Assembly: GCA_030647775.1 (NCBI GenBank)
Contig: JAUSJC010000010.1
Span: 338,646 to 402,645, forward strand
Length of the DNA stretch: 64,000 nucleotides
Direction: 5' to 3'
Origin: Candidatus Curtissbacteria bacterium
Lineage (GTDB): Bacteria > Patescibacteriota > Microgenomatia > Curtissbacterales > GWA2-41-24
Shown here: positions 1 to 64,000 of the stretch, piece by piece
How positions within the stretch are numbered: the stretch's first letter is position 1
Layout of the letters: every line of letters starts with the position of its first letter
The notes under the pieces: model-generated
The model's database searches: none
Seen by the model: only the letters and a program-made list of their open reading frames with translations
What the model was told of the DNA's origin: nothing
Position numbers and translations under genes: made by a program

Positions 1-378
1 AACATATCTTTCAAAGGGGAAACCCAAGGACAAGAATTGATAAGGTTTTATAAATCAAGTAGCGCCTTTATCCTTCCGTCAATTTACGAAGGCCAGCCAT
101 TAACCCTTCTTGAGGCCTGGGCAGCCAAGCTGCCGGTAATTGTAACGGCAACCGGTGATCTGCCATATCTAGTCAGGGATGGTTACAATGGCTATCTTAT
201 AAAAAACCACAAAGATGCACAGGGAATTGCCTCTCAAATCAAAAAAGCTCTATCCTCGAAAAATTTAGAGGATTTGGGTCAAAACGGCTATAATCTTGTA
301 ACACGTGACTTTTCCTGGGAAAAGTCCGCCCAAAAGACACTGGAAGTATATGAAAGCCTCACAAAAGCCCAAAATTAG
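1..378 (+). CDS. Glycosyltransferase family 4 (GT-B), C-terminal fragment; gene starts upstream of the window
   Basis: ORF 37..378 is open back to the window edge. It carries the GT1/GT4 C-terminal motif 'LPSIYEGQPLTLLEAWAAKLPVIVTATGDLPYLVRDGYNGYLI' (E-X7-E sugar-donor motif). Confidence 0.6.
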   Translation, partial: NISFKGETQGQELIRFYKSSSAFILPSIYEGQPLTLLEAWAAKLPVIVTATGDLPYLVRDGYNGYLIKNHKDAQGIASQIKKALSSKNLEDLGQNGYNLVTRDFSWEKSAQKTLEVYESLTKAQN

Positions 379-1099
379 CGTTGTTATGGCCGTTTATAAC
401 GGCATGCCTTTAGGCTCGCAGTCGGAGACGAGGACCGCAAGCTCTGCTTATCTTAAAGACGCCATCCAAAGTATTCTTGACCAAAGTTACAAAGATTTCG
501 AATTTATCATTATCAACGACGCTTCAACTGACGGGACAGCCAATTATTTAAAGAGTCTTTCGGACAAAAGAATAAAGATCATAATAAATGAGAAAAATCT
601 TGGCCTTGCCTTGTCTCTTAACATTGGTCTCAAAGCTGCCAAAGGGGATTATGTTGCCCGCATGGACGCCGACGACATCAGCCTCCCTCAGCGTTTTGAA
701 AAACAGATTAACTTTTTTAAAGCTCACGAGGATTATATTTTAGTCGGCTCCCAGGTTATGTGGATGGATAAAAATAATAACGTGATATCTGGTTTTGATG
801 TACCGTTAAAAGATGAAGACATAAGAAAAAAACTTATCGCGAGGAATCAGTTTCATCACGCAACGGTAATGTTCAGAAGATACGATATCGAAAAACTTGG
901 CGCATATAGAAATAACCTAAATGGGGTTGAAGATTATGACCTATGGTTCAGGGTCATCAAAAAAGGGAAGGTTGCCAACCTTCCGGAAAGATTAGTCAAA
1001 AGAAGGATTCACGAAAAAGCCTTAACCCAGAAAAACCATTTTAAGACAGAACTACTAGCCCTTAAAGTCAGGATCATGAATTTAGCCACTTTGAAATGA
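350..1099 (+). CDS. GT2 family glycosyltransferase
   Basis: 'KISVVMAVYNGM...ILDQSYKDFEFIIINDASTDGT' is a GT2 N-terminal signature, and 'ARMDADDISLPQRF' is the DXD region. Start moved to the internal Met (MKASQKPKISVV) to remove overlap with the preceding gene. Confidence 0.7.
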   Translation: MKASQKPKISVVMAVYNGMPLGSQSETRTASSAYLKDAIQSILDQSYKDFEFIIINDASTDGTANYLKSLSDKRIKIIINEKNLGLALSLNIGLKAAKGDYVARMDADDISLPQRFEKQINFFKAHEDYILVGSQVMWMDKNNNVISGFDVPLKDEDIRKKLIARNQFHHATVMFRRYDIEKLGAYRNNLNGVEDYDLWFRVIKKGKVANLPERLVKRRIHEKALTQKNHFKTELLALKVRIMNLATLK

Positions 1100-2001
1100 G
1101 TTTAAAAGGTAGAAAAATTTTAGTTACCGGCGGCATGGGTTTTATTGGGGTAAACCTTGCAACAGAATTAGAACAGCTTGGTGCCGACGTCACAATCTTT
1201 GATTTGGAAAAAGGTGACGATATCGAAGACTGTAAGAAATTAGAAAGTACAATCAAGAAAAGATTTGATGCCATTTACCACCTTGCCGGTTTCTCTGGTC
1301 CATCCGAAAGCAATAAAGATGTTAAAAAATCCTTCGGCATCAATACTTTTTCCACCGTTGATCTATGCAAGTTAATTCTTAAGCATTCCCCAAAAGCAAA
1401 ACTTGTTCTTTCTTCATCCAGATTAGAATATGGCAAACCGAAGTATCTGCCGGTTGACGAAGATCATCCCACAAATCCAATTTCCGCCTATGGACTCTCA
1501 AAACTTACAGCAACGCAAATGGCCCTCGTTTACAATAACAGATACGGCCTGGACGTAACGATCTTCAGGACATCAAATGTTTATGGCCCCCATAAGAAAA
1601 AACAATTTCCTGGTTATAACATCATCAACGACTTTATAGATAAAGCCAAAAGAGGGGAGACGCTGACAATCTACGGCGACGGCAACCAGGGAAGGGATTA
1701 CATCTATGTTGATGACCTTGTAGAAGCTTTTACGGCAGCTGCCAAAAACCCGAATATCTCCTCCGGGCAAATTTATAATCTTGGCTACGGAAAAGGCATA
1801 AAATTCAAAAATATGGTCAGCCTCATATCAAATAAGGCGGGTAAGGGAGAAATAGAATTTGTCCCTTGGCCAAAATCATATAAAGACGTCGAAACCGGAA
1901 GCTATATTAGCGATATATCCAAAATTAAGAAGCAGTTAGGTTTTTCGCCCAAAATTGGCTTTGAAGAGGGAATAGTCAAAACTATTCAAGCCCAAAGATG
2001 A
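1096..2001 (+). CDS. NAD-dependent nucleotide-sugar epimerase/dehydratase (extended SDR)
   Basis: N-terminal Rossmann 'ILVTGGMGFIGVNLATEL'. Catalytic YxxxK region 'AYGLSKLTATQM'. About 300 aa. Confidence 0.75.
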   Translation: MSLKGRKILVTGGMGFIGVNLATELEQLGADVTIFDLEKGDDIEDCKKLESTIKKRFDAIYHLAGFSGPSESNKDVKKSFGINTFSTVDLCKLILKHSPKAKLVLSSSRLEYGKPKYLPVDEDHPTNPISAYGLSKLTATQMALVYNNRYGLDVTIFRTSNVYGPHKKKQFPGYNIINDFIDKAKRGETLTIYGDGNQGRDYIYVDDLVEAFTAAAKNPNISSGQIYNLGYGKGIKFKNMVSLISNKAGKGEIEFVPWPKSYKDVETGSYISDISKIKKQLGFSPKIGFEEGIVKTIQAQR

Positions 2002-3104
2002 TAATTTTGTCCCCCCAACTCGGACTTTCCCAAAAGTCCATTTTGGGCGGAGAAGTTTTTGATAGGGAAATCCTTCTCGGGCTTGCAAAAAACGGCATAA
2101 AGATCGAAATAATTTTGCCTAAGGGTAAACCTCACGATGAAAATATCAAAAACTGGCACGTAACTTGCTTGCCGATATCTCATTTCCCGGCACAATTTTT
2201 TAATTTCCTAATAATTCCCCAGCTTCTCAAGTTAAGAAATAAAAACATCCAAATTATAAGACTTCACCAGCCGCAGTTTATGTTTATCGCGGCTATTTTA
2301 TTCAAATTTTTTAGTCCAAACGTAAAAACTCTTGCAACATATCATAAATTTGAGGAAACAAATTTTGGATTTCTTTCAAAAGCAGTCAACAATTTTTGGG
2401 ATCATATAATTTGTGATAGCGACACTGTAAAAATCAAGATTGAAGATAAATTTCAAGTCGATCCGGGGAAAATTACCGTCGTTCACAATGGCGTGCCTTC
2501 CTATCTAAAACCGGGATCCAAAGATAAAAGTCTTGAAAGAAAACTCAAGCTCGAAGGCAAAATTGTCCTACTTTTTATGGGGCTTTTTATAGAACGCAAA
2601 AATCCTCTTTTTATAATTGATGCTCTCGCCAAATTATCAGAGACAAATTCAAATGTAGTTTTGGTTTTTTGGGGTGAAGGTCCTCTGAAAGAAAAAATTG
2701 TAAAGAGGGCAGGAGAATTAAATATTGCAGAAAAAATTAGATTTATTGCCCCTGTGTTTGGTCCCAAGAAAAATAAAATCCATAATCTTGCCGATATTTT
2801 CGTTCATCCATCTCTGGATGAGGGATTTGCCCTAGCTCCGCTGGAAGCAATGGTCTGCGCAAAACCGGTCGTAATGACAGATGGCTATTCAGCAAGAGAA
2901 GCAGTTATTAATGGCTACAATGGTTATCTATGCCGCCCAAACGACATAAAAGATTGGGTAAATAAGCTAAGCCGATTGATCTCAGACAAAAATTTAAGGG
3001 CCAAAATGGGCAAGAACTCATATTCTAAAGCAAAAAAAGAATTTAGCTGGAATCAAGCCGTTGAAAAGCACGTAGAGGTTTTAAGGAGCTTAAATGAACA
3101 TTAA
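1998..3104 (+). CDS. Glycosyltransferase family 4 (GT-B)
   Basis: C-terminal 'HPSLDEGFALAPLEAMVCAKPVVMTDGYSAREAVINGYNGYL' is the glycos_transf_1 motif. 4-nt overlap with the neighbouring gene. Confidence 0.7.
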   Translation: MIILSPQLGLSQKSILGGEVFDREILLGLAKNGIKIEIILPKGKPHDENIKNWHVTCLPISHFPAQFFNFLIIPQLLKLRNKNIQIIRLHQPQFMFIAAILFKFFSPNVKTLATYHKFEETNFGFLSKAVNNFWDHIICDSDTVKIKIEDKFQVDPGKITVVHNGVPSYLKPGSKDKSLERKLKLEGKIVLLFMGLFIERKNPLFIIDALAKLSETNSNVVLVFWGEGPLKEKIVKRAGELNIAEKIRFIAPVFGPKKNKIHNLADIFVHPSLDEGFALAPLEAMVCAKPVVMTDGYSAREAVINGYNGYLCRPNDIKDWVNKLSRLISDKNLRAKMGKNSYSKAKKEFSWNQAVEKHVEVLRSLNEH

Positions 3105-3864
3105 AAAGCTATTCGTTGCTTCCGTGAAAGCGCTAGATCTTGGAAGCGCTTTGGCGGTCAGACTGACTAAATTAACAGGTAAATCAAAAGTCCCGATTCA
3201 TCCAAAACATCTATTAACCCAAAAACCCTGGTTTACGAAATATCTTAAAAGTTCTGATATTGTTCTGGATCTTGGCTGCGGTAATGGCCAAAATTCTATA
3301 AAAGCTTCAAAGATTGTCAAAAAAGTCGTCGGCTTGGAGCTTTCCGGTGAACTGCTAAATCTTGCAAAAGAATCATTTGGATTCAAAAGAATAAAAAATA
3401 TTAAATTCGAAATGGGAAATCTGGAGGAAAGGTTAAAATATAAAGACCAGGCCTTCGACAAGGTTATTTTCCTTGATGTCTTGGAGCATCTCATAAAAAG
3501 GGGTCAGGCTTTATCGGAAGCCAAAAGGGTTCTTAAAAATGGGGGACTGCTTTTCCTCGGAGTTCCAAATTCCGAAACCTCATGGAAGAAACTACAAAGG
3601 TCTGTTGGCATAAATTCTTTTTCCGACCCGGACCACAAAATTGAATTCAGAGAGGGCGCAATTAATAATTTGCTCAACAAAGAAGGTTTTGAAATTATAA
3701 AATTTGGCTATGGAAAATATGATATCCCGGCAAGGGGTTTGGTTGATATCATTGGCGGGTTTTCGCTTTATCTTTACAGGATAATTGATAATTTGAGGGC
3801 AAGTAAAGCGCAGGAAAATCCGAAAGAAGCTTCCGGATTCGAAATCGTCGCAAAGAAAATATGA
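3094..3864 (+). CDS. Class I SAM-dependent methyltransferase
   Basis: Motif I 'VLDLGCGNGQNS'; 'VIFLDVLEHL' post-I/II region. Confidence 0.65.
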   Translation: MNIKKLFVASVKALDLGSALAVRLTKLTGKSKVPIHPKHLLTQKPWFTKYLKSSDIVLDLGCGNGQNSIKASKIVKKVVGLELSGELLNLAKESFGFKRIKNIKFEMGNLEERLKYKDQAFDKVIFLDVLEHLIKRGQALSEAKRVLKNGGLLFLGVPNSETSWKKLQRSVGINSFSDPDHKIEFREGAINNLLNKEGFEIIKFGYGKYDIPARGLVDIIGGFSLYLYRIIDNLRASKAQENPKEASGFEIVAKKI

Positions 3865-5111
3865 ACATTCTTTTCTTAGCCAAATTCTATACGCCATTCG
3901 ACAGGGGAGGTTCGGAATGGAGTACCCATGACCTCGCCTATTTATTAACCAAAGATGGTCATAAAGTAACAATCGTTACACTAAACTATGGTGCTAAATC
4001 GCAAGAAGAAATTGACGGTATTAATATTATTAGGATTCCATTCCCAATAAAACTTAAAAATAGCAAAGGTTCAATCGCGCCATTTTGGACCAGTAACATC
4101 GTCTGGTTTATATATACCACCATTTTCTGTCTGTACCTGGCTATCAAAAATCACTACGAAATTATTCATGTTCAAAATAACGAATTTCTGCCGGCAGGGG
4201 TCATCTCGGCAAAATTTTCTGGTAAGAAAACCATGGCGACTTTCCGCGACTACCAAACCGTCTGCAGCCTTGGTTTTTGTCTTTGGCATAAAAATCAATC
4301 ATGCTCGTTTGAAGAATATTTACAAAACGATTTTGAGTTCTTTTATGATAATTATGTTGCTAATAAAAATATCCTCAAATATTACTTGTTAAAAATAGCG
4401 GTTTTAAGGGCATGGGTTATGCAAAAAATACTTTATTTTTTCGCTACCCACGTAGATTACAAAGTTGCTGTTTCCCAAAAAGTTAAAACTGTTTTCGAAA
4501 CGAATGGCATTAAAAACCTAAAAGTAATCCATAACCCAGTTATTATCGGCAACAAATTAAGCAGTTCTTACACGAACAAAATTATTTATATTGGTAAACT
4601 ATCAAAAGGTAAGGGGGTCGATATTTTTATCGAAGCCATACCCAAAATAGCATCAAGGTTTCACGATGTGTCATTTGAAATTATCGGGTCTGGGTATCTT
4701 AAAGAAAAACTGATAACCTTTGTAAGGTTGGCGGGTCTTCAGTCCAAAGTTAAGTTTGCTGGTCATCTAGGTCACGATGAAGCCCTTAAAAGGGTATCCA
4801 AGTCCGCTTTAGTAGTAGTGCCGTCCGTTTGGCCGGAACCCCTTCCAAGAAGTGTTATTGAAACGATTCTTTCCGGTACTCCGGTAGTCGCCACAAATGT
4901 TGGTGGCATAAGTGAGATTATCAAAAATAATTATTACGGAGTTTTGGCAAAACCAAGAAAGAATGACTTAGAAAAGGCAATAATTGAAGGGTTTAGTAAA
5001 AAGGATGGGCTTAGAAAAAACATTCAAGCAGATATTAATAAACTCAAAAATCATTTTTCAAAAGAAGTTTTAACGAGCTATGAGCGCCTTTATGAGGAGG
5101 CTCTTAAATGA
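3861..5111 (+). CDS. Glycosyltransferase family 4 (GT-B)
   Basis: N-term 'ILFLAKFYTPFDRGGSEWSTHDLA' (GT4 Glyco_trans_4-like). C-term 'PSVWPEPLPRSVIETILSGTPVVATNVGGISEII'. Confidence 0.7.
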   Translation: MNILFLAKFYTPFDRGGSEWSTHDLAYLLTKDGHKVTIVTLNYGAKSQEEIDGINIIRIPFPIKLKNSKGSIAPFWTSNIVWFIYTTIFCLYLAIKNHYEIIHVQNNEFLPAGVISAKFSGKKTMATFRDYQTVCSLGFCLWHKNQSCSFEEYLQNDFEFFYDNYVANKNILKYYLLKIAVLRAWVMQKILYFFATHVDYKVAVSQKVKTVFETNGIKNLKVIHNPVIIGNKLSSSYTNKIIYIGKLSKGKGVDIFIEAIPKIASRFHDVSFEIIGSGYLKEKLITFVRLAGLQSKVKFAGHLGHDEALKRVSKSALVVVPSVWPEPLPRSVIETILSGTPVVATNVGGISEIIKNNYYGVLAKPRKNDLEKAIIEGFSKKDGLRKNIQADINKLKNHFSKEVLTSYERLYEEALK

Positions 5112-6196
5112 CACTGGGTTTATTTTTAGCAATCGGTGAAAGCTTGGGCGATTTTAATTCAAAGGGGCAACTAAAAAGGCTCACCGGCTACAACATCAAA
5201 AAATACTCGGAGTCCTTCGGCAAAGTCTACATTTTTTCCTATGCGGACGAATACTTCGAATTACCGCAAAATTGTCAGCTTGTTGTCAATAAATACCATC
5301 TTCATCGTTACTTGTATGCATTTTTAATGCCAATAATTCATTATCGCCAAGTTAAAGATTGCAATATCTTAAGAGGTCTCCAAATAACCGGAGGTATTCC
5401 TGCTCTCGTATCAAAAATTCTCTACGGGAAAAAATTCACTATAAATTATGGATACGACTACTCACAGTTTGCGCTACTGGAAGGTAAACCGATCCAATCT
5501 TTATTTTATAAAATTATCAAAACTCCGATCCTGTTTCTTGCAGACTCCATAATTGTTCCCTCCAAAACGATTGCGGGAAGACTCAGGGAAAAATTTCCCA
5601 AGAAAATTGTTTACATCCCAAACGGCGTCGACGCGAAATTATTCTATCCATTAAAAACCAAGACTGATAAAAGGAGTATCGATATAGTTTTCGTCGGCAG
5701 GCTGGAAAAGCAGAAAAATCTTGAAAGTTTGATAAAAGCGGCTCGGGATTTAAAGATTAATTATAATTTAACATTTTACGGTGAAGGGTCTAAATTGGAA
5801 GAACTTCTGAAGCTGGCTAAAAATTTAAATGTCCCGCTTCAAATCAAGAAGCCAGTAGCTTACAAAGAAGTCCCCAAAATCCTAAGGAGTTGTGATATTT
5901 TTGTCCTTCCCTCTTATAAAGAAGGAAGCCCCAAAATTCTTTTGGAAGCAATGGCATCCGGTTGCGCCATCGTTGCATCCGGAATTCCCCAGATTACGGA
6001 AATCATAACAGATGGAGAAACAGGCGTGTTGACCGGACAAACGCCGCAGGAATTGGCAAATGTCATAGGTAAGTTACGGGATTTCAAAACCAGACAAAAA
6101 CTTGGACAAAATGCCAGGAAAACGGTAATAGAAAAGTACGAGATCAATAAACTACTGGCAAAAGAAATAACCATTTTAATAAATTTGGCAAAATGA
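5108..6196 (+). CDS. Glycosyltransferase family 4 (GT-B)
   Basis: 'VFVGRLEKQKNLESL' and 'LPSYKEGSPKILLEAMASGCAIVASGIPQITEIITDGETGVL' are canonical GT1/GT4 motifs. Confidence 0.7.
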   Translation: MTLGLFLAIGESLGDFNSKGQLKRLTGYNIKKYSESFGKVYIFSYADEYFELPQNCQLVVNKYHLHRYLYAFLMPIIHYRQVKDCNILRGLQITGGIPALVSKILYGKKFTINYGYDYSQFALLEGKPIQSLFYKIIKTPILFLADSIIVPSKTIAGRLREKFPKKIVYIPNGVDAKLFYPLKTKTDKRSIDIVFVGRLEKQKNLESLIKAARDLKINYNLTFYGEGSKLEELLKLAKNLNVPLQIKKPVAYKEVPKILRSCDIFVLPSYKEGSPKILLEAMASGCAIVASGIPQITEIITDGETGVLTGQTPQELANVIGKLRDFKTRQKLGQNARKTVIEKYEINKLLAKEITILINLAK

Positions 6197-7278
6197 AGAA
6201 AAAAATACTTTTTGTATATAGAACTAGACGTGGTCCGGCGCAAGAAAGTTGGCGGAAAGGAACAGGGCCGGACAGTCTGCTTTTTGGTTTTAATTATCTC
6301 AAAGAGCTAGGATATCAGGCAGATTTCTTCGATGGCGCATACTCGCCCTTTAATCCTTTTCATCCGATTTTCTATCCACTGGAGCACGCTATTATCAGTA
6401 AGGTAGGAATGGGTTTTAAACTCGACCAGGCGATATCCCTTTTACCAAAATTTAATAGCTACGATGTTATAGTCGCAACCGGAGATTCTGCCGGTCTGCC
6501 GCTTTTAGCCTTAAAACATTACGGTTTTATCAAAAAACCAATCATTTATATGACTGCCGGTCTTGCCGGAGCCCTAAAAGATAAGAACAAAAATTGGGTG
6601 GGGGATTTGTACCGGAAGATTTTGCCGGAAGCCGACGTTTTTACATCATACTCGCAAGTGGAAACGGACTTTTTCGAAGAACAAATGGGGGTTCCGAAAG
6701 GTAAAATAAAATTTATGCCGCTTGGTACCGATTGGCAATATTTCTCAAAACCGTCAAAGTTAAAAAGAGAAATAATATCAGCCGTTGGCGTTGATTCCGG
6801 CCGCGACTACAAGACTTTATTCGAAGCAGTCAAAGACCTAAACATTAAAGTTGAAGTGGCTTGTCACGCGTCTAACATTCAAGGCCTCAAAATTCCCGAT
6901 AACGTAATAATCCACTTCAATGTTCCGGTTCAAAAAGTAAAAGAAATTTATGGTAGGTCGCGGGTTTCCATAATTCCCTGCTTCGAAAAAAACCGCTCCG
7001 CCGGGCAAATGGTTCTATTGGAATCGGCCTCCGCATCATTGCCTATAATTGCTTCTAAAATAAAAGGCATAACGGGTGCCTTTAATTTCGAAGACAAAAA
7101 GCACCTTCTTTTTGTAAAGCCTCAAGATTCGCAGAGTTTGAAAGAAAACATAAATTATCTGTTGAATAATCAAAAAACAGCTACTGCCATTGGTCAAAAC
7201 GCATCAAAATTTGTAAAAAGTCATTACACAACTTATCATTTGGCAAAGAACATCGCAAAATTTATTGAAGATTTATGA
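6193..7278 (+). CDS. GT-B fold glycosyltransferase (GT1/GT4-like)
   Basis: C-terminal 'LLESASASLPIIASKIKGITGAF' resembles the glycos_transf_1 motif. Operon position between GT4 genes. Confidence 0.5.
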   Translation: MKKKILFVYRTRRGPAQESWRKGTGPDSLLFGFNYLKELGYQADFFDGAYSPFNPFHPIFYPLEHAIISKVGMGFKLDQAISLLPKFNSYDVIVATGDSAGLPLLALKHYGFIKKPIIYMTAGLAGALKDKNKNWVGDLYRKILPEADVFTSYSQVETDFFEEQMGVPKGKIKFMPLGTDWQYFSKPSKLKREIISAVGVDSGRDYKTLFEAVKDLNIKVEVACHASNIQGLKIPDNVIIHFNVPVQKVKEIYGRSRVSIIPCFEKNRSAGQMVLLESASASLPIIASKIKGITGAFNFEDKKHLLFVKPQDSQSLKENINYLLNNQKTATAIGQNASKFVKSHYTTYHLAKNIAKFIEDL

Positions 7279-8990
7279 AAAAGTTAACGCAGGAAAGATT
7301 ACTGCTGTCGCTTTTCATTATTCTTGTCTCCATTATTTACGGGCTTCCACATATAAAAATGATCCATAAATTGGGGTCGAAATATAACCCAATAGGATTG
7401 TCAGAGATTGCGTCAATACCCAAAGATAAGGCGTATGCTTACGCACCTTATGTTAACTATATTGCCAAAGGTAATTTCCCGTTAAGAGAAACTTATGTTT
7501 ATGAATACAAGGATTCTCAAACGCCATATATAGGGGAGACTCTCCCTGCAACACTTTTGGCGATATTATCAAAAGTGACAGGTTCAATACCAATGGGATT
7601 CCTTGCGGCTGATTTCATTTTTCCTCCGATTATCTTTGTTATGCTTTACTTAGTAGCGAGGCTTTTCATTAAAAATCATCTATTTGCCCTTAGCGCGGCG
7701 TTTTTAGCCGTTATCCTCCGTGATCTCGTGTTCGTCATTCCATATCCTCATGCCACCTTTCAATATTTGACGGATGCCGAGAATCAGCAGCAATTTCTTC
7801 ATTACTCACGTGCTTTTCACCCGCAAGTATCATTCTTTTTCTTCATTATGTCGGTTTTTTCTCTTCTTAAGTTGGTTTCAAATCCCAATAAAAAAATCGC
7901 CGTTTTGTTGGGAATTTTCTTCGGACTGCAATTTTATTCTTACCTTTTTGATTGGACTTATTTTTCGGTTTTCTTCTCGGTAATCTTTATATTCTTCTTG
8001 GTAAAAAAAGACTTTAAAATCATTAAATCAATGCTGATTGCCGGCACAGTCGCAGCAATCATAGGATCATTTTACTTTATAAACGGCTATCAATTTTCTA
8101 GATTAGATATTGCTCAGGATTTTATTAGAAAAATGACGGGTCAATCAGTACCGTTTCCAATAGCAACCTTAAGATTCCTATTAATCGCAGCCCTTTTCTT
8201 TATTTCCAAAAAGCGCAGGGATAACAAATTTATAACGTTATTTTTGTTTTTGCTTACCGGTGTTGCGATGGTCGCGATTTCAAAATTCGTGATAGGCAGG
8301 GATTTGGAAACATTTCATTATTTAAGAAGAGCCCTTGTTCCTTTTGCGACAGTCTCTCTCTTTATAATTGTATACAATATAATAGCGCGCAGTAGTAAAC
8401 GAATTATTTTTACCCTTTCAATTGCGGCCATTGCAATAACATTGTTTACCGGTATTAGGACTCAGGTAATTGCGACAAATGTACTTTCCCCCTGGCTAAT
8501 TTATGATCATGACCAGGTGAATTTGTTTAGCTTTTTGAAAGAACATACGCCGAAGGATTCCGTTATTGGTACTTTAAATATTGATTTGAATTATTTAATC
8601 CCCGTCTATACTAACAACAGAATTTATTTTCCACCCACTCTTAGAACAATTACCCCGACGTATGAAGAAGTCGACAGATATATTATCCTTGCCAATTTAC
8701 TGGGCCTCGATAGTAAATGGCAAAAGAAAAGCCTCGATACGTATCTTTTTTATATGTTCCACGCCATAGTGTACAGTACCGGAGGAGAGACTTCCAAAGT
8801 CAGAAATCAAACTGAGGAAAAGATACAAGAATCAGCGGACAACTGGGTGAACTCTTCAGGAAAGTATAGGCTCGATTATTTAATAGTTACTGCAAGCGAC
8901 TCTAACATAAAACCGGATTTGAGATTCCTACATCCCCTCACTACAGTGGACAAATATACCATCTTTACGTATTTAACTCCGCGAAAATAA
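7275..8990 (+). CDS. Polytopic membrane protein, unclassified (candidate GT-C glycosyltransferase/polymerase)
   Basis: At least 10 hydrophobic helices in the first ~400 aa followed by a ~170-aa soluble C-terminal domain. Membership in a glycosylation operon. Confidence 0.45.
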   Translation: MKKLTQERLLLSLFIILVSIIYGLPHIKMIHKLGSKYNPIGLSEIASIPKDKAYAYAPYVNYIAKGNFPLRETYVYEYKDSQTPYIGETLPATLLAILSKVTGSIPMGFLAADFIFPPIIFVMLYLVARLFIKNHLFALSAAFLAVILRDLVFVIPYPHATFQYLTDAENQQQFLHYSRAFHPQVSFFFFIMSVFSLLKLVSNPNKKIAVLLGIFFGLQFYSYLFDWTYFSVFFSVIFIFFLVKKDFKIIKSMLIAGTVAAIIGSFYFINGYQFSRLDIAQDFIRKMTGQSVPFPIATLRFLLIAALFFISKKRRDNKFITLFLFLLTGVAMVAISKFVIGRDLETFHYLRRALVPFATVSLFIIVYNIIARSSKRIIFTLSIAAIAITLFTGIRTQVIATNVLSPWLIYDHDQVNLFSFLKEHTPKDSVIGTLNIDLNYLIPVYTNNRIYFPPTLRTITPTYEEVDRYIILANLLGLDSKWQKKSLDTYLFYMFHAIVYSTGGETSKVRNQTEEKIQESADNWVNSSGKYRLDYLIVTASDSNIKPDLRFLHPLTTVDKYTIFTYLTPRK

Positions 8991-9008
8991 AATTTTTAAT
9001 CACGGACT

Positions 9009-9890
9009 CTATTTTACTTTTTCCGCAATAATCATAACCTGAATTGTTCTATTAAAGAGCTTTGCGAGTGATCCAAAAGTTACAAGTACTGGAAAAAAAC
9101 TTCTAGGAAGCTTCGTGTACTTATACGGAATTTCCACGTTATCTGTATATATCACTTTAAATCCTTCTGATTTCAAAACATTTCTTAAATTTTTACGGCT
9201 GAAATGATTAGCGTGATGTATAGGGTATCCTTCTTTCACAAAATAGGTCACACGTCCAAGCGTTAATAATCTAATAACATCAGCGATATAAAATAACCAG
9301 GAATCAACGACTGTCGTTAAAATAGCAATCTTGCCGTTTTTGTTAAGAAGATTTCGAGTGGTTTTTAAAAGTAACCTTGTATCTTCGATATTGGCAATCG
9401 CTTCCCATAAAGTTATAACGTCGAACCCTTTCTCTTCAAAATTTTTATCAGTAACCTCCCCGCAGTACATCCGCACATTAAATTTACTCCGGGCAATTCC
9501 GGAAGCGAATCTCGATATCTCAATACTAACTGTTTGCCAATCTCTTTTCTCGGCTAAATAAGTGAAAGCCCCCGTCCCTGCTCCTATATCCAGGAGACGT
9601 ATCTTCTTATTTCTACCGAGTAATTTTTCGAGTAAATCAAGCCTTTTGTTAAAATCACGAAGCCTGGATTTGTCCTTTGGATTCGGCGTTAAACAATTTA
9701 TAAAATATTCTTTTTGAAGATTTAAATAATAATCCTTGTCATACAGTGATTCATCCTCTTTTCTAGATAAAATCCTATCTCTATAAATAAAATGGCACTT
9801 TTTGCATTCGAAAATAGAATAGTCTTTGAAATGGTACTTTTCTAAGAAACTATCGTTCCCGCAAATTGAGCATTGGGATCTAATTTTCAT
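9009..9890 (-). CDS. Zinc-ribbon-fused class I SAM methyltransferase
   Basis: N-term 'CSICGNDSF...FECKKCHFIY' (CxxC...CxxC). Motif I 'LLDIGAGTGAFT'. Paralogue of 30828..31715. Confidence 0.65.
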   Translation of the reverse strand: MKIRSQCSICGNDSFLEKYHFKDYSIFECKKCHFIYRDRILSRKEDESLYDKDYYLNLQKEYFINCLTPNPKDKSRLRDFNKRLDLLEKLLGRNKKIRLLDIGAGTGAFTYLAEKRDWQTVSIEISRFASGIARSKFNVRMYCGEVTDKNFEEKGFDVITLWEAIANIEDTRLLLKTTRNLLNKNGKIAILTTVVDSWLFYIADVIRLLTLGRVTYFVKEGYPIHHANHFSRKNLRNVLKSEGFKVIYTDNVEIPYKYTKLPRSFFPVLVTFGSLAKLFNRTIQVMIIAEKVK

Positions 9891-9981
9891 TACATTATTA
9901 TACAGTCAAACATAGCTATAGCAATATCTCACCAATTTATTGATAATTAGCTATTACAACGTTAAATCAATAAATATTTGA

Positions 9982-11544
9982 ATGCGAAAAACAAAGCATT
10001 TACTAATTATTATTCTCCTTAGCCTTTCTGCTTTTTTAATTCACGGTTATCAATTTGCCGTTTCCGATCAGGAGATTTTTATTACCTACATTTTAAAATC
10101 ACAGGACCCCTCACTTTTTCAAAGTGATGCTCTTTTTAATCAAAGCTCTGCTCATCTATCCCTTTTTTATCCTGTTATTGGATTTTTAACAAAATTTGTT
10201 GATATTCAGGTAACCTTCGTTATTGGTTATCTGATCTTTCAGTTCGCGTTTTTCGTTGCGCTTTACCGTCTTTCCAGGATTTTATTAAAAGACAATGATC
10301 TTGCATACTTTTCTCTTTTACCCTTTTTACTACCAAAATTTATCGGCGGCACTGCGGCTCAAACGTTTGACTTGTTTTTTGGATACAGGTCTATTGGTGT
10401 AATCTTTCTTGTGTTCTACCTATCCTTTCTTCTGGAAAAGAAATATATAAAATCAATATTTTTTGCATCAGTAGGTTTTCTATTCCACCCCTTATCTATA
10501 ATCCCCAATATTTTGCTTTTGCCAGTCCTAGCGATACAAAGTTCCAAGTCAAGGGTTTTTGATTCATTGAAATATATTATCTTACCCATGGTAATCGGAT
10601 TGACGCTTTTTGCAATATTCGGGCAAAGCTTTACGAACAGTTCCCCCTTAAAGGATAACTTGTGGCTGTCTATTATTAGATTTCGCGATGATTACCTTTT
10701 TATCTCCAGTTGGACATTACGAGCATGGGGAGCATTTGCTCTTTATTTTTTTCTAATTGTAATCTTTTTAAAGAAAGTTCAAAAAAGTCTTATTAAGCCA
10801 ATAATTATAATTAGTTTTGTTTCTCTTATATTATTCTTAATAAACTCATTTGTTTTGGAGACACTTAAGATTCCACTGGTTGCCGAGTTCCAACTAGTCA
10901 GGTCGATCAACCCAATTGCCTACATTGGGCTAGCTCTTTCTCCTCTATTTCTAGTCCCCAAAAATTACTTCCAAAGAATCCTAGGAGGCGCGGCTTTCAT
11001 TTTTCTATGTTTGAACCTTTTCGATCTTTTTTTTGCGACGGCGATCATTTTTACTTTCTGTCTCTTACTCAACAGAAATGAAGAAAAAGTTAAGCCGCGA
11101 GTGTTTAACCCCTACGCAATTCCTGTCATCACATTTATTCTTTATATAGCCTTAAATATTCCCTCGTATTTAAATTTCCAAGAGAAGATCCAATTCCCAA
11201 AAAAGCAGGATGATTGGATAAACGTACAAAAATGGGCGAGTCAAAATACCGCTAAATCGGCTAAGTTTTTGGTACCACCCGACCAAACCGGCTTTAGGAT
11301 ATTTTCATCAAGGCCAATCGTCGGCGACATAAAAGACGGTGCCGTGGTAATTTATAGCCCGCAATACGCAATCTACTGGTCAAATCTAATGGCTGATACT
11401 GCAAATTATCAAAACTTGGAAAGCGGGGACTTTTTAGCTTTAAAACGGAAATACTCTTTCAGCTATTTTGTCACCACAGCTTTGAAAAATCTTCCGCTAG
11501 AAGTAGTATTTAAGAACAATTCTTTTATAGTATATAAGTTTTAG
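9982..11544 (+). CDS. Polytopic membrane protein, unclassified (candidate GT-C glycosyltransferase)
   Basis: About 12 predicted TM helices then a ~130-aa C-terminal soluble domain. No recognisable soluble enzyme motif. Confidence 0.45.
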   Translation: MRKTKHLLIIILLSLSAFLIHGYQFAVSDQEIFITYILKSQDPSLFQSDALFNQSSAHLSLFYPVIGFLTKFVDIQVTFVIGYLIFQFAFFVALYRLSRILLKDNDLAYFSLLPFLLPKFIGGTAAQTFDLFFGYRSIGVIFLVFYLSFLLEKKYIKSIFFASVGFLFHPLSIIPNILLLPVLAIQSSKSRVFDSLKYIILPMVIGLTLFAIFGQSFTNSSPLKDNLWLSIIRFRDDYLFISSWTLRAWGAFALYFFLIVIFLKKVQKSLIKPIIIISFVSLILFLINSFVLETLKIPLVAEFQLVRSINPIAYIGLALSPLFLVPKNYFQRILGGAAFIFLCLNLFDLFFATAIIFTFCLLLNRNEEKVKPRVFNPYAIPVITFILYIALNIPSYLNFQEKIQFPKKQDDWINVQKWASQNTAKSAKFLVPPDQTGFRIFSSRPIVGDIKDGAVVIYSPQYAIYWSNLMADTANYQNLESGDFLALKRKYSFSYFVTTALKNLPLEVVFKNNSFIVYKF

Positions 11545-11632
11545 TAGTATGAAGATTAAGTCAAAATTGGCGACAGGTAGCAGAAATTGGTAAAATTGCT
11601 TAACCTTAGCGAAATTATTTTGTTTAAATAAG

Positions 11633-12826
11633 ATGAAAAGAAATTATCAAATAGGAATAGGGAACATTTCAATTGACGAAAACGCAAAAAGGAATGTCAT
11701 GGACGTTCTTAATTCTTCAAGGCTTTCTTACGGCGATTATTCTAGACAATTTGAGACAGAAATGGCAAAAATCCATGACAGGAAATATGCGATTTTCTTA
11801 AACAGCGGCACAAGCGCTCTCCATATAGCGCTACAAGTCTTAAAAGATAAATACGGCTGGGAAGATAACGACGAAGTCTTAGTTCCCGCCGTTACCTTTG
11901 TAGCGACCTCTAATATTGTTTTGCATAACCGGCTTAAACCCATTTTTGTAGATGTCGAAAAAGATTTTTATTGTATAGACCCAAAGAAGGTAGAGGAGAA
12001 GATTACAAAAAAAACCAGAGCCATTATCCCTGTTCACCTTTTTGGTCAGAGTAGTGAAATGGTGAAAATAATTGAAATAGCTAAAAAATATCACCTCAAA
12101 ATTATCGAGGATTCATGCGAAGCAATGTTTGTAGAGTATATGAGCCGCCCCGTAGGGTCTATGGGCGACATTTCCTGCTACTCAACCTATGCCACACATC
12201 TGATTACGACCGGAGTAGGGGGTCTGGCAATGACCAATGACGACGATTTGGCAATTCGCCTAAAAAGCTGCGCGAATCACGGACGTGACGGTATTTATCT
12301 TTCAATAGATGATGATAAGGGGAAAAATAAAAAGGATTTATTTAACATTGTTGAAAGAAGATTTTCCTTTATTCATCTTGGTCACAGTTTCAGGCTGACG
12401 GAAATGGAAGCTGCTATTGGCGTGGCCCAGCTTAAAAATTGGAGGAGCATTATCAAAAAAAGACAGTCAAACGCGAAATATCTGACTGCAAACCTTTCTA
12501 AATGGTCTAAATATATGCAGCTGCCCAAGATAAGGGATGGGGCGACACATGCTTTTATGCTTTACCCTATACTAATTCTAGACAGAAAAATAAGCAGAAA
12601 AAACCTCACGGAATACTTAGAGATAAACGGGATCGAGACGAGGTATTTAATGCCCCTTTTAAATCAACCGATCTATGTAAAGCTCTTTGGTAATTTAGAA
12701 AATCTATATCCGGTTGCCAGGAATATTAACAAAAACGGGTTTCTGATCGGTTGTCATCAGGATTTAAAGAAAGAAGAATTGGATCACGTCATTGGGGTTT
12801 TTAATAGTTACTTCTCTAGAATCTAA
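11633..12826 (+). CDS. DegT/DnrJ/EryC1/StrS-family PLP-dependent sugar aminotransferase
   Basis: 'AIFLNSGTSALHIAL', 'VPAVTFVATSNIV', 'IIEDSCEA' are hallmark motifs of the family. Confidence 0.75.
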   Translation: MKRNYQIGIGNISIDENAKRNVMDVLNSSRLSYGDYSRQFETEMAKIHDRKYAIFLNSGTSALHIALQVLKDKYGWEDNDEVLVPAVTFVATSNIVLHNRLKPIFVDVEKDFYCIDPKKVEEKITKKTRAIIPVHLFGQSSEMVKIIEIAKKYHLKIIEDSCEAMFVEYMSRPVGSMGDISCYSTYATHLITTGVGGLAMTNDDDLAIRLKSCANHGRDGIYLSIDDDKGKNKKDLFNIVERRFSFIHLGHSFRLTEMEAAIGVAQLKNWRSIIKKRQSNAKYLTANLSKWSKYMQLPKIRDGATHAFMLYPILILDRKISRKNLTEYLEINGIETRYLMPLLNQPIYVKLFGNLENLYPVARNINKNGFLIGCHQDLKKEELDHVIGVFNSYFSRI

Positions 12827-12838
12827 GCCGGCGGGGAA

Positions 12839-14167
12839 ATGAATTTAAAACATATAAGACTTCCTGGTAATTTCTATATCTTAGCTGTCATTTTCGCTTT
12901 CGTTCTAAGGTTTATATTCATGCCATTTTCTGCTCATTCCGACTTTTATGTAATTAATATGTTTCCCAGCTTACTCTGGAGAGAAAATGTAGTTGATATC
13001 CTTTCTTATTCTAGACAAGAAGTAAACAGGCCGGGATTTTCTTATTACCCGCCGCTTACATATTTCACCTTAAGCGTTTTTCAATTCTTATATCAACCTT
13101 TTTCTAATACCTTCATCCCTTGGGTAGACCAATTGAGAAGCTTATACGTTGGAGGCTTCAGGGGAACGGAGGCAGACTACATCAAGCTAGTTGACAATCC
13201 GTTTATTTTTAGAGATATATTTTTGGGGAAAACACCATACCTTATTTTTGATATAGGATGTGTTTTAGCATTAGTAGCTTTTATTAGGCGCAGGTACATA
13301 GACAAAAAAATCGTACTACTTTGGCTCTTTAACCCCGTTTTGCTATACGGAGCATACATCTTTGGCCAGTTTGATATCATTCCGGCTTTTTTTATCCTTT
13401 TGGGATTTTTATTGATAGATAAAAATCCCTCTCTTGGCCTTTTTACAGTTGGAATCGCTGGTGCTTTCAAAAACTATTCCTTTGTCTTTATTATTCCCTT
13501 AGCCGGGATTTATGGAAGATCCTTAAAAGACAAGGCGAAACTCGCTCTAATTGGCTTTGTTCCATCCTTTATTTTCGCAACTCCGACTATTATTAATAGT
13601 CCTAGTGATGCTGTATTTGCATTTTTTAATGGAATTATTCTGCAATCTAAAAGACCCTTAGAAGGTTGGCCTCTTTACTCACAGCTCCTGCGTTATACTG
13701 CTCTGGCTTTTTCTTACTTTTCCATTACTCTACTGTTTTCGTTAACAACAATAAAAAATAAATGGCGATTGTCTGTAGGAGTCTGCTGCATTGCAATTTT
13801 ATTGGTCTTAACCCTCGTACCCAGGACGTCATTCCATTATTTGTTTTGGGCATTCCCGCTAATTATTTTATGGTTCAGGGGTTTTAAGGTTTGCACTTCT
13901 ATACTTTTAATCCAAACAATAAGTTTTGCTTCATATAAAATACTTGCCCCGCAACTGCAAGCCGGGCTTTTTGTTCCGATAAACCCGGATTACTTTCATT
14001 CCCTTCCGACATTCAATTACTTACTTGGGCAAATTATTCCCTATAGAATAATAAGTACGGCAGGGTTCCTTATTTTTCTAAGCCTAAACCTTTATTTGAT
14101 AGCAAGGATAATTTACGAAATTACGTTTAAATCCGAAGTTAGTTTGCGGAAGTTAGGCCGAAGATAA
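12839..14167 (+). CDS. Polytopic membrane protein (possible DUF2029/GT87-like GT-C)
   Basis: About 11 TM helices across 442 aa. Context only; motif assignment weak. Confidence 0.4.
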   Translation: MNLKHIRLPGNFYILAVIFAFVLRFIFMPFSAHSDFYVINMFPSLLWRENVVDILSYSRQEVNRPGFSYYPPLTYFTLSVFQFLYQPFSNTFIPWVDQLRSLYVGGFRGTEADYIKLVDNPFIFRDIFLGKTPYLIFDIGCVLALVAFIRRRYIDKKIVLLWLFNPVLLYGAYIFGQFDIIPAFFILLGFLLIDKNPSLGLFTVGIAGAFKNYSFVFIIPLAGIYGRSLKDKAKLALIGFVPSFIFATPTIINSPSDAVFAFFNGIILQSKRPLEGWPLYSQLLRYTALAFSYFSITLLFSLTTIKNKWRLSVGVCCIAILLVLTLVPRTSFHYLFWAFPLIILWFRGFKVCTSILLIQTISFASYKILAPQLQAGLFVPINPDYFHSLPTFNYLLGQIIPYRIISTAGFLIFLSLNLYLIARIIYEITFKSEVSLRKLGRR

Positions 14168-15845
14168 CGAAGTTATTATTCTCTACTAGAGTCTTATATT
14201 TACTATACATATAATTTGCAAAACCCGGATTACTCAATAATCGCTTTTTGTCAGCCGATGCAAAAATAACTGCCCCCCTCGATCTTAAATACTCAAGGTA
14301 TTCTTCCGATTTTAGTCTGTAACCGTTAACTGGCGGATTATTTTTCCCTTCTATGTCAAAACTCCAGCCATTGCGATTGGAATAATAAATGACTGTCGGG
14401 CCGGAATCCATTGATCCGATTGTTAGATCATCCTGCTTCGTTAGCCTTTGTACTTCTTTCCCTGTTTCAGTTACAAATCTAAATCTGTCGATAGGCCGAT
14501 ATGCCTTAGTAAAAATTTGCGGCAAAGCACTTATACCAATCATCAAAAATATGAACGAATATACAAACCAATTATGCCTAAAATTCTTTGCTGCTTTCAT
14601 GGTTCCTAGTGCGATAAATATTGAGGCAACCGGCAAAAAAGGCAGATTATAATATTCATGTACCATTGAATGCCTATTGAAGATGAAAAAATAAATTGCT
14701 ATGCCAAGAAGCCAAAAGTAAATAAATTTCATTTTTTTATATTTGCTCGCAGAACACCATAGACTATCTGTCCATAGATAAATGCGAGAGCGAATACATA
14801 CTTCCGAGTACCAGGAGTTTTCTGCTCGCTCATGTAAACTTGAAAGAGAATACCGAGGGTTTTTAGCCCTCGGAAGTTTATAGCCGGTAAAAAGACCAAC
14901 CACGAAAAGGACTAGGCCGATGGGAAGAATAACTTGGTTGTAATTCCATCCAAAAACAGTTGCATAATATTTGTAATCTAAAAATAAAGCAGGCCGAAAC
15001 CAATTAGAAAGGGAGAAATTTTCTTGGTTGACCAAAATGTTCGTCTTGGCTACAAAATAGGCATATTGATACCATATTAGGGACGGTAAAAATGAAATTA
15101 ATACATAAAGCAGTGAATAAGAAAATCTGTGCGCCGTTTTTTGGTGTAAAATTAACAAGAGTATGGGGATAACAGTGAAGATAAACGCCGGGATTTTTAA
15201 AAGGGAAGCAACAGAGGCAAGAAGGGCTGAAATAATAAGATAAATCAATTTCTTCTTTTCGTTCCAGATCAAAGCATAAAAAATTGATCCGAGAGATAGA
15301 GTAATCATCCATTGATCGGGCTGAAAACTTCTCGACACCAAAACGGACATGGGGGATAGGCTATAGAACACAACCGTTATCAAGGAAAGCTTCTCCCCGA
15401 TTAACTTTTTAGATATTCTATATAAGAATAAAAAGGAAATGATCCACCCTAAAACAGAAAAAAGTCTTCCGAGTGTTTCATCAACGCCACCGTTTAAGAG
15501 ATATAAAAAAGCAACAGCTGTATTTAAACCGGGGAATTCCAATATATACAAGACTTCTTTTGGTCCATAAAAATTGACCGCAGGCTGCAGGATGTTAAAT
15601 CCTCCGCGGAAAAGGTTTCTAGTAATTTCTGCTGTTTGTACCTGTCTTGACGGCTCAAATTCAAGGAGCGGAATGTTTATTCTCCATAAACGCAGAGAAA
15701 GACCTAATATTAAAATTATTGCAAGAACAACATAATCTTTATTCTGAGCGAAAAAACTCCTGAATTTATGCCGGAGATGAAGCGAATTTTGAGCGAAATT
15801 CAGAGAACTACGACCCTTAGGCCGTGGGAATCTATTTATTTTCAT
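14139..15845 (-). CDS. PMT_2/ArnT-like (GT39/GT83-type) polytopic membrane glycosyltransferase
   Basis: 'LAIILILGLSLRLWRINIPLLEFE' is the N-terminal LRL-W/Y...D/E loop typical of the family. There are 12+ TM helices and a C-terminal soluble domain. The first ~35 codons overlap repeat element copy A, so the true start is uncertain. Confidence 0.55.
   Translation of the reverse strand: MKINRFPRPKGRSSLNFAQNSLHLRHKFRSFFAQNKDYVVLAIILILGLSLRLWRINIPLLEFEPSRQVQTAEITRNLFRGGFNILQPAVNFYGPKEVLYILEFPGLNTAVAFLYLLNGGVDETLGRLFSVLGWIISFLFLYRISKKLIGEKLSLITVVFYSLSPMSVLVSRSFQPDQWMITLSLGSIFYALIWNEKKKLIYLIISALLASVASLLKIPAFIFTVIPILLLILHQKTAHRFSYSLLYVLISFLPSLIWYQYAYFVAKTNILVNQENFSLSNWFRPALFLDYKYYATVFGWNYNQVILPIGLVLFVVGLFTGYKLPRAKNPRYSLSSLHERAENSWYSEVCIRSRIYLWTDSLWCSASKYKKMKFIYFWLLGIAIYFFIFNRHSMVHEYYNLPFLPVASIFIALGTMKAAKNFRHNWFVYSFIFLMIGISALPQIFTKAYRPIDRFRFVTETGKEVQRLTKQDDLTIGSMDSGPTVIYYSNRNGWSFDIEGKNNPPVNGYRLKSEEYLEYLRSRGAVIFASADKKRLLSNPGFANYMYSKYKTLVENNNFVIFGLTSAN
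15741..15837 (+). repeat. Junction repeat element, copy A (long form)
   Basis: ATTCTGAGCGAAAAAACTCC[TGAATTTATGCC]GGAGATGAAGCGAATTTTGAGCGAAATTCAGAGAACTACGACCCTTAGGCCGTGGGAATCTATTT. About 90% identical to copy C except for a 12-bp indel. Confidence 0.8.
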
Positions 15846-17631
15846 ACGTTCTCAATATATTTATCAGTTTGTTTAGTTTCCTTACGTTGCCTTTTCCAAA
15901 GTATTCTTTAGCGAATCTTATTTTGTCCCGAGAAACAAAGTCCAGCCGCGTTTCTTTTAAAAATGCTACCAATCCGAGCTGTAAATCATTTTCTGATAAT
16001 ACGGAGAATGATCTATCAAATTTTCCAACACCGAACATGTCCGTTTTATTGTAAGGATTGAAAAATACGGTAGGCTTCCCTGATAGCAAAGAATACACAC
16101 CCGCTGTGGTATTTTCAAATATTATGACGTCTGCATCTTTAAGTGCTTCATTCAAAGAATTAAAATCGGAGAATTTGCATTTTTGAGGATATTTATTAAC
16201 TAAAGCAGTAAAATTTCTTCTATTTTGGAATGGGTGGAGACGGATAGAAATTTCAACGTTAATGTCCGAGTTTAAAAGTAAAGAAAAAAGCCTTTTTTCC
16301 CAGTAAATTGTTAACCCCGGATCAAAGTAATGGATAGTAGCGAGAAATAATATTTTAATTTTGTCAGGCTTTTGGCTTTTGGAATTAACTTCAATGTTGG
16401 TGTCAAAAGGGGATTCCCCAATCAATACCTTTTTTTTACCAAGAGGCCTTCCGTCATTCGTGTAAAAGTTTGAAAAAAAAAGTTCACTTGTCTTCTTGCT
16501 CCATAAAATATGTTTATTGCTTAGAGGTAAAGGGTAGGGGATAGGTGCAAGACTTCCTCCATGTTCAATGGATATCGTTTCTACTCCTGCCTCTTTTGCC
16601 CCGGAGATAAAAGTTAAGCATTTAGTATCAGGATCGGTAAAAGTTACTAATAAATTTATCCCGGATCCTGTTATTATTTTTCTAGCTAGAATTATATCCG
16701 CGCCGATTTCTCTGAATTCATTTCTTATTACTTGTGAAATTTTAGCCTTTATAAATTTACTTGCGAATTTATCTTCGTCAAATCTAGGGTGAGAAAATTT
16801 ATTCCAAGCATGCTCTTTTATCAGATGGGATTCTATAATTTTTGATTCTTCCCAAATCTCTTTATCGTAAAGTCTTTCTTTTTCCCAAAACTCACAAGTG
16901 AAACTTTTTAACACTTTTCTTTGAGAAAAAGTAAGTCCATATGTTAAAAAAATAACGTCCAGTCCTGATTTTTTAATGTCACTTATAAATTCCTCCATTT
17001 CTAAAAATTTTGAAGGTGGAATAAGCATTAGGATTTTCCCGTTTCTAATCTTGTTTCTCTTAAGCCCATTGAGGAATTTATAGATGTTACCGACAGATTG
17101 TCTCAACTTAAATTCTCTTCTACTATTAATTGATATTTTTCTATATTTTATATTTTTCTTTCTACTAAGAAGAAAAAAGGCATGGGGAATTAAAGTGCCG
17201 TTATTAATACTATACCCGGGGTAATCTTCCAATCCAAAAGTAATTATTTTTTTTGGTTTAAAATAGTTAATTACTTTTTCACCAAAATCATAACTTCTTT
17301 CGAAATCTTGTAAAAAAAATCCTATTCTGTCTCTTACGTATTTATAATATTCATTACCAAGTTCACTATAAACGATTTTAAAATTATCTATGAAATATTT
17401 GGCGCCGCCGCTATAACCGTCCTTTGATATGAATTTATATAAGGGATTTTTCCACCCGGGGATATTTTTTTCAAGATAAAACTCAGCTTCTAGGGAAATA
17501 GCAAGATATATTTTATTTTGAGCGAAAATCAAAGAACCGCGGCCGAAAGATCGTGGGAATCTATTGTTACCAACCAGCGAAAGAGCCGTCCTTGCTTCTT
17601 CTTCGGTGCTTACTATTATTAACGTACCCAT
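15832..17631 (-). CDS. Large GT-B-like transferase (TagF/capsule-type), candidate nonulosonic-acid transferase
   Basis: 599 aa. C-terminal half 'KIKILFLATIHYFD...RLHPFQN...IIFENTTAGVYSLLSGKPTVFF' resembles CDP-glycerol glycerophosphotransferase / capsule transferase folds. Lies immediately downstream of the NulO biosynthesis genes. N-terminus overlaps repeat copy B. Confidence 0.35.
   Translation of the reverse strand: MGTLIIVSTEEEARTALSLVGNNRFPRSFGRGSLIFAQNKIYLAISLEAEFYLEKNIPGWKNPLYKFISKDGYSGGAKYFIDNFKIVYSELGNEYYKYVRDRIGFFLQDFERSYDFGEKVINYFKPKKIITFGLEDYPGYSINNGTLIPHAFFLLSRKKNIKYRKISINSRREFKLRQSVGNIYKFLNGLKRNKIRNGKILMLIPPSKFLEMEEFISDIKKSGLDVIFLTYGLTFSQRKVLKSFTCEFWEKERLYDKEIWEESKIIESHLIKEHAWNKFSHPRFDEDKFASKFIKAKISQVIRNEFREIGADIILARKIITGSGINLLVTFTDPDTKCLTFISGAKEAGVETISIEHGGSLAPIPYPLPLSNKHILWSKKTSELFFSNFYTNDGRPLGKKKVLIGESPFDTNIEVNSKSQKPDKIKILFLATIHYFDPGLTIYWEKRLFSLLLNSDINVEISIRLHPFQNRRNFTALVNKYPQKCKFSDFNSLNEALKDADVIIFENTTAGVYSLLSGKPTVFFNPYNKTDMFGVGKFDRSFSVLSENDLQLGLVAFLKETRLDFVSRDKIRFAKEYFGKGNVRKLNKLINILRTYENK
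17516..17565 (+). repeat. Junction repeat element, copy B (short form)
   Basis: TTTTGAGCGAAAATCAAAGAACCGCGGCCGAAAGATCGTGGGAATCTATT. Confidence 0.75.
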
Positions 17632-17638
17632 CCGTGGT

Positions 17639-18199
17639 TTAAATTTTAATGCCGAAAAGGTCGCAAAAGTCTTTCTTAAGCACGCCGTATTTCAATATAT
17701 CGGCATATGACCCATGCTTGTAGAGTTGTTCTTTCAGTCGACCTTCCTCTTTCATTCCTAAGAATTTCGCCAATTTCTGCATCCCGATATTATGCTGTGA
17801 AGTTCCACAGTAGATTCTGTGCAGATTCATTTCAGAAAACCCGTGTTTCACAAGCAGTAAAGAAGCTTCCTTTGAGTAGCCTTTATTCCAGTAATCTTGC
17901 TCCCCGACTATAATGGCAAATTCTGCGTTCTTATTAGTATAGTCAATACCCTGAAGCGCGATATTCCCTATGTGAATTTCCTTCCCTTTCAAAATGATTG
18001 CCAACACTATTGCATCCCTAGTTTTTTTTGAGGCATTTATATATGCGAGCCCTTCCGCCACAGAATAAGGGAAAACATGGTGAGAATTAAATTCGCACAC
18101 TTTTTCATCATTCAACCATGAAACGTAATTGCCTTTTAAATCTTCCTCCGTTAGTCCTCTTAAATAAATATGTTCACCTTCTAAAAATACGTTTTTCAC
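17639..18199 (-). CDS. GNAT N-acetyltransferase (PseH-like candidate)
   Basis: 'FAIIVGEQDYWNKGYSKEASLLLVKHGF' and 'HRIYCGTSQHNIGMQKLAKFLGMKEEG' are GNAT motifs A/B (RimL-like). Confidence 0.65.
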   Translation of the reverse strand: MKNVFLEGEHIYLRGLTEEDLKGNYVSWLNDEKVCEFNSHHVFPYSVAEGLAYINASKKTRDAIVLAIILKGKEIHIGNIALQGIDYTNKNAEFAIIVGEQDYWNKGYSKEASLLLVKHGFSEMNLHRIYCGTSQHNIGMQKLAKFLGMKEEGRLKEQLYKHGSYADILKYGVLKKDFCDLFGIKI

Positions 18200-19503
18200 T
18201 TAAGTTCCTCTTTGTATTTCCAGACTTTTTCAAAGGCCCTAACTACGTCGTCAAGGTCGTCTCTCGTCATGGGCGGTTTAAAAAGCTCATTATTTATAAG
18301 AACATTATCATAACAACTTTCAGCAACCGGACAAATACCTTTGTCGTATTTTACTCCACTTTTGTTCCAAGGACTGTTCCATGGCCATCCCGCCGATCCA
18401 ATCGCAATCTTATTTTGAAAAAGAGGCAACAGATGGATTGGTTTTATGTAGCCTTTACCGAGTGTTACACCTTCGTCAGTCCTTTTTTCGTACGGCAGAA
18501 GTTCTGCCTTAACCGCATCTACAAAAACATCCCTGTGAACTCCCGCAATTTCCGAAGAGTACTGCAGTGGTTGGTAATAATAGCTGTGCGTACAATCCTT
18601 TCTTACTTTTCCTAATTTTATGCATGGAATATTTTTTAAACCCTGGGAAAGATATTCCACATTAGTCCGCCTTTCTTCTACAAGTGGCTTGACCTTTTTT
18701 AATTGTTCTTTGCCAATAGCAGCCGTAATTTCAGTCATTCGGAAATTAAAACCAACCATATTTACTAAAGTCTCAAAGCCGCCTCTCCCATCGATTACAG
18801 CTTCTGCATGATTCCTTATCATTCTTGCTCTTTCGGCAAATAAATCGTTATCGGTTACTATTACGCCTCCCTCTCCTGTATGGATATGTTTGTGGAAATT
18901 CAAGGAATGAATGCCTATGTCTCCAAGTGTACCGGCGTATTTCTTTCCATAGTTTGCAAAAATCGCCTGTGCAGCATCCTCAATCACAACGAGTCCACGC
19001 TCTTTAGCAAGCTTATTGATATTTTTGGAATCGTAAGGAAGACCAAAAAGGTCAACAACTATAATTGCTCGGGTGTTTTTTGTAATTCTTTCTTCAATTG
19101 ATTTGGCGGAAAGACAAAAAAAATCTTCTTCTATGTCAGCAAAAACCGGAATAGCTCCATAAAAGAGTGGAGCCGTAGCGGAGCAGCTCATAGAGTAGGG
19201 AGTTACAATTATTTCGTCGCCAGGGCTTGTGCCGATAGCCCCGACAGCGCATATTAATCCTGACGTAGCTGAATTAACTACGATTGCATGTTTTACTCCG
19301 AAATACTTTGACCATTCGGTCTCAAAAGATTTGGCCTCTTCGCCGCCATAGAATCTCGCGTGTTGGGCACCGATATATCCGGAAAGCCTGCCGGATTTGA
19401 AAACACGCAAAACTGCCTTTTCTTCCTCCGTCCCAAAATTGTTATATGCCGGAAAGTTTTTGTTCCTGATTTTCCTTCCGCCATTAATCGCTAGTTTTGC
19501 CAT
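18196..19503 (-). CDS. DegT-family PLP aminotransferase (PseC/LegC-like)
   Basis: 'VNSATSGLICAV', 'TPYSMSCSATAP', 'VIEDAAQA'. Adjacent to the other NulO genes. Confidence 0.75.
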   Translation of the reverse strand: MAKLAINGGRKIRNKNFPAYNNFGTEEEKAVLRVFKSGRLSGYIGAQHARFYGGEEAKSFETEWSKYFGVKHAIVVNSATSGLICAVGAIGTSPGDEIIVTPYSMSCSATAPLFYGAIPVFADIEEDFFCLSAKSIEERITKNTRAIIVVDLFGLPYDSKNINKLAKERGLVVIEDAAQAIFANYGKKYAGTLGDIGIHSLNFHKHIHTGEGGVIVTDNDLFAERARMIRNHAEAVIDGRGGFETLVNMVGFNFRMTEITAAIGKEQLKKVKPLVEERRTNVEYLSQGLKNIPCIKLGKVRKDCTHSYYYQPLQYSSEIAGVHRDVFVDAVKAELLPYEKRTDEGVTLGKGYIKPIHLLPLFQNKIAIGSAGWPWNSPWNKSGVKYDKGICPVAESCYDNVLINNELFKPPMTRDDLDDVVRAFEKVWKYKEELK

Positions 19504-20609
19504 TTTTGGTTTTCGATGTATTTTACAATATTTTCAATTGGGCTCCTAATATAATCAAATTTGGATAATCCAAGCGTACCGTTTAAAGCCGCTGCAAGTT
19601 CTTTCTCAAGTTCCAGCCGATTTACAACCGGTTTGATCAGCCCTTTTTTAACAAGCAAAAAAGGGCTATCTCCTCTTAAACCTATTTGCACACAGATGAC
19701 CGGCTTTTTAAGAATTATTGCTTCCAAAATAAGCATGGATGAAATTGATATCACCGCGTCACTTTGTGTGATCTGCTCCCATGAATTCGATCCTCTCACA
19801 ATTTTTATCTTCAAATTTTTACTCAAATACTGCTTTTTGATGGGTTCGTATTTTCTCCTCTTATCTTTGGGATGAAGTTTGATAATAAATTCGATATCCT
19901 TTCTGGTGGATATGCTTATTTTACTAATAATCTCAAGCAACAGCCCCGTTATTTTCAGTTCATTGTAGATTAAAAATTTATCCAAGACCGCTTTACCTTT
20001 GAAAAAATCGAAAAGAGGCTCCGAAGCAAATAACAACCTAACTTTGCTATCGCCAAATCTTTGATTTACCACCTTTTGCAAAGACTTCTTTTCAAGAAAC
20101 TCAAAATATGGCTGGCCCATTACTTCAATTAAATTCGAGGGAATACCTTCTTTTGCCATCTCTTCACTCGTCGTCTCATCCATAACAAAAATTTTAGTAG
20201 GGAAGAAAATGAGAGCTTTATTTTTTTTGTATTTCCCAATTGACCTAAGAGTATATTTTGAAAAACGGATCCCCAAATTTGTCCAATGATCGAGTATTGC
20301 AATGGAAGGTATTCCTAAAGAAGCGCTTACTCTCCAAAAATATTTTTCACTAAATTCCTCCGAATTAGTACCGGTAATCACCAAGAAAGGCTTCTTCCCG
20401 ATTAGGAATTTTTTTAAACTGGCTTCGTTAACTGGTCCTATGGATTTTGTTATATCTCGGCAGACAATACCTAATTTTTTAAAACCACGAGTAGCAAAAT
20501 CTTTTCCGTAGACTTCGACCTTGTAGTTACTTTTAGTAAGGGCCGAATATAAAGGTGCAATAGCGTTTGCGCCGCCGGTATCCCTAGCAAACAACAACAC
20601 CTTTTTCAT
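19491..20609 (-). CDS. GT-B-fold UDP-sugar hydrolase / 2-epimerase-like (PseG/NeuC-like)
   Basis: 'KLHPKDKRR' (HP motif) and 'ISISSMLILEAIILKKPVICV' resemble the WecB/NeuC C-terminal region. Position inside the NulO module. Confidence 0.45.
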   Translation of the reverse strand: MKKVLLFARDTGGANAIAPLYSALTKSNYKVEVYGKDFATRGFKKLGIVCRDITKSIGPVNEASLKKFLIGKKPFLVITGTNSEEFSEKYFWRVSASLGIPSIAILDHWTNLGIRFSKYTLRSIGKYKKNKALIFFPTKIFVMDETTSEEMAKEGIPSNLIEVMGQPYFEFLEKKSLQKVVNQRFGDSKVRLLFASEPLFDFFKGKAVLDKFLIYNELKITGLLLEIISKISISTRKDIEFIIKLHPKDKRRKYEPIKKQYLSKNLKIKIVRGSNSWEQITQSDAVISISSMLILEAIILKKPVICVQIGLRGDSPFLLVKKGLIKPVVNRLELEKELAAALNGTLGLSKFDYIRSPIENIVKYIENQKWQN

Positions 20610-21553
20610 TATTTAAACTTGAAGCAAGACTGAAGAGTTTTGTAAGCTTCCTCTCCGGTACATTTAAGCTGACTATTTCCCTTTAAAAACTCGTAAATGT
20701 TTTTAGAGGCAAATAGCATCGACTTATCTTGCGAGGTGTTGATCTCTTCCGACTTTGTTAAGTTTTTATAACCGCTAAATACCGAATTTTCTTTTATACC
20801 AAATTCTTCGATCATAAATTTGGAGTCGTCTATTTTAATCCTTCCTTTTTCAAATAACAGATCCATTTCAAATATCGTGTAGAGTCGGCAGTCAAGTGCG
20901 CAAATCGCAAAATTTGATCCGCTTTCGAGCTTTAAAATACCGGACAAGCTTGGATCTTTTACACTGTAGTCAAAAATCCTCTCATACACAGTAATGTCTA
21001 CAATTTCACCTACAAGATACCTTAGTAAATCAATCATATGGGAACCGTTATGGATAAGCCCTTTTCCATAAATGCCCGTCCCTTTTACAAATTTCCCGAA
21101 GCGCGGAATCCGCAATTTTAAAAACTCAAATTCCGGGATGTATCTGCGCGTATAATTGACAGCAATCGGGGTGCCCCTCTTTTTGTAAAGATCGAGAATT
21201 TTTTTCGCTTGAACGTCTGATGACGCAAGTGGTTTTTCTGCAAAAACTAACTTAAAATTGTAAGGTAGAAGTTCTTTGAGTACTTCAAAATGATATTCGT
21301 CATCTACGGCCTCACAAACAACGTCTATTTTATTTTTGTTAAAAGCCTCACCAATTGTTTTGAACGCCAATCCTCCCCAAATTGAACTTGCTTTCCTGGC
21401 CTTTTCAAAATCCCGGTCGACAAAACCTACAAGATTAAATCCGTTTTGAGAAAATCCGTGCGCATGTGAAAGAATATTTTTACTTTTGGGGTCATCAATG
21501 AAAGCACCGATTCTACCTGATCCAACGATTAAAACATTAAAATTCTTTGACAT
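20609..21553 (-). CDS. Gfo/Idh/MocA-family NAD(P)-dependent oxidoreductase
   Basis: N-terminal 'NVLIVGSGRIGAFI' Rossmann motif and 'EKPLASS' motif. Confidence 0.7.
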   Translation of the reverse strand: MSKNFNVLIVGSGRIGAFIDDPKSKNILSHAHGFSQNGFNLVGFVDRDFEKARKASSIWGGLAFKTIGEAFNKNKIDVVCEAVDDEYHFEVLKELLPYNFKLVFAEKPLASSDVQAKKILDLYKKRGTPIAVNYTRRYIPEFEFLKLRIPRFGKFVKGTGIYGKGLIHNGSHMIDLLRYLVGEIVDITVYERIFDYSVKDPSLSGILKLESGSNFAICALDCRLYTIFEMDLLFEKGRIKIDDSKFMIEEFGIKENSVFSGYKNLTKSEEINTSQDKSMLFASKNIYEFLKGNSQLKCTGEEAYKTLQSCFKFK

Positions 21554-21558
21554 AAATT

Positions 21559-22299
21559 TTATCTGGCTGATCTTTGTACAACATTTTTATTGATAGCGGC
21601 AATTTCGGGATGTGTATCCAAATATTTTATTACGTCGAGTGACGTAAAATTCTTATTCTTCATATAAAAATGCTTGTAAATTGCACAGATAAACTCGTAG
21701 TCCTGTTCAGTGTCCATCGTCCATCTTAAATCGGGACGGCAAAGTTCTGGTTCGGAAAGCAAATTAAATAATTTAAACTTTTTGGGATTTTCGTAAACAC
21801 TTAAGAAGAGATGCTCGTGCTGTGGTTTGTCTTTGGCAATCATTAGCGACTCCCGCAAGACATCAAGAGATGCTACCTGTACATCAAGTCCAATCGGGTA
21901 AGAACGTACAAGTTTATTAGAAATGTAATCAATGTCATTTGCCAGATAAATTTTTACCATGCGATCAATTATTTGAGGATCGAGAAGAGGATTATCTCCC
22001 GTAAGCTGTACCACGATATCGGCATTTTCCGCCGTCATCGCCTTCGTTACCCGCGAAACGACATCTTCTTCACTTCCCCGGAAATACCCGATGCCTAGTT
22101 TTTTTGCACATTCGACAATTACATCATCAGTCCTGTTTTCAGTAGTTGCCACAACGATCTTATGGATAACTTTGCTTCTTTTAACCCTTTCCACCAAAAG
22201 TTCTAATATGGGTTTACCTACACAAGGCAACAAAACCTTACCAGGTAGCCTGGTTGATGTCATTCTGGCTTCAATTGAAGCGACTACTTTTTTGATCAT
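21559..22299 (-). CDS. CMP-nonulosonic acid synthetase (acylneuraminate cytidylyltransferase family)
   Basis: 'MIKKVVASIEARMTSTRLPGKVL' is the canonical N-terminus. 'TGDNPLLDPQIID' follows. Start trimmed to this Met; the ORF track extends 107 aa further, overlapping the divergent gene. Confidence 0.7.
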   Translation of the reverse strand: MIKKVVASIEARMTSTRLPGKVLLPCVGKPILELLVERVKRSKVIHKIVVATTENRTDDVIVECAKKLGIGYFRGSEEDVVSRVTKAMTAENADIVVQLTGDNPLLDPQIIDRMVKIYLANDIDYISNKLVRSYPIGLDVQVASLDVLRESLMIAKDKPQHEHLFLSVYENPKKFKLFNLLSEPELCRPDLRWTMDTEQDYEFICAIYKHFYMKNKNFTSLDVIKYLDTHPEIAAINKNVVQRSAR

Positions 22300-22345
22300 G
22301 ACTAGGCTCATAATTATTAATATGGTAATATTACCATATTGGCAA

Positions 22346-23704
22346 ATGGCTATGATATCAGATTGGGACATAGGGATAAAGGCACAATCAGTTTTAGAAA
22401 AGCAGGTTAATATGCTTTTACCCCCCCTTTTTCCTTTAAACAGAAGTATCAGCGGTTCCGGCCTCAGGAAAACTCTAAATACTCTTAAAAAAATAACCGA
22501 CTTCGATATTATAGAAATTCCATCGGGTACCAAATGTTTCGATTGGACGATTCCCGAGGAGTGGAACGTAAAAGAAGCGTATATTGAGGATTTAAAAGGT
22601 GAAAAAATTATAGATTTCAAAAAAAATAATCTTCATTTAGTAAATTACAGCACTGCTCAAGATAACATTTATACTTTCGATCAGCTTAAAAAGCATCTTC
22701 ATACTTTACCCAATATGCCGGACGCCATACCTTATAGAACATCTTACTACCAGAAATCATGGGGTTTTTGCTTTGCCTACGATGATTTAAAGAAATTCAA
22801 AAAGACCCAAAAATATCATGTCAAAATTGATGCCTCTTTTAGAAATGGCAGTATTACCATGGGAGAAAAAAAAATATGTGGAAAATCAAAAAAAACATTT
22901 TTGATAACAACATACGCCTGCCATCCTTCAATGGCCAATGATAATCTCTCCGGATTAATACTTTGGATTCTGCTTTTGAAAACACTATCTTCCAGGAAAA
23001 CTCATTATTCTTATAAATTTATAATTGGACCAGAAACAATTGGAGCAATTGCGTTTCTTTCAAAAAATAAGAAATTACTAAAAGACGTTATTGGTGGTTT
23101 TGTCCTAGCTACTCTTGGAGGATCGGGCAAATTCGGCTACAAGCAAACGTATTTGGGCGACCATCTTATTGATTCTGTCATCAAGAAATCCTTTAAGGAT
23201 CTAAATGTCGATTTTATTACATACCCCTTTGATTTAAACGGCAGTGACGAAAGACAATACTCTTCACCATTCTTCCGTATTCCTATGGCAAGCGTAACCA
23301 AGGATAAATATTATGAATACCCTGCTTATCACACGTCAAAAGACGACTTATCATTTGTAAAATCTTCTCACATAATAAGCAGTTTAAAAATATACTTAAA
23401 AATAATTGAAAATTTGGAAAACAGCAAAATATATATAAGTACCCAGCCAAAATGCGAACCAATGCTCTCAAAACGTGGGCTTTATCCTAAAATTGGGGGA
23501 TCATTTAACCCAAAAGGGATAAAAGGTAATACTATATACGGATATGACGTGAAGGAGATAAACACAATTCGCGCCTTATTATTTTGGTCGGACGGCGAAA
23601 GCTCTCTGGAGCAAATCTCGCAAAAAACTGGAGTACCAATCACTCGTTTGTTTGAAGCGACTAAAAAGCTGGAAAATATTAATCTCTTAAAAGAAGTAAA
23701 ATGA
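22346..23704 (+). CDS. DUF4910/aminopeptidase-like (UCP015244-type) protein with C-terminal winged helix
   Basis: 'RSISGSGLRKTLNTL', 'YACHPSMANDNLSGL' (M28-like metal site) and C-terminal HTH-like 'SLEQISQKTGVPITRLFEATKKLENINLL'. Start chosen at Met 'MAMISDWD' to avoid divergent overlap. Confidence 0.45.
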   Translation: MAMISDWDIGIKAQSVLEKQVNMLLPPLFPLNRSISGSGLRKTLNTLKKITDFDIIEIPSGTKCFDWTIPEEWNVKEAYIEDLKGEKIIDFKKNNLHLVNYSTAQDNIYTFDQLKKHLHTLPNMPDAIPYRTSYYQKSWGFCFAYDDLKKFKKTQKYHVKIDASFRNGSITMGEKKICGKSKKTFLITTYACHPSMANDNLSGLILWILLLKTLSSRKTHYSYKFIIGPETIGAIAFLSKNKKLLKDVIGGFVLATLGGSGKFGYKQTYLGDHLIDSVIKKSFKDLNVDFITYPFDLNGSDERQYSSPFFRIPMASVTKDKYYEYPAYHTSKDDLSFVKSSHIISSLKIYLKIIENLENSKIYISTQPKCEPMLSKRGLYPKIGGSFNPKGIKGNTIYGYDVKEINTIRALLFWSDGESSLEQISQKTGVPITRLFEATKKLENINLLKEVK

Positions 23705-24495
23705 AAATCCTTTTTATCGGAGGCAACCAAATAAGGCATTTATATGTAGCAAATGCAATTAACTCCGAAATAACTCTGTCAGGAGCGATTTTGCAACAAA
23801 GAGGTAGCTTGATACCAAAAACACCAGATGGACTGGAAGATATAGACAGAAAAAACTTCATAAGGCATTTTAAAGAGAGGGAAGAGTGTGAGTTACGATA
23901 TTTCCAAAAACAAAAAACCTTACCTTGTCCCACAATCACAATCGACGACATCAGTAAAAATTCGGGAAAATTACTAAATTTCTATGAAAAAATTAAGCCC
24001 GATGTAGTTTTTATTTTTGGGTCCGGAATGATAGGCAACCCTCTTTTTTCAAAGCTCCCCCGAAAAACTATCAACATGCATCTAGGGCTTTCACCAAGAT
24101 ACAGGGGTTCTGCTACTTTATTTTGGCCTTTTTATTTCTTGGAACCCACTTATGCCGGTAGCACGTTTCATTTTATTAACCAAGAGCCGGACGCCGGTGA
24201 CGTAATTCATCAAGTCCGGCCTTTCCTTGAAAAAGGCGACGGAATCCATGACGTCGCTTGCAAAGTAGTTCTAAAGTCGGCAGAGGAAGCGATTAAGCTT
24301 CTAAAAAAAATGGAGGGGAAAGATATAAAAGGCGTAAGACAAAAAAATACAGGTAAAAAATTTTTAACAACGGATTTTAGACCCGAACACTTAAGAGTGA
24401 TCTATAACCTATTTGAAAATAAAATTGTTGACTATTACCTTGAAGGTAAATTAAGATGCCGTACTCCTAAGTTGGTTGAAACAATTTTTGCCTAA
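23701..24495 (+). CDS. Formyltransferase (Fmt/ArnA-N-like), candidate sugar N-formyltransferase
   Basis: 'NMHLGLSPRYRGSAT' matches the formyl_trans_N HxSLLPxxRG motif. 'EPDAGDVI' follows. Confidence 0.6.
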   Translation: MKILFIGGNQIRHLYVANAINSEITLSGAILQQRGSLIPKTPDGLEDIDRKNFIRHFKEREECELRYFQKQKTLPCPTITIDDISKNSGKLLNFYEKIKPDVVFIFGSGMIGNPLFSKLPRKTINMHLGLSPRYRGSATLFWPFYFLEPTYAGSTFHFINQEPDAGDVIHQVRPFLEKGDGIHDVACKVVLKSAEEAIKLLKKMEGKDIKGVRQKNTGKKFLTTDFRPEHLRVIYNLFENKIVDYYLEGKLRCRTPKLVETIFA

Positions 24496-24502
24496 ATTCT
24501 CT

Positions 24503-25552
24503 TCAAATTAAATCCCAAGTAATGGTAGTGTCTGCGGGAATATCTGCTTTTGCTTTGCGCCCGACAACGATGTCGATAAATTTTGGAGGAATACCCATTC
24601 CCGGCCTTTTACCAATTAGCATGTCTTTCGTTATTTTAGTATCTTTCTTAATATCGACGAGCGATGTTACAGATCTCCTTGCAAATCTTTGAGCTTCCAT
24701 CTCAGATTCTACCGGCTCTTTCAACCCTTTCCCAAGGCTTTCTTCGGCGAGCCGGACCGCATCAACCAGCTGCTTCATTTCGGCCGGATCAACCCCCAAT
24801 TGGTGGTCAGGACTGTCAGGCAAAGTCTTATCTGTTGTAAAGTGTTTCTCAACTATTCTTGCGCCTCTCATTACCGCAAAAGCTGGAGTCAGAGGGCTAA
24901 AGGTATGGTCGGAAAATCCAATTGGAATCTCCGGAAACAAACCCCGGAGTGAATCTATCATCAGGAGATTTGCATCATCGGCAGCCGTCGGGTAGCTTAA
25001 GATACAATGAAGAAGGATAATTTGGTCGTTCCCGCATTTTTTAATAAAATTCACCGCTTCTTCTATCTCACCAATTGTCGCCGCTCCTGTCGACATAATA
25101 ATCGGTTTACCCGTTTTCGCTACTTTCGAAAGAAGTGGGAAGTAAATAATATCAGCCGAAGCGATTTTATAGGCAGGAACATTAATATCTTCAAGTAGAT
25201 CAACGGCTTCAAGCTCAAATGGAGTTGAAAATAAGATGATGCCAATTTCTTTCGCATAATCCATCATCTTCTGGTAATTATTTTCCGGCAATTCATCCAA
25301 AACGGAAAAGGTTTCATATTGGGTCTTGCCGTCATTAGGCCCTACGTGCCAATATTTTGGCGCTTTTTTGGTAACAAGTCTCTCCGCAGTATAATTCTGG
25401 AATTTAATAGCATCGCATCCAGCCTCTTTGGCAAGCCGAATATGGTCTTTTGCTCTTTCCAGTTCCCCGTTGTGGTTAACTCCGGCCTCCGCAACTATAA
25501 AAACCGGTTCATTTCCCCCGATCTTCTTACCGCCAATTTTTATAGTCTTCAT
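24503..25552 (-). CDS. NeuB-family nonulosonic acid synthase (PseI/LegI/NeuB-like)
   Basis: 'FIVAEAGVNHNGELERAKDHIRLAKEAGCDAIKFQ' NeuB N-terminal signature. C-terminal SAF/antifreeze-like domain. Confidence 0.8.
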   Translation of the reverse strand: MKTIKIGGKKIGGNEPVFIVAEAGVNHNGELERAKDHIRLAKEAGCDAIKFQNYTAERLVTKKAPKYWHVGPNDGKTQYETFSVLDELPENNYQKMMDYAKEIGIILFSTPFELEAVDLLEDINVPAYKIASADIIYFPLLSKVAKTGKPIIMSTGAATIGEIEEAVNFIKKCGNDQIILLHCILSYPTAADDANLLMIDSLRGLFPEIPIGFSDHTFSPLTPAFAVMRGARIVEKHFTTDKTLPDSPDHQLGVDPAEMKQLVDAVRLAEESLGKGLKEPVESEMEAQRFARRSVTSLVDIKKDTKITKDMLIGKRPGMGIPPKFIDIVVGRKAKADIPADTTITWDLI

Positions 25553-26568
25553 AAAAGCTGTGGAATTTTGCTAATCATCTTACTTATCTCGCCATCGCTT
25601 AGTAAGTCAACTGAATCTGATGTGAATTCTTTTGCCTTTAAAATTTTCTTAAAGGTTGGGTACTCAAAACTTTTGAAATCATTAATATCCGAAAGCAGTA
25701 TAAACATCTTTTCATTTTCAAGGGCACTAGCAGCTTCATTGCCAGTTAGAAGGCTTTCATGTATTTTTTCGCCTGGCTGTAAGCCGATATAACTATACTT
25801 AATATTTTTATTGATTTTATTTTTTTTGCAAAATGCTGAAACAAATACTTTTATAAGATTCTCAATTCTAACGCTAGGCATTTTTAAGATAAAAACTTCC
25901 CCTCCCTGCATGATTTGCACTGACTCAAATATTAACCTGACGGCCTCATCAATAGACATCACAAAACGGGTCATGTTTTTATCGGTGATTGTTACTGGCT
26001 TGCCGTTTTCAATCTGGCTCTTCACTCTAGGCAAAATAGAGTTTCGCGATCCAAGTACATTCCCAAACCTTACGGATGCCAATCTTATCCTCTTATTCCC
26101 CCTGTAAAAATTCCCTGCCGCCGTTAATCTTTCCGCGAGCAGTTTTGTTGCACCAAGTGTACTATTGGGTTGGGTTGCTTTGTCGGTTGAAATTGTAATA
26201 ACTCTCTCGACATTTTTTTCAAGAGCGACATCAATGATATTTTGGGTCCCGATAACATTAGTTTTAACGGCTTCAAACGGGTTATATTCGCAAAAAGTTA
26301 CGTGTTTAAGCGCAGCGGCATTAAAAACGATATCGACATCATCCATGGCAAGCCTCAATCTTTCCTTATCTCTGATGTCACCAATCAAGGGTCTGACATT
26401 ATTTGGAAAGTCGATAGAAAAGAGAAGGTCCTGCAATTTTGTCTCGTCGCGGCCGAGTACCCTTAAATGCTTCGGTTTATGCGCTAAAGCTTGCCTAACA
26501 ATTTCGGACCCAATTGATCCCGTTCCGCCGCAAACCAAAATGTTTTTCCCTTCAAGTATATTTGTCAT
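25549..26568 (-). CDS. UDP-GlcNAc 4,6-dehydratase (PseB/CapD/FlaA1-type, Polysacc_synt_2)
   Basis: 'KNILVCGGTGSIGSEIVRQ' and 'GATKLLAERL' YxxxK region. First gene of the NulO module. Confidence 0.7.
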   Translation of the reverse strand: MTNILEGKNILVCGGTGSIGSEIVRQALAHKPKHLRVLGRDETKLQDLLFSIDFPNNVRPLIGDIRDKERLRLAMDDVDIVFNAAALKHVTFCEYNPFEAVKTNVIGTQNIIDVALEKNVERVITISTDKATQPNSTLGATKLLAERLTAAGNFYRGNKRIRLASVRFGNVLGSRNSILPRVKSQIENGKPVTITDKNMTRFVMSIDEAVRLIFESVQIMQGGEVFILKMPSVRIENLIKVFVSAFCKKNKINKNIKYSYIGLQPGEKIHESLLTGNEAASALENEKMFILLSDINDFKSFEYPTFKKILKAKEFTSDSVDLLSDGEISKMISKIPQLL

Positions 26569-26601
26569 ATCTGATTGATTCTACACGAAAAACTCGAATT
26601 T

Positions 26602-27468
26602 TTAAAATCTATGACCAAAAATTGTCCTAAGTCCGCGGGTAAGCGTTATCTTTGGAGTCCAGTTAAACTTTCTTTCGGCTTTCTCAAAACTTCCAACAAA
26701 ATATCCTAAATCTGTACTTTTTGCCTCAATAAATTTTGTCTTGAGTTTTTTCCCGCTTACTCTCTCTACCATTGAGACCACCTCATTAATGCTTACTCCC
26801 CGGCCCGAACAAATATTATAAATACTGGTTTTTTCAGTAGAGTTTTTTAATATCACGGCCAACACTGCACTCGCCGCATCACCCACATGCAAAAAATCCC
26901 TAATTTGCCAACCGTCACCGGTAATTACTAGCGTTGAACCTTCTTTAAGTGCTGTCAGAATATGGGTAATCAGAGAATTATCTTTTGGGTTGACGTTTTT
27001 ACCATAAACGTTGGCAAATCTCAAAAGCGTTGCTTTTAAGTCGGTTTTTGGAATTTCGCGAGTTAGATATTCTTCACATAATAGCTTTGACTCGCCATAG
27101 GCATTTCTTGGTTCCAAATCAAAATCTTCACTAACGACTTGGTTTTTTAACGGAGGTTTGTAAACAGCGAACGAGGAAGGAAAAATAATATGTGCGGAAG
27201 GCGAAAATTTGTTCGCTGCCTGAATAATGATCCTTAGGCTTTCAATGTTGAATTTCAATTGAACGGGGTCATTAGATTTCTCTCCAGCCAAATGGACAAT
27301 AAAGTCCGCCTTTTTGATAAGCGGCATTAAACTATTTATTGATCCAAAATTGTGAATGTTCCTATCAAAAAGCCGCACTTCAAAATTCATACTTTTGACA
27401 AGCTTACAGAAATTATTTCCAATAAGCCCATTTGCCCCGGTAACCACAATTATTTTAGCTTTATTCAT
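26602..27468 (-). CDS. NAD-dependent epimerase/dehydratase (SDR)
   Basis: 'IIVVTGANGLIGNNFCKL' Rossmann motif. 'AYGESKLLCEEYL' YxxxK. Confidence 0.65.
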   Translation of the reverse strand: MNKAKIIVVTGANGLIGNNFCKLVKSMNFEVRLFDRNIHNFGSINSLMPLIKKADFIVHLAGEKSNDPVQLKFNIESLRIIIQAANKFSPSAHIIFPSSFAVYKPPLKNQVVSEDFDLEPRNAYGESKLLCEEYLTREIPKTDLKATLLRFANVYGKNVNPKDNSLITHILTALKEGSTLVITGDGWQIRDFLHVGDAASAVLAVILKNSTEKTSIYNICSGRGVSINEVVSMVERVSGKKLKTKFIEAKSTDLGYFVGSFEKAERKFNWTPKITLTRGLRTIFGHRF

Positions 27469-27471
27469 TGA

Positions 27472-28110
27472 TTAAACTTTTTCAAAATATTTACGTATTT
27501 TATCCTTTTCGAGAAGTACTAACTCACTGGGAATGTAACGCGGTTCGGCAGTTATAAAAACCGTTCTTCCCAGCCAGTCTTTTCTGAAAATGGTTCTAGC
27601 ATATAAGATGACTCTAGGCATGTGATAAGCGTCAGTTAAGATAACTAACTTACCCTTTGCCGGCCATTTCCGGGCTGGAAACTTTTTAAACTGGTCTATG
27701 GTATTTTTAATATGTTCTTTCCCGCCCACGGCAATTTTCGTATCTGGAAAACCAAACCGGCTTTTAAAATGATTTTCGCCCTTTAATTTTTGAAGTACTA
27801 TGTTTTGCTCGTCATAGCCGCTAATGTAAATTCCAGGTGCCCATTTTTTTATCTCGCCGAATCCGAGATCACGCCGTCCCGACTTTAAAGACGCGATCTT
27901 AAGCGCAACAAGAATTCCGGTTCTCAGTCTCCTTTTCATTTCAATATCATCACTGTTTTTGAAATCGTCAATCGAAAATTTTGCGCCGGTCAGTACCCAT
28001 ATCAAATTCCAGTCTGGATCAGGACTGGTACTGTGGCTGGTACTAGCCTTGTCAAACTCGTCTTCTATATATTTATCTAAAAATTTCTTGGAGTATCTTT
28101 TTAATATCAT
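27472..28110 (-). CDS. DUF218 (YdcF/ElyC/SanA-like) protein
   Basis: 'LVILTDAYHMPRVILYA' resembles the DUF218 HxPR motif. Confidence 0.4.
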   Translation of the reverse strand: MILKRYSKKFLDKYIEDEFDKASTSHSTSPDPDWNLIWVLTGAKFSIDDFKNSDDIEMKRRLRTGILVALKIASLKSGRRDLGFGEIKKWAPGIYISGYDEQNIVLQKLKGENHFKSRFGFPDTKIAVGGKEHIKNTIDQFKKFPARKWPAKGKLVILTDAYHMPRVILYARTIFRKDWLGRTVFITAEPRYIPSELVLLEKDKIRKYFEKV

Positions 28111-28287
28111 TCCGTTTTTCCTATGACAGCGACCTATTATTGCGATTATAATAATCCCCGAAGGGAATTATTTTTGACAGTACTTTATGTTGCATAATTC
28201 TTATTCTAAGCTTTTGATAAGCTCTCTTCAAACAATTACCCAAATATACTTTACACCTCATAAAATGTAGAATTGCAACTATAAATC

Positions 28288-28953
28288 ATGGAACCGGAAA
28301 TAACTCGTCTTTACAGGTTACGTTTTGATAAAGATCTTAAGAAGAGAAACGAAATTTGGAAAATTCTTTGCAGGGATTTTTTCCAAAAATACATAAAACC
28401 TTCCGATACCGTTTGCGATCTTGGCGCGGGGTATTGTGAATTCATAAACAACATTAAAGCAAAAATCAGAATTGCCATCGACATTAACCCGGAAACCAAA
28501 AAATTTGCAAACAAAGGACTAGCAACTTTAATTACCTCAAGTACCAATTTACCTAAAAATTTGTATAACAAAGTTGACGTCGTTTTTGCCAGTAATTTTT
28601 TTGAACATTTATCCACGAAAGAAGAATTGGCAAAAACGCTGGTGGAAATTAATAAAATATTAAAAACAGGCGGGAAAATTATTGTTCTTATGCCAAACAT
28701 CCGATATATTGGGGCGGCTTACTGGGATTTTTTGGATCACCAGCTTCCGTTAACGGAAAAAAGCATGGTTGAAGCCCTAACCTTAAATGGTTGCAGGATA
28801 ATAGAAAAAAGAAACAGATTTCTACCATATACGACAAAAAGTCGCTTACCGAAAATGGGATTTTTGGTTAGACTTTATTTAAAACTAACCCCACTGCATC
28901 TACTTTTTGGGAAGCAATCGTTAATCATTGCCCAAAAACTACCACTTAAATGA
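28288..28953 (+). CDS. Class I SAM-dependent methyltransferase
   Basis: Motif I 'VCDLGAGYCEF'. 'VDVVFASNFFEHL'. 'GGKIIVLMPN'. Confidence 0.6.
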   Translation: MEPEITRLYRLRFDKDLKKRNEIWKILCRDFFQKYIKPSDTVCDLGAGYCEFINNIKAKIRIAIDINPETKKFANKGLATLITSSTNLPKNLYNKVDVVFASNFFEHLSTKEELAKTLVEINKILKTGGKIIVLMPNIRYIGAAYWDFLDHQLPLTEKSMVEALTLNGCRIIEKRNRFLPYTTKSRLPKMGFLVRLYLKLTPLHLLFGKQSLIIAQKLPLK

Positions 28954-30716
28954 CTCAAGGATTTATTTCGAGCGAAAAAACTCCGGAGATGAAACGAATT
29001 TTGAGCGAAAATCAGAGAACCACAACCTTCAGGCTGTGGGGATCTATTTCTAAAAATAAATTGGTAATCTCTTTTATTTTTGCCATTACTGCGATCAGCT
29101 TTTTCTTAAGGTTATATCAATTAGGTAATGTTCCAAACGGGCTGTCAGCAGATGAAGCAGATATGGCATATAATGCTTTTTCTATTCTTAAAACCGGTAA
29201 GGATGTTTATGGAAGGCATCTTCCCATATTTTTTCAGTCTCTTGATGGTTTTGTCCCGGGTTTCGGGATATACGCGTCTATTCCGACAATTTACATATTT
29301 GGCTTAAACGATTTTGCTATTAGGCTTTTACCTGCCGCGATTGGCGCGCTTACGCCGCTTCTAATGTATTTTCTAGCTAAAATTCTTTATCCCAAGAAGA
29401 AATATTTACCTATAATTTGTGCAATTTTAACAACTTTTGCCCCTTGGAATATAGCTATTTCTAGGGCACTCTGGCTGTACATTGAACTTATTTTTTTCTA
29501 TATCTTATTTCTTATCATTTTTTTACTGGGTATTCAAAAAAATTTTAAATTAATTATTTTAAGTGCATTAGTGCTCGTTTTGACTCAATATATTTATCTT
29601 GCGGCAATTCTTTATCTTCCGCTAATAGTTATTACTGTCACAATTATTTATAGAAAAAACTTTTCCAAAAATTTAAAAATAAGTCTTCTGGCATTATCTT
29701 TATTAATTATTTTATCTTTACCGAGTATTGTTTACTACTTAAATCAAAGCTCAAGGGGACGATTAAACTCGATTTCGATTTTTCAGAATGATGTAACGCT
29801 TCCGATATCAATATCAGAAAAGCAACAGGATATTAAAAATAACGATAACTTTAGTGCTTTATTGCATAATCGCAGACTGGTATATTTAATCGATTCGGTA
29901 GAAAACTATTTCAAATACATAAATTTTAGTGCCCTTTTCGTTAATAGTAGTGGTATTCGGCTGTTTTATGTAAACTACGTTGGATTATTTTATCTTATTG
30001 AACTGCCTTTTTTCCTATTTGGATTCTTATATCTTATAAATGATATTAGGAAAGAGCACAATCTTCTTGTCGCAAGTTTATTTCTGATCGGGCCCATACC
30101 CGCTATATTTATACTCGGAGCCACTTTTTTTCATAGATCTATTTTATTTTTACTGGCAATTCAAATTATTTCAGCAGTCGGGATTAACAATTTTTATGAA
30201 CAAATAAAGAAAACTAAAGTTAAATATTGGTTACATATTGTTATCTTTCTTGTCCTTGTGTATATGTCAAGCATATATTTCTTTTTGCACCAGTATTTTA
30301 TCCATTCACCAAACGAGTTTACTTCTGAAGATGATAATGGGGCGTGGTTTTCTACGGTAAAAAATGCTATTCCAATAGTTAATGAAAATAAAACAAAATA
30401 CGAGAAAATAGTTTTCACTTGGTCTAAGAGCAAACTTATTCCCCCCGTTTACTTTCTTTTTTACAACAAAGTTGATCCTTCTGTAATGCAAAAAAAGGCT
30501 TCCGGTTGGACGAACGAACCGCCCTCTTATAAACAGATCTACAATCAAATTGACAATATTGAATTTAGGTCAATTAACTGGCTTCAAGACAAAAATCTCA
30601 AAAGCGCTCTTTTTATTGGGTACCCGAGCGATTTTCCGGAGGACGTAAAAAACGTAGTTGCAAAAACGTATCTGCCAAACGGCGAGGTTCATTTTCTTGT
30701 TGTTAAAAATCCCTAA
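28950..30716 (+). CDS. PMT_2/ArnT-like (GT83/GT39-type) membrane glycosyltransferase
   Basis: 'FFLRLYQLGNVPNGLSADEADMAYNAFS' is a textbook first-loop motif. 12+ TM helices plus a C-terminal periplasmic domain. The first ~30 codons overlap repeat copy C, so the real start may be downstream. Confidence 0.6.
   Translation: MTQGFISSEKTPEMKRILSENQRTTTFRLWGSISKNKLVISFIFAITAISFFLRLYQLGNVPNGLSADEADMAYNAFSILKTGKDVYGRHLPIFFQSLDGFVPGFGIYASIPTIYIFGLNDFAIRLLPAAIGALTPLLMYFLAKILYPKKKYLPIICAILTTFAPWNIAISRALWLYIELIFFYILFLIIFLLGIQKNFKLIILSALVLVLTQYIYLAAILYLPLIVITVTIIYRKNFSKNLKISLLALSLLIILSLPSIVYYLNQSSRGRLNSISIFQNDVTLPISISEKQQDIKNNDNFSALLHNRRLVYLIDSVENYFKYINFSALFVNSSGIRLFYVNYVGLFYLIELPFFLFGFLYLINDIRKEHNLLVASLFLIGPIPAIFILGATFFHRSILFLLAIQIISAVGINNFYEQIKKTKVKYWLHIVIFLVLVYMSSIYFFLHQYFIHSPNEFTSEDDNGAWFSTVKNAIPIVNENKTKYEKIVFTWSKSKLIPPVYFLFYNKVDPSVMQKKASGWTNEPPSYKQIYNQIDNIEFRSINWLQDKNLKSALFIGYPSDFPEDVKNVVAKTYLPNGEVHFLVVKNP
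28965..29049 (+). repeat. Junction repeat element, copy C (long form)
   Basis: TTTCGAGCGAAAAAACTCCGGAGATGAAACGAATTTTGAGCGAAAATCAGAGAACCACAACCTTCAGGCTGTGGGGATCTATTT. Confidence 0.8.
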
Positions 30717-30827
30717 CAAAATACCGGGTTTCCCTTGCGCTTATCCGGCCGTACACTTATTCATAATCTCTTGTAGTATCATTGATCTTGCTCGTGTTTA
30801 CAATTTAAATAGCACCTAAATTATAAG

Positions 30828-31715
30828 ATGAAAATAAATTCTTCCAGAAAGTGTCCAAACTGCAGTTCGGCGGAAAAAACCACATTATTATATCCGTCCG
30901 TAAACAAGTTTAAAATTTTCATTTGTCATAACTGTCGAAACGGTTATACTTACCCGGTTCCGAGTAATATTTCCAAATACTACCATTCGAACTACTGGAT
31001 AACTCCCGGCATATTAGGAAAGATAAAAAATCTAGTATTTAAGGTATTTCAAGCAAGAAGGGATAAATGGTTGAAAAAATATTTGATTAAAGGGCGTATT
31101 TTGGAAATAGGTTCAGGTGAAGGCAATTTCGCCAACGCATTAAAAGGGAATTATGAAATTACTTGTATAGAACATCCTGGTGCAAAAATAAATAACAGGA
31201 AAGTATTGAAAGTCGACTTCTTGAAATGGAAAACACACAAAAAATTTGATGGTGTATTTTTTTGGGAGAGTTTAGAGCATGTTCCCACACCCGTTGAATA
31301 TTTAAAAAAATCATTTAATTTATTAACAGATAATGGGTTTTTATTTATAGAATTACCCCGGTTTGACTGTTTAGAATCACGTATTTTTAAAAAACATTGG
31401 TTTCACCTTGATCCACCTAGACACTTAGTCCATATCACAAGTTCCGGTTTGGACGGCTTGTTTTCACGGTCTGGTTTTATGAAAATCGAGAAAAAAGATG
31501 TTTTTGCCGTTGAATACGTACTTTGGGGTTTTCTTGAAAGCTTCTTGGATATAATCGGAATAAAATCTACTGACTATTTCAAAAAAAGTAAGTTTCCGTT
31601 CTTTTTATTATTCCTTTTTCCTATTCTGGCGTTTGCCACAGTAGCAGAATTATTTTTCTTTCTCATAAAGGAGTCGCCAATAAATTTTGTTGTAGCAAGG
31701 AAGCGTAATGGTTAA
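30828..31715 (+). CDS. Zinc-ribbon-fused class I SAM methyltransferase with C-terminal TM helix
   Basis: 'CPNCSS...ICHNCRNGY' zinc ribbon. Motif I 'ILEIGSGEGNFANAL'. C-terminal hydrophobic 'FPFFLLFLFPILAFATVAELFFFLI'. Paralogue of 9009..9890. Confidence 0.6.
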   Translation: MKINSSRKCPNCSSAEKTTLLYPSVNKFKIFICHNCRNGYTYPVPSNISKYYHSNYWITPGILGKIKNLVFKVFQARRDKWLKKYLIKGRILEIGSGEGNFANALKGNYEITCIEHPGAKINNRKVLKVDFLKWKTHKKFDGVFFWESLEHVPTPVEYLKKSFNLLTDNGFLFIELPRFDCLESRIFKKHWFHLDPPRHLVHITSSGLDGLFSRSGFMKIEKKDVFAVEYVLWGFLESFLDIIGIKSTDYFKKSKFPFFLLFLFPILAFATVAELFFFLIKESPINFVVARKRNG

Positions 31716-32502
31716 GAAAAAGAAAGTCATTGCAATATTAATAGCTTACAATGCCGAGGGAACTCTTAAAGAATTTTATAAGAGTCTTCCGAAACATTTG
31801 TTTGACGAAATTCTTCTTTTCGATGATGCATCACAAGATGACACTTCGAAAATTTCACAAAGTCTTGGCATTTTGACATATAAAAATAAATTTAATCTAG
31901 GATATGGAGGAAATCTTAAAAAGGCATTAGTTACCGCTCTCTCAAAAGGCGCAGATATAATTGTGGATATACACCCGGATAATGAATACAAATCGACAGC
32001 AATCGCAGGTGCACTGGAAGAAGTTCAAAAAGGGTCAGAACTGGTTGTAGGTAACCGTTTCTCGAGCCTAAGTTACATAGCCCAAAAAAGCGGAATGTTT
32101 ATCTGGAAAATAATTCCAATTCTTCTGCTTAACACAATTTCCGGATTTTTCTTAAAAATAAATATAAATGATTTTCATCAAGGGTTTAGGGTGTATACAA
32201 AATCCTTACTAAAAAAAATAAACTTCGAAGAAAATTCAAACAACTATATTTTCAGCTTCGAATTAATAACCCAAGCCCAGATGGTAAATGCTGTCATTTC
32301 TGAAGTACCAGTCGAAACATCGTATGTCGGGAAAAAGCGGGGAGCCGGGTTTACGAGCAGTGTTAATTACACTTTAAGCACGTTTAAGGTCATTTTTATG
32401 TATTTAACGGCAGGCTTAGGAGCAAAATACAAAATATTCAAAAGGCCGGATCAAAACCTAAATCACCGGATAACTAAACTCACAAAACAATATAATTTGT
32501 GA
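31708..32502 (+). CDS. GT2 polyprenyl-phosphate sugar synthase-like (DPM1/GtrB/ArnC-type) with C-terminal TM
   Basis: 'VIAILIAYNAEGTL...ILLFDDASQDDT'. C-terminal hydrophobic tail. Confidence 0.65.
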   Translation: MVKKKKVIAILIAYNAEGTLKEFYKSLPKHLFDEILLFDDASQDDTSKISQSLGILTYKNKFNLGYGGNLKKALVTALSKGADIIVDIHPDNEYKSTAIAGALEEVQKGSELVVGNRFSSLSYIAQKSGMFIWKIIPILLLNTISGFFLKININDFHQGFRVYTKSLLKKINFEENSNNYIFSFELITQAQMVNAVISEVPVETSYVGKKRGAGFTSSVNYTLSTFKVIFMYLTAGLGAKYKIFKRPDQNLNHRITKLTKQYNL

Positions 32503-32557
32503 AAAGAGATGAAAAATAGGGTGGTAACAAAACACCAGCCAGAAATTTGTGAAATGC

Positions 32558-33256
32558 CTACACAAAAAATCTTATCTTGATTATATAAAACAATATAAAG
32601 ACCGCTCTCTTGACGAAATAAGAGGCCGTTTTCGCTTGAGTTTTTTTCTTCTTAGCTACAAAATGAACAGGAATCTCTATAAATCTCGTTTTATTTTTGA
32701 CAATAAGAAGCAGCCATTCGGTCAAAAACATCTCGCTGTCGCACTTAAAATATTTTTGCACCCCTTTCCACGCCTTTCTGTTTGTAAGTCTTAATGTACA
32801 TCCGACATCAGTAAGCGGTGAACTCAAAAAAAGAACACTTGTAATTTTTCCGAATAAATCATCTACCAGTCGTCTGGCAAAGGTCATTCCGGAGCTTTTA
32901 GCTATCAGTGGCACATGTGTGCGGCTTCCAAATACGACATCGAAGTCATCGCTATAAGAGAGAAGTTTAAGTATATCTCTCCCGATAAATGTCCCATCTG
33001 CCTCAGTGATAATAACCAAATCCGCCCCGGTTTTGTTCACCCCTTCCCTAATGGCAATGCCCAGACCGGGTTTTGATTGTTTAACATATCTTGCTCTTGT
33101 TCGCGCTAGTGAATCTCCAAGCCTTGAATCTGCTTCCTCCCCAACCACAATAACCTCATCAACATAGCCGGTTGAATCGTAATCCTGGACGACTGACAAT
33201 GCCAAACTATTATTCGCAATCGGAATTATTACTGCAACTGTTTTTTTGCCCCACAT
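32558..33256 (-). CDS. GT2 family glycosyltransferase (DPM1-like)
   Basis: 'VAVIIPIANNSL...VDEVIVVGEEADS', 'ITEADGTF' (DXD-like) and a C-terminal hydrophobic tail. Confidence 0.5.
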   Translation of the reverse strand: MWGKKTVAVIIPIANNSLALSVVQDYDSTGYVDEVIVVGEEADSRLGDSLARTRARYVKQSKPGLGIAIREGVNKTGADLVIITEADGTFIGRDILKLLSYSDDFDVVFGSRTHVPLIAKSSGMTFARRLVDDLFGKITSVLFLSSPLTDVGCTLRLTNRKAWKGVQKYFKCDSEMFLTEWLLLIVKNKTRFIEIPVHFVAKKKKTQAKTASYFVKRAVFILFYIIKIRFFV

Positions 33257-33265
33257 AAATATAGT

Positions 33266-34513
33266 CTACACGATTTTTATTTTAGGAATGGGAATTATAA
33301 ACTTTCCGCCATTTTTTTTAAACTCTCGTTCTTTCTCAATAATTTCGTCAGCAAAATTCCAGGCGAGAATGAGTATATAATCTGGTCTGTCTTTTGCTAT
33401 TCTACTTTCCCCATAAACCGGGATATGAACACCGGGGGTAAATAACCCTTGTTTATATGGAGTGGAATCGACAATGTAGTCTAAAATGTTAGTGCCAATA
33501 CCAAAATAATTAGTCAAAACATTGCCCTTTGCGGCAGCGCCATACCCAATAATTTTTTTTCTCTTTTTCTTCAAATCGGTCAACAGTTCCATAAGCTCAA
33601 CTTTTAAATTTTCAATTCTTCTGGCAAAATCGATCAAAGCCTTTGTTGAATATAAGCCTTGGTTTTCTTCAACAGAAAGCAAATATTTCACGGTATTTAA
33701 GGCCTTATTGCTTTTACGGCTTTTTTTTCTGTGAATCAAACGGATAGAACCGCCATGTATCAAAAGTCGCTGGACACCTATTATCTCAAAACCATATAGG
33801 CTGATCAATTTAATCCAAGGCTTGAGTGAAAAATATGACAGATGTTCATGATAAATAGTATCGAATTCATTTTTTTTAATAAGGTCTACCAAATATGGAA
33901 ATTCTGTAACAAATACACCGTCTTTTGCCAGCAAACTCGCTACACCCTCAAAGACCTGATGCAGATTATCAATATGGGCAATTACGTTAGTCGCGGTTAT
34001 TACATCTGCTTTCCCATATTTTTTCACTATTTGTTTCGCGTTTCGAGCGTTAAAAAATTTTACTTCCGTAGGTATTCCTTTCATCTCTGCAAGCTTCGCT
34101 AAATTTTTTGCAGGATCAATTCCAAGAACTTTAACTTCAAAATTTTTGAAAAAGGTCAATAGGCTTCCATCATTAGATCCAATATCTACTACCAGTGAAG
34201 ATTTATTCAATTTGAACTCCTTGTATATTTGAAAAGCAAGATTGCCAAAGTTATTCATCATAACCTTGGCCATAGAAGGGATGTAAACATAGTTTTTGAA
34301 CATCAGTGCGGGGTTAACAACAATAGAAAGTTGTACCAAACAACAGTCTTCACAAAATAAACATGCAAGTTCAAATTTCTGCTCGGAAGTTTTTAATTTA
34401 TCTCTTTCTAAGAAGCCATTCGGTATCGGCATAGACCCTAAATCGAGAAATTTAAAAAGCCGCCTGCTATGACAAATTCTGCATTTTTCCACATCTCTAT
34501 AAGCTTTTTTCAT
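33266..34513 (-). CDS. Zinc-binding SAM-dependent sugar C-methyltransferase-like enzyme
   Basis: N-term 'CRICHSRRL...CEDCCLVQL' zinc-binding domain. Motif I 'VVDIGSNDGSL'. Long C-terminal domain, about 415 aa. Confidence 0.6.
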   Translation of the reverse strand: MKKAYRDVEKCRICHSRRLFKFLDLGSMPIPNGFLERDKLKTSEQKFELACLFCEDCCLVQLSIVVNPALMFKNYVYIPSMAKVMMNNFGNLAFQIYKEFKLNKSSLVVDIGSNDGSLLTFFKNFEVKVLGIDPAKNLAKLAEMKGIPTEVKFFNARNAKQIVKKYGKADVITATNVIAHIDNLHQVFEGVASLLAKDGVFVTEFPYLVDLIKKNEFDTIYHEHLSYFSLKPWIKLISLYGFEIIGVQRLLIHGGSIRLIHRKKSRKSNKALNTVKYLLSVEENQGLYSTKALIDFARRIENLKVELMELLTDLKKKRKKIIGYGAAAKGNVLTNYFGIGTNILDYIVDSTPYKQGLFTPGVHIPVYGESRIAKDRPDYILILAWNFADEIIEKEREFKKNGGKFIIPIPKIKIV

Positions 34514-34583
34514 AGAGTTAATAATAGGGCTATCGGAGATTATTAATCAAGTTCAAGATTATGAGTCGAATTGGTGAAGACTT

Positions 34584-34668
34584 ATTCTGAGCGAAAATCA
34601 GAGAACCACGGCCTTAGTTCGCAAGCTCACGTTTTTGCTTCGCAAAAAGAGGCCGTGGGAATCTATTT
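34584..34668 (+). repeat. Junction repeat element, copy D (short form with 37-bp hairpin insertion)
   Basis: ATTCTGAGCGAAAATCAGAGAACCACGGCC-TTAG-[TTCGCAAGCTCACGTTTTTGCTTCGCAAAAAGA]-GGCCGTGGGAATCTATTT. Outer perfect 8-bp inverted repeat CCACGGCC/GGCCGTGG. Inner perfect hairpin TTTTTGC-TTC-GCAAAAA. Confidence 0.8.
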
Positions 34669-36321
34669 AAACTTTAAAATATCAAAATATGGCCCGGTAC
34701 GTTCTAGGCTATACATTGAAAACGTCTCCCCATTATCATAGCTCTCAAAATTAGAAGCGGCTTCGTATAATGCTTCTGGTAGTATTCCACGATATGCAAG
34801 CCCGCTTTTCAAAGGGCTAAAGGTGGCTACCTTTTTCAGCAAATTAGGGTTTTGTGAATAAATACTGTCTTTCGGGTAGTAGTAGTAGTCTATGACATAA
34901 GAAATAGGATAATCGCCTGTTGCGTTGTTAAGTTTTTCCATTTTCGTTTTGCCGCCCGCGGGTGCCGTGTAGACAATGTTTCTCATATTAGGCAAGTAGT
35001 TACCGCTAAGCACAGTTGCTTCCTGATAATAATTAGGCTGGAATTTTTGTCCATTTAAAATTGCTTCTTTTGAAGGAACGAAAGTTTGATATCTTCCTCC
35101 TAAATAAGCAATAGGTTCTCGCGGGTTAATATTTCGAGCGATCCAATCTCTTGCCTGAATGAAAGTCGGTTCTTTCAAAAAAATATAATTCCAGTAAAAA
35201 GAATTAAAACCTGCAACAAAAAAAATTACCGTCAGGGTAAAAAATTTCAAAGGCCAGCTATTTTCCAATAAGCGCCATTTAAGGCCATTCCAAGTGGCAA
35301 AAGCCGCAAAAGGGATGAGTAGAAAAATTGCAATATTAAAATAATGCAAAACGGGGTAAAGAAAAAACAATGCAAAAACAAAATTAGCAATGAGGAAATA
35401 AAATACGAGCCTTGCTTGTTTGCTAAAGGTTCTAAAACCAAAGACGCTAAGTGTTCCAAATAATAATATTACAAAATCTGTCTTTGCAAAACTTCTGATG
35501 ATAAAAAACAAGTTGGGATTGGTCAAATTATTGATAAGTTTCGCCAATATACCGCTTTCATGTCTGAATAACGCGCCAATAAAGGAATCGGGTCGTAGTT
35601 TTAAAAGAGCGTCCTCAAATCCTGAATGTAAGACTAATCTGCTTAAAATCAAAACAGAAAATGCACTTAGCAAAAGACCGATTATAAATTGGCGTAAATA
35701 CTTTTTTTCAAAGAAGAGAAATATCAGGGGGAAGCTGAAAATCCCAATTTGTAGAAAACCATAAGAAACAATTGCACAAATAAATGCCCATAAAAATTGT
35801 CTCTTTAAACAAAAATATAAAGCCAACAGCAAAAAAAACATTGCTTCGGGCCATGGTCTTGCAAAATGAGACATGTGAACCAAATTGAATGAAAAAGAGG
35901 CAAGCAGTGCAGCCAGCATAGCGATCCGTTTATTCTCGAATAAAAGCTTTGTCAAGTGATAAATTAAAAGAATTGTTAGAGTACCAAAGAATGCCGAGTA
36001 AAATCTCGGTATAAATAAAAAGTAACCCTCATGTGTAATTACAAATTGCCTAAACTCATCAATATTATGGATATTACCCATTGTCTTCATATATAGATAA
36101 GAAAAGCCAATAAAAGGAATTTGGATGTAGGCACTAAGAGGCGTGTAATAAGATTGAGACTTTATCGTTTTTTGTGCAATCATCGTATAAGCTGATATTT
36201 GCGTAATTGCCTCATCGTTAGAGACATAAAGCGATGGGGAACCAAAATTTAAACCCAAAAAACGTAGTCCTACACCAACCAAGACAATTAAAATTAAAAA
36301 TTTACTTTTGAATAACGACAT
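34663..36321 (-). CDS. PMT_2/ArnT-like polytopic membrane glycosyltransferase
   Basis: 'LIVLVGVGLRFLGLNFGSPSLYVSNDEA' first-loop motif. Multiple TM helices. Stop codon supplied by repeat copy D. Confidence 0.55.
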   Translation of the reverse strand: MSLFKSKFLILIVLVGVGLRFLGLNFGSPSLYVSNDEAITQISAYTMIAQKTIKSQSYYTPLSAYIQIPFIGFSYLYMKTMGNIHNIDEFRQFVITHEGYFLFIPRFYSAFFGTLTILLIYHLTKLLFENKRIAMLAALLASFSFNLVHMSHFARPWPEAMFFLLLALYFCLKRQFLWAFICAIVSYGFLQIGIFSFPLIFLFFEKKYLRQFIIGLLLSAFSVLILSRLVLHSGFEDALLKLRPDSFIGALFRHESGILAKLINNLTNPNLFFIIRSFAKTDFVILLFGTLSVFGFRTFSKQARLVFYFLIANFVFALFFLYPVLHYFNIAIFLLIPFAAFATWNGLKWRLLENSWPLKFFTLTVIFFVAGFNSFYWNYIFLKEPTFIQARDWIARNINPREPIAYLGGRYQTFVPSKEAILNGQKFQPNYYQEATVLSGNYLPNMRNIVYTAPAGGKTKMEKLNNATGDYPISYVIDYYYYPKDSIYSQNPNLLKKVATFSPLKSGLAYRGILPEALYEAASNFESYDNGETFSMYSLERTGPYFDILKFK

Positions 36322-36389
36322 TTAACAATTAATTTATCATTCACCCTAGAGTATACATTTAAAAGTTCCTGTGCTACAATTTTTTTTTA

Positions 36390-37025
36390 ATGAAAACGAT
36401 ACAAAAATTTGATGAGAAATTTATCGAGTTCAACAAGAGTTATTATAAAGATATAGAAGATTACGATTGGGTGGAGGTAACCGACAAATTAAAGGGCTTG
36501 GAATCTTTTTTCCATAAACTTAGGGAATACTGGGTCCTAAGACTTATTAATAAGAACCTTCGAGGTACCGTAATTTTAGACGCTGGTTGCGGAACCGGCC
36601 TAATATTAAGACACCTGCCTCATGGTTCTTATGGGGTCGATATTAACCCCAGAAACATAAAAAGGGCAAAAGTTCACGCACCGAAAGCGCAAATCGTCAA
36701 AGCCGATATTGAAAAACTTCCGTTTAAAGATAATTTTTTTTCCACAATAGTTTGCACGGAAGTCATAGAACACCAGCCGGATCCCAATCCGACCATCAAA
36801 GAATTTATAAGGGTGCTTCAAAAAGGGGGAGTTTTAATTGGCAGTGTTCCAAGCGATTCCCCGATATGGTTTTTAAGGTTCCTCTCCAGTACTTGTCCGC
36901 GAGGCGAACCTTTTCATAAAAATTTTAAATGTAAAGAATTAAAAAGTTTGTTTAGGGAATTTAAAATCCTTCACCTTGCCAGGTCTGTTTTGGGGATGAG
37001 CTACTTCTTCGTTCTAGAAAAATAA
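36390..37025 (+). CDS. Class I SAM-dependent methyltransferase
   Basis: Motif I 'ILDAGCGTGLILRHL'. 'TIVCTEVIEH'. Confidence 0.6.
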   Translation: MKTIQKFDEKFIEFNKSYYKDIEDYDWVEVTDKLKGLESFFHKLREYWVLRLINKNLRGTVILDAGCGTGLILRHLPHGSYGVDINPRNIKRAKVHAPKAQIVKADIEKLPFKDNFFSTIVCTEVIEHQPDPNPTIKEFIRVLQKGGVLIGSVPSDSPIWFLRFLSSTCPRGEPFHKNFKCKELKSLFREFKILHLARSVLGMSYFFVLEK

Positions 37026-37035
37026 TTATAACCAT

Positions 37036-38232
37036 ATGATTGAAAAAAGCAGTAGAGTGAACCTTTACTTAAAATCTCTTTTAGTAATAGCGGCTATTTT
37101 AATAGGCCTCGCTGTTTTCGAGATTTTTACGAGGTTTATCATTTTTTCTAAGAGCAACCCTACAACCCAAATAATCGGGACATGTAAAAAGAAAGATACT
37201 TATCTTTATACGGCATTTATTCCAAATAGTAGGTGTTCATATAAAACTAAAGAGTGGTCGGCAACTTACGTAATTAATTCACTCGGATTTAGAGATTTTG
37301 AATACAGCCTAGATAAACCAAATAATACCTACAGAATTTTAATCATGGGGGATTCTTTCTTTGAAGGAGTTGGGGTGGATATTGAAAATACGGCAGGTAA
37401 AATATTAGAGAGGAAAATTAAACAGAATTCAAAATTGCCGGTAGAAGTTATTCAAGTAGGAACCGCCGGGTGGTCTCCTCTTTTAGAGTATCTCTATTTG
37501 GTAAAATTTGGAATTAAATTCCATCCTGATTTGGTGATTCAAACCATCAATGCAACGGATTTTAAAGACGAATATTTTTTCGATAGCCATCTTACTCCTG
37601 AGGCGAAAAAAATTCTTCAAAGCGAAGAATCCTCAGATTTAATAACTGCACCAAATCTAAAAGTCTTTGACGTATCAGATTCATCTAGCCAAAGCACTAA
37701 CAAGCAGTCGGAAGTAGCGAAAATTAAATCATTCCTTACAAGTCACTTCATTCTGTTCAAGAATTTGGAAACGCTGAAAAACGCATATTCCCGTAGGTTT
37801 CAAAAGGACAAAATTAGTGATAATCTGTTTGCTATAACCGAGCTGCAAAAGCCCAAAGATTACAATGATGCATTCAAAAGGCCTGAAAAGTACATTTTGA
37901 AAAATCGGGAGCTACTGGATAAAAACGGAACCGATTTTCTGTTAGTAGTTTTCCCTCATGGGCAAGTCTTAAATGGTCAGGAATGGAAAGATGGAAGGCT
38001 TGACTACGGCTTTAAAAGAGGAGTGACATATTCGAATAGGGCACTCGATGATTTAATCAGCTGGTCCCATGACGTTGGGATAGATGCACTAGATTTGACA
38101 AGCGATATGAGACAGGCAAGTGGATCCAGGAAACTTTTCTTCGACCAGGATGGTCACTGGAATGAAAATGGGCATAGAGTGTTTGCCGATTTATTGGCAG
38201 ACCAAATATTTAAAAAAACTTATATAAAATAG
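37036..38232 (+). CDS. Membrane-anchored SGNH/GDSL-type hydrolase or O-acyltransferase (AlgX/AlgJ/DltD-like)
   Basis: N-terminal TM helix. Block I 'ILIMGDSFFEGVG'. 'GTAGWSP'. C-terminal 'DQDGHWNENGH' (D-x-H-W block V). One of three paralogues. Confidence 0.5.
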   Translation: MIEKSSRVNLYLKSLLVIAAILIGLAVFEIFTRFIIFSKSNPTTQIIGTCKKKDTYLYTAFIPNSRCSYKTKEWSATYVINSLGFRDFEYSLDKPNNTYRILIMGDSFFEGVGVDIENTAGKILERKIKQNSKLPVEVIQVGTAGWSPLLEYLYLVKFGIKFHPDLVIQTINATDFKDEYFFDSHLTPEAKKILQSEESSDLITAPNLKVFDVSDSSSQSTNKQSEVAKIKSFLTSHFILFKNLETLKNAYSRRFQKDKISDNLFAITELQKPKDYNDAFKRPEKYILKNRELLDKNGTDFLLVVFPHGQVLNGQEWKDGRLDYGFKRGVTYSNRALDDLISWSHDVGIDALDLTSDMRQASGSRKLFFDQDGHWNENGHRVFADLLADQIFKKTYIK

Positions 38233-38242
38233 CCAGTTAATC

Positions 38243-38845
38243 ATGCATCTAAAAATATTAGAAACCAGCATGGGATACGATCTCAGCCAAAAGTTACTTG
38301 CACACTTTTTTTCGAAGCAATCTGCACAGGATTTGTCAAAGAAATTAAAGAGAATGTCAGCAAACAGTGTTCTGGATGTTGGTTGTGCAACCGCTTTTTA
38401 CAGGGACAATATTCCTGTGGACCACTTTGTTGGAATAGACGTAAACAAAAATTTTATAGAATCAGCAAAGAAACGCTTCCCAAATGATAAGTTCTTCGTA
38501 ATGGATGCAGTCAGCCTCAAGTTTCCTGATAGTGCTTTTGACGCGGTTATCTCAAAAGGGGTTCTCCATCATTTATCGGAAACCGGACTTATCAAGGCTC
38601 TCAAAGAGTCACTAAGAGTTTGTCGAAAAAATGGTCAAGTTATTGTCTGGGATGCAATCCAGCCTACAAGCAGGTGGAACATACTGGGAAAGTTTTTAAG
38701 GAATTTAGATCAGGGTCAGCACATACGGGAACAGGAGCAGTACAAGGCGCTACTCGAAAATAATTTTGTTCTTGATGAATTTAAAATATATTCGAGCTTT
38801 CCCTATGAAGCTTGCGCCTATACCATTTCAAAATCTAAAAATTAG
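38243..38845 (+). CDS. Class I SAM-dependent methyltransferase
   Basis: Motif I 'VLDVGCATAFY'. 'FDAVISKGVLHHL'. Confidence 0.55.
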   Translation: MHLKILETSMGYDLSQKLLAHFFSKQSAQDLSKKLKRMSANSVLDVGCATAFYRDNIPVDHFVGIDVNKNFIESAKKRFPNDKFFVMDAVSLKFPDSAFDAVISKGVLHHLSETGLIKALKESLRVCRKNGQVIVWDAIQPTSRWNILGKFLRNLDQGQHIREQEQYKALLENNFVLDEFKIYSSFPYEACAYTISKSKN

Positions 38846-38938
38846 AATTCTCCTTTTAACAATTGCCAATACTTTAAATTGAAAAGCGGAGCTCTTTAAT
38901 GATATTCTTCACTAGCACTTATCAATTGAATCCAAATA

Positions 38939-39505
38939 ATGTTAATTAGAACAATTGAGGAAAAAGATATCCCGCAAATAGCCAGTATTCATTTCAGGTA
39001 CCTTAAAGTGGGCATCCTCTCCGCGCTTGGTGAAAGCTTTCTGGGAATATTTTACAAATCATTTATGGGGAATAGCAACACCTTCACGTTAGTTGTTGTC
39101 GATGACTCTAAAATTGTCGGTTTCGCAAGCGGCGCAACAAACCTAAAGACGATTCTCAAAGCAACAATTTTAAGTCTCTGGTTTCCAGTAATGATTACCG
39201 TTATCAAAAAACCAAATATTTTTGCAAAACTTGCTCAAACACCTTTTTATCCAAGCTTCAAATCGGGGCAAAATTTTGGCGAGATTTTTTCCCTTGCCGT
39301 CGTTCCCAGCGCAAGAGGGAAGGGGATCGGAACAAAACTTATAAAAGCCTGCCAAATAGAGTTTAAAAAAAGAGGCTATAACCACTTCCGGCTGTCAGTT
39401 AGGGAGAAGATGCAAGAAGCCAATATTTTTTATCAGAAGCTAAAACTTAAAAAGAAAGGTTCAGCGAGATTTTTAAACGAGAAAATTATTTTCTACGGCA
39501 ACTAA
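38939..39505 (+). CDS. GNAT N-acetyltransferase
   Basis: 'LAVVPSARGKGIGTKLIKAC' is GNAT motif A (R/Q-x-x-G-x-G/A). Confidence 0.6.
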   Translation: MLIRTIEEKDIPQIASIHFRYLKVGILSALGESFLGIFYKSFMGNSNTFTLVVVDDSKIVGFASGATNLKTILKATILSLWFPVMITVIKKPNIFAKLAQTPFYPSFKSGQNFGEIFSLAVVPSARGKGIGTKLIKACQIEFKKRGYNHFRLSVREKMQEANIFYQKLKLKKKGSARFLNEKIIFYGN

Positions 39506-39507
39506 AA

Positions 39508-41355
39508 TCATTCTGCAATTTCATAAACCTTTATTTTGACTTCCCTCTTTGCCGTCAAAAACTGTCTTGAAAAGTCAAGTTTACCCAAAGGAATAAGTTT
39601 TTTTTGAATATCTTCCTCTGTTAGCCAAGGCCCTTTATCAATGCGCTGGTTGTCAAAAACGTCAGGTACCAGTAAGATTTTGGGATTGAATTCTAAATAA
39701 TTTTGGTTAAGCCCCGAAACAAAATTAAGTCGGGGAGCGAAGTAAATTACCTTAGACCGATTTTGAATTGCAAGTTCATGGCCGAGGAATCCGATGACAA
39801 CAGAGTTATCGGCATATTTACCAAGCTCTCTGCTTGCATTATAAAGATTAAAACTCGGATGCAAAAAGATTGTCACTAAGCCAAAAACTGAAAAAATTAA
39901 ATATAACGTAGAAAAAAAGATTATAGATTTATTAAAAATAGCCCTGTATGAAAAGATACTCAAAATTATAATCACAGCAGTTATAATTTCCAGAATTGTG
40001 ATTTCTGTGCGACTCAATACCGCTACTTTAAACATGGTCATAAGACCAGCCATAGTTGGAACAAAAGAAATTGCAGGAAGAGCAATCAAAAGGATGGCAT
40101 TAAATTTTATTAAGAAATCCCAAGCTTTCTTTTTGTAAAAAAAATTAAATGTGGTTCCTAAAGCAAAAACTAGCAAAATAGAGGCAATTGGTAACTGATA
40201 GACGATTTGTTCATCCTCCAAGACTCTCTTGGCAATTGCAAGCAAAAATTTTCCTATCAAAACCGAAAGAGGATAAAATAGCAAAAAAATTAACAAACTT
40301 TTTGTTACTCCACTAATATTTTTTACTTGAATATCTTTTATTTTTAAGAAATATTTCTTATGCAGAATTATAGTTTGCGCTGATAAAATGGAGAGCGGCA
40401 CTAAAAGTGGAAGGAGTCGAGCATTTGTAACCTGGGACATAAAAGGAGTTAAAATAAATGCTCCAAAAAGCCAATAGAATGATACTCTTTGGCAGTAGCC
40501 AGTTTCTAATTTTTTAAAATACGTGGCGAATATATTGACCAAAGACAAAATTACCAGCGGGAAAACAAATGGCGATCCCCAAAAAGGATGGGTAAAAAAG
40601 TTGATTACATTTGTCCATAATGCCGTGCTATTCCCGGGGTAATACCATTTAGCAAATGTTGAATATATTAAAATTACTTTATTTCCCCAAATAACCGAAA
40701 TCGGTATAGCGATTAAAAGAAAGACGAGTATGCTTCCGGCCAAGAATTTAACAACATCTTTACTCCCGATTTTCTTGGAAAAGTAATCAATTATTATAAT
40801 TGCTGTCATTGATGGCAGAAATAAAAATGCTGTTGTTTTGGAAAGAAGCGCAAGCGAGGTTGCTGCGCCGGCAACAAGGTATTTTTCCCCAGTCCAGAGC
40901 CAAACTGCCAAGGCCATAAAAAGAATCGAAAGCGACTCCGGTACAGCGAGCCTGTTATGCAAAAGAAGGGCTGTATTGATGGATATTAAAAAGGTTGCAA
41001 CTAGCGCAATTTTTTCACCCATAGGCCGGGCGATTTTATAGGTAATAAGAACTATGAAAAATCCGGATAAGGCACTAAGAATTCTAGCCTGCCAGAAGCC
41101 AACACCAAAGAAAGAAAAACTTAAAAACGAAACAGCACTAAAAAGGGGAGCAGCCGCAAAATCATGGTAAAACTCGTCAGGAGCTAAATGGCCGAATGTT
41201 TTTAAATTCCTTGCGTTGTAAAGCCAGTAACCTTCATCACCGACCTGGCCGCTATCAAGGAGTATTGAAGGGTCGACCCTTAGATTGAAAAATCGTACGC
41301 AAAAGGCCAAAACCAAAATCAAAAAAAATAAAACTATGAAATTTTTATCTTTCAA
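39508..41355 (-). CDS. PMT_2/ArnT-like polytopic membrane glycosyltransferase
   Basis: 'LAFCVRFFNLRVDPSILLDSGQVGDEGYWLYNARNL' first-loop motif. 14+ hydrophobic segments. Confidence 0.55.
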   Translation of the reverse strand: MKDKNFIVLFFLILVLAFCVRFFNLRVDPSILLDSGQVGDEGYWLYNARNLKTFGHLAPDEFYHDFAAAPLFSAVSFLSFSFFGVGFWQARILSALSGFFIVLITYKIARPMGEKIALVATFLISINTALLLHNRLAVPESLSILFMALAVWLWTGEKYLVAGAATSLALLSKTTAFLFLPSMTAIIIIDYFSKKIGSKDVVKFLAGSILVFLLIAIPISVIWGNKVILIYSTFAKWYYPGNSTALWTNVINFFTHPFWGSPFVFPLVILSLVNIFATYFKKLETGYCQRVSFYWLFGAFILTPFMSQVTNARLLPLLVPLSILSAQTIILHKKYFLKIKDIQVKNISGVTKSLLIFLLFYPLSVLIGKFLLAIAKRVLEDEQIVYQLPIASILLVFALGTTFNFFYKKKAWDFLIKFNAILLIALPAISFVPTMAGLMTMFKVAVLSRTEITILEIITAVIIILSIFSYRAIFNKSIIFFSTLYLIFSVFGLVTIFLHPSFNLYNASRELGKYADNSVVIGFLGHELAIQNRSKVIYFAPRLNFVSGLNQNYLEFNPKILLVPDVFDNQRIDKGPWLTEEDIQKKLIPLGKLDFSRQFLTAKREVKIKVYEIAE

Positions 41356-42104
41356 ATTTGTTCCTCGGTTGCTTCTTTTAAGTAGTCTTTAATAACCACA
41401 TCCGGTGAACCGATTTTCTTAATTTTGCCTTTTTCTAAATAAATAACCTTAGAGCAAATACTTTTGATGGCTTCCAGATTATGTGAAACGAAAATAATCG
41501 ATTTTTCCTTTGTAAAAGAAAGCATTTTAGAAAGGCATTTTTCTTGAAAATTAATATCTCCCACCGCCAAAACTTCGTCGACCAAAAGTATATCCGGATC
41601 GCAAAAAGCACAAACGGAAAACCCCAAGCGGGAATACATTCCGGAGGAATATTTTTTAATGGGGATATCCAGAAACCTTTTAATTTCCGCAAAATCGACA
41701 ATTTCGTCAAATTTTTTCTCAATCTCTTTCTTCTTCATTCCCAAAATTGCTCCATATAGAAAAATATTTTCCCTTCCCGAAAGTTCGGGATGAAGCCCGG
41801 CCCCAAGTTCTATAAATGCGCCAATCCTGCCGCGGGCTTCAATTTCTCCGCCGTCAGGGTAAGTAATTTTTGAAATTAATTTTAGAATAGTCGATTTTCC
41901 AGCCCCATTTTTCCCAATGATCCCTAGTGTTTCGCCTCTCTCCACGGAAAATGAAACATTTTTTAAAGCAACAATTCTTTCCTCTTTTAATTTCCTCCCG
42001 ATTATTCTATTTAGGTTTCCCCCCAGGGCCTGGGTTAGGAGACCATATCTCCCTTTTGCGGGATTGTAAGTTTTAGTTACGTTTTTAAATTCAATCTGCT
42101 TCAT
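41352..42104 (-). CDS. ABC transporter ATP-binding protein (Wzt/TagH/KpsT-type, short form)
   Basis: Walker A 'GIIGKNGAGKST', signature 'YSSGMYSRLGF', Walker B 'ILLVDE'. 250 aa without a C-terminal glycan-binding domain. Confidence 0.8.
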   Translation of the reverse strand: MKQIEFKNVTKTYNPAKGRYGLLTQALGGNLNRIIGRKLKEERIVALKNVSFSVERGETLGIIGKNGAGKSTILKLISKITYPDGGEIEARGRIGAFIELGAGLHPELSGRENIFLYGAILGMKKKEIEKKFDEIVDFAEIKRFLDIPIKKYSSGMYSRLGFSVCAFCDPDILLVDEVLAVGDINFQEKCLSKMLSFTKEKSIIFVSHNLEAIKSICSKVIYLEKGKIKKIGSPDVVIKDYLKEATEEQI

Positions 42105-42125
42105 TGCTTGGAGATATTTCTTTCA

Positions 42126-42908
42126 TTAAATGACATCGGCAAATATACTTTCCTTACTTTTAAAAAACCAGTAGCCCAAAAAGAAGACCGCTAGGGAAAC
42201 AACAAGTGAAAACACTGTTAAATTCAAATCCGGCATTTTACCTAAAACCGTTACATCCCGAAAACCTTGAATAAGTCCGACAAGCGGGTTTAGAGAAATT
42301 AAAACGCGGTACTTTTCAGGAATTTGCCCAAAGGAATAAATTACAGGTGTTAGATAAAGCCAAACCTGAAGCACAAGCGGTACCACGAATCGGATATCCC
42401 TAAAAAGCACGTTAATAGCCGAAAGAAAAAAAGAAATACCTATTGCAAAAAGTAACGTTGCAGGTATTAAAATAAAAACGAAGAGGATATTCAAAGTTAT
42501 CGGGATTTTATAAATAAACATCATCAGGATAAATATCAAAGATGCCATGAGAAAATCAAAAAAAGCTGCTCCTATGGCCGAAAGCGGCAGCACTTCCTTA
42601 GGGAAATAAATTTTAGTAACCAGGCCGCTGTTATTAACGACAGAAAGTGCCCCGAAAGAAACCGCAGTGGAGAAGAAAGTCCAAGGCAAAAGAGCGCTAT
42701 AGGCAAAAATCGGGTAAGGGATATTTTCTGAATGAACTTTCAAAAAAAGACCGAAAATTACAGTAAATATTATAGTAAGCGCAGCCGGTTGTAATATTGC
42801 CCAGGCAACTCCTAGAATTGTTTGTTTATAACGGATCTTAATTTCCTTTAATGTAAAAACCCAAAGGAGTTCACGAAATTTCCAAAGTTCCAAAAACCAC
42901 TTTTTCAT
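42126..42908 (-). CDS. ABC-2 type polysaccharide export permease (Wzm/TagG-like)
   Basis: 260 aa, 6 TM helices, directly upstream of the ATPase with a 4-nt overlap to the next gene. Confidence 0.7.
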   Translation of the reverse strand: MKKWFLELWKFRELLWVFTLKEIKIRYKQTILGVAWAILQPAALTIIFTVIFGLFLKVHSENIPYPIFAYSALLPWTFFSTAVSFGALSVVNNSGLVTKIYFPKEVLPLSAIGAAFFDFLMASLIFILMMFIYKIPITLNILFVFILIPATLLFAIGISFFLSAINVLFRDIRFVVPLVLQVWLYLTPVIYSFGQIPEKYRVLISLNPLVGLIQGFRDVTVLGKMPDLNLTVFSLVVSLAVFFLGYWFFKSKESIFADVI

Positions 42909-43999
42909 ACTGTCTTAAAAAATTCTTTTATGCTTTTGATAATATAATCGCAATCGCCGTCGCTAAGCGATGGGTAGAGCGGGATAGACAGCACCTGCCC
43001 ACTCAATTTATCCGTCACCGGAGTTTTAAATTTTGGAAATTCCATAAACGCCTTTTGGCTGTAAACCGCATAAGGGTAATAAATATCCGTGGTAATATCT
43101 TTCTTTAGTAAAAATTCCTTTAAACGGTCTCTCAAAGGAGTCAGTACTACAAATTGGTGCCAGCAGGAGAAAGCGCCAGTCAATACTTCTTGAAACTTAA
43201 GCGGCAAATTACCCAGCTCCCGGACGTATTTTCCCGCCAGACCCGCCCTTTTTCTATTATCTTCTTTAAGATACGCTAATTTCTCTTCAAGTATCGCCGC
43301 CTGCATTTCATCGAGCCTGCTGTTAATTCCCGCGTATTCATGCCAAAATCTTTTCGTTTGTCCGCCGTGCCTAAGTACCCTGATCATCTCGGCAGTCTCT
43401 CCGCTAGCGGTTGTTACCATACCGCCGTCACCCATACCCCCAAGATTCTTTGTTGGATAGAAACTAAAAGCAGCAGCATCCCCAAAAGTTCCGGTCATTT
43501 TTGAACCGATGCTCGCTCCAACCGCCTGACAGGCGTCTTCAATAACGACAAGGTTATTCTTTTTCGCAAACTCTAAAATAACATCCATGTTGCAGGGGTT
43601 GCCATATATATGAACCGGCATAATTGCCTTAATATGGCTATCCAATTTACCCTCGATACTTTTAACGTCCAATGTCCATGTTTCGGGATCAATATCGCAA
43701 AAAACCGGCATAGCCCCTTCCTCTAAAATGGCAATTGCGGTAAATGGTGAGGTAAAACCGACTGTCAAAACCATGTCGCCGGCTCCTACTCCCAAAGCCC
43801 TAAGGCAAAGCCGCAGTGCATCTGTTCCGCTTCCAACTCCAACCGCGTCTTCGGCTCCGATAAAACCTGTGAACTTTTTCTCAAAGCTTTTCAGCCTCTC
43901 GCCCAAGATATAATTTTTTGAATCGATGACATCACATACGGTAGCCTTAATTTTTGCCGTTAATTTTTTATCAGTCGATAAATCTACAAGTGGGATCAT
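42905..43999 (-). CDS. DegT/DnrJ/EryC1-family PLP sugar aminotransferase
   Basis: 'GVGSGTDALRLCL', 'FTSPFTAIA', 'VIEDACQA'. 364 aa. Confidence 0.75.
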   Translation of the reverse strand: MIPLVDLSTDKKLTAKIKATVCDVIDSKNYILGERLKSFEKKFTGFIGAEDAVGVGSGTDALRLCLRALGVGAGDMVLTVGFTSPFTAIAILEEGAMPVFCDIDPETWTLDVKSIEGKLDSHIKAIMPVHIYGNPCNMDVILEFAKKNNLVVIEDACQAVGASIGSKMTGTFGDAAAFSFYPTKNLGGMGDGGMVTTASGETAEMIRVLRHGGQTKRFWHEYAGINSRLDEMQAAILEEKLAYLKEDNRKRAGLAGKYVRELGNLPLKFQEVLTGAFSCWHQFVVLTPLRDRLKEFLLKKDITTDIYYPYAVYSQKAFMEFPKFKTPVTDKLSGQVLSIPLYPSLSDGDCDYIIKSIKEFFKTV

Positions 44000-44983
44000 T
44001 TACCAGTAATATTTTTTATATCTCTTATAATAGCCGAAGGTTTTTTTGATGGCTTCATCAATTGACGTTTTTGGTTCCCATCCTAAATCTTTCGTTATTT
44101 TCTTATAGTCGGCGATATAATCACCAACTTCGATATTCTTTCTGTCTTTTGGAAAATCAATATTTCGGGTATTGCCGCGCCCCAAGATATTAATTGCCTT
44201 TTTGCTAAATTCCAAAAGGGAAAGCGCGCTCCCGCCCAAATTATACACTTGGCCGTTTGCGTTTTTAGAAGCCCCCGCCAAAATCAGAGCGCGAACGACG
44301 TCATCGATATAATTAATATCCCTGATTTGCCCTCCGCCACCCATGAGTTTTATTGTTTCGCCATCTATAATTTGTCTTAAGAACCAATTCAAAACCCCCT
44401 GCTTTGAATGCTTCATCTGGTGCCGTGGCCCAAAGGTATTTGTCATCCTGAGTGAAACCGCTCCTATTCCGTACACCTTGTCATACATCAGATGGTATTT
44501 TTCTCCGGCTATCGCGTTAACGCCGTTAATATCTGTCGGTTCCAGCGGATGGTTTTCGTCAACCGGTAGATACTTTGCCTTCCCATATTGGTTCCTTGTT
44601 CCCGCATAAATAATTTTCACCCCTCTGTTTAATTTCTTACAAGCTTCAAGCAGCTGGAGTTGCGCGCGGCAGTTAATATCGAGGTCCGAAAATGGGTTTT
44701 CCATACTGTCGATATGGGAAAGGGTTCCGGCAAGGTTAAAAATAATGTCTTTGCCGCGGACTGCCTTAGCAATTTTCCCTTCGTCCCTTAAATCGCCGAT
44801 TGTTACTTTAACATCTTTTTTAACCGGTTCAATGTTAAATTTATTGCCCCCCATATCAGGTATCAGAGCATCAAAAATTTCAACATCCGCCCCAAGTTTT
44901 ACAAGTCTAATGGCAAGATTACTGCCGATGAATCCCAGCCCGCCCGTTACAAGTGTCCTTTTGTCTGTGTAAAGGTTAGTCAT
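44000..44983 (-). CDS. NAD-dependent nucleotide-sugar epimerase/dehydratase (SDR)
   Basis: 'TLVTGGLGFIGSNLAIRL'. 'AIAGEKYHLMY'. Paired with the adjacent aminotransferase (amino-deoxy-sugar route). Confidence 0.7.
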   Translation of the reverse strand: MTNLYTDKRTLVTGGLGFIGSNLAIRLVKLGADVEIFDALIPDMGGNKFNIEPVKKDVKVTIGDLRDEGKIAKAVRGKDIIFNLAGTLSHIDSMENPFSDLDINCRAQLQLLEACKKLNRGVKIIYAGTRNQYGKAKYLPVDENHPLEPTDINGVNAIAGEKYHLMYDKVYGIGAVSLRMTNTFGPRHQMKHSKQGVLNWFLRQIIDGETIKLMGGGGQIRDINYIDDVVRALILAGASKNANGQVYNLGGSALSLLEFSKKAINILGRGNTRNIDFPKDRKNIEVGDYIADYKKITKDLGWEPKTSIDEAIKKTFGYYKRYKKYYW

Positions 44984-45707
44984 ATTGCTTTAAGATTATT
45001 AATTTCCACCACAGCACAGTTTGCTCCGCTAAAGTTTTAGAAACGCGTCTTATATTGAAAAACTGTGATTGCCCGTGAAGTCGCGGAAAATGGTGTACGC
45101 CAATTTCCGAAAACCTGGCACCCTTCTTTTGCAATTTTTTAACAAGCTCCACGCAAATCACACCGCTATCATAATGCAGCGTAATCCCATCCATCGCCTT
45201 TTTCCTGATTAGTCTAAAGTCGCAGTCGATGTCCTTTACTTTAATATTAAAAACTATTCTTGAAAAGTGATGATAAAGAGTTCCGATAATCATTCTGTAA
45301 AACGGGTCATGCCGCTTTAGCTTGTATCCCTGAACAACATCAATACCATCGGCTATTCTTGGAAGTAGCTTTTCAATCTCTCTTACATCATATTGCCCGT
45401 CACCGTCCGTATAAAACACTAGCTCTTTTGTCGCATTTCTGAAACCGGATTTCAAGGCGCCGCCATAACCGCGGTTCTTTTCATGAAAGACAATCTTCAG
45501 TTTTGGATTATTTTTCGCCAAAGCTTTAAGGATTTTGCGGCTATTGTCGCTGGAACCATCGTCAACAACAATCACTTCCCAGTCTTCGGCAATCCTTCTC
45601 AAAACCGCGCTGGCATCGTTAACCAATTTAGCAATTGAGCCCTCGTCGTTATAGCAGGGGAAAAATACCGAAATCGAAGGTTTTGCTGTTAGTTTTTTTG
45701 TAGCCAT
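44976..45707 (-). CDS. GT2 polyprenyl-phosphate sugar synthase-like (DPM1/ArnC/GtrB-type)
   Basis: 'ISVFFPCYNDEGSI...WEVIVVDDGSSDNS'. Start set at the internal Met (MATKKLTAKP), leaving a 19-nt overlap with the upstream gene. Confidence 0.65.
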   Translation of the reverse strand: MATKKLTAKPSISVFFPCYNDEGSIAKLVNDASAVLRRIAEDWEVIVVDDGSSDNSRKILKALAKNNPKLKIVFHEKNRGYGGALKSGFRNATKELVFYTDGDGQYDVREIEKLLPRIADGIDVVQGYKLKRHDPFYRMIIGTLYHHFSRIVFNIKVKDIDCDFRLIRKKAMDGITLHYDSGVICVELVKKLQKKGARFSEIGVHHFPRLHGQSQFFNIRRVSKTLAEQTVLWWKLIILKQYD

Positions 45708-46666
45708 TTGATATATCGTTCCAGTCCTTCGTCCAAATCGGTTTGCGGTTGCCATCCAAGTAGTTTTTTCGCTTTTTCAATATTCGCCCATGTTTTTTGC
45801 GCATCACCGACCCGCGTCTCAACAGACTTTATATTTGCTTTTTTACCGGTTATCTTTTCAATTTTTGCAATAAAACTGCTTAGATTGATTGGATTACTAT
45901 TGCCGAGATTGATAATTTCAAACCCTAAACCGCTTTCAAGCGCTTTTAGTATTCCATCAACAATATCGCCGACATAAGTATAATCCCGCATGCTCCCGCC
46001 GTCACCAAAGCGGCTAATCGGCTGATCTTCCAAGATAGCATTGGTAAAAAGAGTTGGTGCCATGTCGGGCCTGCCCCGCTCTCCGTAAACCGTAAAGAAC
46101 CTTAAGCAAACAACTTTCAAACCGAAATTTTGGTGAAAACTTTCGGCAAAAAACTCCGCCGCACGCTTTGTTGCCCCATATGGCGAGATAATATTTTGGC
46201 AAAGATCATCTTCTTTAAACGGAATCTTGGGTGAATTGCCATATACCGAAGATGAGGATCCAAAAATAAACATTTTGACGCCGAAGTCTGAAGCGAGTTT
46301 TAAAAGGTTAAGTGTGCCATCAACATTTACTTTTGTGTAAAACAAAGGGTCGGCAATCGAAGGCCGCACCCCAGCTCTTGCGGCCAGATGTACAATTTTA
46401 TCCGGCTTTTCTTTTTTAAAGATATCAGACACCTTTGGAAAATTAAGGATATCTTCCCTGTATAATTTGAAATTGGTGCTCGCGAGTACCTTACTTATAT
46501 TACCTTCCTTAATTCTCGGATCGTAATAATCGTTAAAATTGTCAACCCCAATAACCTCGTAACCTTCATCAAGTAAACGATCAGTCAAATTTGAACCAAT
46601 AAACCCCGCACACCCCGTAACTAAGATTTTTGAAGCCATTGGTTTACTATACCCAAAATAATTCAA
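45689..46666 (-). CDS. UDP-glucuronate 4-epimerase-like SDR
   Basis: 'KILVTGCAGFIGSNLTDRLLDEGYEVIGVDNFNDYYDPRIK'. The N-F-N-D-Y-Y-D motif is characteristic of the UDP-GlcA/GalA epimerase clade. 'PYGATKRAAE' YxxxK. Confidence 0.55.
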   Translation of the reverse strand: MNYFGYSKPMASKILVTGCAGFIGSNLTDRLLDEGYEVIGVDNFNDYYDPRIKEGNISKVLASTNFKLYREDILNFPKVSDIFKKEKPDKIVHLAARAGVRPSIADPLFYTKVNVDGTLNLLKLASDFGVKMFIFGSSSSVYGNSPKIPFKEDDLCQNIISPYGATKRAAEFFAESFHQNFGLKVVCLRFFTVYGERGRPDMAPTLFTNAILEDQPISRFGDGGSMRDYTYVGDIVDGILKALESGLGFEIINLGNSNPINLSSFIAKIEKITGKKANIKSVETRVGDAQKTWANIEKAKKLLGWQPQTDLDEGLERYIKWLQKN

Positions 46667-46710
46667 TTTGCATCTATTAAAAGTATTTTGGGTACATAAT
46701 TGGTTAACGA

Positions 46711-46763
46711 GAGTTGCCAGCTCGTATCGATACGCGAAGCGTTTCGGGCGGGCAAACTCGAGT
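46711..46763. repeat. GC-rich imperfect palindromic element containing the perfect 12-bp palindrome CGTATCGATACG
   Basis: GAGTTGCCAGCTCGTATCGATACGCGAAGCGTTTCGGGCGGGCAAACTCGAGT. Outer arms GAGTTGCC/GGCAAACTC. Strong GC island in an AT-rich spacer. Confidence 0.5.
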
Positions 46764-46782
46764 TAAACAAGTATATTTTAGC

Positions 46783-48120
46783 TTAATACTGCTTACTTTT
46801 AAACAAGTCTCGAAAAAATGTGTTCTCTCCTAGATACGTTACAATAATTTCTCCGGCCAGTTTATGCCCCGATTCGCGCCAGTGACCATCATATTTAAAG
46901 TATAAAGGGAAGATATTGCTGGCTTTAAATCCGGGTAACAAATTAATAACAGGCGTATTAATATCTTCGAGTCTTCTGGCTAGTTCGTCCTCGAATGGTG
47001 GTCTTGTGTCCGCTAGATGATTGTCAAACCCCAAAGCTTTTCTCCCCGGCCATTCTTGGTCGGAGACCTGCATTGCATCCGGTATCGCCATAACCACAAA
47101 GGGAATTTTGCTTTGGTCCAAAAGCGATTTCATCATGGCAATGTGTTTTACGGGTAGCTCCCAAAGTTTTGAATAGCTTTCGTCACTTAATTTACTGCCC
47201 CTTTCAATCGCCAGTATATCGCGGTCAATATCTCCTTCGTTTACGCTGTCCTGCTGCACCGGCATACTTCTTTTCTTAACGAAATCAACAATTGTCTTAT
47301 AAGTTCTTAAATTTGAGCTAAGCCATGTTTTAATTTGGTAAGAGATGCCGGGCAGGTAAATTTTTTGCTGTGGCCAATTACCGGGAGATTTATTGATTTT
47401 GCTAAAGTCGAATTTAGCTTCTCCCTTACTTACTAATTCTTCGATTTTTCGCGCGTTGAGGTTGGGATATGAAAGTTTTAGCTCGGAAAATCTTTGCCTA
47501 TCATCCCAAAAATCGGTCTGGTTGAATGCCAAAATTACGAGATCCGGGTTAAACGCGAGACCCTTTTCCTTGAGGTATAAATACTCTAAAAGCGGCGAAT
47601 ATCCGAGCACTCCGGCGCCGGTAACCTCAACCTTCTTTGAAAAATCTTGGGAATTTAATTCTTTTTCCAGGATTTTGGGGAAAGAATTCTCAAACTCAAC
47701 ACCATAACCCTGCACGAAGGAATCACCAAGTACCAAGACCCGAAAAGTGTCAGCCGGTTTTTTGGAACTTATATCATCGCCTCGAAGCCCAACGCCGTTA
47801 ATCTTATAGATGATGTCCCACTCATCGGTCTTCGAGCGGCAAATACTATTTTGAACCATTACGTGGTGAAAATTTTCATCCAGGCTTTGGCAGGGGGAAA
47901 GGTCATAAATTTTCTTCTCGAAAACTCTTAAGCCAATTTCCAAAATAATTATGGCTGCGATTATTGCGGTAAACACAATACCTGCCCTGATTAGAAATCG
48001 CTGGATTCTTTTCTTTGGGAAGATTAAAATAGCCCTAACATGTTTAAAAACTCTATTTTTATTGCTCTTTCCTATTTCCTTTTTACCTTTGGTTACATCG
48101 TCAGTAATGGTTTTTATCAT
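46783..48120 (-). CDS. Membrane-anchored SGNH/GDSL-type hydrolase or O-acyltransferase (AlgX/DltD-like), paralogue 2
   Basis: 'FRVLVLGDSFVQGYGV', 'GAGVLGYSP', 'KYDGHWRESGH'. N-terminal 47-aa tail then a TM helix. Start overlaps the divergent gene. Confidence 0.5.
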   Translation of the reverse strand: MIKTITDDVTKGKKEIGKSNKNRVFKHVRAILIFPKKRIQRFLIRAGIVFTAIIAAIIILEIGLRVFEKKIYDLSPCQSLDENFHHVMVQNSICRSKTDEWDIIYKINGVGLRGDDISSKKPADTFRVLVLGDSFVQGYGVEFENSFPKILEKELNSQDFSKKVEVTGAGVLGYSPLLEYLYLKEKGLAFNPDLVILAFNQTDFWDDRQRFSELKLSYPNLNARKIEELVSKGEAKFDFSKINKSPGNWPQQKIYLPGISYQIKTWLSSNLRTYKTIVDFVKKRSMPVQQDSVNEGDIDRDILAIERGSKLSDESYSKLWELPVKHIAMMKSLLDQSKIPFVVMAIPDAMQVSDQEWPGRKALGFDNHLADTRPPFEDELARRLEDINTPVINLLPGFKASNIFPLYFKYDGHWRESGHKLAGEIIVTYLGENTFFRDLFKSKQY

Positions 48121-49365
48121 GTCGGTGAATTAATTATTCTTTTACTCGTGACATCTGCAGTAACTGCCTTTTATTTCTACAAACAGATTTTGGCAAAGAT
48201 CAGTATACCAAATGATAAAAACTCTTTGATTTTCTTAATAAAAATAATTTTGCTGGTCAATGTGGCGCTTGTGGGGGCTAAATTGGGGGATTCGGCACAA
48301 ACAAACTGGATGATTTTTTCCATGGTAAACAGATTTTTAGCGGCTATTGCCTTGATACTTGCGATGTCTTTTTTTATCCATAAGATTAAATATTTCGAGA
48401 GGTATCGTTTCCTAATCCTGTTGGCAATCGCAATATTTATTAGGATATTTGCTGTTCTTTCCGCTCCCAGCCCAACAATCGATGTATTTTACATACTAAG
48501 AGATGGTTCAAAGCTTCTCCTTCAGGGGGGAAATCCTTACGAGCTGTTTTATCCGGCACCATATGGAGTTTATATCCCAAATATCGTTTTTCATTACGGA
48601 CCGCTGACTCCCTTTTTATTCTCGCCGTCTGTTTTTATGTTTAATGACCCAAGGCCAACCCTAATTTTGGCTGAAATAGGATCTGCCTTTTTAATTTATA
48701 TGATTGCCAAAAAGCGTAATCTGGATGAAAACATTGCAATGCTACTGGTTCTTATTTTTATGTTTCATCCCGTTTTTTCCTTTATGGTTGAACACTCTTG
48801 GCCGGACACCTTAATAACATTTTTATTCCTCTTGGCAATTTACTTTGTAAATCAAACAAAAAGATCATTGGTTCCAGGATTTGCACTTGGTTCAATTCTT
48901 GCCATAAAAAGCGTTTATTTTCTACCGCTTTTTACCTTTTTAGTTAGCACAAAAAGCCGAATGTCCAATATTCTTATCATGTTTTCGATACCGGTTGTAC
49001 TTTCCTTGCCGTTTTTGTATGCCGACCCAAAGCTTTTTTGGGAAAGAACTCAAATTTATGTAACAAACCCTGAAAGACTTGCAACCGTGCTGGCGCCGAC
49101 GAATATCTCACTAAGCATCTCGGCCGTGATACTCAAATATACCAAAATCGTTCTCCCAAGTTATATTGCGGCAATTCCGGCTTTTTTGATGGCAGCTCTC
49201 TTATTGGTTAAAAACCCAAAAATCTTTGCGTTCTCCCTGCTCTCGACCTTTTTGGTATTTATGTTTCTTTTTATGTTCGGCCCTTATGCGTTTCTTTATA
49301 ACTTTGCAATGATGGGGAATATCTTGTTATTTTCTCTTTTATTTTTGATACCCGGGAGGGATTAA
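48040..49365 (+). CDS. Polytopic membrane protein, DUF2029/GT87-like candidate glycosyltransferase
   Basis: 'IDVFYILRDGSKLLLQGGNPYE' matches the D...Y / G-N-P-Y motif I associate with DUF2029 GT-C enzymes. About 11 TM helices. 5' 81 nt overlap the divergent gene, so the start is uncertain. Confidence 0.45.
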   Translation: MFKNSIFIALSYFLFTFGYIVSNGFYHVGELIILLLVTSAVTAFYFYKQILAKISIPNDKNSLIFLIKIILLVNVALVGAKLGDSAQTNWMIFSMVNRFLAAIALILAMSFFIHKIKYFERYRFLILLAIAIFIRIFAVLSAPSPTIDVFYILRDGSKLLLQGGNPYELFYPAPYGVYIPNIVFHYGPLTPFLFSPSVFMFNDPRPTLILAEIGSAFLIYMIAKKRNLDENIAMLLVLIFMFHPVFSFMVEHSWPDTLITFLFLLAIYFVNQTKRSLVPGFALGSILAIKSVYFLPLFTFLVSTKSRMSNILIMFSIPVVLSLPFLYADPKLFWERTQIYVTNPERLATVLAPTNISLSISAVILKYTKIVLPSYIAAIPAFLMAALLLVKNPKIFAFSLLSTFLVFMFLFMFGPYAFLYNFAMMGNILLFSLLFLIPGRD

Positions 49366-49385
49366 TTTTTTAGACGGTTTTTTGT

Positions 49386-50123
49386 TTGAGAGATACTTTT
49401 GATATGAAAACTCCACCAGGCCCAATTGCAATTGTAATCCCAACTTATAACGAGGCTTTAAATATCAAAAACCTTATTTCTGCCGTAAGAAAAGAGGTAA
49501 AGAGGAACGACAAAATAATTATTGTAGACGATAGCACCGGTGATAATACCGCCCAAATTGTCAAAAAAATCGCCAAAAGTGATAAGAATGTTTTTGCAAT
49601 CGAGAGGAAAATTAAAAAGGGTCGGGGCTCTGCCATTTTCGAAGGTTTTCGCTTTGCCCAAAAATTCAAGCCCGCGTATTTTATCGAGATGGACGCGGAT
49701 TTTTCCCACGACCCGCAAGCTATCCCCGAACTGTTGGCCCAAATAAAAAAAGGGAGTGATGTTGTTATTGGTTCGAGGTACCTTGCCCAGAGTAAAATTT
49801 TGAACTGGCCTCTCTCAAGAAAAATATTCAGTAGGTTCTCCAACCTGTATGCAAAGTTCCTGCTGGGAGTTCCTATTTCGGATTTTACAAACGGCTATAG
49901 AATTTATAACGCTAAATCGGTTAAATTTCTTCTTGGCGAAGATCTAAGGTCAACCGGCTATATCATGCTTTCCGAAACGGCGTATAAGCTCAAAAAAGCG
50001 AAGTTTAAATTTGCTGAAATTCCCATTACCTTTATAAACAGGAAAAGGGGTAAATCCAATACTAACTTCTCAGAAATAAAGAATGCTTTTATAGGAATCT
50101 TAAGGATTCGTTTTACTAAATAA
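49386..50123 (+). CDS. GT2 polyprenyl-phosphate sugar synthase (DPM1/ArnC-like)
   Basis: 'IAIVIPTYNEALNIKNLI...KIIIVDDSTGDNT', 'EMDADFSHDP', 'VVIGSRY'. No C-terminal TM. Confidence 0.7.
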   Translation: MRDTFDMKTPPGPIAIVIPTYNEALNIKNLISAVRKEVKRNDKIIIVDDSTGDNTAQIVKKIAKSDKNVFAIERKIKKGRGSAIFEGFRFAQKFKPAYFIEMDADFSHDPQAIPELLAQIKKGSDVVIGSRYLAQSKILNWPLSRKIFSRFSNLYAKFLLGVPISDFTNGYRIYNAKSVKFLLGEDLRSTGYIMLSETAYKLKKAKFKFAEIPITFINRKRGKSNTNFSEIKNAFIGILRIRFTK

Positions 50124-51290
50124 ATTTCGGTAGTCAGGTTTTTCCTTGAGGAAGTCAGCAATAATATGCGCGGCTAAATCATGACCAGCTGTTTTCCAGT
50201 GAGCATCATAGTCAAAATAAAGCTTGGAAGAATCAACGTCTTTGAATTTGTCTAGTAGATCGATAAAAGCGATATTTTTCGAAGTCAAAAATTCCTCCAG
50301 CTTTTTATTAACTCCGGTCGTTTCTCCCTCGGTGAGCTTTTCCCATCCGCAACAAAGGCTTTCGGCAGCTTGCTCTTTTGTCGGTATAATTAAAACCAAA
50401 AATTTCGTACCATTTTTATTGAGCAAATCGCCTGTTGCGCCAATTACCTTTCTCACTTTTTGCCATTCGTTTTCATATTTAGGGAAACAGCTTTCAATGA
50501 AAATACATTCATCATAAATTGAAGTAGCCTCCTTTTCCGGGTCAAAATTGGAATTTTTATCAAACCCAGTGATTAATCTGTCAAAAAAAGACGATTTATA
50601 AGAATAAATTAACTGAAAAAGATGGGAGTTTCTTAGAATTGGAATTTGAAATCTCTTTCTCGGCTTAACAAATTGTAAATGTCCAAAGTTATCAACGGTT
50701 CGTAGTCTAGACTCAATTCTCTTTGGCAAACCGCCAGTGTCAACATCTACCCACTGAGTTTCAGCCAAGTCCGAAATATCATTCCATACAAAAAACCCCA
50801 TCACTACCAAATCCGGTTTAAGAGCTAGACCCTTTTCTTTCAGAAACAAATAGTAACTATCAGGAGAAAATCCTGATGCATACCCGCCATTAATAATCTC
50901 GACGTTTTCACCTTGATCTCGTAGAATATTTTCCAGAACTGCAGAGTAAGTTTGCTCGTCAGAAACACCATGTCCGAAGGTGAAAGAATCGCCAACGGTT
51001 AAAATTCTAAGAGTTTCAGCTGGTTTTTCCTTTTCAAGCTCTTTTCCTCTAAAACCTTGGCTATTGATTCTAACCGAATGAGAAAATTCTTCCTGCCGAA
51101 AGTAGCAAGTTGTATCCTTCTTAAGTTCGAATGGCAAAAGATCACTTTTGGCAAAGCATGCAGGTGATTGGCCGATGTCGAAGTTCAATGTTTCTTGGGG
51201 ATGAAACTTTGCTAAAACCATTTCGCCAGTCGCGATCGCCGCCATTATCGACAGAATCGAAATTAATAAAAAACGCCACTGCCAACTCAT
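50100..51290 (-). CDS. Membrane-anchored SGNH/GDSL-type hydrolase or O-acyltransferase, paralogue 3
   Basis: 'LRILTVGDSFTFGHGV', 'GGYASGFSP', 'DYDAHWKTAGH'. N-terminal TM helix. Confidence 0.5.
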   Translation of the reverse strand: MSWQWRFLLISILSIMAAIATGEMVLAKFHPQETLNFDIGQSPACFAKSDLLPFELKKDTTCYFRQEEFSHSVRINSQGFRGKELEKEKPAETLRILTVGDSFTFGHGVSDEQTYSAVLENILRDQGENVEIINGGYASGFSPDSYYLFLKEKGLALKPDLVVMGFFVWNDISDLAETQWVDVDTGGLPKRIESRLRTVDNFGHLQFVKPRKRFQIPILRNSHLFQLIYSYKSSFFDRLITGFDKNSNFDPEKEATSIYDECIFIESCFPKYENEWQKVRKVIGATGDLLNKNGTKFLVLIIPTKEQAAESLCCGWEKLTEGETTGVNKKLEEFLTSKNIAFIDLLDKFKDVDSSKLYFDYDAHWKTAGHDLAAHIIADFLKEKPDYRNLFSKTNP

Positions 51291-52280
51291 CTATAGAGAT
51301 TTAAAATATTCAATAGTGGCTAAAAGTCCATCCTCAAGTTTAAATTTTGGTTTCCAGCCAAGCACTTTTTTTGCTTTTGAAATATCAGGATTTCTAAAAA
51401 ATGGGTCATCCGTGGGAAGAGGCTGCGAAAATACGATTTCACTATCGCTTCCTGATAGTTCTTTAATCATTTGCGCAAATTCCAAAATCGTCCGCTCATC
51501 CGGGTTGCCCATATTGTAAACCTCACCGGTCTTGCCTTCTTCCATAGCAAGAATTTGTCCCTCAATCTGGTCATCAATAAAGCAAAACGAACGGGTCTGC
51601 TTGCCGTCGCCATAAATAGTAATCGGTTCATTTTTTATTGCCTGATTAATGAAGTTAACAACCGCTCTTCCTTCCAGCGGGTTCATTCTTGGACCATAGG
51701 TATTAAAAATTCTTGTAATCCTCGCGTCTAGTCTTTTTTCGCGTACAAACGAAGAAACAATTGTTTCTCCAAACCTTTTCGCTTCATCGTAAACCGATCG
51801 TGGTCCAGTCGTCGAGACGTTGCCTCGGTAATTTTCGCTTTGCGGGGAAACTTGCGGGTCACCATATATTTCCGAAGTGGAAGAAAAAGAAAGTTTCGCC
51901 TTATGTTTTAGCGCCAGCTCACACATATTCCATGTTCCGATTGTATTAACCTGCATCGTTTCAAAAGGATGTGCCAAGTAAGAAAAAGGGGAGTGGATAT
52001 TCGGATCGGCAGGCGATGCGAGATGGTAAATCTCATCAATCTTATTAAACTTTTTACTTTTAAACGGTTTAATTACGTCATGGTTTATAAAGGTAAAATT
52101 TTTACGGGAAAGCAGATGGACGATATTTTTCTGCGAACCCGTCAAAAGGTTATCCAAGCAAATTACAGTGTCGCCCCCTTCAACAAGCTTCTCGCACAAA
52201 TTGGAGCCGATGAATCCGGCACCACCGGTAATTAAAATCACTTTGTTCATAAATAACAAATTACAATTAACAAAAAACAA
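51291..52280 (-). CDS. UDP-glucuronate decarboxylase (UDP-xylose synthase / ArnA-C-terminal-like)
   Basis: 'VILITGGAGFIGSNLCEKL', 'CLDNLLTGSQKNIVHL' (DNxxTG..N), 'GPRSVYDEAKRFGETI' (YDEGKR motif) are UXS/ArnA-decarboxylase signatures. Confidence 0.7.
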   Translation of the reverse strand: MFFVNCNLLFMNKVILITGGAGFIGSNLCEKLVEGGDTVICLDNLLTGSQKNIVHLLSRKNFTFINHDVIKPFKSKKFNKIDEIYHLASPADPNIHSPFSYLAHPFETMQVNTIGTWNMCELALKHKAKLSFSSTSEIYGDPQVSPQSENYRGNVSTTGPRSVYDEAKRFGETIVSSFVREKRLDARITRIFNTYGPRMNPLEGRAVVNFINQAIKNEPITIYGDGKQTRSFCFIDDQIEGQILAMEEGKTGEVYNMGNPDERTILEFAQMIKELSGSDSEIVFSQPLPTDDPFFRNPDISKAKKVLGWKPKFKLEDGLLATIEYFKSL

Positions 52281-52313
52281 ACAATATCAAAATTCTAATA
52301 CAAAAACTCTAAA

Positions 52314-52679
52314 CTACTTACTCTTTTCAATTATAGAACTAAAGATTTTAAGTAGCTCTGTGGATTCTATTATAAGCAATTTCCTTTTTTCCTCTAAATC
52401 TTTGCTATCACCTGTATTGCATAATCTAAGCCAAAGACGGCTTTCTTTTACTTCTTTGCGACAGATTTTGGTTCTCATCACAAAATCTTTTTTACTTAGT
52501 GATTCATTTGCTTCAATATAATTAGCCGCTTGAGACCCTGACGATCGAACCAATTGTTTGCTATATTCATTGTTCGCAATAGACCTTGGAAGTTCTGTTG
52601 TAAAGTTTTTGCAATTTTCAGCAAATTTAAATGTCCTTTCCTCTAAATCGTACCTTTTAGAGTTTTGAACATTGGTCAT
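52314..52679 (-). CDS. Four-helix-bundle protein (23S rRNA intervening-sequence protein family)
   Basis: 121 aa. 'SSGSQAANYIEANESLSKKDFVMRTKICRKEVKESRLWLRL' matches the conserved EA...S..DF...KE..ES.YWL core. Confidence 0.55.
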   Translation of the reverse strand: MTNVQNSKRYDLEERTFKFAENCKNFTTELPRSIANNEYSKQLVRSSGSQAANYIEANESLSKKDFVMRTKICRKEVKESRLWLRLCNTGDSKDLEEKRKLLIIESTELLKIFSSIIEKSK

Positions 52680-52723
52680 TGTTTGTGTTTTGGTGCTTGT
52701 TATTTGAATTTTCCTAGAAAAGG

Positions 52724-53863
52724 TTACACTACCTTTTCTAGTACGGCAGCAATAAAATCCATTTCTGATTTTTTAAGTTGCGGGTACATTGGAAGCCTTA
52801 TCAAAGTCGCCGCCACTTCTTCCGTGACCGGCAGGTCTCCCGCCTTGTAGCCAAGCTTTTTGCCCATCGTTGAGCTGTGCAGCGGCAAATAGTGGAATGA
52901 GGCTTCAATGCCAAAAGACCTTAAATCAGAAATTACTTTGTCTCGTATAATCCGGGGCACGCGTATCGCAAATATATGCCAATTCGCCTCCGACCCTTCG
53001 CTTTTTGTCGGCAGAATAATTTTTGAAGATAGTTTCTCAAGCTTTTCCAAAAAGTACTCGGCATTTTGGCATCGAAGTTGGGTAATTTGGTCAAGTTTCT
53101 TAATCTGTTCCAGGGCAATTGCCGAAAGGATATCGGAAAGCACCAGGCTTCTGCCGACACCTACCCATGAATATTTCTTCCTTTCCCCTCTCATGAAAGA
53201 AGACCTGTCCGTGCCTTTTTCACGGATTATCTCGGCTAGCTTGTTTGCCTTTTTATCGTTTGTTATAAATGCCCCGCCCTCCCCACTGGCTGCGTTTTTT
53301 GTTCCATGAAATGAATAGCAGCCAATATCGCTGATAGTTCCTAGATACTGGCCCTTATATTTTGCTCCAAGGGCATGCGCCGCGTCCTCGACAACATAAA
53401 GGTTATACTTTTGTGCGATTTTACTGATAGTTTCCATGTCGCAGGCGAGCCCAGCGTAGTGGACGACCATGACTGCCCGCGTTTTAGGAGTTATAAGTTT
53501 TTCAATTTCAGCTGGATTTATATTGTAAGTTTTTATATCGATGTCGCAAAACACCGGTTTTGCTCCAGAAAGGAGTATTGCGTTAGCGCAGGACGCAAAA
53601 GTAAAACTGGGCAAAATTACCTCATCACCCTGTTTTAAAAGGCAACTGCAGGCAAGCTCTAGCGCCGCCGTTCCGGAGTTTGTCGGCAGTACATACTGCA
53701 CGGAGAATTTTTGAGCCATAGTTTGAGCGAGAAGCTCGCTATAAGAAAGATCGCCAACCCCTGTTCCTGTCCTCATCGCGTCTATTGCCGCGTGCTCTTC
53801 TTCTTTTCCCCAAAACGGTTTATGTAGAGGGATTTTAAATTTCGCCAGGTGTGCGCTAGTCAT
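52724..53863 (-). CDS. DegT-family PLP aminotransferase (ArnB-like UDP-4-amino-sugar aminotransferase candidate)
   Basis: 'LPTNSGTAALELAC', 'PSFTFASCANAI', 'VVEDAAHALGA'. Adjacent to the UXS-like and ArnC-like genes. Confidence 0.75.
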   Translation of the reverse strand: MTSAHLAKFKIPLHKPFWGKEEEHAAIDAMRTGTGVGDLSYSELLAQTMAQKFSVQYVLPTNSGTAALELACSCLLKQGDEVILPSFTFASCANAILLSGAKPVFCDIDIKTYNINPAEIEKLITPKTRAVMVVHYAGLACDMETISKIAQKYNLYVVEDAAHALGAKYKGQYLGTISDIGCYSFHGTKNAASGEGGAFITNDKKANKLAEIIREKGTDRSSFMRGERKKYSWVGVGRSLVLSDILSAIALEQIKKLDQITQLRCQNAEYFLEKLEKLSSKIILPTKSEGSEANWHIFAIRVPRIIRDKVISDLRSFGIEASFHYLPLHSSTMGKKLGYKAGDLPVTEEVAATLIRLPMYPQLKKSEMDFIAAVLEKVV

Positions 53864-54593
53864 TTAATTTGTTAATCATATCTTTATACTTCCCTCTAAA
53901 AGCAAGCAGCTTCCTGAAGTAATTAGCGCTGTCCGGTATAAGCCTGACTGTCGATTTTTTATCCTCTCGCCTTATAAAAAGAACCGGAACCTGACTTATT
54001 TTGAGTCCCCCGAAGTGGGCAAGCATACAAATTTCCGTATCAAAGAACCAGCCATCGTCACGTGATTTGGCAATGATTGGTAAAATTTTGGCCTTTCTAA
54101 AGAACTTAAACCCTGCTTCTGTGTCGGTGAATGGAGCCTTAAGGAGCATCGAAACGACAAAAGAATATGCTTTTGAAGATACCGTTCTGGCGATTGCATG
54201 CGGTTGGTTTTCATAAAATCGGGTCGCAATCGCCACATCATTCCCTTTTTTTATTTCCTCAATGAAAATCGGAACATAAGACGGTGAAATTTCGCAGTCA
54301 ACATCGATAAACCCACAAATCTCGCCATCGGCGACCAAAATACCGTCCCGCACCGATTTGCCGCGTCCTTCATTAATCTTATGCAAAATGAGCTTGGAGT
54401 TTTTGATTTGCCTACAAATTCTTTCAAGAGTTTCCAATGTCGAGTCGCTGCTTTTATCCTCAACAAAAATAACTTCCCATGTTCCCTTGAGTTTTTTTAA
54501 TTCTCCTACAATTTTCCCGACATTATCCTCAAAAGTCGGCCCCTCGTTGTAACAGGCAAGAATCAGTGAGAAGTCACAAGTCTTAGGTACCAT
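53856..54593 (-). CDS. GT2 polyprenyl-phosphate sugar synthase (ArnC/DPM1-like)
   Basis: 'FSLILACYNEGPTFEDNV...WEVIFVEDKSSDST', 'IDVDCE'. 8-nt overlap with the aminotransferase. Confidence 0.65.
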   Translation of the reverse strand: MVPKTCDFSLILACYNEGPTFEDNVGKIVGELKKLKGTWEVIFVEDKSSDSTLETLERICRQIKNSKLILHKINEGRGKSVRDGILVADGEICGFIDVDCEISPSYVPIFIEEIKKGNDVAIATRFYENQPHAIARTVSSKAYSFVVSMLLKAPFTDTEAGFKFFRKAKILPIIAKSRDDGWFFDTEICMLAHFGGLKISQVPVLFIRREDKKSTVRLIPDSANYFRKLLAFRGKYKDMINKLND

Positions 54594-54694
54594 TTTCCTT
54601 TGCGTATATTCTAAGGCAAAGAATAGAACTTCTCAATTATCAGCTTCTTTTGGTATTGCAAAGGAATTCGTTTTTACACTATTATTACCGGGAT

Positions 54695-54823
54695 ATGGCC
54701 GCCGGTTCCGTTGAAGCTCAGGAACTTACTAAATACCCGCTCACAAAATCGGTTCTGGATATAGGCTGCGGCTTTGGGGAATTTCGGTGGGTTAATATTT
54801 ACCATTCCAAATTATGCTTATAA
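54695..54823 (+). pseudogene. Remnant of a class I SAM methyltransferase (43-codon N-terminal fragment)
   Basis: Translates to 'MAAGSVEAQELTKYPLTKSVLDIGCGFGEFRWVNIYHSKLCL*'. 'VLDIGCGFGEF' is a perfect MTase motif I. Locally GC-rich. The stop overlaps the start of the following membrane gene. Confidence 0.35.
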
Positions 54824-56505
54824 TCGCCAAGCCTATGATCAACATACGTAAATATCTTCATCCTGCCACGCTTTTTGCAATAACCTTCATTACAGCCCTT
54901 GTTTTTCCACTCTATCAATTCATCCATTCAGGAGATTTCTTAACTCACGACAGGGCAGTTCATGCGTTTAGGACCAGTGAATATTATAGTGCTTTGGTTG
55001 CAGGGCATATCCCACCCCGTCTTGCACCCTACTTTTTAGGTGGATCTGGTTATCCGCTATTTTTGATGAATTACCAGCTGCCTTATCTCGTGGGTTCAGC
55101 GTTTCTTGCAATAGGATTATCTGCCGAAATCACAGTCAGGATACTTACAGTGTTTAGCTACATATTATATGCCGCTGGTGGATTTCTGTTTTTTAAAACA
55201 ATCGCCTCCCGTAAAATTGCCGCCCTGGCAACTTTAAACCTTGTCTATACTCCTTACCTTTTTGCAAACATCTTTATTCGAGGCGCTCTACCGGAATTTA
55301 TGGCCTCTGCGATACTGATGTGGATCCTATATGCTATTTCAAGTCATAAACAAAAAAACTTTCCTACGCTTGTTGTGGGTTGTCTTTTAGGCCTCCAGCT
55401 GTTGACACAAACAACAGTAGCGCTAATAGGTCTACCACTGGTCATTATGGTAACATCCCTTTCCGGAGGTAAGAGATGGCTTTCGTGGTGTGCTTCTGCC
55501 ATGTTTGCTTACGCAATCGGTGGCCTACTGGCGTCTTTCATATTGATTCCAGCCGTCTTTGAACGACATTACTTTCAGTTTGATACCCAAACCCACACTT
55601 TCATTAACAATCATTTTATTCCCTTGACCCAGCTGATTAAGCTGCCTTTTTTCCATACAACTGACAGTGCGCTAGAGTTAAGCTTTACGCAGACTTTTTT
55701 GATGATCGCATCTCTCGTTTTGCTGCCTTTTGGGAGAAAATTAGCAAGTTTTTGGGCTTTTGGTCTCCTTGCTCTTTCATGGTGTTTTCTCTACCTAATT
55801 ACGCCCCAGGCCGGTTTTTTGTGGAATAATGTCTCCATTATTCAGGCAGTAGTGTTTCCATGGCGTCTACTTACACCCATATCCATTACCGTAAGTATCC
55901 TACTTATTTACCTTATAAAACTGCACAGGCGCTTGTTTGTACCGGCTGTAGTTTTAACTCTTATGTCTATGTTTCTGACCAGACATTTCATTAAACCCGT
56001 AGAGTTTAGTGCCCAGTTCGTTCAAATTTCAGACCAATATGTTACAGGAACAACCGATGGAGTATTCACACCCATTGGAGCGCGAACAGATAAAACACTA
56101 ATTACTCTGCCCTCTGTAAGAATACTAAGTGGTAGGGCGCAAGTATTGCAAAATGAACAATCAGTTGGCAGATGGATTGCCCGTGTCATAGTAGATGAAG
56201 CTGCCACTGTCCAGGCAAAAGTACTCTATTTCCCAGGGTGGCGCTTCTTTGTCAATGGGCATGAGCAGCTCATCCCATATCCGATTGTTACACATTATCC
56301 AAATAGTTATCCCGGACTTCCGGAAATAGGCTTATCTACCGGTGTTTATACATTAGAGTTTCGTTATGTGGAAACAACTTTACGGAAAGTAGGGAATATT
56401 TTAAGCTTAAGTACCTTTTTAATGCTATCAATTTGTCTACTTAAAAAAAGTAAAATATTGAAATTTATGCCGATTTGTAGAGGACGCCGTAATCGAGAAA
56501 CATAA
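54814..56505 (+). CDS. Polytopic membrane protein, unclassified (candidate GT-C acceptor-side glycosyltransferase)
   Basis: About 12 TM helices plus a ~170-aa C-terminal domain. Divergent from the ArnB/ArnC-like genes. Confidence 0.45.
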   Translation: MLIIAKPMINIRKYLHPATLFAITFITALVFPLYQFIHSGDFLTHDRAVHAFRTSEYYSALVAGHIPPRLAPYFLGGSGYPLFLMNYQLPYLVGSAFLAIGLSAEITVRILTVFSYILYAAGGFLFFKTIASRKIAALATLNLVYTPYLFANIFIRGALPEFMASAILMWILYAISSHKQKNFPTLVVGCLLGLQLLTQTTVALIGLPLVIMVTSLSGGKRWLSWCASAMFAYAIGGLLASFILIPAVFERHYFQFDTQTHTFINNHFIPLTQLIKLPFFHTTDSALELSFTQTFLMIASLVLLPFGRKLASFWAFGLLALSWCFLYLITPQAGFLWNNVSIIQAVVFPWRLLTPISITVSILLIYLIKLHRRLFVPAVVLTLMSMFLTRHFIKPVEFSAQFVQISDQYVTGTTDGVFTPIGARTDKTLITLPSVRILSGRAQVLQNEQSVGRWIARVIVDEAATVQAKVLYFPGWRFFVNGHEQLIPYPIVTHYPNSYPGLPEIGLSTGVYTLEFRYVETTLRKVGNILSLSTFLMLSICLLKKSKILKFMPICRGRRNRET

Positions 56506-56626
56506 TATCCCAGCTGTAGCAATTAACGGATGTAATTTAAAATTATAAGAGATTGGAAAGAACAATTGTAGTAAAATTAGAAAATTGGATTTTATCTTAA
56601 TTCTAAATTTTAATCTCATAAAAATC

Positions 56627-56671
56627 GTTCCCGTCTTTTGCGCATTTTTGATAGAAGACGGAACAGTTTTT
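56627..56671 (+). terminator. Candidate intrinsic terminator (imperfect stem GTTCCCGTCTT / AAGACGGAAC followed by TTTTT)
   Basis: Hairpin plus T-run in the convergent intergenic region after 54814..56505. Confidence 0.35.
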
Positions 56672-56824
56672 AAAGCGCCATAAAATTCTTCTGTTCTCAT
56701 CGCATGGATAATTGAGTCTTAAGTTGTAAAATCGCCAAAATTAAAGAAACGATAAAGGGGAATATGAGAACCCCGATAAAAATGATTCCAAATAGCATGG
56801 ATTGCTTACTCGAATGGTAGTAGT

Positions 56825-58105
56825 TCATTTCAGACATTGTTGATACCAAGTGAAACAAACATTGTAATTCTTTTCCGGGAACCAAAAACCTATTGCCTCT
56901 CCTGTCCCCAAAGCATAGTAAGCATCAAGAGAAGTTGAAATTCCATTATCACCTAAAATAAGCCTTGTACCAGGAGGGGGATTATCCGTTTCTATTTTTG
57001 TTAAATATATTTTTGCTAAATCGCTTCTTTTGATAACCCAACTGTTCTCTTGTAAAGTAACAACACCGAAAGCGTTAACTACAACAATTGCCATGATTAA
57101 AAGATAAGCGACATATTTAGGGGTTTGAGCAAGTGTTAGGCCGATGAGCATTGCCAGTCCCCATAAAGAAATATTCATGTAGTGGGGTGAAAGGTGGTTT
57201 GGAATTAAAACAAATGGGAGAAGGCCAATAAATATTACGAAAGCCGCGAAGATAAAAATTCTCTTGTCCGCTTTTTTCATAAGTTCGTGTGTGGTAAATA
57301 CACCGACTGTCAAAAGCCATAGCGCCAGCACCCCCGAAAGGATATTTAAATCTGTGCCCTCAACAAAACCGGGGATTCTCAAAAGATAATACTTCAAAGC
57401 TGTCAAAATACTTGGCGAAATTTCGATCTTGTAGGCATCAACCGCTGCGCTCGGAAACAAAAAGACAAGTTGGATGAAAGCAAAAATCGCGGAAACTACG
57501 CCGGTCAAAATTATCGGTTTTCCGATTCTCAACTTCCCACTTTCCAAAAAGTCCCATGCCAAAAATATTCCCGCACCGATAACCATTGCCTCGGATGCTA
57601 GTAGCGAAGTGATAAATAAGCCTACAGAAAGGGCAAACTTTTTTGAGAGGTAAAAATAAAATGAGGCAATTAAAAATGTAAAGCCGATTAATGTTGCCCC
57701 GCCGGAAATCCAATAAAGTGAAACAAAGTGTACGGGGGAGATTAAATAAAACACGGCAGAGCAAATTGCCGTTAGCCTATTTCTGGTGATTTTTATCATG
57801 GTTTTATAAATCAAAAAACCGCCGGTGATATGGATAATGAAAGTCAGAAGGTGATAGCCGAAATAATTTTTGCCAAATAGGCTATCACTTACAAAAAAGT
57901 AAAGGTTATGGATTGGCCGCCAGTGGGTGACGGTTGGTGCCCCAAAAACATTCCTTAAATTCGTTAAGAATCCATTTTGAGAAAAATGATTGATTAAAAT
58001 AAAATCATCCTGGGCAAAGAAATTGAAAAACGATTTATAAAAAACAAGTGCGCCGCCAGCCGCCAAAAGCAGAAAAACTAAAATATCTTTCCTCACTGTT
58101 TCCAT
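56825..58105 (-). CDS. Polytopic membrane protein, unclassified (possible GT-C glycosyltransferase)
   Basis: About 11 TM helices. 'KSFFNFFAQDDFILINHF' acidic first-loop motif after TM1. C-terminal ~60-aa soluble tail. Confidence 0.45.
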   Translation of the reverse strand: METVRKDILVFLLLAAGGALVFYKSFFNFFAQDDFILINHFSQNGFLTNLRNVFGAPTVTHWRPIHNLYFFVSDSLFGKNYFGYHLLTFIIHITGGFLIYKTMIKITRNRLTAICSAVFYLISPVHFVSLYWISGGATLIGFTFLIASFYFYLSKKFALSVGLFITSLLASEAMVIGAGIFLAWDFLESGKLRIGKPIILTGVVSAIFAFIQLVFLFPSAAVDAYKIEISPSILTALKYYLLRIPGFVEGTDLNILSGVLALWLLTVGVFTTHELMKKADKRIFIFAAFVIFIGLLPFVLIPNHLSPHYMNISLWGLAMLIGLTLAQTPKYVAYLLIMAIVVVNAFGVVTLQENSWVIKRSDLAKIYLTKIETDNPPPGTRLILGDNGISTSLDAYYALGTGEAIGFWFPEKNYNVCFTWYQQCLK

Positions 58106-58118
58106 TTTAGCACCTGCG

Positions 58119-59723
58119 TTGTCGCTAGGGACTTGCCCTATATATAATAGGGAAGTGAGATTATTAAAAATCCTGCTTGTAACCGCCTTCCTAAATGCCC
58201 TAGTCTGGATTATTATTGTTCCCGTCTGGCAATACCCCGACGAGCAAGCCCATTTTGCCCAGGTTCAATATTTGGCGGAAAACGGCAGGACACTTCACGA
58301 CAGCAAGGCCTTCGATACTTCTTACGAAATAGCTCTGTCAGAAAAAATTCTTGGGACTGAAAGGGACATAGGCGGTAATAACAAATTCATTTACCATCCT
58401 GAATTTAAAATCGGCTATTCTAAAACTTTAACTGGACCAAATGAGGGAAAAATTGCCAATTTACCCAAATCCGCCCGCTCTCGATTCGTAAAAAATGAGG
58501 CCACCCAAAATCCGCCGCTTTACTATTACCTTGGATCGGTTGTCAACAAGATATTCTCTTTTGGCGACCTTTTTACAAGGGTTTATGCCATAAGGGTAAT
58601 GTCAGCACTTATTTTTACTGGAACAATAATAGTTGCTTACAAAATAGGCGGGTTGATATTTGCCGGAGAAATTTTACCCCTGACGTTAGCAGCTATTATC
58701 GCATTCAAGCCAATGCTGGTTTTTTCTTCAACAGGCGTTTTACCGGATACCCTAACTAATTTTCTGTTCAGCCTTTTTATATTTTTATCTCTTAAAATAA
58801 TCAAATTTGGCATCTCGCCATCTAAAATTTTGGCCGTCTTGTTAATTATCGCGGCTGGCGCCGCGACTCGACAAAATTTTCTAATTACCCTGTTCATTTT
58901 CCCTTTGGTAATTTTACATCAATTAATCTTCAATAAAAAATCAAGACAGAAAGTAGTCTTTTTAATTATTTTCTGCGGTTTTCTGCTTTATGCGGCGAGC
59001 TTTTTCATTCCCGGAATGGATTTTATTCACCGCTTTGATTTCCCTGAATCCACAAGCCATAACCAATCGAACCCGCTGTTCCATATGGGGTTTGTTGACC
59101 ACTTTAAGTGGACGCTAAACCATACATTTAGGGAGGTTTGGCCTTGGTATTGGGGAATTTATAAATGGTTATCACTTCCTCTGCCTCACATAATTTACCA
59201 AATCATAAATAGGCTAACCCTTTTGTCGCTAGTTGGGCTTATTGTTTGGACAGTCCAACTAGCGAGAAGAAGGGAAGCGAAAAAAGAAATCCCGCTGATT
59301 TTTACTGTATCCACCGCTGTCATTTACTTCATGATGATAACTGTTTTCGACTATTTTTTTAGAAAAAATAATGGCTATTCTTTCGGTATTCAGGGGAGAT
59401 ATTTTTTCCCGGTAGTAATTCCCCAAATGGCAATCCTTTTAACCGGTTTTTGGGTCTTATTTGTTGTAATTCTTAGAAAATACGCAAGAATCGGAATTTT
59501 TATTATTTTAATTCTGGTCTTCATTTTTAATTCCATTTCGCTATTCGTCGTAGCTTCTTCGTATTACGATACCGGCAATTTACAAACGTTTATTAGGGAG
59601 GCGAGCCAATATAAACCATTAATTTTTAAAGGCAATATTATTATTTTAGTAATAGTTCTTTCCTTTGTCTCACAACTCTTTTTCCTCTTTAACTACGTAA
59701 GGGATATAATAAAAGAAAAATGA
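58119..59723 (+). CDS. DUF2142-like polytopic membrane protein (putative GT-C glycosyltransferase)
   Basis: 'IIVPVWQYPDEQAHFAQVQY' resembles the DUF2142 N-terminal P-D-E..H motif. 12+ TM helices. Confidence 0.45.
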   Translation: MSLGTCPIYNREVRLLKILLVTAFLNALVWIIIVPVWQYPDEQAHFAQVQYLAENGRTLHDSKAFDTSYEIALSEKILGTERDIGGNNKFIYHPEFKIGYSKTLTGPNEGKIANLPKSARSRFVKNEATQNPPLYYYLGSVVNKIFSFGDLFTRVYAIRVMSALIFTGTIIVAYKIGGLIFAGEILPLTLAAIIAFKPMLVFSSTGVLPDTLTNFLFSLFIFLSLKIIKFGISPSKILAVLLIIAAGAATRQNFLITLFIFPLVILHQLIFNKKSRQKVVFLIIFCGFLLYAASFFIPGMDFIHRFDFPESTSHNQSNPLFHMGFVDHFKWTLNHTFREVWPWYWGIYKWLSLPLPHIIYQIINRLTLLSLVGLIVWTVQLARRREAKKEIPLIFTVSTAVIYFMMITVFDYFFRKNNGYSFGIQGRYFFPVVIPQMAILLTGFWVLFVVILRKYARIGIFIILILVFIFNSISLFVVASSYYDTGNLQTFIREASQYKPLIFKGNIIILVIVLSFVSQLFFLFNYVRDIIKEK

Positions 59724-60274
59724 AGGCACTTGATGAAATCGGCGGCAAAAAAACCATAAGATTTATTCTCTTTGCCTTGGCGCAGGTTATCTATCATCGC
59801 CTTATCCTGCATTTATTTTTCTTCCCGCCGGCAAGAAAACTCTTCCTGCAGATTTTAGGAGCAAAAGTTGGCAAAAACTCAATTCTTATGGAAGTTAAAT
59901 TTTTCAACTGGTATCATCGTGGTCCATCCGGCCTTAAGATCGGCAATGATTGTTTTATTGGCGATGAAACCCTAATCGATCTCTACGATGAGGTCGTTTT
60001 GGAAAATCAGGTAACACTTGCCCCGAGGGTGACGGTTCTAACCCACATGAATGTCGGTTACAGCGACCATCCGCTTCAAAAAGCGTTCCCAAAAATGTCC
60101 AAGCCGGTTATTTTCAAAAGTGGTTGCGTCGTTGGTGCCGCCAGTACCATCCTGCCGGGGATCACGATTGGCGAAGGATCTTTTGTCGCTGCTGGCAGCG
60201 TAGTTACTAAAGATGTTCCTTCCGGTTGTCTTTACGCCGGTAACCCCGCAAAGCTTCTTAGGAAAATTAAGTAA
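59720..60274 (+). CDS. Hexapeptide-repeat (LbH) sugar O-acetyltransferase (WcaF/Mac-like)
   Basis: 'IGNDCFIGDETLIDLYDEVVLENQVTLAPRVTVLTH' and 'GCVVGAASTILPGITIGEGSFVAAGSVVTKDVPSGCLYAGNPAK' are LbH repeats with the C-terminal NPAK tail. Confidence 0.7.
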   Translation: MKALDEIGGKKTIRFILFALAQVIYHRLILHLFFFPPARKLFLQILGAKVGKNSILMEVKFFNWYHRGPSGLKIGNDCFIGDETLIDLYDEVVLENQVTLAPRVTVLTHMNVGYSDHPLQKAFPKMSKPVIFKSGCVVGAASTILPGITIGEGSFVAAGSVVTKDVPSGCLYAGNPAKLLRKIK

Positions 60275-60276
60275 AG

Positions 60277-60834
60277 ATGTGTCTCTATAACAAGTTAAGA
60301 TATCTAATATTGCCTATCAGGCAAATAGATAGCGCTCTACCGTCAAGTGGCCAAATCGTCGACCTTGGCTGTGGTCAGGGTATCCTGGCCGCTTATCTGG
60401 CGAGGAGAAAAGAGCGCAATGTCATAGGCGTAGATCTCGACGCAGCTAGGTTGCCAAACAAAGAGTTGGCAAACCTTAAATTTATAAAGGCCGATATCAC
60501 TAAATACAATCTAAAAAACGTCGACGGTATTGTCATTTCCGACGTCCTTCACCATATAAGCCGTGTCGACCAAAGTGAACTTCTTGCCAAAATCGCCAAA
60601 GGTTTAAAGAGAGGGGGTATCCTTGTTATCAAAGAAATAGATTCGAAAGAATTTATCAGAAGCAAGCTTACCAGGCTCTGGGATTTTATTCTCTACCCCC
60701 ATGATGAAATTTCTTTCTCGAATTCCCAAACACTCACGCGAAATCTAAAAAGGTTAGGTTTTAATGTTAACGTCCAAAGGGTGGTTACATGGTTTCCCGG
60801 CTCAACCACTCTCTACATATGTACAAAAAGATAA
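60277..60834 (+). CDS. Class I SAM-dependent methyltransferase
   Basis: Motif I 'IVDLGCGQGILAAYLA'. 'GIVISDVLHHI'. 'GGILVIKE'. Confidence 0.6.
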   Translation: MCLYNKLRYLILPIRQIDSALPSSGQIVDLGCGQGILAAYLARRKERNVIGVDLDAARLPNKELANLKFIKADITKYNLKNVDGIVISDVLHHISRVDQSELLAKIAKGLKRGGILVIKEIDSKEFIRSKLTRLWDFILYPHDEISFSNSQTLTRNLKRLGFNVNVQRVVTWFPGSTTLYICTKR

Positions 60835-62465
60835 GCAGAGCTTTTCCGCGAATAAGCGAAGCTTTTCTACGAATAAGCAGAGCTTTTCTACGAATAAGCA
60901 GAGCTTTTCTACGAATAAGCAGAGCTTTTCATCAAATAATAAAATTTTGGCCAATTGCTACTCTTCTTTTAATAACCCTTATTTCAAGAATCATAAATTT
61001 AGAAAAACTTTTCTATTTTACCTACGATGAATCAATCCCGGCTTTTGTCGGCCGCCGCCTCATTCTTTGGTATCACATTCCCTTAATCGGCGGCGCCACG
61101 CCGTTTGGTTTTCACCTTGGCCCTTATTTTTACTGGTTTTACGCCGCGCTTCTTGCCGTCGGCCGTCTTAACCCGCTTGTCTGGGGATATGCCGCTACAG
61201 TCATTTCAGTATTTACTACCTTATTAATGTATATTGTCGGCAAGAACTTCGGCGGCAAAAAAGTCGGTATTACCGCGGCAGTGTTCTGGACGTTTTCGTA
61301 CCTTGCTAATATCTACGACCGCCATCTCTGGGCGCTTTTCTGGGGCCCGCTAACTAGCCTTTTAGTTTTGTTTTTCTTAGAAAAAATAATTTCCGGCCGT
61401 CAAAAATTCATTTATCTGCTTGCCTTAACAATTGGTCTTTCCATTCATGCCGATCCGTCGAATATTATCTTTGTCATTCTTGCCGTTTTTGCTTTCGCCT
61501 ACTGGAAGGTGTCTATCAAGAAGAATCTATCGATTCTTTTTGCGGCCATTATTCTTTTTACCCTTCCGCTTGTTGCTTTTGACCTTCGCCACGATTTTGC
61601 CAATATCCGCCCGACTGCAGGTTTCATCAAGGCCGGCGCAAACACCCCGGCAATCCGTACCCAAAAATTCGTTACCAATTCGCTTCTGTTCCCGCAGGCG
61701 GCAACACGCCTTGTCTATACTTTTGGGGATAACCAAGTTGCTAAACAGTATTCCTATTGCAAAAACTTCGTCGCCGAAAAGTTTGCCGCCACTGCTCAAA
61801 TCTTTGTTTTCTTATCCGCCTTTGCCATTCTTGCTTTCATCCTCTGGTCTTTCAAAAACCGCCAAAGTTTATGGTTTCTTGTTTCCAGTTTATTGTTGCT
61901 CTACTTCCTCGGCATCCAAATTTATGGCACGATTCTCGGCGGTGACATTTTTGAGCACTACATCACTGGCCTTTTCCCGGCGTTTTTACTAATTACCGCC
62001 TTTTTTGTAAGCAAATTACCCAAAAAACTTTGGCTTGTTGCCCTTGGCATTTTTGTCGCCGCCAATCTTTATAAATTATCGCTTGCTCAAAACAGTCAGG
62101 GGCTGACCGAAAAAAGAGAAGCAATTGAATATACAATGCGGCAGGTGGGGGATAAACCATTTTCGCTTGACTCCCTGTCAACCTGCTGGAAGTTGAATGG
62201 CTACCGCTATCTTTTTGCCGTTTACGGTAGGGAGCCGGTCAAAAGTTATGTCGACCCAAATTTTGCCTACCTTTATGGTACTACCCCGGTCTGGGATCAT
62301 CATCCGGCGACTGTCGTCGCCTTTGTGGTTCACGACTACGCCCCCGAAACTCAAGCCTTTTACCAACGCTACGCCCTTTTAAAATCCCACCAAATTTCCT
62401 CATCCAAATTTGGCTCCATTGAGGTAATCGTAATGGATAACTCAACAGGCTGGTTTGATAAATAG
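60819..62465 (+). CDS. PMT_2/ArnT-like polytopic membrane glycosyltransferase with N-terminal 7-aa tandem-repeat tail
   Basis: 'FYFTYDESIPAFVGRRLILWYHIPLIGGATPFGFHLGPYFYW' first-loop motif. Start assumed at 'MYKKISRAF' (16-nt overlap with the MTase). N-terminus holds (ISRAFLR)x4 encoded by a 21-bp tandem repeat. Confidence 0.55.
   Translation: MYKKISRAFPRISEAFLRISRAFLRISRAFLRISRAFHQIIKFWPIATLLLITLISRIINLEKLFYFTYDESIPAFVGRRLILWYHIPLIGGATPFGFHLGPYFYWFYAALLAVGRLNPLVWGYAATVISVFTTLLMYIVGKNFGGKKVGITAAVFWTFSYLANIYDRHLWALFWGPLTSLLVLFFLEKIISGRQKFIYLLALTIGLSIHADPSNIIFVILAVFAFAYWKVSIKKNLSILFAAIILFTLPLVAFDLRHDFANIRPTAGFIKAGANTPAIRTQKFVTNSLLFPQAATRLVYTFGDNQVAKQYSYCKNFVAEKFAATAQIFVFLSAFAILAFILWSFKNRQSLWFLVSSLLLLYFLGIQIYGTILGGDIFEHYITGLFPAFLLITAFFVSKLPKKLWLVALGIFVAANLYKLSLAQNSQGLTEKREAIEYTMRQVGDKPFSLDSLSTCWKLNGYRYLFAVYGREPVKSYVDPNFAYLYGTTPVWDHHPATVVAFVVHDYAPETQAFYQRYALLKSHQISSSKFGSIEVIVMDNSTGWFDK
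60831..60935 (+). repeat. Tandem repeat, 21-bp unit x5 (ATAAGCAGAGCTTTTCTACGA consensus; first and last units degenerate)
   Basis: Direct reading: 60831-60851, 60852-60872, 60873-60893, 60894-60914, 60915-60935. Units 3 and 4 are identical. Confidence 0.85.
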
Positions 62466-62505
62466 CGTTGTAACCCTAAAACCACTAAACTATACTTAAA
62501 TTCAA

Positions 62506-63729
62506 ATGCCAAAACGGCTCCTTAATTTGCTTTATACAGACACTGGCCGCGACACTTCTATTGTCTTTATCGGTACACTTATGAACGTAGTCGCGGGCGG
62601 TTTATTCTTCATCTTTGTCCCGCGGCTTTTAGGTCCCGCCAACTATGGTCTTTTCTCCGTTGTTATCTCTACGTGTATTATGGTTGCAGCAATTGCTAAT
62701 TTTGGACTAGATACAGGAATATTGCGCTTTGCCAAAAAAGAAAATACGCTGCTTGGTTTTGCTTTTAAATCTTATCTACTGCTAGGTTTGGCAACTGCAG
62801 TTCTGGGGTTTATTGCTGCTCCTTATATCGCACAACTTTTGGGCTATATTGAAGTTACCGCTCTGCTTCGGATCGGTTTTATTGGAGTTATTTTTATCCT
62901 GCTGACAAATTTTTTTGTGGCAGCTCTTCAAAGCAGGGGAGAATTCAAAAAAGCATCCATTGTTAATATTTCGTCGAACCTTTCGCGTCTTCTAATCCTG
63001 GCTATTGCTTATTATTTCTTTACTGTTAATTTAACTTTCTTAACTGCCCTCTTTTTTCTTATTACGGCAGTATCTGTCGTCATTGGAGCCGTTTATCAAC
63101 CAATCAGTTTTAAAAAAACTACGCAAAATAAAAAAGAATTTTTTAAATACAACTTCTGGATCGCGTCTGCGCTTATTATTTCTTCAGTCCCTTTCGACAG
63201 CTTCATTCTTCTTAAACTTGCCGGTCCCGTAGCAACCGGCCTCTATGCCGCCCCATTCAAGATTCTAACCTTTGCCTATCAATTCGGCGGTAATTTCACA
63301 AGAGTCTTGTCCAGCCGTTATTCAAGCTTCGATACTGCTGATAAGGCCATAAAGTTTTCAAAAAAATCCTTAGCGTTTCCGTTGGTCTTTTCCGCAGGAC
63401 TGGCATTTTTAGTTCTGTTGGCACCTTTCATAACAATTCTTTTTGGAGAGAACTTCGGCCCGGCCATCCCAGTTATGAGAATTCTCTCCGTAGGTTTTAT
63501 ATTCTTTTTCATCTCGACCATTCCCTCGTCCATTATTCTTTACTACTTGGGAAAATCAAACGTTTCTTTCTGGATCACGGTTATTCGCTATCTAGTGTTT
63601 ATAATCCTTCTTATTACCCTTGTTCCCCGGTTGCAAGCCATCGGGGGTGCCTGGGCGTTTACAATCACCGAGCTGATATCACTCGTTCTAATGTCGGCAT
63701 ATGCAATCTACAAGTTGCAAGCAAAATGA
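62506..63729 (+). CDS. Wzx-like oligosaccharide flippase (MOP superfamily, polysaccharide biosynthesis protein family)
   Basis: 407 aa, 12+ TM helices. N-term 'IVFIGTLMNVVAGGLFFIFVPRLLGPANYGLFSVVIS' is typical of Wzx/Polysacc_synt proteins. Confidence 0.6.
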   Translation: MPKRLLNLLYTDTGRDTSIVFIGTLMNVVAGGLFFIFVPRLLGPANYGLFSVVISTCIMVAAIANFGLDTGILRFAKKENTLLGFAFKSYLLLGLATAVLGFIAAPYIAQLLGYIEVTALLRIGFIGVIFILLTNFFVAALQSRGEFKKASIVNISSNLSRLLILAIAYYFFTVNLTFLTALFFLITAVSVVIGAVYQPISFKKTTQNKKEFFKYNFWIASALIISSVPFDSFILLKLAGPVATGLYAAPFKILTFAYQFGGNFTRVLSSRYSSFDTADKAIKFSKKSLAFPLVFSAGLAFLVLLAPFITILFGENFGPAIPVMRILSVGFIFFFISTIPSSIILYYLGKSNVSFWITVIRYLVFIILLITLVPRLQAIGGAWAFTITELISLVLMSAYAIYKLQAK

Positions 63730-64000
63730 ACATCAAGCTTTCGGTTATTGTTCCTGTTTATAACGAAGAGAAACGCCTCAAGGGCGGTTTTGAGCATTAC
63801 TACTCATATCTTAAAAAGCAGAAGTATCCGTGGGAACTGATTTTTGTCAACGACGGTTCGCGTGATAACACTCTTGACCTTTTAAATAAAACCGCCAAAG
63901 GCAAAACAAATATCCGGATCATTTCTTACGGACAAAACCGGGGGAAAGGTTATGCCATCGTTCAGGGCATTAAAAATGCCAATGGTGAGATTGTTTTATT
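63726..64000 (+). CDS. GT2 polyprenyl-phosphate sugar synthase-like glycosyltransferase, N-terminal fragment (runs off window)
   Basis: ATG overlaps the upstream stop (ATGA). 'KLSVIVPVYNEEKRL...WELIFVNDGSRDNT...GQNRGKGYAIVQGI'. No stop before the window end. Confidence 0.6.
   Translation, partial: MNIKLSVIVPVYNEEKRLKGGFEHYYSYLKKQKYPWELIFVNDGSRDNTLDLLNKTAKGKTNIRIISYGQNRGKGYAIVQGIKNANGEIVL

Follow-up and report, generated by a model that had tools for sequence, protein, structure and literature searches.

Short hairpin-bearing repeats in a Curtissbacteria glycan-biosynthesis locus: probable insertions of a non-autonomous mobile DNA element

Four copies of a short repeat lie on the minus strand of a 64-kb stretch of Curtissbacteria DNA (the window), at 15741-15833, 17515-17562, 28965-29045 and 34584-34664 (copies A to D). 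What is this repeat, and how did it come to lie where it does? An earlier note had placed it at gene junctions, at the start of membrane glycosyltransferase genes, and had listed an attenuator or terminator, a recombination site and a small mobile insertion among the options. The window is made up of glycan-biosynthesis genes throughout, so nearness to such genes is uninformative. We conclude that at each of these places a short, non-autonomous mobile DNA element has very probably inserted, one that is scattered across Curtissbacteria and occurs in a few other Patescibacteria as well.

A scan of the window gave four matches to the left core with at most three mismatches (0.00 expected) and four to the right core (0.14 expected by chance), bearing out the four same-strand copies first reported, whose coordinates were correct to within 4 nt. 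The canonical element spans 93 nt and reads, on the window minus strand, AGATTCC, a hairpin (CCACGGCC TAAA GGCCGTGG), TTCTCTGATCTTCGCTCAAGATTCGCTTCAT, a second hairpin (CTCCGGCAT GA ATGCCGGAG) and TTTTTTCGCTCAGAAT. As described earlier, the GC stem CCACGGCC/GGCCGTGG pairs perfectly in D alone, the other three copies having it in imperfect form, and an extra half is common to A and C, with a 12-nt indel between them. The window variants measure 93, 48, 81 and 81 nt. Copy A is full-length (104.9 bits by covariance model), with hairpin HPa near 15808-15827 and HPc, in decayed form, near 15757-15776. Copy B is a 48-nt short form, HPa plus a TTCGCTCA tail, consistent with deletion between both TTCGCTCA direct repeats. 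The remaining variants have deletions or insertions in the hairpin tops: copy C (81 nt, 89 bits by covariance model) has HPc without its top 12 nt, and copy D (81 nt) is the short form with 33 nt added within the HPa loop.

Placement relative to genes departs from the earlier description, as only A and C lie in N-terminal codons of PMT-family genes. Copy A is in frame, 3′ of codon 4 of a PMT_2 membrane glycosyltransferase gene (14139-15845, minus strand), with its flanking AAT at 15834-15836, and adds 31 residues (RFPRPKGRSSLNFAQNSLHLRHKFRSFFAQN). Copy C is in frame, 3′ of codon 6 of a PMT-family membrane glycosyltransferase gene on the plus strand (28950-30716, its start ATG overlapping the upstream stop as ATGA), where it reads SSEKTPEMKRILSENQRTTTFRLWGSI. 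The host of copy B (15832-17631, minus strand) encodes a soluble LIC12162-like protein without a PMT match; the copy is in frame, splits Asn22 (AAT) from Lys (AAA), occupies codons 23-38, and is separated from the upstream stop by about 74 nt rather than following it directly. Copy D is intergenic and sits not at a 5′ end but at the 3′ end of a PMT gene (34663-36321), in its stop codon; a C-methyltransferase gene (33266-34513) begins 70 nt downstream. The element does contribute to the TAG stop of the upstream gene, as had been noticed: A and D each supply the AG, copy A completing the stop of the LIC12162-like gene with its first two bases, and D apparently having changed TAA to TAG. Orientation relative to the host also differs as reported, A and B being co-oriented with their host genes and C antisense. 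The single absolute orientation holds within the window (chance 1/8) but not as a rule, since no orientation rule was seen elsewhere.

Direct evidence for insertion comes from a syntenic relative, contig L002, which has identical gene order at 82% protein identity and clean empty sites for A and B. The relative is seamless there, reading GACAAT|AAAATA at the site of copy B and ATGAAACTTAAG|AAAGAT at that of copy A, and the covariance model found no element copy across the contig. The 16 residues of copy B are missing in five homologues, namely the 82%-identical orthologue and four others. Copies A and B arose by insertion. The filled and empty sites compared are those of A and B; by analogy, we infer the same origin for C and D.

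The repeat is not confined to this locus. At least 17 further copies were found in other Curtissbacteria and Patescibacteria assemblies, adjoining or within unrelated genes. A genome-collection scan recovered the element from four Curtissbacteria MAGs, one of which has at least five copies, and from three more, one a Patescibacteria MAG, one from Saccharimonadales and one other; a peptide search added metagenome contigs with copies. This family (family 1) comprises 21 copies at distinct loci, about 10 of them within long ORFs and the others intergenic. Across genomes the copies lie mid-gene, at N-termini or between genes, in both orientations, and their host genes are mutually unrelated (DUF4147/MOFRL glycerate kinase, PNPOx-like, VanW, aspartyl protease, DsbD_TM, Fic, SLT-like and PMT-family); the earlier framing as a conserved junction element of glycosyltransferase genes is not supported. 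Genome-specific subfamilies have variants in common (L009/L010, L030/L042 and L024/L035), which we count as a sign of recent activity. No phage or plasmid matches to the element were found.

These distributions also bear on the proposal that the copies serve a site-specific recombinase as its targets, for exchanging cassettes or for deletion or phase variation of glycosylation genes. Same-orientation direct repeats, each with an imperfect palindrome, do flank surface-glycan genes here. However, no recombinase or integrase gene lies within the window, L002 shows the same gene order although it lacks the sites, copies at other loci stand alone in unrelated housekeeping genes, and the GTTRRRY core of integron attC sites is not seen in the alignment. 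We hold this reading to be very improbable.

Insertion is sharply site-specific. Every copy is inserted at AAT|AAA, the flanks over the 21 copies being A19 A21 T21 | A21 A20 A18. On the plus strand the conserved target is TTTATT|, with the same ATT/ATA at both junctions, an arrangement that suits a target duplication as well as, or better than, insertion without one. AAT (ATA in an alternative register) is present at both element junctions, and ATA is found at both in all copies of family 1 and of a second family described below. Apart from this repeated triplet the target is conserved on one side.

Within genes, the reading frame is kept. The 10 copies within long ORFs are all 48, 81, 93 or 123 nt long, multiples of three, and the four copies of 89, 92, 124 or 131 nt are all intergenic, outside long ORFs. 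All 10 canonical copies keep the sense frame s0 open, and one antisense frame is usually open as well. Given a length divisible by three and an open sense frame, genic insertions would be translated through and the gene not destroyed, with 16-41 residues added to the host protein at the N-terminus or in a linker or loop. The earlier suggestion that the element might be translated as a cytoplasmic tail gains support from the original ATG start codons at 15845 and 28950, which lie upstream of the inserts and from which the frame would continue through them. For copy B, an AlphaFold model (pTM 0.80) that is otherwise confident places the insert in a low-pLDDT loop that joins helix 10-18 to strand 40-44, predicting that it is tolerated in the host protein as a disordered loop.

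Could the peptide itself be what is conserved, as an N-terminal tail or signal module under protein-level selection? All canonical copies are open in the sense frame, and the NRFPRPKGRGSLIFAQ... peptide recurs among many predicted proteins. Against this, variable columns fall at codon positions 1, 2 and 3 in 13, 12 and 14 cases, and this absence of codon-position bias indicates that conservation acts on the DNA and not on the peptide. Moreover, the same DNA is read oppositely in copy C, in L011 and in several database proteins, some copies are intergenic or frame-broken, and disorder is predicted for the insert. A peptide module is scarcely credible, and the earlier argument for a DNA-level element, as opposed to a conserved peptide or a 5′-UTR motif, was correct. 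The option of a small mobile insertion, in turn, is strongly supported by the empty sites, the dispersal to unrelated genes and the preserved ORFs.

What is conserved in the DNA is structure. The canonical element has two subterminal GC-rich hairpins in which pairing is kept, not sequence, through compensatory changes. Standard pairs occupy 91% of cells in the hairpin alignment, with changes on both sides in 18 cells; none of 500 shuffles scored as high as the observed covariation, and slid controls pair at 26-48%. Stem covariation across copies, a test of which the earlier note had proposed, is present, in two helices. Folding z-scores, with the element modelled as single-stranded DNA, range from -3.9 to -5.6.

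Such hairpins might instead belong to a host regulatory signal, an attenuator or intrinsic terminator at gene junctions, kept for its function and not mobile. The second hairpin of canonical copies (9 bp, GC-rich, followed by T6) does resemble an intrinsic terminator on the window minus strand, and copy D sits amid two co-directional genes. Yet of the four copies in the window only D lies outside coding sequence, and none has the terminator-like hairpin intact: it has decayed in A, has been truncated in C, and B and D lack it altogether. A terminator scan flagged none of the four. Copies elsewhere lie mid-gene and in either orientation relative to their hosts, and the orthologous operon of L002 does without them. 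Rfam 15 gave no window matches at the gathering score, the best E-value on a canonical copy, 2.5, lying far below threshold. We consider a regulatory signal improbable; any terminator or regulatory effects would be a by-product of insertion.

How would a mobile element without genes of its own move? In the mechanism that we propose, it would integrate at AAT|AAA sites, its in-frame length and open frame would let genic insertions survive as added residues, and it would be mobilised in trans by an enzyme recognising the folded hairpins in single-stranded DNA. That enzyme is probably an HUH/Y1 transposase, either IS200/IS605-like or RAYT-like. No transposase genes are encoded within the 64-kb window. 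In L009, the genome richest in copies, one copy has a Y1_Tnp/RAYT-like gene 6.7 kb away (Pfam, 47 bits, cutoff 23; NCBIfam REP_Tyr_transpos, 50 bits, cutoff 80); this gene is flanked by 35-nt direct repeats unlike the element.

A second, related repeat family bears on the mode of transposition. Its window copy, a 141-nt insert at 14739-14879 on the minus strand, lies in frame in the PMT_2 gene that also hosts copy A, adds 47 residues and is missing from the L002 orthologue; further copies occur in L018 and L011. The termini resemble those of family 1 (TAT|AAACTTCC, a GC hairpin, then GCAAATAT|AAA), and the hairpin of the window copy was flagged by scan. Its 5′ flank and 3′ end covary as TAT...TAT, which favours target duplication over insertion without duplication in the style of IS200/IS605.

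This covariation is one of the points in favour of the same element being moved by a double-strand transposase (DDE-type or other) that duplicates a 3-4-bp target (ATA/AATA), which would make it a MITE in the strict sense. Both junctions carry ATA in all copies of both families. At copy B, the one clean pair of empty and filled sites, where AATA leaves an ambiguity of 3-4 nt, the empty site has a single AATA. Orientation also showed no replication-strand bias, the element-strand GC skew being positive at eight loci and negative at eight, a weak test on 8-kb pieces. DDE transposases bind terminal inverted repeats, and neither family has them in any register; in family 1 the ends AGATTCCCAC... 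and ...CGCTCAGAAT were non-complementary in every register tried. The conserved features are instead the hairpins maintained by covariation, and beyond the repeated triplet the target is conserved one-sidedly. Double-strand transposition therefore seems to us rather unlikely, and we favour a hairpin-recognising, single-strand (HUH/Y1) transposase as the probable mobiliser.

Among known systems, classical MITEs (Correia, ERIC, RUP, Nezha and others) and SPRITEs are likewise small, non-coding, multi-copy, prone to AT-rich targets and able to alter their neighbours, and the terminator-like hairpin and T-run of canonical copies recall SPRITEs. The present element differs in having no terminal inverted repeats, which define MITEs, and in that about half of its known copies lie in ORFs, with frame kept.

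With IS200/IS605 and REP/RAYT elements it shares the absence of terminal inverted repeats, a structurally conserved subterminal hairpin near each end, a target whose sequence is specified on one side, and a Y1/RAYT-like gene in an element-rich Curtissbacteria genome. It departs from them in that the parts of the genomes searched yielded no cognate transposase whose ends match, its two hairpins are unlike each other, and no strand bias was seen in the weak GC-skew test above; from REP sequences it differs by lacking a GTAG-type head and by being frequently intragenic. The IS200/IS605 family makes no target duplication, whereas the junction triplet here may be a true one. Hairpin-to-end distances, 13 and 9 nt, are comparable to the 19 and 10 nt of IS608 (PMC3201880).

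The closest analogue appears to be the Rickettsia palindromic elements (RPE), of 100-150 bp (2000 work summarised in PMC10969869 and PMC1779305). The present element is shorter (93 nt, with 48-nt derivatives), has a sharp AAT|AAA target, and consists of two distinct hairpins rather than one long palindrome. Its hosts, Patescibacteria, are an unrelated phylum, so the likeness is one of functional class; a relationship in sequence is not to be expected, and we do not claim membership of RPE by sequence. Like RPE, which occur in a reduced genome, it is a short interspersed repeat with stable hairpins, present in both coding and intergenic DNA, which inserts in frame so that the host protein would gain a peptide, and whose subfamilies proliferate in a lineage-specific manner (PMC10969869, PMC1779305).

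The repeat is real and statistically solid. Four copies had been reported in the earlier note, and all four exist where it placed them, on the minus strand throughout: A at 15833-15741 (93 nt), B at 17562-17515 (48 nt), C at 29045-28965 (81 nt) and D at 34664-34584 (81 nt). With up to three mismatches allowed, four matches to the 25-nt left core were counted where shuffled sequence predicts 0.00, and the 17-nt right core has four where 0.14 would be expected. No further family-1 copy in the window came up with a covariance model of the element. The extra half common to A and C, apart from a 12-nt indel, was confirmed, as was the perfect GC stem of D, which has a long loop. The proposed placement at the 5′ ends of glycosyltransferase genes holds for A and C, found in the first codons of PMT-family membrane glycosyltransferases, and not for B, at codons 23-38 of a soluble LIC12162-like protein, or D, at a PMT gene's stop codon and 70 nt ahead of a C-methyltransferase gene. 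Nearness to glycan genes is uninformative, because the 64-kb window consists entirely of glycan-biosynthesis genes.

Positions 1-64000 make up a single very large surface-glycan biosynthesis region. It encodes GT2/GT4 transferases, at least four PMT/PMT_2-type membrane transferases, many SAM methyltransferases, DegT aminotransferases, epimerases, an ABC-2 exporter, AlgX-like acyltransferases and several large uncharacterised ORFs (no Pfam hit, DUF6798, DUF2142).

The element is inserted at a defined site. The protein hosting B, named 'MAG: hypothetical protein Q7S45_04265 [Candidatus Curtissbacteria bacterium]', contains 16 residues, NRFPRSFGRGSLIFAQ, that are missing exactly from its 82%-identical orthologue and from four more distant homologues. 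Gene order on the contig of that orthologue (L002) matches that of the window, and by the covariance model its 12.9 kb carry no family-1 copy. At the B site L002 reads ...GACAAT^AAAATATATCTC (the caret marks the insertion point) and the window ...AACAAT[48 nt]AAAATATATCTT; at the A site L002 reads ATGAAACTTAAG^AAAGAT (MKLKKD...) and the window ATGAAAATAAAT[93 nt]AAAGAT. The ATG of the gene hosting C, at 28950, overlaps the upstream stop (ATGA), and subtracting the 81 nt gives back a typical PMT N-terminus, MTQGFI^SKNKLVISFIF. At D the stop codon is TAG with the element and TAA once it is taken out.

Over 21 copies the flanks are A19 A21 T21 before the element and A21 A20 A18 after it, giving the target AAT^AAA; the element's own end is also AAT. 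The boundaries are AGATTCC-hairpin ... TTTTCGCTCAGAAT, and the termini are not inverted repeats. The canonical form, 93 nt long and present in 10 of the 21 copies, is AGATTCC-[CCACGGCC TAAA GGCCGTGG]-TTCTCTGATCTTCGCTCAAGATTCGCTTCAT-[CTCCGGCAT GA ATGCCGGAG]-TTTTTTCGCTCAGAAT. A 48-nt form (B, L018 and, apart from a loop insert, D) is the expected remnant of a deletion between two TTCGCTCA direct repeats. Copy C is without the top of the second hairpin, and extra sequence is found in hairpin loops or the spacer of D, L024/L035 and L017.

The two hairpins are supported by covariation among 13 sequences, as the earlier note had proposed to check: 91% of cells are paired and 18 are changed on both sides (e.g. 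CCACTGCC/GGCAGTGG, CCACGGTC/GACCGTGG, CCACGGGAT/ATCCCGTGG, CCCCGACTT/AAGTCGGGG). The observed score was reached by 0 of 500 shuffles, and slid controls paired at 26-48%. The short TCTGA/TCAGA stem noticed earlier and a third helix (GATCTT/AAGATC) have only weak support, one pair being unpaired in 6 of 13 sequences. Folding z-scores range from -3.9 to -5.6 on either strand, and wobble pairs give no indication of a functional strand (about 8 G.U versus 7 A.C). Hammerhead, K-turn and bulge-helix-bulge motifs, considered by eye, were dropped since their core nucleotides do not fit.

An intercistronic terminator or attenuator had been suggested among other options. As the main role this does not hold up: each of the four window copies has the terminator-like second hairpin in a decayed or truncated state or lacks it, and none was flagged as a terminator; copies lie within ORFs in both orientations; and the operon of the relative, L002, is without them. 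The earlier suggestion that the copies are recombination sites was likewise rejected, and the repeat is not explained as a new system for regulating or recombining glycosyltransferase genes.

Outside the window, a scan of 185,579 species genomes with a degenerate 19-nt pattern hit 39 loci, of which about 27 are chance matches in unrelated phyla, of the order of the number predicted from pattern specificity. The 12 genuine loci belong to four Curtissbacteria MAGs (RIFCSPLOWO2_02_FULL_40_11 has five copies), one MAG labelled 'Patescibacteria group', one of Saccharimonadales and a 5-kb contig that was binned as Gammaproteobacteria. Two decayed copies were picked up in addition by the covariance model, and a translated-element search found metagenome contigs with the 93-nt form. 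Among 5.8 billion and 1.84 billion proteins, profile searches turned up no more than about 15-25 that carry the element peptide, so the family is narrow. There was no family-1 match in viral contigs (scan) or in phages and plasmids (BLAST), and in Rfam nothing reached the gathering score, while what passed the E-value threshold was noise. A strict two-part DNA pattern had no match in genome contigs; its one match in metagenome contigs, on a high-GC contig and with no stem, was judged chance.

The element has spread both within and between genomes. Its genome-specific subfamilies are L009/L010, L030/L042 and a loop-insert variant that L024 and L035 have in common. The latter copies, at L024 3623-3745 and L035 327-450, are at unrelated loci of differently labelled genomes and carry the same ~30-nt insertion in the second-hairpin loop; thus the enlarged variant itself has spread. 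L024 is Gammaproteobacteria by binning, but looks like a Patescibacteria contig.

Host proteins are mutually unrelated, which does not bear out the earlier reading as a junction element of glycosylation genes. They include a DUF4147/MOFRL glycerate-kinase-type enzyme (insert in the interdomain linker), a PNPOx-like protein (within the domain), VanW, an aspartyl protease, DsbD_TM (antisense), Fic (within the HPFxxGN motif), an SLT-like protein and several PMT-type transferases. Persistence in coding sequence is achieved through frame preservation: the length of each of the ten copies within long ORFs is divisible by three (48, 81, 93 or 123 nt), and every copy of 89, 92, 124 or 131 nt is outside long ORFs. 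All 10 canonical copies have an open sense frame, and 8 of the 10 have one open antisense frame. Selection for the encoded peptide was rejected as an explanation, because the variable alignment columns are divided about equally among the three codon positions (13, 12, 14); it is the DNA and its structure that are conserved. AlphaFold (pTM 0.80) models the insert of the B host as a loop of low confidence at residues 21-37, lying between helix 10-18 and strand 40-44.

One copy, at L006 498-590, interrupts a Fic/Doc toxin gene within its catalytic HPFxxGN motif; the gene is located downstream of a MazE-like antitoxin gene. The ORF stops 11 codons past the insert, so the toxin is probably inactivated.

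A second repeat, family 2, is found as an in-frame insert of 141 nt (47 residues) at 14739-14879, minus strand, in the PMT_2 gene that also hosts copy A, and is not in the L002 orthologue. Two more copies (L018 ~5428-5580; L011 ~949-1098) are in a Curtissbacteria MAG. Its termini, (A/T)AT^AAACTTCC-GC hairpin ... TTTTCGCGAAGCGAAAAT^AAA, are like those of family 1, and the two families may form a superfamily with one common mobilising machinery.

The window has two further oddities. A 21-nt tandem repeat at 60831-60930 (4.8 copies, 92% matches) codes the heptad ISRAFLR near the N-terminus of a 558-residue ORF (60789-62465, product a probable membrane protein), directly before the first hydrophobic segment; it is a further in-frame N-terminal oddity. 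A 105-nt inverted repeat, 71% complementary, has arms at 11943-12047 (in ORF 11633-12826) and 19041-19145 (in a DegT-type aminotransferase gene, 18196-19503), and may be paralogous coding sequence rather than a structural element.

The element might be mobilised by single-strand HUH/Y1 transposition. Like IS200/IS605 and REP/RAYT, it has no terminal inverted repeats, structure-conserved subterminal hairpins and a one-sided target. In IS608 the cleavage sites lie 19 nt ahead of the left hairpin and 10 nt beyond the right one (PMC3201880); the corresponding distances here, in plus-strand reading, are 13 nt and 9 nt. In the most copy-rich Curtissbacteria genome, RIFCSPLOWO2_02_FULL_40_11, a gene for a Y1_Tnp/RAYT-like protein (L009 394-1002) lies 6.7 kb from a copy. 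The protein has the HUH motif MPNHFHLF and the tail YIHLNPV...RYSSY, and scores 47 bits in Pfam (cutoff 23) and 50 bits, under the cutoff of 80, with the NCBIfam REP-associated tyrosine transposase model. The gene is flanked by ~35-nt direct repeats (TAAGGACGGACCCTT...; 346-360 and 1018-1032) and followed by a tRNA-like sequence, and the locus may be a minimal IS200-type insertion sequence. Against the HUH route, those 35-nt repeats are unlike the element, no mobile-element gene, transposases included, lies in the 64-kb window, and copy orientation does not follow GC skew (8 loci positive, 8 negative) in a weak test on 8-kb pieces, which lends no support to a replication-based orientation rule. 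The junction triplet of a family-2 copy also covaries as TAT...TAT; the recurrence of one triplet at either end may reflect a true 3-4-bp duplication, and movement by an enzyme making a target duplication, given a mobile repeat, is an unlikely though serious alternative. With these caveats, we hold a mobile in-frame repeat to be highly probable as the general explanation, and within it give the HUH route a little under an even chance.

We regard as tentative, and rather doubtful, a wider view in which both families form an undescribed, Patescibacteria-specific hairpin superfamily lacking terminal inverted repeats. Lengths divisible by three and an open frame would have evolved in these elements, allowing them into coding sequence where ultra-compact genomes leave little intergenic room, and the mover would be a domesticated RAYT-like HUH enzyme or a mechanism so far undescribed. 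If true, this would provide a workable second system in which to study how RPE-type 'protein-coding palindromes' spread, to our knowledge a long-unsolved question, and the elements would also be a supply of peptide insertions for cell-surface glycosylation enzymes.

The best-known case of in-frame 'selfish DNA in genes' is Rickettsia. Such DNA is also present in CPR bacteria, unrelated to Rickettsia and equally reduced, a second and phylogenetically remote case of protein-coding hairpin repeats in a reduced genome; we found no report of such elements in CPR/Patescibacteria within the limited library searched. The inserts account for unusual N-terminal extensions and internal stretches of low complexity in annotated Curtissbacteria proteins and should be masked for homology and structure work; they should not be mistaken for motifs that regulate glycosylation operons. 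Given the sharply defined target AAT^AAA, the two covarying hairpins and the presence of Y1/RAYT-like genes, the way the element is mobilised can be put to experimental test.

Unlike classical MITEs, the element is without their defining terminal inverted repeats, and its context is not that of terminators or attC sites. Functionally the closest known system is the Rickettsia palindromic elements (RPE), 100-150-bp repeats abundant in intergenic and coding regions, often in-frame, with lineage-specific proliferation (PMC1779305; PMC10969869). The element is not a sequence member of the RPE families, and differs in being shorter and in having a defined target and a two-hairpin layout; it is a new family of this known, RPE-like kind of selfish element.

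Follow-up and report, generated by a model that had tools for sequence, protein, structure and literature searches.

A 64,000-nucleotide stretch of DNA (the window) from a Candidatus Curtissbacteria bacterium, a tiny member of the "Candidate Phyla Radiation", encodes a pathway to a nonulosonic acid (NulO), a nine-carbon surface sugar that resembles sialic acid. All nine ORFs that an earlier note had claimed for a NulO module are present at the positions claimed, and their labels agree with the Pfam domain matches. The module had been taken to end at 26568, which does not hold, since the conserved unit reaches 28110 with an SDR gene and a DUF218-like gene. Not all genes are co-directional: 17639-22299 and 24503-26568 are read from the minus strand. 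The DUF4910 and formyltransferase genes (22346-24495) use the plus strand, diverging from the CMP-transferase gene and converging with the NeuB gene. Neighbouring genes are closely packed, overlapping by 1-14 bp or standing 3-33 bp apart. The synthase is a true member of the NeuB family (273 bits to Pfam NeuB versus about 25 bits to DAHP synthase models), which confirms the locus as one for NulO biosynthesis and activation, and each of the six generic step types (dehydratase, transaminase, N-acyltransferase, NDP-sugar hydrolase/epimerase, synthase and CMP-transferase) has a candidate. Against the NCBIfam equivalog models for Pse, Leg and Neu enzymes, all nine proteins stay below the curated cut-offs. 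Comparison with about 170 related loci shows a mosaic module, put together from three conserved cassettes, here called A, B and C.

Cassette A (DUF218-like, SDR, dehydratase, NeuB; minus strand) extends past the former end of the module to 28110. Its gene order is syntenic in six related loci (L001-L006), including DUF218-SDR fusions, and every close relative has the SDR and DUF218-like gene upstream of the dehydratase. The first gene (27472..28110, 212 aa), outside the coordinates of the earlier note, matches Pfam DUF218 weakly and below cut-off (21.9 bits), and a PDB profile search with its product gave no match. Its homologue lies directly upstream of the SDR gene in L001 and is fused to it (477-492 aa) in L002/L003, L004 and L006; the NeuB gene of L091 is also adjoined by a DUF218 gene. 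The SDR (26602..27468, 288 aa) is an extended-SDR NAD(P) epimerase/reductase (Pfam Epimerase, 120 bits) with readable GxxGxxG and S...YxxxK motifs, matching GalE (118 bits) and a WbcJ-type 4-ulose reductase (52 bits) in NCBIfam, and GalE-like proteins (86 bits) and Pal (52 bits) in PDB. We propose that it is the C4 keto-reductase partner of the dehydratase; the 4-ulose reductase similarity is weak, and a role as epimerase or Pal-like partner is conceivable instead.

The dehydratase (25549..26568) belongs to the Polysacc_synt_2 family of PseB, Pen, CapE, PglF and SpsM (Pfam, 321 bits) and is a UDP-GlcNAc 4,6-dehydratase of a Tyr-to-Leu subtype. It scores 306 bits against PseB (cut-off 408), 199 against FnlA and 63 against LegB in NCBIfam, and in PDB 272 bits against Pen (6bwc), 224 against PseB (2gn4), 208 against CapE and 167 against PglF. 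Its motif reads STDKA...LGATK (T-x9-Leu-x3-K); loci with both PseB and PseC have YGATK, and at this Tyr position the window and L001-L006 have Leu or Met. The SDR gene adjoins this Leu/Met-type dehydratase gene in all of L001-L006.

The synthase (24503..25552) adds a SAF domain (40 bits) to its NeuB domain and scores 334 bits against NeuB_NnaB and 301 against PseI in NCBIfam, both below cut-off. Among solved proteins it scores 234-237 bits against the legionaminic acid synthase SpsE of B. subtilis, 188-191 against C. jejuni PseI and 159 (PDB) against N. meningitidis NeuB. True PseI-type synthases (L086-L088, L090, L091) reach 280-327 bits to PseI in the reference comparison, so that by sequence the window synthase is SpsE-like rather than PseI-like. 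Its close homologues carry the JGI annotation N,N'-diacetyllegionaminate synthase.

Cassette B (minus strand) consists of a CMP-transferase, a Gfo/Idh/MocA oxidoreductase, a 2-epimerase-like protein, a long DegT aminotransferase of about 434 aa and often a GNAT. A census seeded on the epimerase-like protein, and thus independent of NeuB, gave 80 metagenome loci, in which gene order is kept almost without exception; each of the 16 long-flank loci has NeuB no more than 10 kb away. The CMP-nonulosonate synthetase (21559..22299) is a CTP_transf_3 protein (SpsF/LegF/PseF-like; Pfam, 108 bits) whose PDB matches are 6oew (150 bits) and then KdsB enzymes, and which scores 31 bits against the PseF model (cut-off 206). 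Where a cassette B locus reaches far enough upstream, an HMM always finds a CTP_transf_3 homologue (40/40), and in 31 of the 40 its gene immediately precedes the Gfo gene. The NAD-dependent oxidoreductase (20609..21553, 314 aa; GFO_IDH_MocA N-domain, 55 bits), with readable GSGRIG and EKP motifs, had been taken for a non-canonical add-on, but it belongs firmly to a conserved set of four genes: in 53/55 metagenome loci its gene immediately precedes the 2-epimerase-like gene. Characterised Leg clusters, too, normally have an oxidoreductase beside LegF (LegF-PtmF, CMP-synthase and then oxidoreductase; PMC4481668). The window's Gfo protein is 32% identical over its full length to the cassette paralogue of L079, and 20% identical over 91 aa only to a second Gfo protein of that locus.

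The 2-epimerase-like protein (19491..20609, 372 aa) has weak Pfam matches to Epimerase_2 and Capsule_synth and folds like the NDP-HexNAc 2-epimerases NeuC and LegG (Foldseek). Of its former label "PseG/NeuC-like GT-B" the NeuC-like part stands; PseG is absent among its structural matches. The long-type DegT aminotransferase (18196..19503, 435 aa; DegT_DnrJ_EryC1, 258 bits) has its PLP lysine intact and shares family-specific insertions with a large family of about 434-aa proteins, at 58-68% identity. It matches the PseC model partially (197 bits, cut-off 423) and the LegC model at 169 bits (cut-off 420), and in PDB 8gyh (165 bits), KdnA (5k8b, 149 bits) and PseC (2fn6, 113 bits). In 56/58 loci its gene comes immediately after the epimerase-like gene, and the protein is the sole Lys-bearing DegT of the window's module. 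The frequent fifth gene, present in 10 of the 16 long-flank loci, encodes a GNAT N-acyltransferase (17639..18199, 186 aa; Acetyltransf_3, 80.6 bits) with a SpeG-type best PDB match and 23.5 bits against the PseH model (cut-off 93).

Cassette C, on the plus strand, is formed by a DUF4910 gene and a long-type N-formyltransferase gene that overlap by 4 bp and are translationally coupled. The DUF4910/DUF2172/HTH_47 M28-like protein (22346..23704, 452 aa; Pfam, 266, 119 and 43 bits) scores 365 bits against 3k9t (CA_C2195); the mono-zinc ligands His189, Asp195 and His324 are conserved in the alignment, as are Ser191 and Pro225, and conventional M28 catalytic residues are absent. This absence counts against the role that we propose, an N-deacylase that enables re-acylation. 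That DUF4910 is linked to spsE/spsF neighbourhoods has been on record since 2014 (PMC4000134); here more than 12 metagenome loci have the gene next to cassette B, and in L121/L122 it is inserted within the cassette. The formyltransferase (23701..24495, 264 aa; Formyl_trans_N, 36 bits) keeps the Asn-His-Asp catalytic triad when aligned to the ArnA N-domain, which makes the N-formyl substituent suggested earlier plausible. All six of its strong homologues (>180 bits) are in DUF4910 loci, five immediately downstream of DUF4910. A perfect 20-bp palindrome, ATATGGTAATATTACCATAT (22320..22339), stands in the 46 bp that separate the divergent CMP-transferase and DUF4910 genes; it is a candidate operator that occurs once in the window (chance expectation 0.02) and was not found in 91 related loci compared.

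Three further genes are syntenic with L001. The 599-aa protein (15832..17631, minus strand), with weak similarity to the 2-epimerase/GT-B family in its C-terminal portion, had no Pfam match and stays far below NCBIfam cut-offs (LIC12162, 27 bits; TIGR04396, 22 bits); a weak homologue in L001 directly follows the CMP-transferase gene (E 6.5e-10), and we list it as a tentative candidate NulO transferase. The last gene of the minus-strand operon (14139..15845) encodes a 568-aa PMT_2/GT-C membrane glycosyltransferase (Pfam, 53.6 bits), 41% identical to an L001 homologue in the matching position. Its syntenic partner, a 442-aa polytopic membrane protein (12839..14167, plus strand), had no Pfam match and is 54% identical to an L001 protein whose gene adjoins the PMT_2 gene. 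Elsewhere in the window, at a distance of 17-27 kb, there are further DegT and SDR genes that could feed the NulO pathway.

Beyond the family assignments, the steps that we propose derive from synteny and stay conditional. The Polysacc_synt_2 enzyme would, by family, convert UDP-GlcNAc to a UDP-4-keto-6-deoxy-HexNAc, whose 4-keto group the adjacent SDR may reduce; the dehydratase/SDR pair recurs in loci without any aminotransferase, and no DegT gene lies within 10 kb of cassette A in L001 or L002. The 2-epimerase-fold protein would then release UDP, perhaps with C2 epimerisation, as its fold suggests, and by their families the SpsE-like NeuB would condense the free sugar with PEP and the CTP_transf_3 enzyme would form the CMP-sugar. 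Cassette B is found with PseB, a short PseC-like DegT and a PseI-type NeuB (L086, L087, L088, L091), with dehydratase, SDR and SpsE-type NeuB (the window, L004, L006, L089), and without any PseB-like dehydratase (L079, L090; six of the 16 long-flank loci). These contexts suggest that, once condensation is complete, the Gfo/long-DegT pair probably introduces an additional amino group. In L087, the Pse set of the compact eight-gene operon is complete only with the epimerase-like protein in place of PseG, and Gfo and the long DegT are then surplus there. The argument assumes a single regiochemistry in all contexts and neighbours that serve one sugar. Gfo would oxidise a remaining secondary hydroxyl of the NulO, most likely on the CMP-sugar, and the long DegT would transaminate it; C8 and C4 would be free in every genomic context, and C7 also in the window. 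The GNAT and/or formyltransferase may acylate the new amine, DUF4910, with its single-zinc His/Asp/His site, may strip off an N-acyl group and thereby make room for formyl, and the 599-aa protein and the GT-C enzyme might use the CMP-sugar. As precedents, a natural 5,7,8-triamino NulO exists (PMC3210612), CMP-Leg5Ac7Ac is predicted to be converted to acinetaminic acid via adjacent aciABCD genes (PMC5595891), and Kuenenia combines deacetylation and formylation on the CMP-sugar level.

As the module has no Lys-bearing DegT other than the long one, direct amination of the dehydratase product is the simplest reading, and a legionaminic route whose intermediates are UDP-linked, on the model of the B. 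subtilis sps pathway, has to be weighed, unlikely as we hold it to be. The long DegT would aminate C4 (the LegC/SpsC role), the GNAT or formyltransferase would acylate N4, the NeuC/LegG-like protein would hydrolyse and 2-epimerise, and NeuB and the CMP-transferase would finish Leg5Ac7Ac or Leg5Ac7Fo. On this reading Gfo would be an accessory like PtmF, and the SDR, DUF218 and DUF4910 proteins would be peripheral. The closest solved synthase, the JGI label of its homologues, the LegG/NeuC fold and the LegF-PtmF adjacency all fit, and the T-x9-(M/L)-x3-K triad resembles that of SpsM, which is complemented by PglF and not by PseB (PMC7439481). However, the LegC and LegB scores are low, and some loci have the long DegT alongside a short PseC-like DegT and others have it with no dehydratase, which makes it unlikely as the PseC or LegC step. 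Its coupling to Gfo in 53/55 loci suggests that Gfo supplies its keto substrate; the PtmF-like role is conjectural, L079 having two very different Gfo paralogues, and the SDR is always beside the Leu/Met dehydratase, even in loci without DegT. Alternatively there may be two sugars. WbpB, WbpI, WbpE and WbpD are a Gfo protein, a 2-epimerase, a DegT and an acetyltransferase, the classes of four cassette B enzymes, which could make a UDP-2,3-diacetamido-2,3-dideoxy-hexose for the same glycan and leave only the dehydratase, SDR, NeuB and CMP-transferase to the NulO. Gfo weakly matches an archaeal UDP-GlcNAc 3-dehydrogenase (33 bits), WbpE (3nu7) is among the DegT matches and the WbpI-like 8sxw and 8sxv are among the Foldseek matches. 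We consider this very unlikely: linkage to NeuB and CTP_transf_3 in every locus with sufficient flank is unexpected for a generic UDP-sugar pathway, L087 would be left without a UDP-sugar hydrolase and a second acetyltransferase, and on chemical grounds a 3-amino hexose could not be used by NeuB to give a pyranose.

Least probable of all is the earlier note's pseudaminic route, with a PseB-like dehydratase and DegT, GNAT, GT-B protein, NeuB and CMP-transferase as PseC, PseH, PseG, PseI and PseF, leading to an N-formylated Pse such as Pse5Ac7Fo. PseB and PseC are the best NCBIfam matches of dehydratase and DegT, a Pse-pathway formyltransferase, PseJ (PDB 6ci2), is known, and so is Pse5Ac7Fo (PMC11040635). 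Yet all six Pse equivalog models stay below cut-off, so the profile search that had been advised lends "Pse-type" no support; the synthase is closer to SpsE, the dehydratase lacks the PseB Tyr, the supposed PseG has a 2-epimerase fold and the formyltransferase matches PseJ at 22 bits only. SpsD is an acetyltransferase of the GNAT type. It serves the B. subtilis Leg pathway (PMC7439481), so a GNAT need not point to Pse. Nor would a PglF-type dehydratase count against a NulO product, as had been held, because the retaining PglF type leads to legionaminic acid, itself a NulO (PMC7439481). Pseudaminic acid is not predicted as the product.

We favour, at a probability of roughly 45%, reading 14139-28110 as a surface-glycan sub-locus, built from three independently conserved cassettes, that would make, CMP-activate and probably transfer a non-canonical 9-deoxy NulO. 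Among these cassettes, one is widespread and uncharacterised.

All nine open reading frames that the earlier note had assigned to a nonulosonic acid (NulO) module at 17639-26568 are present, and the domains it had read in them are borne out by Pfam: Acetyltransf_3 (17639-18199), DegT_DnrJ_EryC1 (18196-19503), GFO_IDH_MocA (20609-21553), CTP_transf_3 (21559-22299), DUF4910 with DUF2172 and HTH_47 (22346-23704), Formyl_trans_N (23701-24495), NeuB with SAF (24503-25552) and Polysacc_synt_2 (25549-26568), with a weak Epimerase_2/Capsule_synth signal in the 372-aa protein at 19491-20609. No strands had been given. Five genes at 22299-17639 and two at 26568-24503 are on the minus strand, and the DUF4910 and formyltransferase genes (22346-24495) are on the plus strand. 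Junctions between module genes are tight overlaps or few-base gaps, typical of operons. Promoter and terminator counts in the window were at chance level (55 versus 52.6 and 18 versus 15.2, respectively), so operon boundaries could not be drawn from them; tRNA and Rfam searches of the window found nothing. The 46-bp divergent gap between the CMP-transferase (CTP_transf_3) and DUF4910 genes contains a 20-bp perfect palindrome, ATATGGTAATATTACCATAT, at 22320-22339. It occurs once in the window, with 0.02 expected by chance, was not found in 91 related loci, and may be an operator, for which it is a candidate.

The NulO locus is genuine, but the end set for it at 26568 cuts through a cassette, and the route is not that to pseudaminic acid (Pse). 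The locus is a mosaic of three cassettes. Cassette A (28110-24503) consists of genes for a DUF218-like protein (27472-28110), an SDR (26602-27468), the dehydratase and the NeuB-family synthase. Cassette B consists of genes for the CMP-transferase, the Gfo/Idh/MocA oxidoreductase (Gfo), the 372-aa epimerase-like protein and a long DegT. Cassette C holds the DUF4910 protein and the formyltransferase (Fmt), which had been called add-ons and are instead members of a conserved cassette. We compared the window with about 170 related loci (the L numbers below), collected around homologues of NeuB, of the 372-aa protein and of the long DegT, by a GTDB scan that used an alignment of NeuB, and by scanning metagenomes with the 372-aa family as seed; the comparison relied on tblastn, phmmer and a custom HMM. 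For every NCBIfam equivalog model of Pse, legionaminic acid (Leg) or Neu enzymes, all nine proteins score below the curated cut-off.

The synthase scores above the Pfam cut-offs for NeuB (272.6 bits) and SAF (40.1 bits) and at most 25 bits with DAHP synthase models, and it keeps the SDHT and EKHFT motifs in alignments with solved homologues. On these sequence grounds it reads unambiguously as a NeuB-family enzyme, set apart from KDO8P/DAHP synthases. It is 100% identical to a protein encoded on a 527-kb contig of a Candidatus Curtissbacteria MAG, so the host belongs to the CPR/Patescibacteria. Its best NCBIfam model is the NeuB_NnaB/LegI-type TIGR03569 (334.1 bits, cut-off 399.65), with PseI TIGR03586 at 300.7 bits (cut-off 340.25), and among solved structures it is nearest to Bacillus subtilis SpsE (237 bits), followed by Campylobacter jejuni PseI (191) and Neisseria meningitidis NeuB (159). 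In a reference comparison it scored 234 bits to SpsE and 188 to C. jejuni PseI, to which the NeuBs of related loci having a Tyr-type PseB and a short PseC-like DegT scored 280-327 bits. Its class, apparently SpsE-like and not PseI-type, is evidence against a Pse route.

The dehydratase scores 305.9 bits with PseB TIGR03589 (cut-off 407.75) and 63 with LegB (cut-off 475); against solved structures the order is Pen (272 bits), PseB (224), CapE (208) and PglF (167). Its motif is STDKA...(L/M)GATK in the window and close relatives, with LGATK in the window itself, and YGATK in loci with PseB and PseC. The resulting T-x9-L-x3-K triad resembles those of SpsM, PglF and CapE. SpsM, with which the B. 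subtilis Leg pathway begins, has the form T-x9-M-x3-K and can be replaced by PglF or by Pen plus Pal, not by PseB (PMC7439481). The dehydratase subtype would therefore be further evidence against a Pse route. The two-SDR systems CapE/CapF/CapG and Pen/Pal (PMC7439481) differ from the window, where the dehydratase retains an Asp-Lys pair absent from Pen, the SDR lacks the cupin domain of CapF and the product would feed a NeuB enzyme. A Pen/Pal-type pair of dehydratase and SDR was tried and left as a minor possibility, given that Asp-Lys pair and a score of only 52 bits between SDR and Pal.

Cassette A is syntenic in L001-L006, with dehydratases 54-58% and NeuBs 69-76% identical; in L001 and L002 it is joined by a CMP-transferase, with no DegT within 10 kb. 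Four loci encode a DUF218-SDR fusion (477-492 aa) immediately upstream of the dehydratase and NeuB genes (L002/L003 7483-8961, L004 7524-8957, L006 about 7514-8947), which argues that both work on the same intermediate. For the DUF218-like protein a PDB profile search gave chance matches only (E > 0.1), and a single-sequence AF2 model had a pLDDT of 34.4 and no usable fold.

The proteins of cassette B are far from the canonical enzymes. The CMP-transferase scores 31.3 bits with PseF TIGR03584 (cut-off 205.7), and its solved matches are 6oew (150 bits) and then KdsB enzymes. The long DegT matches PseC TIGR03588 partially at 197.3 bits (cut-off 423.5) and LegC TIGR04181 at 169.3 (cut-off 420); its solved matches are led by an unnamed DegT (8gyh, 165 bits), the Kdo8N transaminase KdnA (5k8b, 149) and perosamine synthases (about 140), with Helicobacter pylori PseC (2fn6, 113 bits) at rank 20. 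The GNAT scores 23.5 bits with PseH TIGR03585 (cut-off 93.1), and its best solved matches are SpeG-type. The 372-aa protein, a NeuC-like candidate epimerase/hydrolase, has a 2-epimerase fold and was not identified as a PseG-type UDP-sugar hydrolase; there is no PseG-like protein in the module.

We defined cassette B as these four genes, in that order and on one strand, with NeuB within 10 kb, which in the window is the arrangement at 22299-18196 on the minus strand, 2.2 kb from NeuB. L026, L086, L088-L091 and most of L092-L171 share this gene order. Statistics were taken from 80 metagenome loci seeded independently of NeuB, with loci having enough flank as denominators. Gfo is immediately upstream of the epimerase-like gene in 53/55 and the long DegT immediately downstream in 56/58; a CTP_transf_3 homologue is present in 40/40, immediately upstream of Gfo in 31/40; and NeuB lies within 10 kb in 16/16 loci with both flanks at least 8 kb. 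A GNAT often trails the cassette. The long DegT has homologues of 58-68% identity in several lineages, among them Actinobacteriota, Eremiobacterota, Bacillota and Patescibacteria, and the 372-aa family numbers 1,677 representative clusters at E ≤ 1e-30.

Three contexts of cassette B were found: with a Tyr-type PseB, a short Lys-bearing PseC-like DegT and a PseI-type NeuB (L086, L087, L088, L091); with a dehydratase, an SDR and an SpsE-type NeuB (the window, L004, L006, L089); and without any PseB-like dehydratase (L079, which has two Gfo paralogues, one of them cassette-type, L090, and 6/16 long-flank loci). L087 (1735-10341, Lachnospiraceae) is a compact eight-gene operon of Gfo, epimerase-like protein, long DegT, PseB, CMP-transferase, short DegT, PseI-type NeuB and GNAT; cassette B therefore occurs in gut Bacillota too. 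The Pse set of L087 is complete only with the epimerase-like protein in the place of PseG, and Gfo and the long DegT are then surplus. L086 (1817-13395, Patescibacteria) has PseB, PseC, a thiolase, a ketoreductase, a GNAT, a PseI-type NeuB, cassette B and a FemAB-like acyltransferase. A 5,7,8-triamino-pentadeoxy NulO is known from Flexibacter (Tenacibaculum) maritimum (PMC3210612). By analogy, the gene content of L086 matches what may be a 3-hydroxybutyryl-substituted, extra-aminated Pse derivative resembling that sugar, whose substituents would be mirrored by 3-hydroxybutyryl supply from the thiolase and ketoreductase. A triad of a GNAT (about 185 aa), an uncharacterised protein of about 405 aa and an Amidase-family protein of about 460 aa was also observed near or downstream of cassette B (L004 3373-6516, L079 17481-20643, L090 11302-14507), and is absent from the window.

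In cassette C, Fmt scores 35.9 bits with Formyl_trans_N (cut-off 26.1), 32 with the ArnA N-domain and 22 with PseJ. Its NMH and DAG motifs align with the Asn-His-Asp triad of ArnA (which we take to be N102, H104 and D140), so that the triad is conserved, but the scores to ArnA and PseJ are 22-32 bits only, and the long-type family to which it belongs (264-278 aa) appears confined to DUF4910 partners. Strong Fmt homologues are in loci with DUF4910 in 6/6 cases, immediately downstream of it in 5/6. Over a dozen loci have DUF4910 itself placed immediately upstream of cassette B, and in L121/L122 it lies within the cassette. DUF4910, the inserted DUF2172 and the C-terminal HTH_47 all exceed their Pfam cut-offs, and the protein scores 365 bits to CA_C2195 (3k9t), the founder of DUF4910, sharing its three-domain architecture, the His, Asp and His ligands of a single zinc, the Ser and Pro that substitute M28 catalytic residues, and nearby spsE/spsF homologues. 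The 2014 structure paper noted that neighbourhood and proposed a sugar-modifying role, transacylation or amidase (PMC4000134). The neighbours of CA_C2195 in Clostridium acetobutylicum are an ATP-grasp ligase and N-acetyltransferases (PMC4000134), whereas DUF4910 of the window is translationally coupled to Fmt. Proximity of DUF4910 to spsE/spsF has thus been known since 2014, and its exclusive pairing with long-type Fmt is added here.

Our hypothesis, drawn by analogy, is that DUF4910 and Fmt would deacylate and then formylate. We favour it because of the exclusive pairing of DUF4910 with a dedicated Fmt, because PIG-L, Formyl_trans_N and ATP-grasp genes adjoin NeuB in L090, and because Kuenenia, which has formylated CMP-NulOs, has a deacetylase/formyltransferase pair. 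Deacetylation and formylation take place there at the CMP-sugar level, and two legF genes accompany this pair in the cluster (bioRxiv 10.64898/2026.04.20.719630). In L002/L003 (11830-14449) and L088 (12980-15603), HisH/HisF-like amidotransferase genes and one for an unannotated protein of about 375-395 aa adjoin NeuB and the CMP-transferase. This set, which we take to resemble genes for acetamidino NulO substituents, appears to be an alternative to cassette C in sister loci.

Among the nearest characterised systems is the B. subtilis sps Leg pathway. We assume that the acetyltransferase (GNAT-type) and CMP-transferase (SpsF-type) of the window are similar in kind to the sps enzymes, that SpsD is likewise GNAT-type, and that SpsG is PseG-like, where its window counterpart has a 2-epimerase fold. 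Of the pathway enzymes (SpsM, SpsC, SpsD, SpsG, SpsE, SpsF; PMC7439481), SpsE is the nearest solved homologue of the synthase and SpsM is of the same T-x9-(M/L)-x3-K subtype as the dehydratase. The pathway runs on UDP-linked intermediates and, as reported, is without the Gfo, long DegT, SDR/DUF218 partner, DUF4910 and Fmt of the window (PMC7439481). The earlier note had preferred a Pse route from the presence of a GNAT rather than an LbH acetyltransferase, an argument that fails since the B. subtilis Leg pathway employs SpsD (PMC7439481); this shows that whether the acetyltransferase is a GNAT or an LbH type does not tell Pse from Leg. What the window does share with canonical PseB/C/H/G/I/F (H. 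pylori, C. jejuni) is six generic reaction types and the dehydratase Pfam family, but it falls below all equivalog cut-offs, its synthase is non-PseI, it has no PseG-like protein and its dehydratase has Leu for Tyr, and we consider the Pse reading very improbable.

Our best model, to which we give a rough probability of 0.45, is that a 9-deoxy NulO is made by the dehydratase, SDR, epimerase-like hydrolase, SpsE-like synthase and CMP-transferase, after which Gfo and the long DegT aminate it and it is finally N-acylated or N-formylated. The invariant coupling of Gfo with DegT suggests that Gfo would make the keto substrate of the long DegT. If one regiochemistry holds in all contexts, the target hydroxyl must be free in all of them, from which we infer C4 or C8 of the NulO after NeuB condensation; hexose C3 cannot be the target, since it ends up as the ring oxygen position. 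More tentatively, and with some doubt, cassette B could be a widespread uncharacterised system that aminates CMP-activated NulOs at C8, as in the triamino sugar of T. maritimum, or at C4, acting here on a 7-hydroxy-9-deoxy backbone from the dehydratase and SDR, with DUF4910 as an N-deacylase enabling N-formylation by the dedicated Fmt. Precedents are that T. maritimum sugar, the changes made to CMP-sugars in Kuenenia, and the predicted conversion of CMP-Leg5Ac7Ac into acinetaminic acid by aciABCD genes that lie beside a Leg module (PMC5595891). A literature search for "nonulosonic", "8-amino" and "aminotransferase" returned nothing, and no biosynthetic route to extra-aminated NulOs was found.

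The simplest rival is a plain Leg-type pathway, because the long DegT is the only DegT with a PLP lysine inside the module: it would aminate the dehydratase product, giving a Leg-type sugar through UDP-linked intermediates as in B. subtilis, and Gfo would be an accessory resembling PtmF. In characterised Leg clusters LegF is indeed followed directly by an oxidoreductase, PtmF, of about 326 aa (PMC4481668). In clusters of the form LegF-PtmF-PtmE-...-LegI-LegG-LegC (Plesiomonas shigelloides, Vibrio fischeri, Escherichia coli, Campylobacter coli; PMC4481668 Table 5), as in the window, a CMP-synthase is followed by an oxidoreductase of about 320 aa, to which Gfo is likened by gene order and length, and the cluster holds a DegT and a NeuC-like protein, which is LegG there and a candidate counterpart in the window. 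The window, however, is without PtmE, PtmA, an LbH-type LegH and LegB, and its DegT has 434 aa versus 382 aa; we regard this reading as rather unlikely. An oxidise-then-transaminate logic is that of WbpB/WbpE/WbpD/WbpI and of KdnB/KdnA (Kdo8N), where a Gfo/Idh/MocA oxidoreductase is likewise paired with a DegT, and KdnA (5k8b) is the second-best solved match of the long DegT. Gfo, the epimerase-like protein, the long DegT and the GNAT might on this pattern make a 2,3-diacetamido sugar in the manner of the Wbp enzymes, leaving two sugars at the locus. We give this only a small chance: unlike the Wbp and Kdn systems, the cassette is constantly linked to NeuB and the CMP-transferase, and the gene content of L087 also speaks against it.

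A glycan super-locus takes up the window from about 0.3 to 55 kb. It encodes methyltransferases and enzymes of the GT2, GT4 and GT-C types, together with a Wzm/Wzt ABC exporter (41352-42908, minus strand) and more dehydratase/transaminase pairs. All on the minus strand, a DegT (42905-43999) lies beside a LegB/RmlB-like SDR (44000-44983), a GalE-like SDR is at 45689-46666, and an RmlB-like dehydratase (51291-52280) accompanies a WecE-type transaminase (52724-53863; 406 bits, cut-off 375). The sugar modules at 41352-54593 could be additional feeders of the NulO pathway. Another DegT-family protein (11633-12826, plus strand, 397 aa) looked more PseC-like (243 bits at full length; NCBIfam RfbH 233) and was rejected as the true PseC, having His for the PLP-binding Lys and GVGG for GEGG. 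We take this His-for-Lys pattern to be that of ColD/RfbH(E1)-type PMP-dependent 3-dehydratases, an analogy that suggests a possible 3-deoxy sugar elsewhere in the glycan.

The interest of the locus lies in a widespread uncharacterised cassette, a role for DUF4910 and NulO decoration of CPR cells. If the model is true, cassette B is a general tailoring module that escaped annotation and points to the genes behind extra-aminated NulOs, which would form a class across Patescibacteria, Actinobacteriota, Bacillota, Ignavibacteria and archaea. DUF4910, a structurally solved orphan family, would gain a testable role as a deacylase coupled to a formyltransferase. A literature search for NulOs together with CPR terms (including "nonulosonic" with "Patescibacteria") found no paper in the library searched. 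NulOs cap bacterial surface glycans and shape recognition by hosts, phages and immune receptors, and the ultra-small CPR bacteria are thought to live attached to other cells; under the same model, these bacteria would be investing in a complex sialic-acid-like surface sugar.

Follow-up and report, generated by a model that had tools for sequence, protein, structure and literature searches.

A small palindromic repeat, probably mobile, copied into a glycosylation gene cluster of one Curtissbacteria genome

REP and BIME elements are extragenic repeats with a GTAG head and are mobilised by RAYT (Y1/HUH) transposases. A review of them is PMC3184786. Other small repeats are found within genes. In Rickettsia, the RPEs are palindromic repeats of ∼150 bp inside unrelated protein-coding genes, where the reading frame is kept (Ogata et al. 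2000, in the summary of PMC10969869), and by the same summary they add peptide at structurally tolerant positions and have intergenic copies too. Bacterial MITEs, such as Coxiella QMITE1/2 and intragenic ERIC, give in-frame fusions or supply stop codons (PMC5896051). In-frame fusions are documented for both MITEs and RPEs (PMC10969869, PMC5896051). A search of the searchable literature found no report of in-frame colonisation of genes by a palindromic repeat in a CPR bacterium.

The window analysed here is a stretch of 64,000 nt from a Candidatus Curtissbacteria genome. It holds four copies of a short repeat, A to D, all within ∼75 nt of a start codon and in one glycan-biosynthesis cluster. 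Copies A, B and C are hosted by three sugar-modification genes, with the element at their 5' ends. The features are:

14139..15845, minus strand: gene A, a PMT_2-family GT-C enzyme with two in-frame insertions relative to five homologues
14736..14882, minus strand: ins2, ∼141 nt with TATAAA flanks, at residues ∼327–372 of gene A
15744..15836, plus strand: copy A, a 93-nt dimer of module 1 (15744-15788, 45 nt) and module 2 (15789-15836, 48 nt)
15832..17631, minus strand: gene B, a soluble protein of 599 aa, not a GT-C enzyme
17518..17565, plus strand: copy B, a monomer of 48 nt; its minus-strand reading is NRFPRSFGRGSLIFAQ, within the conserved N-terminal region of gene B
28288..28953: methyltransferase ORF directly upstream of gene C, its stop overlapped by ATGA
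28950..30716, plus strand: gene C, a GT-C/PMT-like membrane glycosyltransferase of 588 aa
28968..29048, plus strand: copy C, an 81-nt dimer of module 1 (28968-29000, 33 nt) and module 2 (29001-29048, 48 nt)
29020-29027 and 29032-29039: arms of the copy C hairpin, with an outer 3-bp helix of 29014-29016 and 29043-29045
34587..34667, plus strand: copy D, a monomer whose hairpin is lengthened by a 33-nt insertion, between two minus-strand genes
34663..36321, minus strand: GT-C gene near copy D, its stop codon being the TAG of copy D (34665-34663)

The repeat unit is 48 nt long and consists of YTGAGCGAAAWTCARAGAAC, an imperfect 8-bp hairpin and GGRATCTATT. TTATT is found directly 5' of every copy, and CTATT is the end of every copy. 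The initial annotation of this DNA, made from the sequence alone, had counted four copies, and this count was reproduced: a 21-nt core pattern (≤3 mismatches) matches exactly A to D where shuffles lead one to expect 0, and a covariance model scores these four at 77–85 bits, the next best match in the window having 20 bits. Copies A and C contain a second, shorter unit, and the insertion in copy D is located in the hairpin loop. Unit lengths are 45, 48, 48, 33, 48 and 81 nt, each a multiple of 3, and the 48-nt unit equals 16 codons. Both frames used by the hosts, the plus frame (LSENQRT..WESI) and the codon-aligned minus frame (NRFPR..SLIFAQ), are without stops; three of the remaining four contain conserved stops. 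It had been noted that the minus-strand ORF 14139..15845 reads copy A on the other strand and that the element is tolerated in either orientation, and both observations stand, with a minus reading in genes A and B, a plus reading in gene C and no stop in any of them. The same annotation placed copy C opposite to A, B and D, which is correct relative to the host genes but not on the DNA, where all four copies lie on the plus strand as direct repeats and no copy is inverted. They share this orientation inside one stretch of uniform GC skew; by chance, four copies would do so in one case out of eight.

Substitutions among the copies, counted by hand, are synonymous 5 times in the plus frame and 5 times in the minus frame. 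The counts are equal because the two frames are codon-aligned, and substitutions that are equally synonymous in both give no evidence that a particular peptide is conserved. Terminal inverted repeats are absent, the left end (YTGAGCGAAA) being unrelated to the reverse complement of the right end (AATAGATYCC), and the internal hairpin is the sole inverted repeat of the element. An apparent duplication of 4–5 bp (TATT) fits a target-site duplication and a target preference with an element-borne end equally well.

For gene B, an empty site can be compared with the filled one. A relative (L011) with 82% protein identity has the same gene order as the window, and the covariance model does not find the element there. 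Its gene B reads ...ALSLVYD-NKIYLAISLEAEF, with TTTTATT present once at the empty site, and at the very position of copy B the window version is longer by 16 residues, which separate two conserved blocks of the N-terminus. The block upstream of the copy is common to all five gene B homologues, and 20 homologue-conserved residues stand 5' of the insertion. In an AlphaFold2 model of the protein (pTM 0.80), residues 21–37, the insert, have a pLDDT below 50 and form a coil between a helix (10–18) and a strand (40–44); on this model, the copy B peptide is at a structurally tolerant surface position, in a low-confidence loop. Relatives of gene B match PF27859 (LIC12162) weakly.

In gene A, copy A follows in frame directly after ATG-AAA. 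This ATG-AAA and the DNA upstream of it align with L011, where ATG 15845 is conserved, and the 93-nt element comes next; homologues start matching at query residues 35–43. Between ATG 15845 and TM1 there is no in-frame ATG, GTG or TTG. The TAG of the copy (15834-15832) also terminates gene B. Window positions 13196-24503, with copies A and B in them, recur without a mismatch in an independent Logan assembly. Judged from the alignments with L011 and the homologues, copies A and B were inserted into coding sequence that already existed, with the frame kept. The initial annotation had pictured a gene start buried in the element, a picture that would fall if orthologues started downstream of it. 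The relatives of genes A and B in fact have their start codon and conserved N-terminal residues upstream, so the element is an in-frame insertion and the start is not buried.

Gene C starts as had been described, with the ATGA at 28950 over the stop of the methyltransferase ORF, and of the 42 junctions between same-strand genes in the window, 13 have a 4-nt overlap of this kind. It then reads through copy C, also as described: the ORF has ...KRILSENQRTTTFRLWGS... ahead of the TM1/DEAD region, the copy itself giving SSEKTPEMKRILSENQRTTTFRLWGSI in this frame. Deleting the 81 nt leads to MTQGFISKNKLVISF, which is similar to the orthologues, and copy C probably arose in the same way, by insertion behind codon 6, in which case the real start would be ATG 28950. 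No empty site was found for copy C, so the candidate start codons are ATG 28950, ATG 28989, TTG 29001 and TTG 29061; the NCBI annotation uses ATG 28989, which is within the element. The Pfam PMT score of gene C (19.5 bits) is below the cut-off of 22.7, and its homologues (55–59% identity) carry PF02366/PF13231. The loop that follows TM1 and contains DEAD is conserved. None of the orthologous loci has the element, and a conserved 5' leader of the GT-C gene was rejected as a candidate, the upstream DNA of L001, L004 and L005 being unrelated. For copy D, too, a search gave no empty site; for the GT-C enzyme next to it, the top homologue has only 46% identity.

The explanation that we favour, and consider likely, is that a small, non-autonomous repeat of palindromic type, REP-like in size and RPE- or MITE-like in behaviour, was copied to four TTATT sites within the glycosylation cluster of one Curtissbacteria genome. 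It is "selfish DNA inside genes", a lineage-specific case of the kind known from Rickettsia, and not a device for shuffling gene starts. Like the RPEs, it has in-frame insertions in conserved coding sequence (genes A and B) at tolerant positions as well as an intergenic copy. It differs in size (a 48-nt unit and dimers of 81–93 nt, compared to ∼150 bp), in host (CPR/Patescibacteria), in having 4 copies and in that both of its orientations are open through codon-aligned frames, and the likeness is one of behaviour, not of sequence family. With MITEs it shares being small (48–93 nt), non-coding and multi-copy, presence or absence between related genomes, and the extension of termini or supply of stops, as copies A and D supply the stops of the upstream genes. 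In contrast to MITEs, it has no terminal inverted repeats, a parent insertion sequence was not found and the end duplication is ambiguous. The likeness to REP/BIME lies in a REP-size imperfect palindrome after a conserved head, in units that are single, paired as dimers or, with other units, parts of mosaics (L036), and in the one orientation; here, however, the head is GAGCGAA and not GTAG, three of four copies are inside genes, and the copy number is very low.

Spread would have depended on a trans-acting enzyme recognising the conserved GAGCGAA head and the hairpin; more speculatively, this enzyme might be strand-specific in the manner of the HUH/Y1 enzymes responsible for moving REPs and IS200/IS605. 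In the window proteins that were scanned, no transposase (RAYT/Y1 included) was seen, and near 29 loci of the ins2 family no RAYT/Y1 enzyme and no recurrent transposase was seen either, so mobility is inferred only from presence versus absence. Selection may then have left only those insertions that preserve the frame, lack stops and fall at tolerant places, which would be the N-terminal tails before TM1 (the short tails where copies A and C are located), a surface loop, and the end of a gene whose stop then comes from the element. The inserts are predicted to be translated as extra peptide, with junction-spanning peptides such as ALSLVGNNRFPR and GSLIFAQNK, and a function for the host would not be needed. 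Read in this way, what extends genes A, B and C at the N-terminus is inserted repeat DNA, not a mis-called start or a regulatory leader, and the NCBI start of gene C falls within it. Palindromic in-frame colonisation of genes, best known from Rickettsia, also occurs, by this finding, in a CPR bacterium with a very compact genome. The elements could serve as markers for strain-level presence/absence typing.

An unlikely alternative, though the best of the remaining ones, is a cis-regulatory RNA hairpin or DNA operator that coordinates the glycosylation genes, for instance by binding a regulator or by acting on mRNA stability or translation initiation. The position of all four copies near starts in a single glycan-biosynthesis cluster would suit such a role, as would nearly invariant flanks around variable hairpin arms with two compensatory pairs. 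Covariation across the copies is, however, not above shuffle controls, and the transcript of gene C carries the opposite strand of the element compared to genes A, B and D. By hand count, pairing holds in 51 of 55 cells for the plus strand and in 50 of the 55 for the minus strand, which does not decide between the strands of a putative RNA. Further against regulation, the element is missing from L011 and from all orthologous loci, and its sole relative elsewhere is located between rplA and rplJ, antisense to both. In the whole window, no Rfam family reached its gathering threshold (0 matches), and the regions of copy D and ins2 gave matches at chance level only.

We regard it as very improbable that the element is an annotation artefact, that is, an intergenic hairpin or terminator with the true starts downstream. 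Copy D is truly intergenic, the orthologues of gene C have N-termini that are shorter by ∼30 residues, and Shine-Dalgarno sites are little used in this genome, which makes starts hard to call. Against this, conserved residues precede the element in gene B, and gene A offers no start codon between its ATG, kept in L011, and TM1. A consensus terminator scan (GC-rich stem and T-run) calls no copy on either strand, and an intrinsic terminator was dropped as a candidate. Integron attC, dif-like sites, DGR repeats and box C/D were dropped as well, their consensus features being absent by eye.

The model of the initial annotation, in which recombination at inverted copies would invert 5' gene segments or shuffle them among GT-C paralogues and so generate glycosylation diversity, has hardly any probability left. 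In its favour, copies A and C are 85–88% identical, and each is at the 5' end of a GT-C gene, one of these genes being on the minus strand and the other on the plus strand. The proteins of the two genes are only 22% identical over 193 aa; gene paralogy therefore does not explain the likeness of the element DNA. The host of copy B is not a GT-C enzyme, and copy D lies outside the ORFs. As the copies are direct, recombination would delete the intervening 1.7–19 kb and not invert it. The insert follows codon 2 in gene A and codon 6 in gene C, which leaves essentially no 5' segment to swap, no chimeric gene was seen, and the Logan assembly shows the same arrangement at copies A and B. A shufflon-type system is not indicated either, with no inverted copies and no recombinase domain seen among the scanned neighbours. 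This finding gives no evidence of programmed glycan diversification.

Removal of an intron-like element after transcription, leaving the protein without it, is just as improbable: the element is compact and structured with conserved flanks, but known self-splicing introns are far larger than 48 nt, no intron or ribozyme family matched in Rfam, and multiple-of-3 lengths with stop-free frames are what translation, not splicing, predicts.

Relatives of the repeat outside the window are few. A scan of genome_contigs gave 0 matches, one of metagenome_contigs gave 3, all at chance level by the covariance model, and a refined model applied to 29 Curtissbacteria loci found no further relatives. The known copies are therefore the four described here and one distant relative, the diverged rplA–rplJ copy (38 bits, E about 1e-5) in another Curtissbacteria genome, which adjoins a copy of ins2. 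This ins2 is the second in-frame insertion of gene A; it looks unrelated to the 48-nt unit, although its central part, TGAGCGAGCAGAAAACTCC, resembles module 1. Its family has 29 exact-pattern matches in Curtissbacteria and related CPR MAGs, and it behaves like the repeat: copies of ins2 whose length is a multiple of 3 sit inside long ORFs in both orientations, and one copy of the family splits TsaD.

A wider reading, which we put forward as tentative and rather doubtful, is that Curtissbacteria and perhaps other CPR harbour a family of mosaic hairpins with a GAGCGA head (the 48-nt unit, module 1 and the ∼141-nt ins2), moved by a putative unrecognised and possibly strand-specific enzyme and routinely settling in coding sequences. 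The latter would follow from streamlined genomes with almost no intergenic space. If true, the affected genes include the essential TsaD and the N-termini of surface-glycan GT-C enzymes, and the units would be a regular source of new peptides. The insertions observed form, in any case, a natural experiment on which GT-C and TsaD positions tolerate 16–47 extra residues.

The window holds a direct repeat family with four copies. A repeat finder places them at 15786, 17515, 28998 and 34584, a 21-nt core pattern (≤3 mismatches) occurs at four sites only, all on the plus strand, against an expectation of 0, and a covariance model built on the four copies gives 77–85 bits at its own sites and 20 bits at the next match in the window. 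The four-copy repeat reported in the initial annotation is confirmed. Copies A and C are dimers, in which a shorter module 1 is joined to the 48-nt unit (module 2):

15744-15836, plus strand: copy A, 93 nt, module 1 (head and small hairpin, 45 nt) and the 48-nt unit
17518-17565, plus strand: copy B, 48 nt, monomer
28968-29048, plus strand: copy C, 81 nt, module 1 (33 nt) and the 48-nt unit
34587-34667, plus strand: copy D, 81 nt, monomer with a 33-nt loop insertion that lengthens the stem (fold z = -3.1)

Copy C had been described as opposite to the other three. This is true only relative to the adjacent genes, which lie on the minus strand at copies A, B and D and on the plus strand at copy C; in the DNA itself the four are direct repeats of one another. 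The proposed inversion or shuffling of 5' segments among GT-C paralogues fails at this point, because it needs inverted copies and this set has none. GC skew is negative over the entire window, so the one shared orientation is compatible with strand-specific insertion, for which four copies are too few to be a demonstration.

The 48-nt unit consists of YTGAGCGAAAWTCARAGAAC, an imperfect 8-bp hairpin with a 4-nt loop, and GGRATCTATT; its outer 3-bp helix (AGA/UCU) is closed by a symmetric GAA/GAA internal loop. TTATT directly precedes each copy, and each ends in CTATT. Module 2 copies are 77–88% identical, differing mostly in the hairpin, with nearly invariant flanks. Pairing in the stem reaches 92.7% over five copies, with double changes at two pairs; its covariation was not above shuffle controls, and counts of G-U versus A-C singled out neither strand as one that would act as RNA. 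The repeat matched no Rfam family and drew no call in a consensus terminator scan. Each unit has a length divisible by 3. Gene C uses the plus frame (LSENQRT..WESI), and genes A and B use the minus frame (NRFPR..SLIFAQ); these two frames are codon-aligned and stop-free in the translated copies, and frames +1, -1 and -2 have conserved stops. Substitutions among copies are equally synonymous in the plus and minus frames, so nothing points to selection for a particular peptide.

The clearest case is gene B (15832..17631, minus), which encodes a soluble protein with five homologues. The closest, P0122 (82% identical), lies on the syntenic Logan contig L011, in the order DegT, GNAT, B, GT-C. In all homologues, M..TLxIVSxEEEAxxAL.. 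is followed directly by NKIYLAISLEAEFYL, while in the protein of the window the two conserved blocks are separated by 16 additional residues, GNNRFPRSFGRGSLIFAQ. Compared with L011 as DNA, the window is a net 48 nt longer precisely where copy B lies, between flanks of high identity. On this sequence comparison, the extra residues and the extra 48 nt make copy B an in-frame insertion within a coding sequence. In an AlphaFold2 model of the gene B protein (pTM 0.80), residues 21-37 are coil with pLDDT below 50, placed between helix 10-18 and strand 40-44.

Gene A (14139..15845, minus, PMT_2-family GT-C) gives a similar picture. Its homologue in L011 begins ATG AAA CTT AAG AAA GAT (MKLKKDILVF...); the window shares this ATG AAA and the conserved DNA upstream of it, then continues with the 93-nt dimer and AAA GAT. 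There is no further in-frame ATG, GTG or TTG before the first transmembrane segment (TM1). Residues 3-35 are missing from five aligned homologues, and the match to 150 homologues starts at query residues about 35-43. The stop codon of gene B, a TAG, also comes from copy A (YENK*, versus YET* in L011). The covariance model finds no match on L011, so the sites of copies A and B are both empty there.

For gene C (28950..30716, plus, 588 aa, GT-C/PMT-like), the closest orthologue found is 59% identical, so that the insertion of copy C is an inferred step. The ATGA overlap noted earlier is seen in the ORF coordinates: the last two bases of the ATG belong to the TGA of the methyltransferase ORF 28288..28953, and such 4-nt overlaps occur at 13 of the 42 same-strand junctions in the window. 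The first 37 residues, MTQGFISSEKTPEMKRILSENQRTTTFRLWGSISKNK, lie upstream of TM1 and the conserved ADEADMAY loop, whereas orthologues start 4-9 residues ahead of TM1 (e.g. MTSKIKSIIF, MTVSKKFTIIF, MLLSKNFKLVF). With the 81-nt dimer taken out, the window sequence becomes ATGACTCAAGGATTTATT|TCTAAAAATAAATTG and translates as MTQGFISKNKLVISFIF, which resembles the orthologues in length and character. Copy C would then be the same kind of insertion. Alternative starts are ATG 28989, TTG 29001 and TTG 29061, the first being the one annotated in the 100% identical NCBI protein Q7S45_04330; most starts in the window lack an upstream Shine-Dalgarno motif, so such motifs cannot arbitrate. The DNA upstream of the orthologues in L001, L004 and L005 is without the element. 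In another locus, L012 2840-2880, at the upstream/5' end of the orthologue P0014, TCTACTAAAACTCCTGAGATGAGAAAAG is similar to module 1 (TCGAGCGAAAAAACTCCGGAGATGAAACG), and P0014 as called begins MIYQLLEPRQLSTKTPEMRKV; it may thus contain a related insert, or its start may have been called too far upstream.

Copy D is located between two minus-strand genes, a GT-C gene (34663..36321), whose stop codon is the TAG of the copy, and a C-methyltransferase gene (33266..34513). Here, the minus frame used by genes A and B is closed by TAA.

Paralogy of the host genes is rejected as the source of the shared repeat, since proteins A and C share 22% identity over 193 aa (E = 0.009), against 85–88% between their elements. 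For copies A and B, an assembly artefact is dismissed because the independent Logan assembly of run SRR13727527 is identical over window 13196-24503, with the same 599-aa and 568-aa products called.

These observations are best explained by a non-autonomous palindromic repeat that is specific to this lineage and inserts at TTATT. Where it lands in a gene, it would persist only if the frame is kept and the position is tolerant. Such in-frame insertion at tolerant positions is known from Rickettsia palindromic elements and some bacterial MITEs (PMC10969869, PMC5896051), which the element resembles in behaviour. Unlike MITEs, it has no terminal inverted repeats, and unlike REP elements it is not confined to extragenic locations; it is therefore grouped with these elements by the way it works, without being assigned to any named family. 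In-frame palindromic insertions are an already known kind of feature, and no report of them in CPR/Patescibacteria, the group of this Candidatus Curtissbacteria MAG, was found in the searchable library.

Gene A contains a second insertion, of 46 aa in the protein alignment (residues about 327-372):

14736-14882, minus strand, in gene A: ins2, in frame, about 141 nt, 46-47 codons, TATAAA-flanked, with several hairpins

It is missing at this site from L011 and four other homologues, and its DNA is 80% identical to an intergenic element of a different organism (L005 3172-3330). Searching GTDB genomes with two conserved ins2 blocks gave 29 loci in Curtissbacteria and related CPR MAGs, with ≤5 per genome. 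The majority are intergenic, and 138–141-nt copies occur within long ORFs in either orientation. In L023 (2346-3638) ins2 lies in frame inside TsaD and divides the Pfam match into two stretches; the homologous ORF of L039 also has an in-frame copy. In L031 (737-2293) it forms, in opposite orientation, the N-terminal extension of a 518-aa membrane protein, whose gene is downstream of a GT2 gene. No recurrent transposase was seen in the neighbourhoods of ins2 loci.

The centre of ins2, TGAGCGAGCAGAAAACTCC, is similar to module 1. Model R1 matches L036 6097-6157 (38 bits, E about 1e-5), directly adjoining an ins2 copy, and L036 5920-6160 holds three adjacent units: a GAGCGA-head hairpin unit, a full ins2 and a relative of the 48-nt element. 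This mosaic lies between rplA and rplJ, antisense to both, in Curtissbacteria RIFCSPHIGHO2_02_FULL_42_15. Scans of public collections and Curtissbacteria loci found no further relatives of the 48-nt unit.

In the same genome, some 4.27 kb before the window begins, a Logan contig (L007 1-24) starts inside an inverted partial ins2 (ACCGAGGGCTTTTAGCCCTCGGAAGTTTAT), which suggests that the assembly broke at the repeat and that the genome has additional copies. Curtissbacteria-type ins2 is also found in MAGs titled 'uncultured Gammaproteobacteria' (L014, L018, L019, L021, L022, L024, L026, L032, L038), labels that may be wrong.

A glycan-biosynthesis cluster, with several GT-C-type genes, fills the window almost without a break. 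A 105-nt inverted repeat (11943-12047 and 19041-19145, 71% complementary) lies in ORF 11633..12826 (plus), whose L007 counterpart is a DegT-type aminotransferase, and in the DegT gene 18196..19503 (minus), and may stem from paralogous coding sequences that run in opposite directions. At 60831-60960, where ORFs 60277..60834 and 60789..62465 overlap, about five 21-nt units (ATAAGCAGAGCTTTTCTACGA) are arrayed in tandem.
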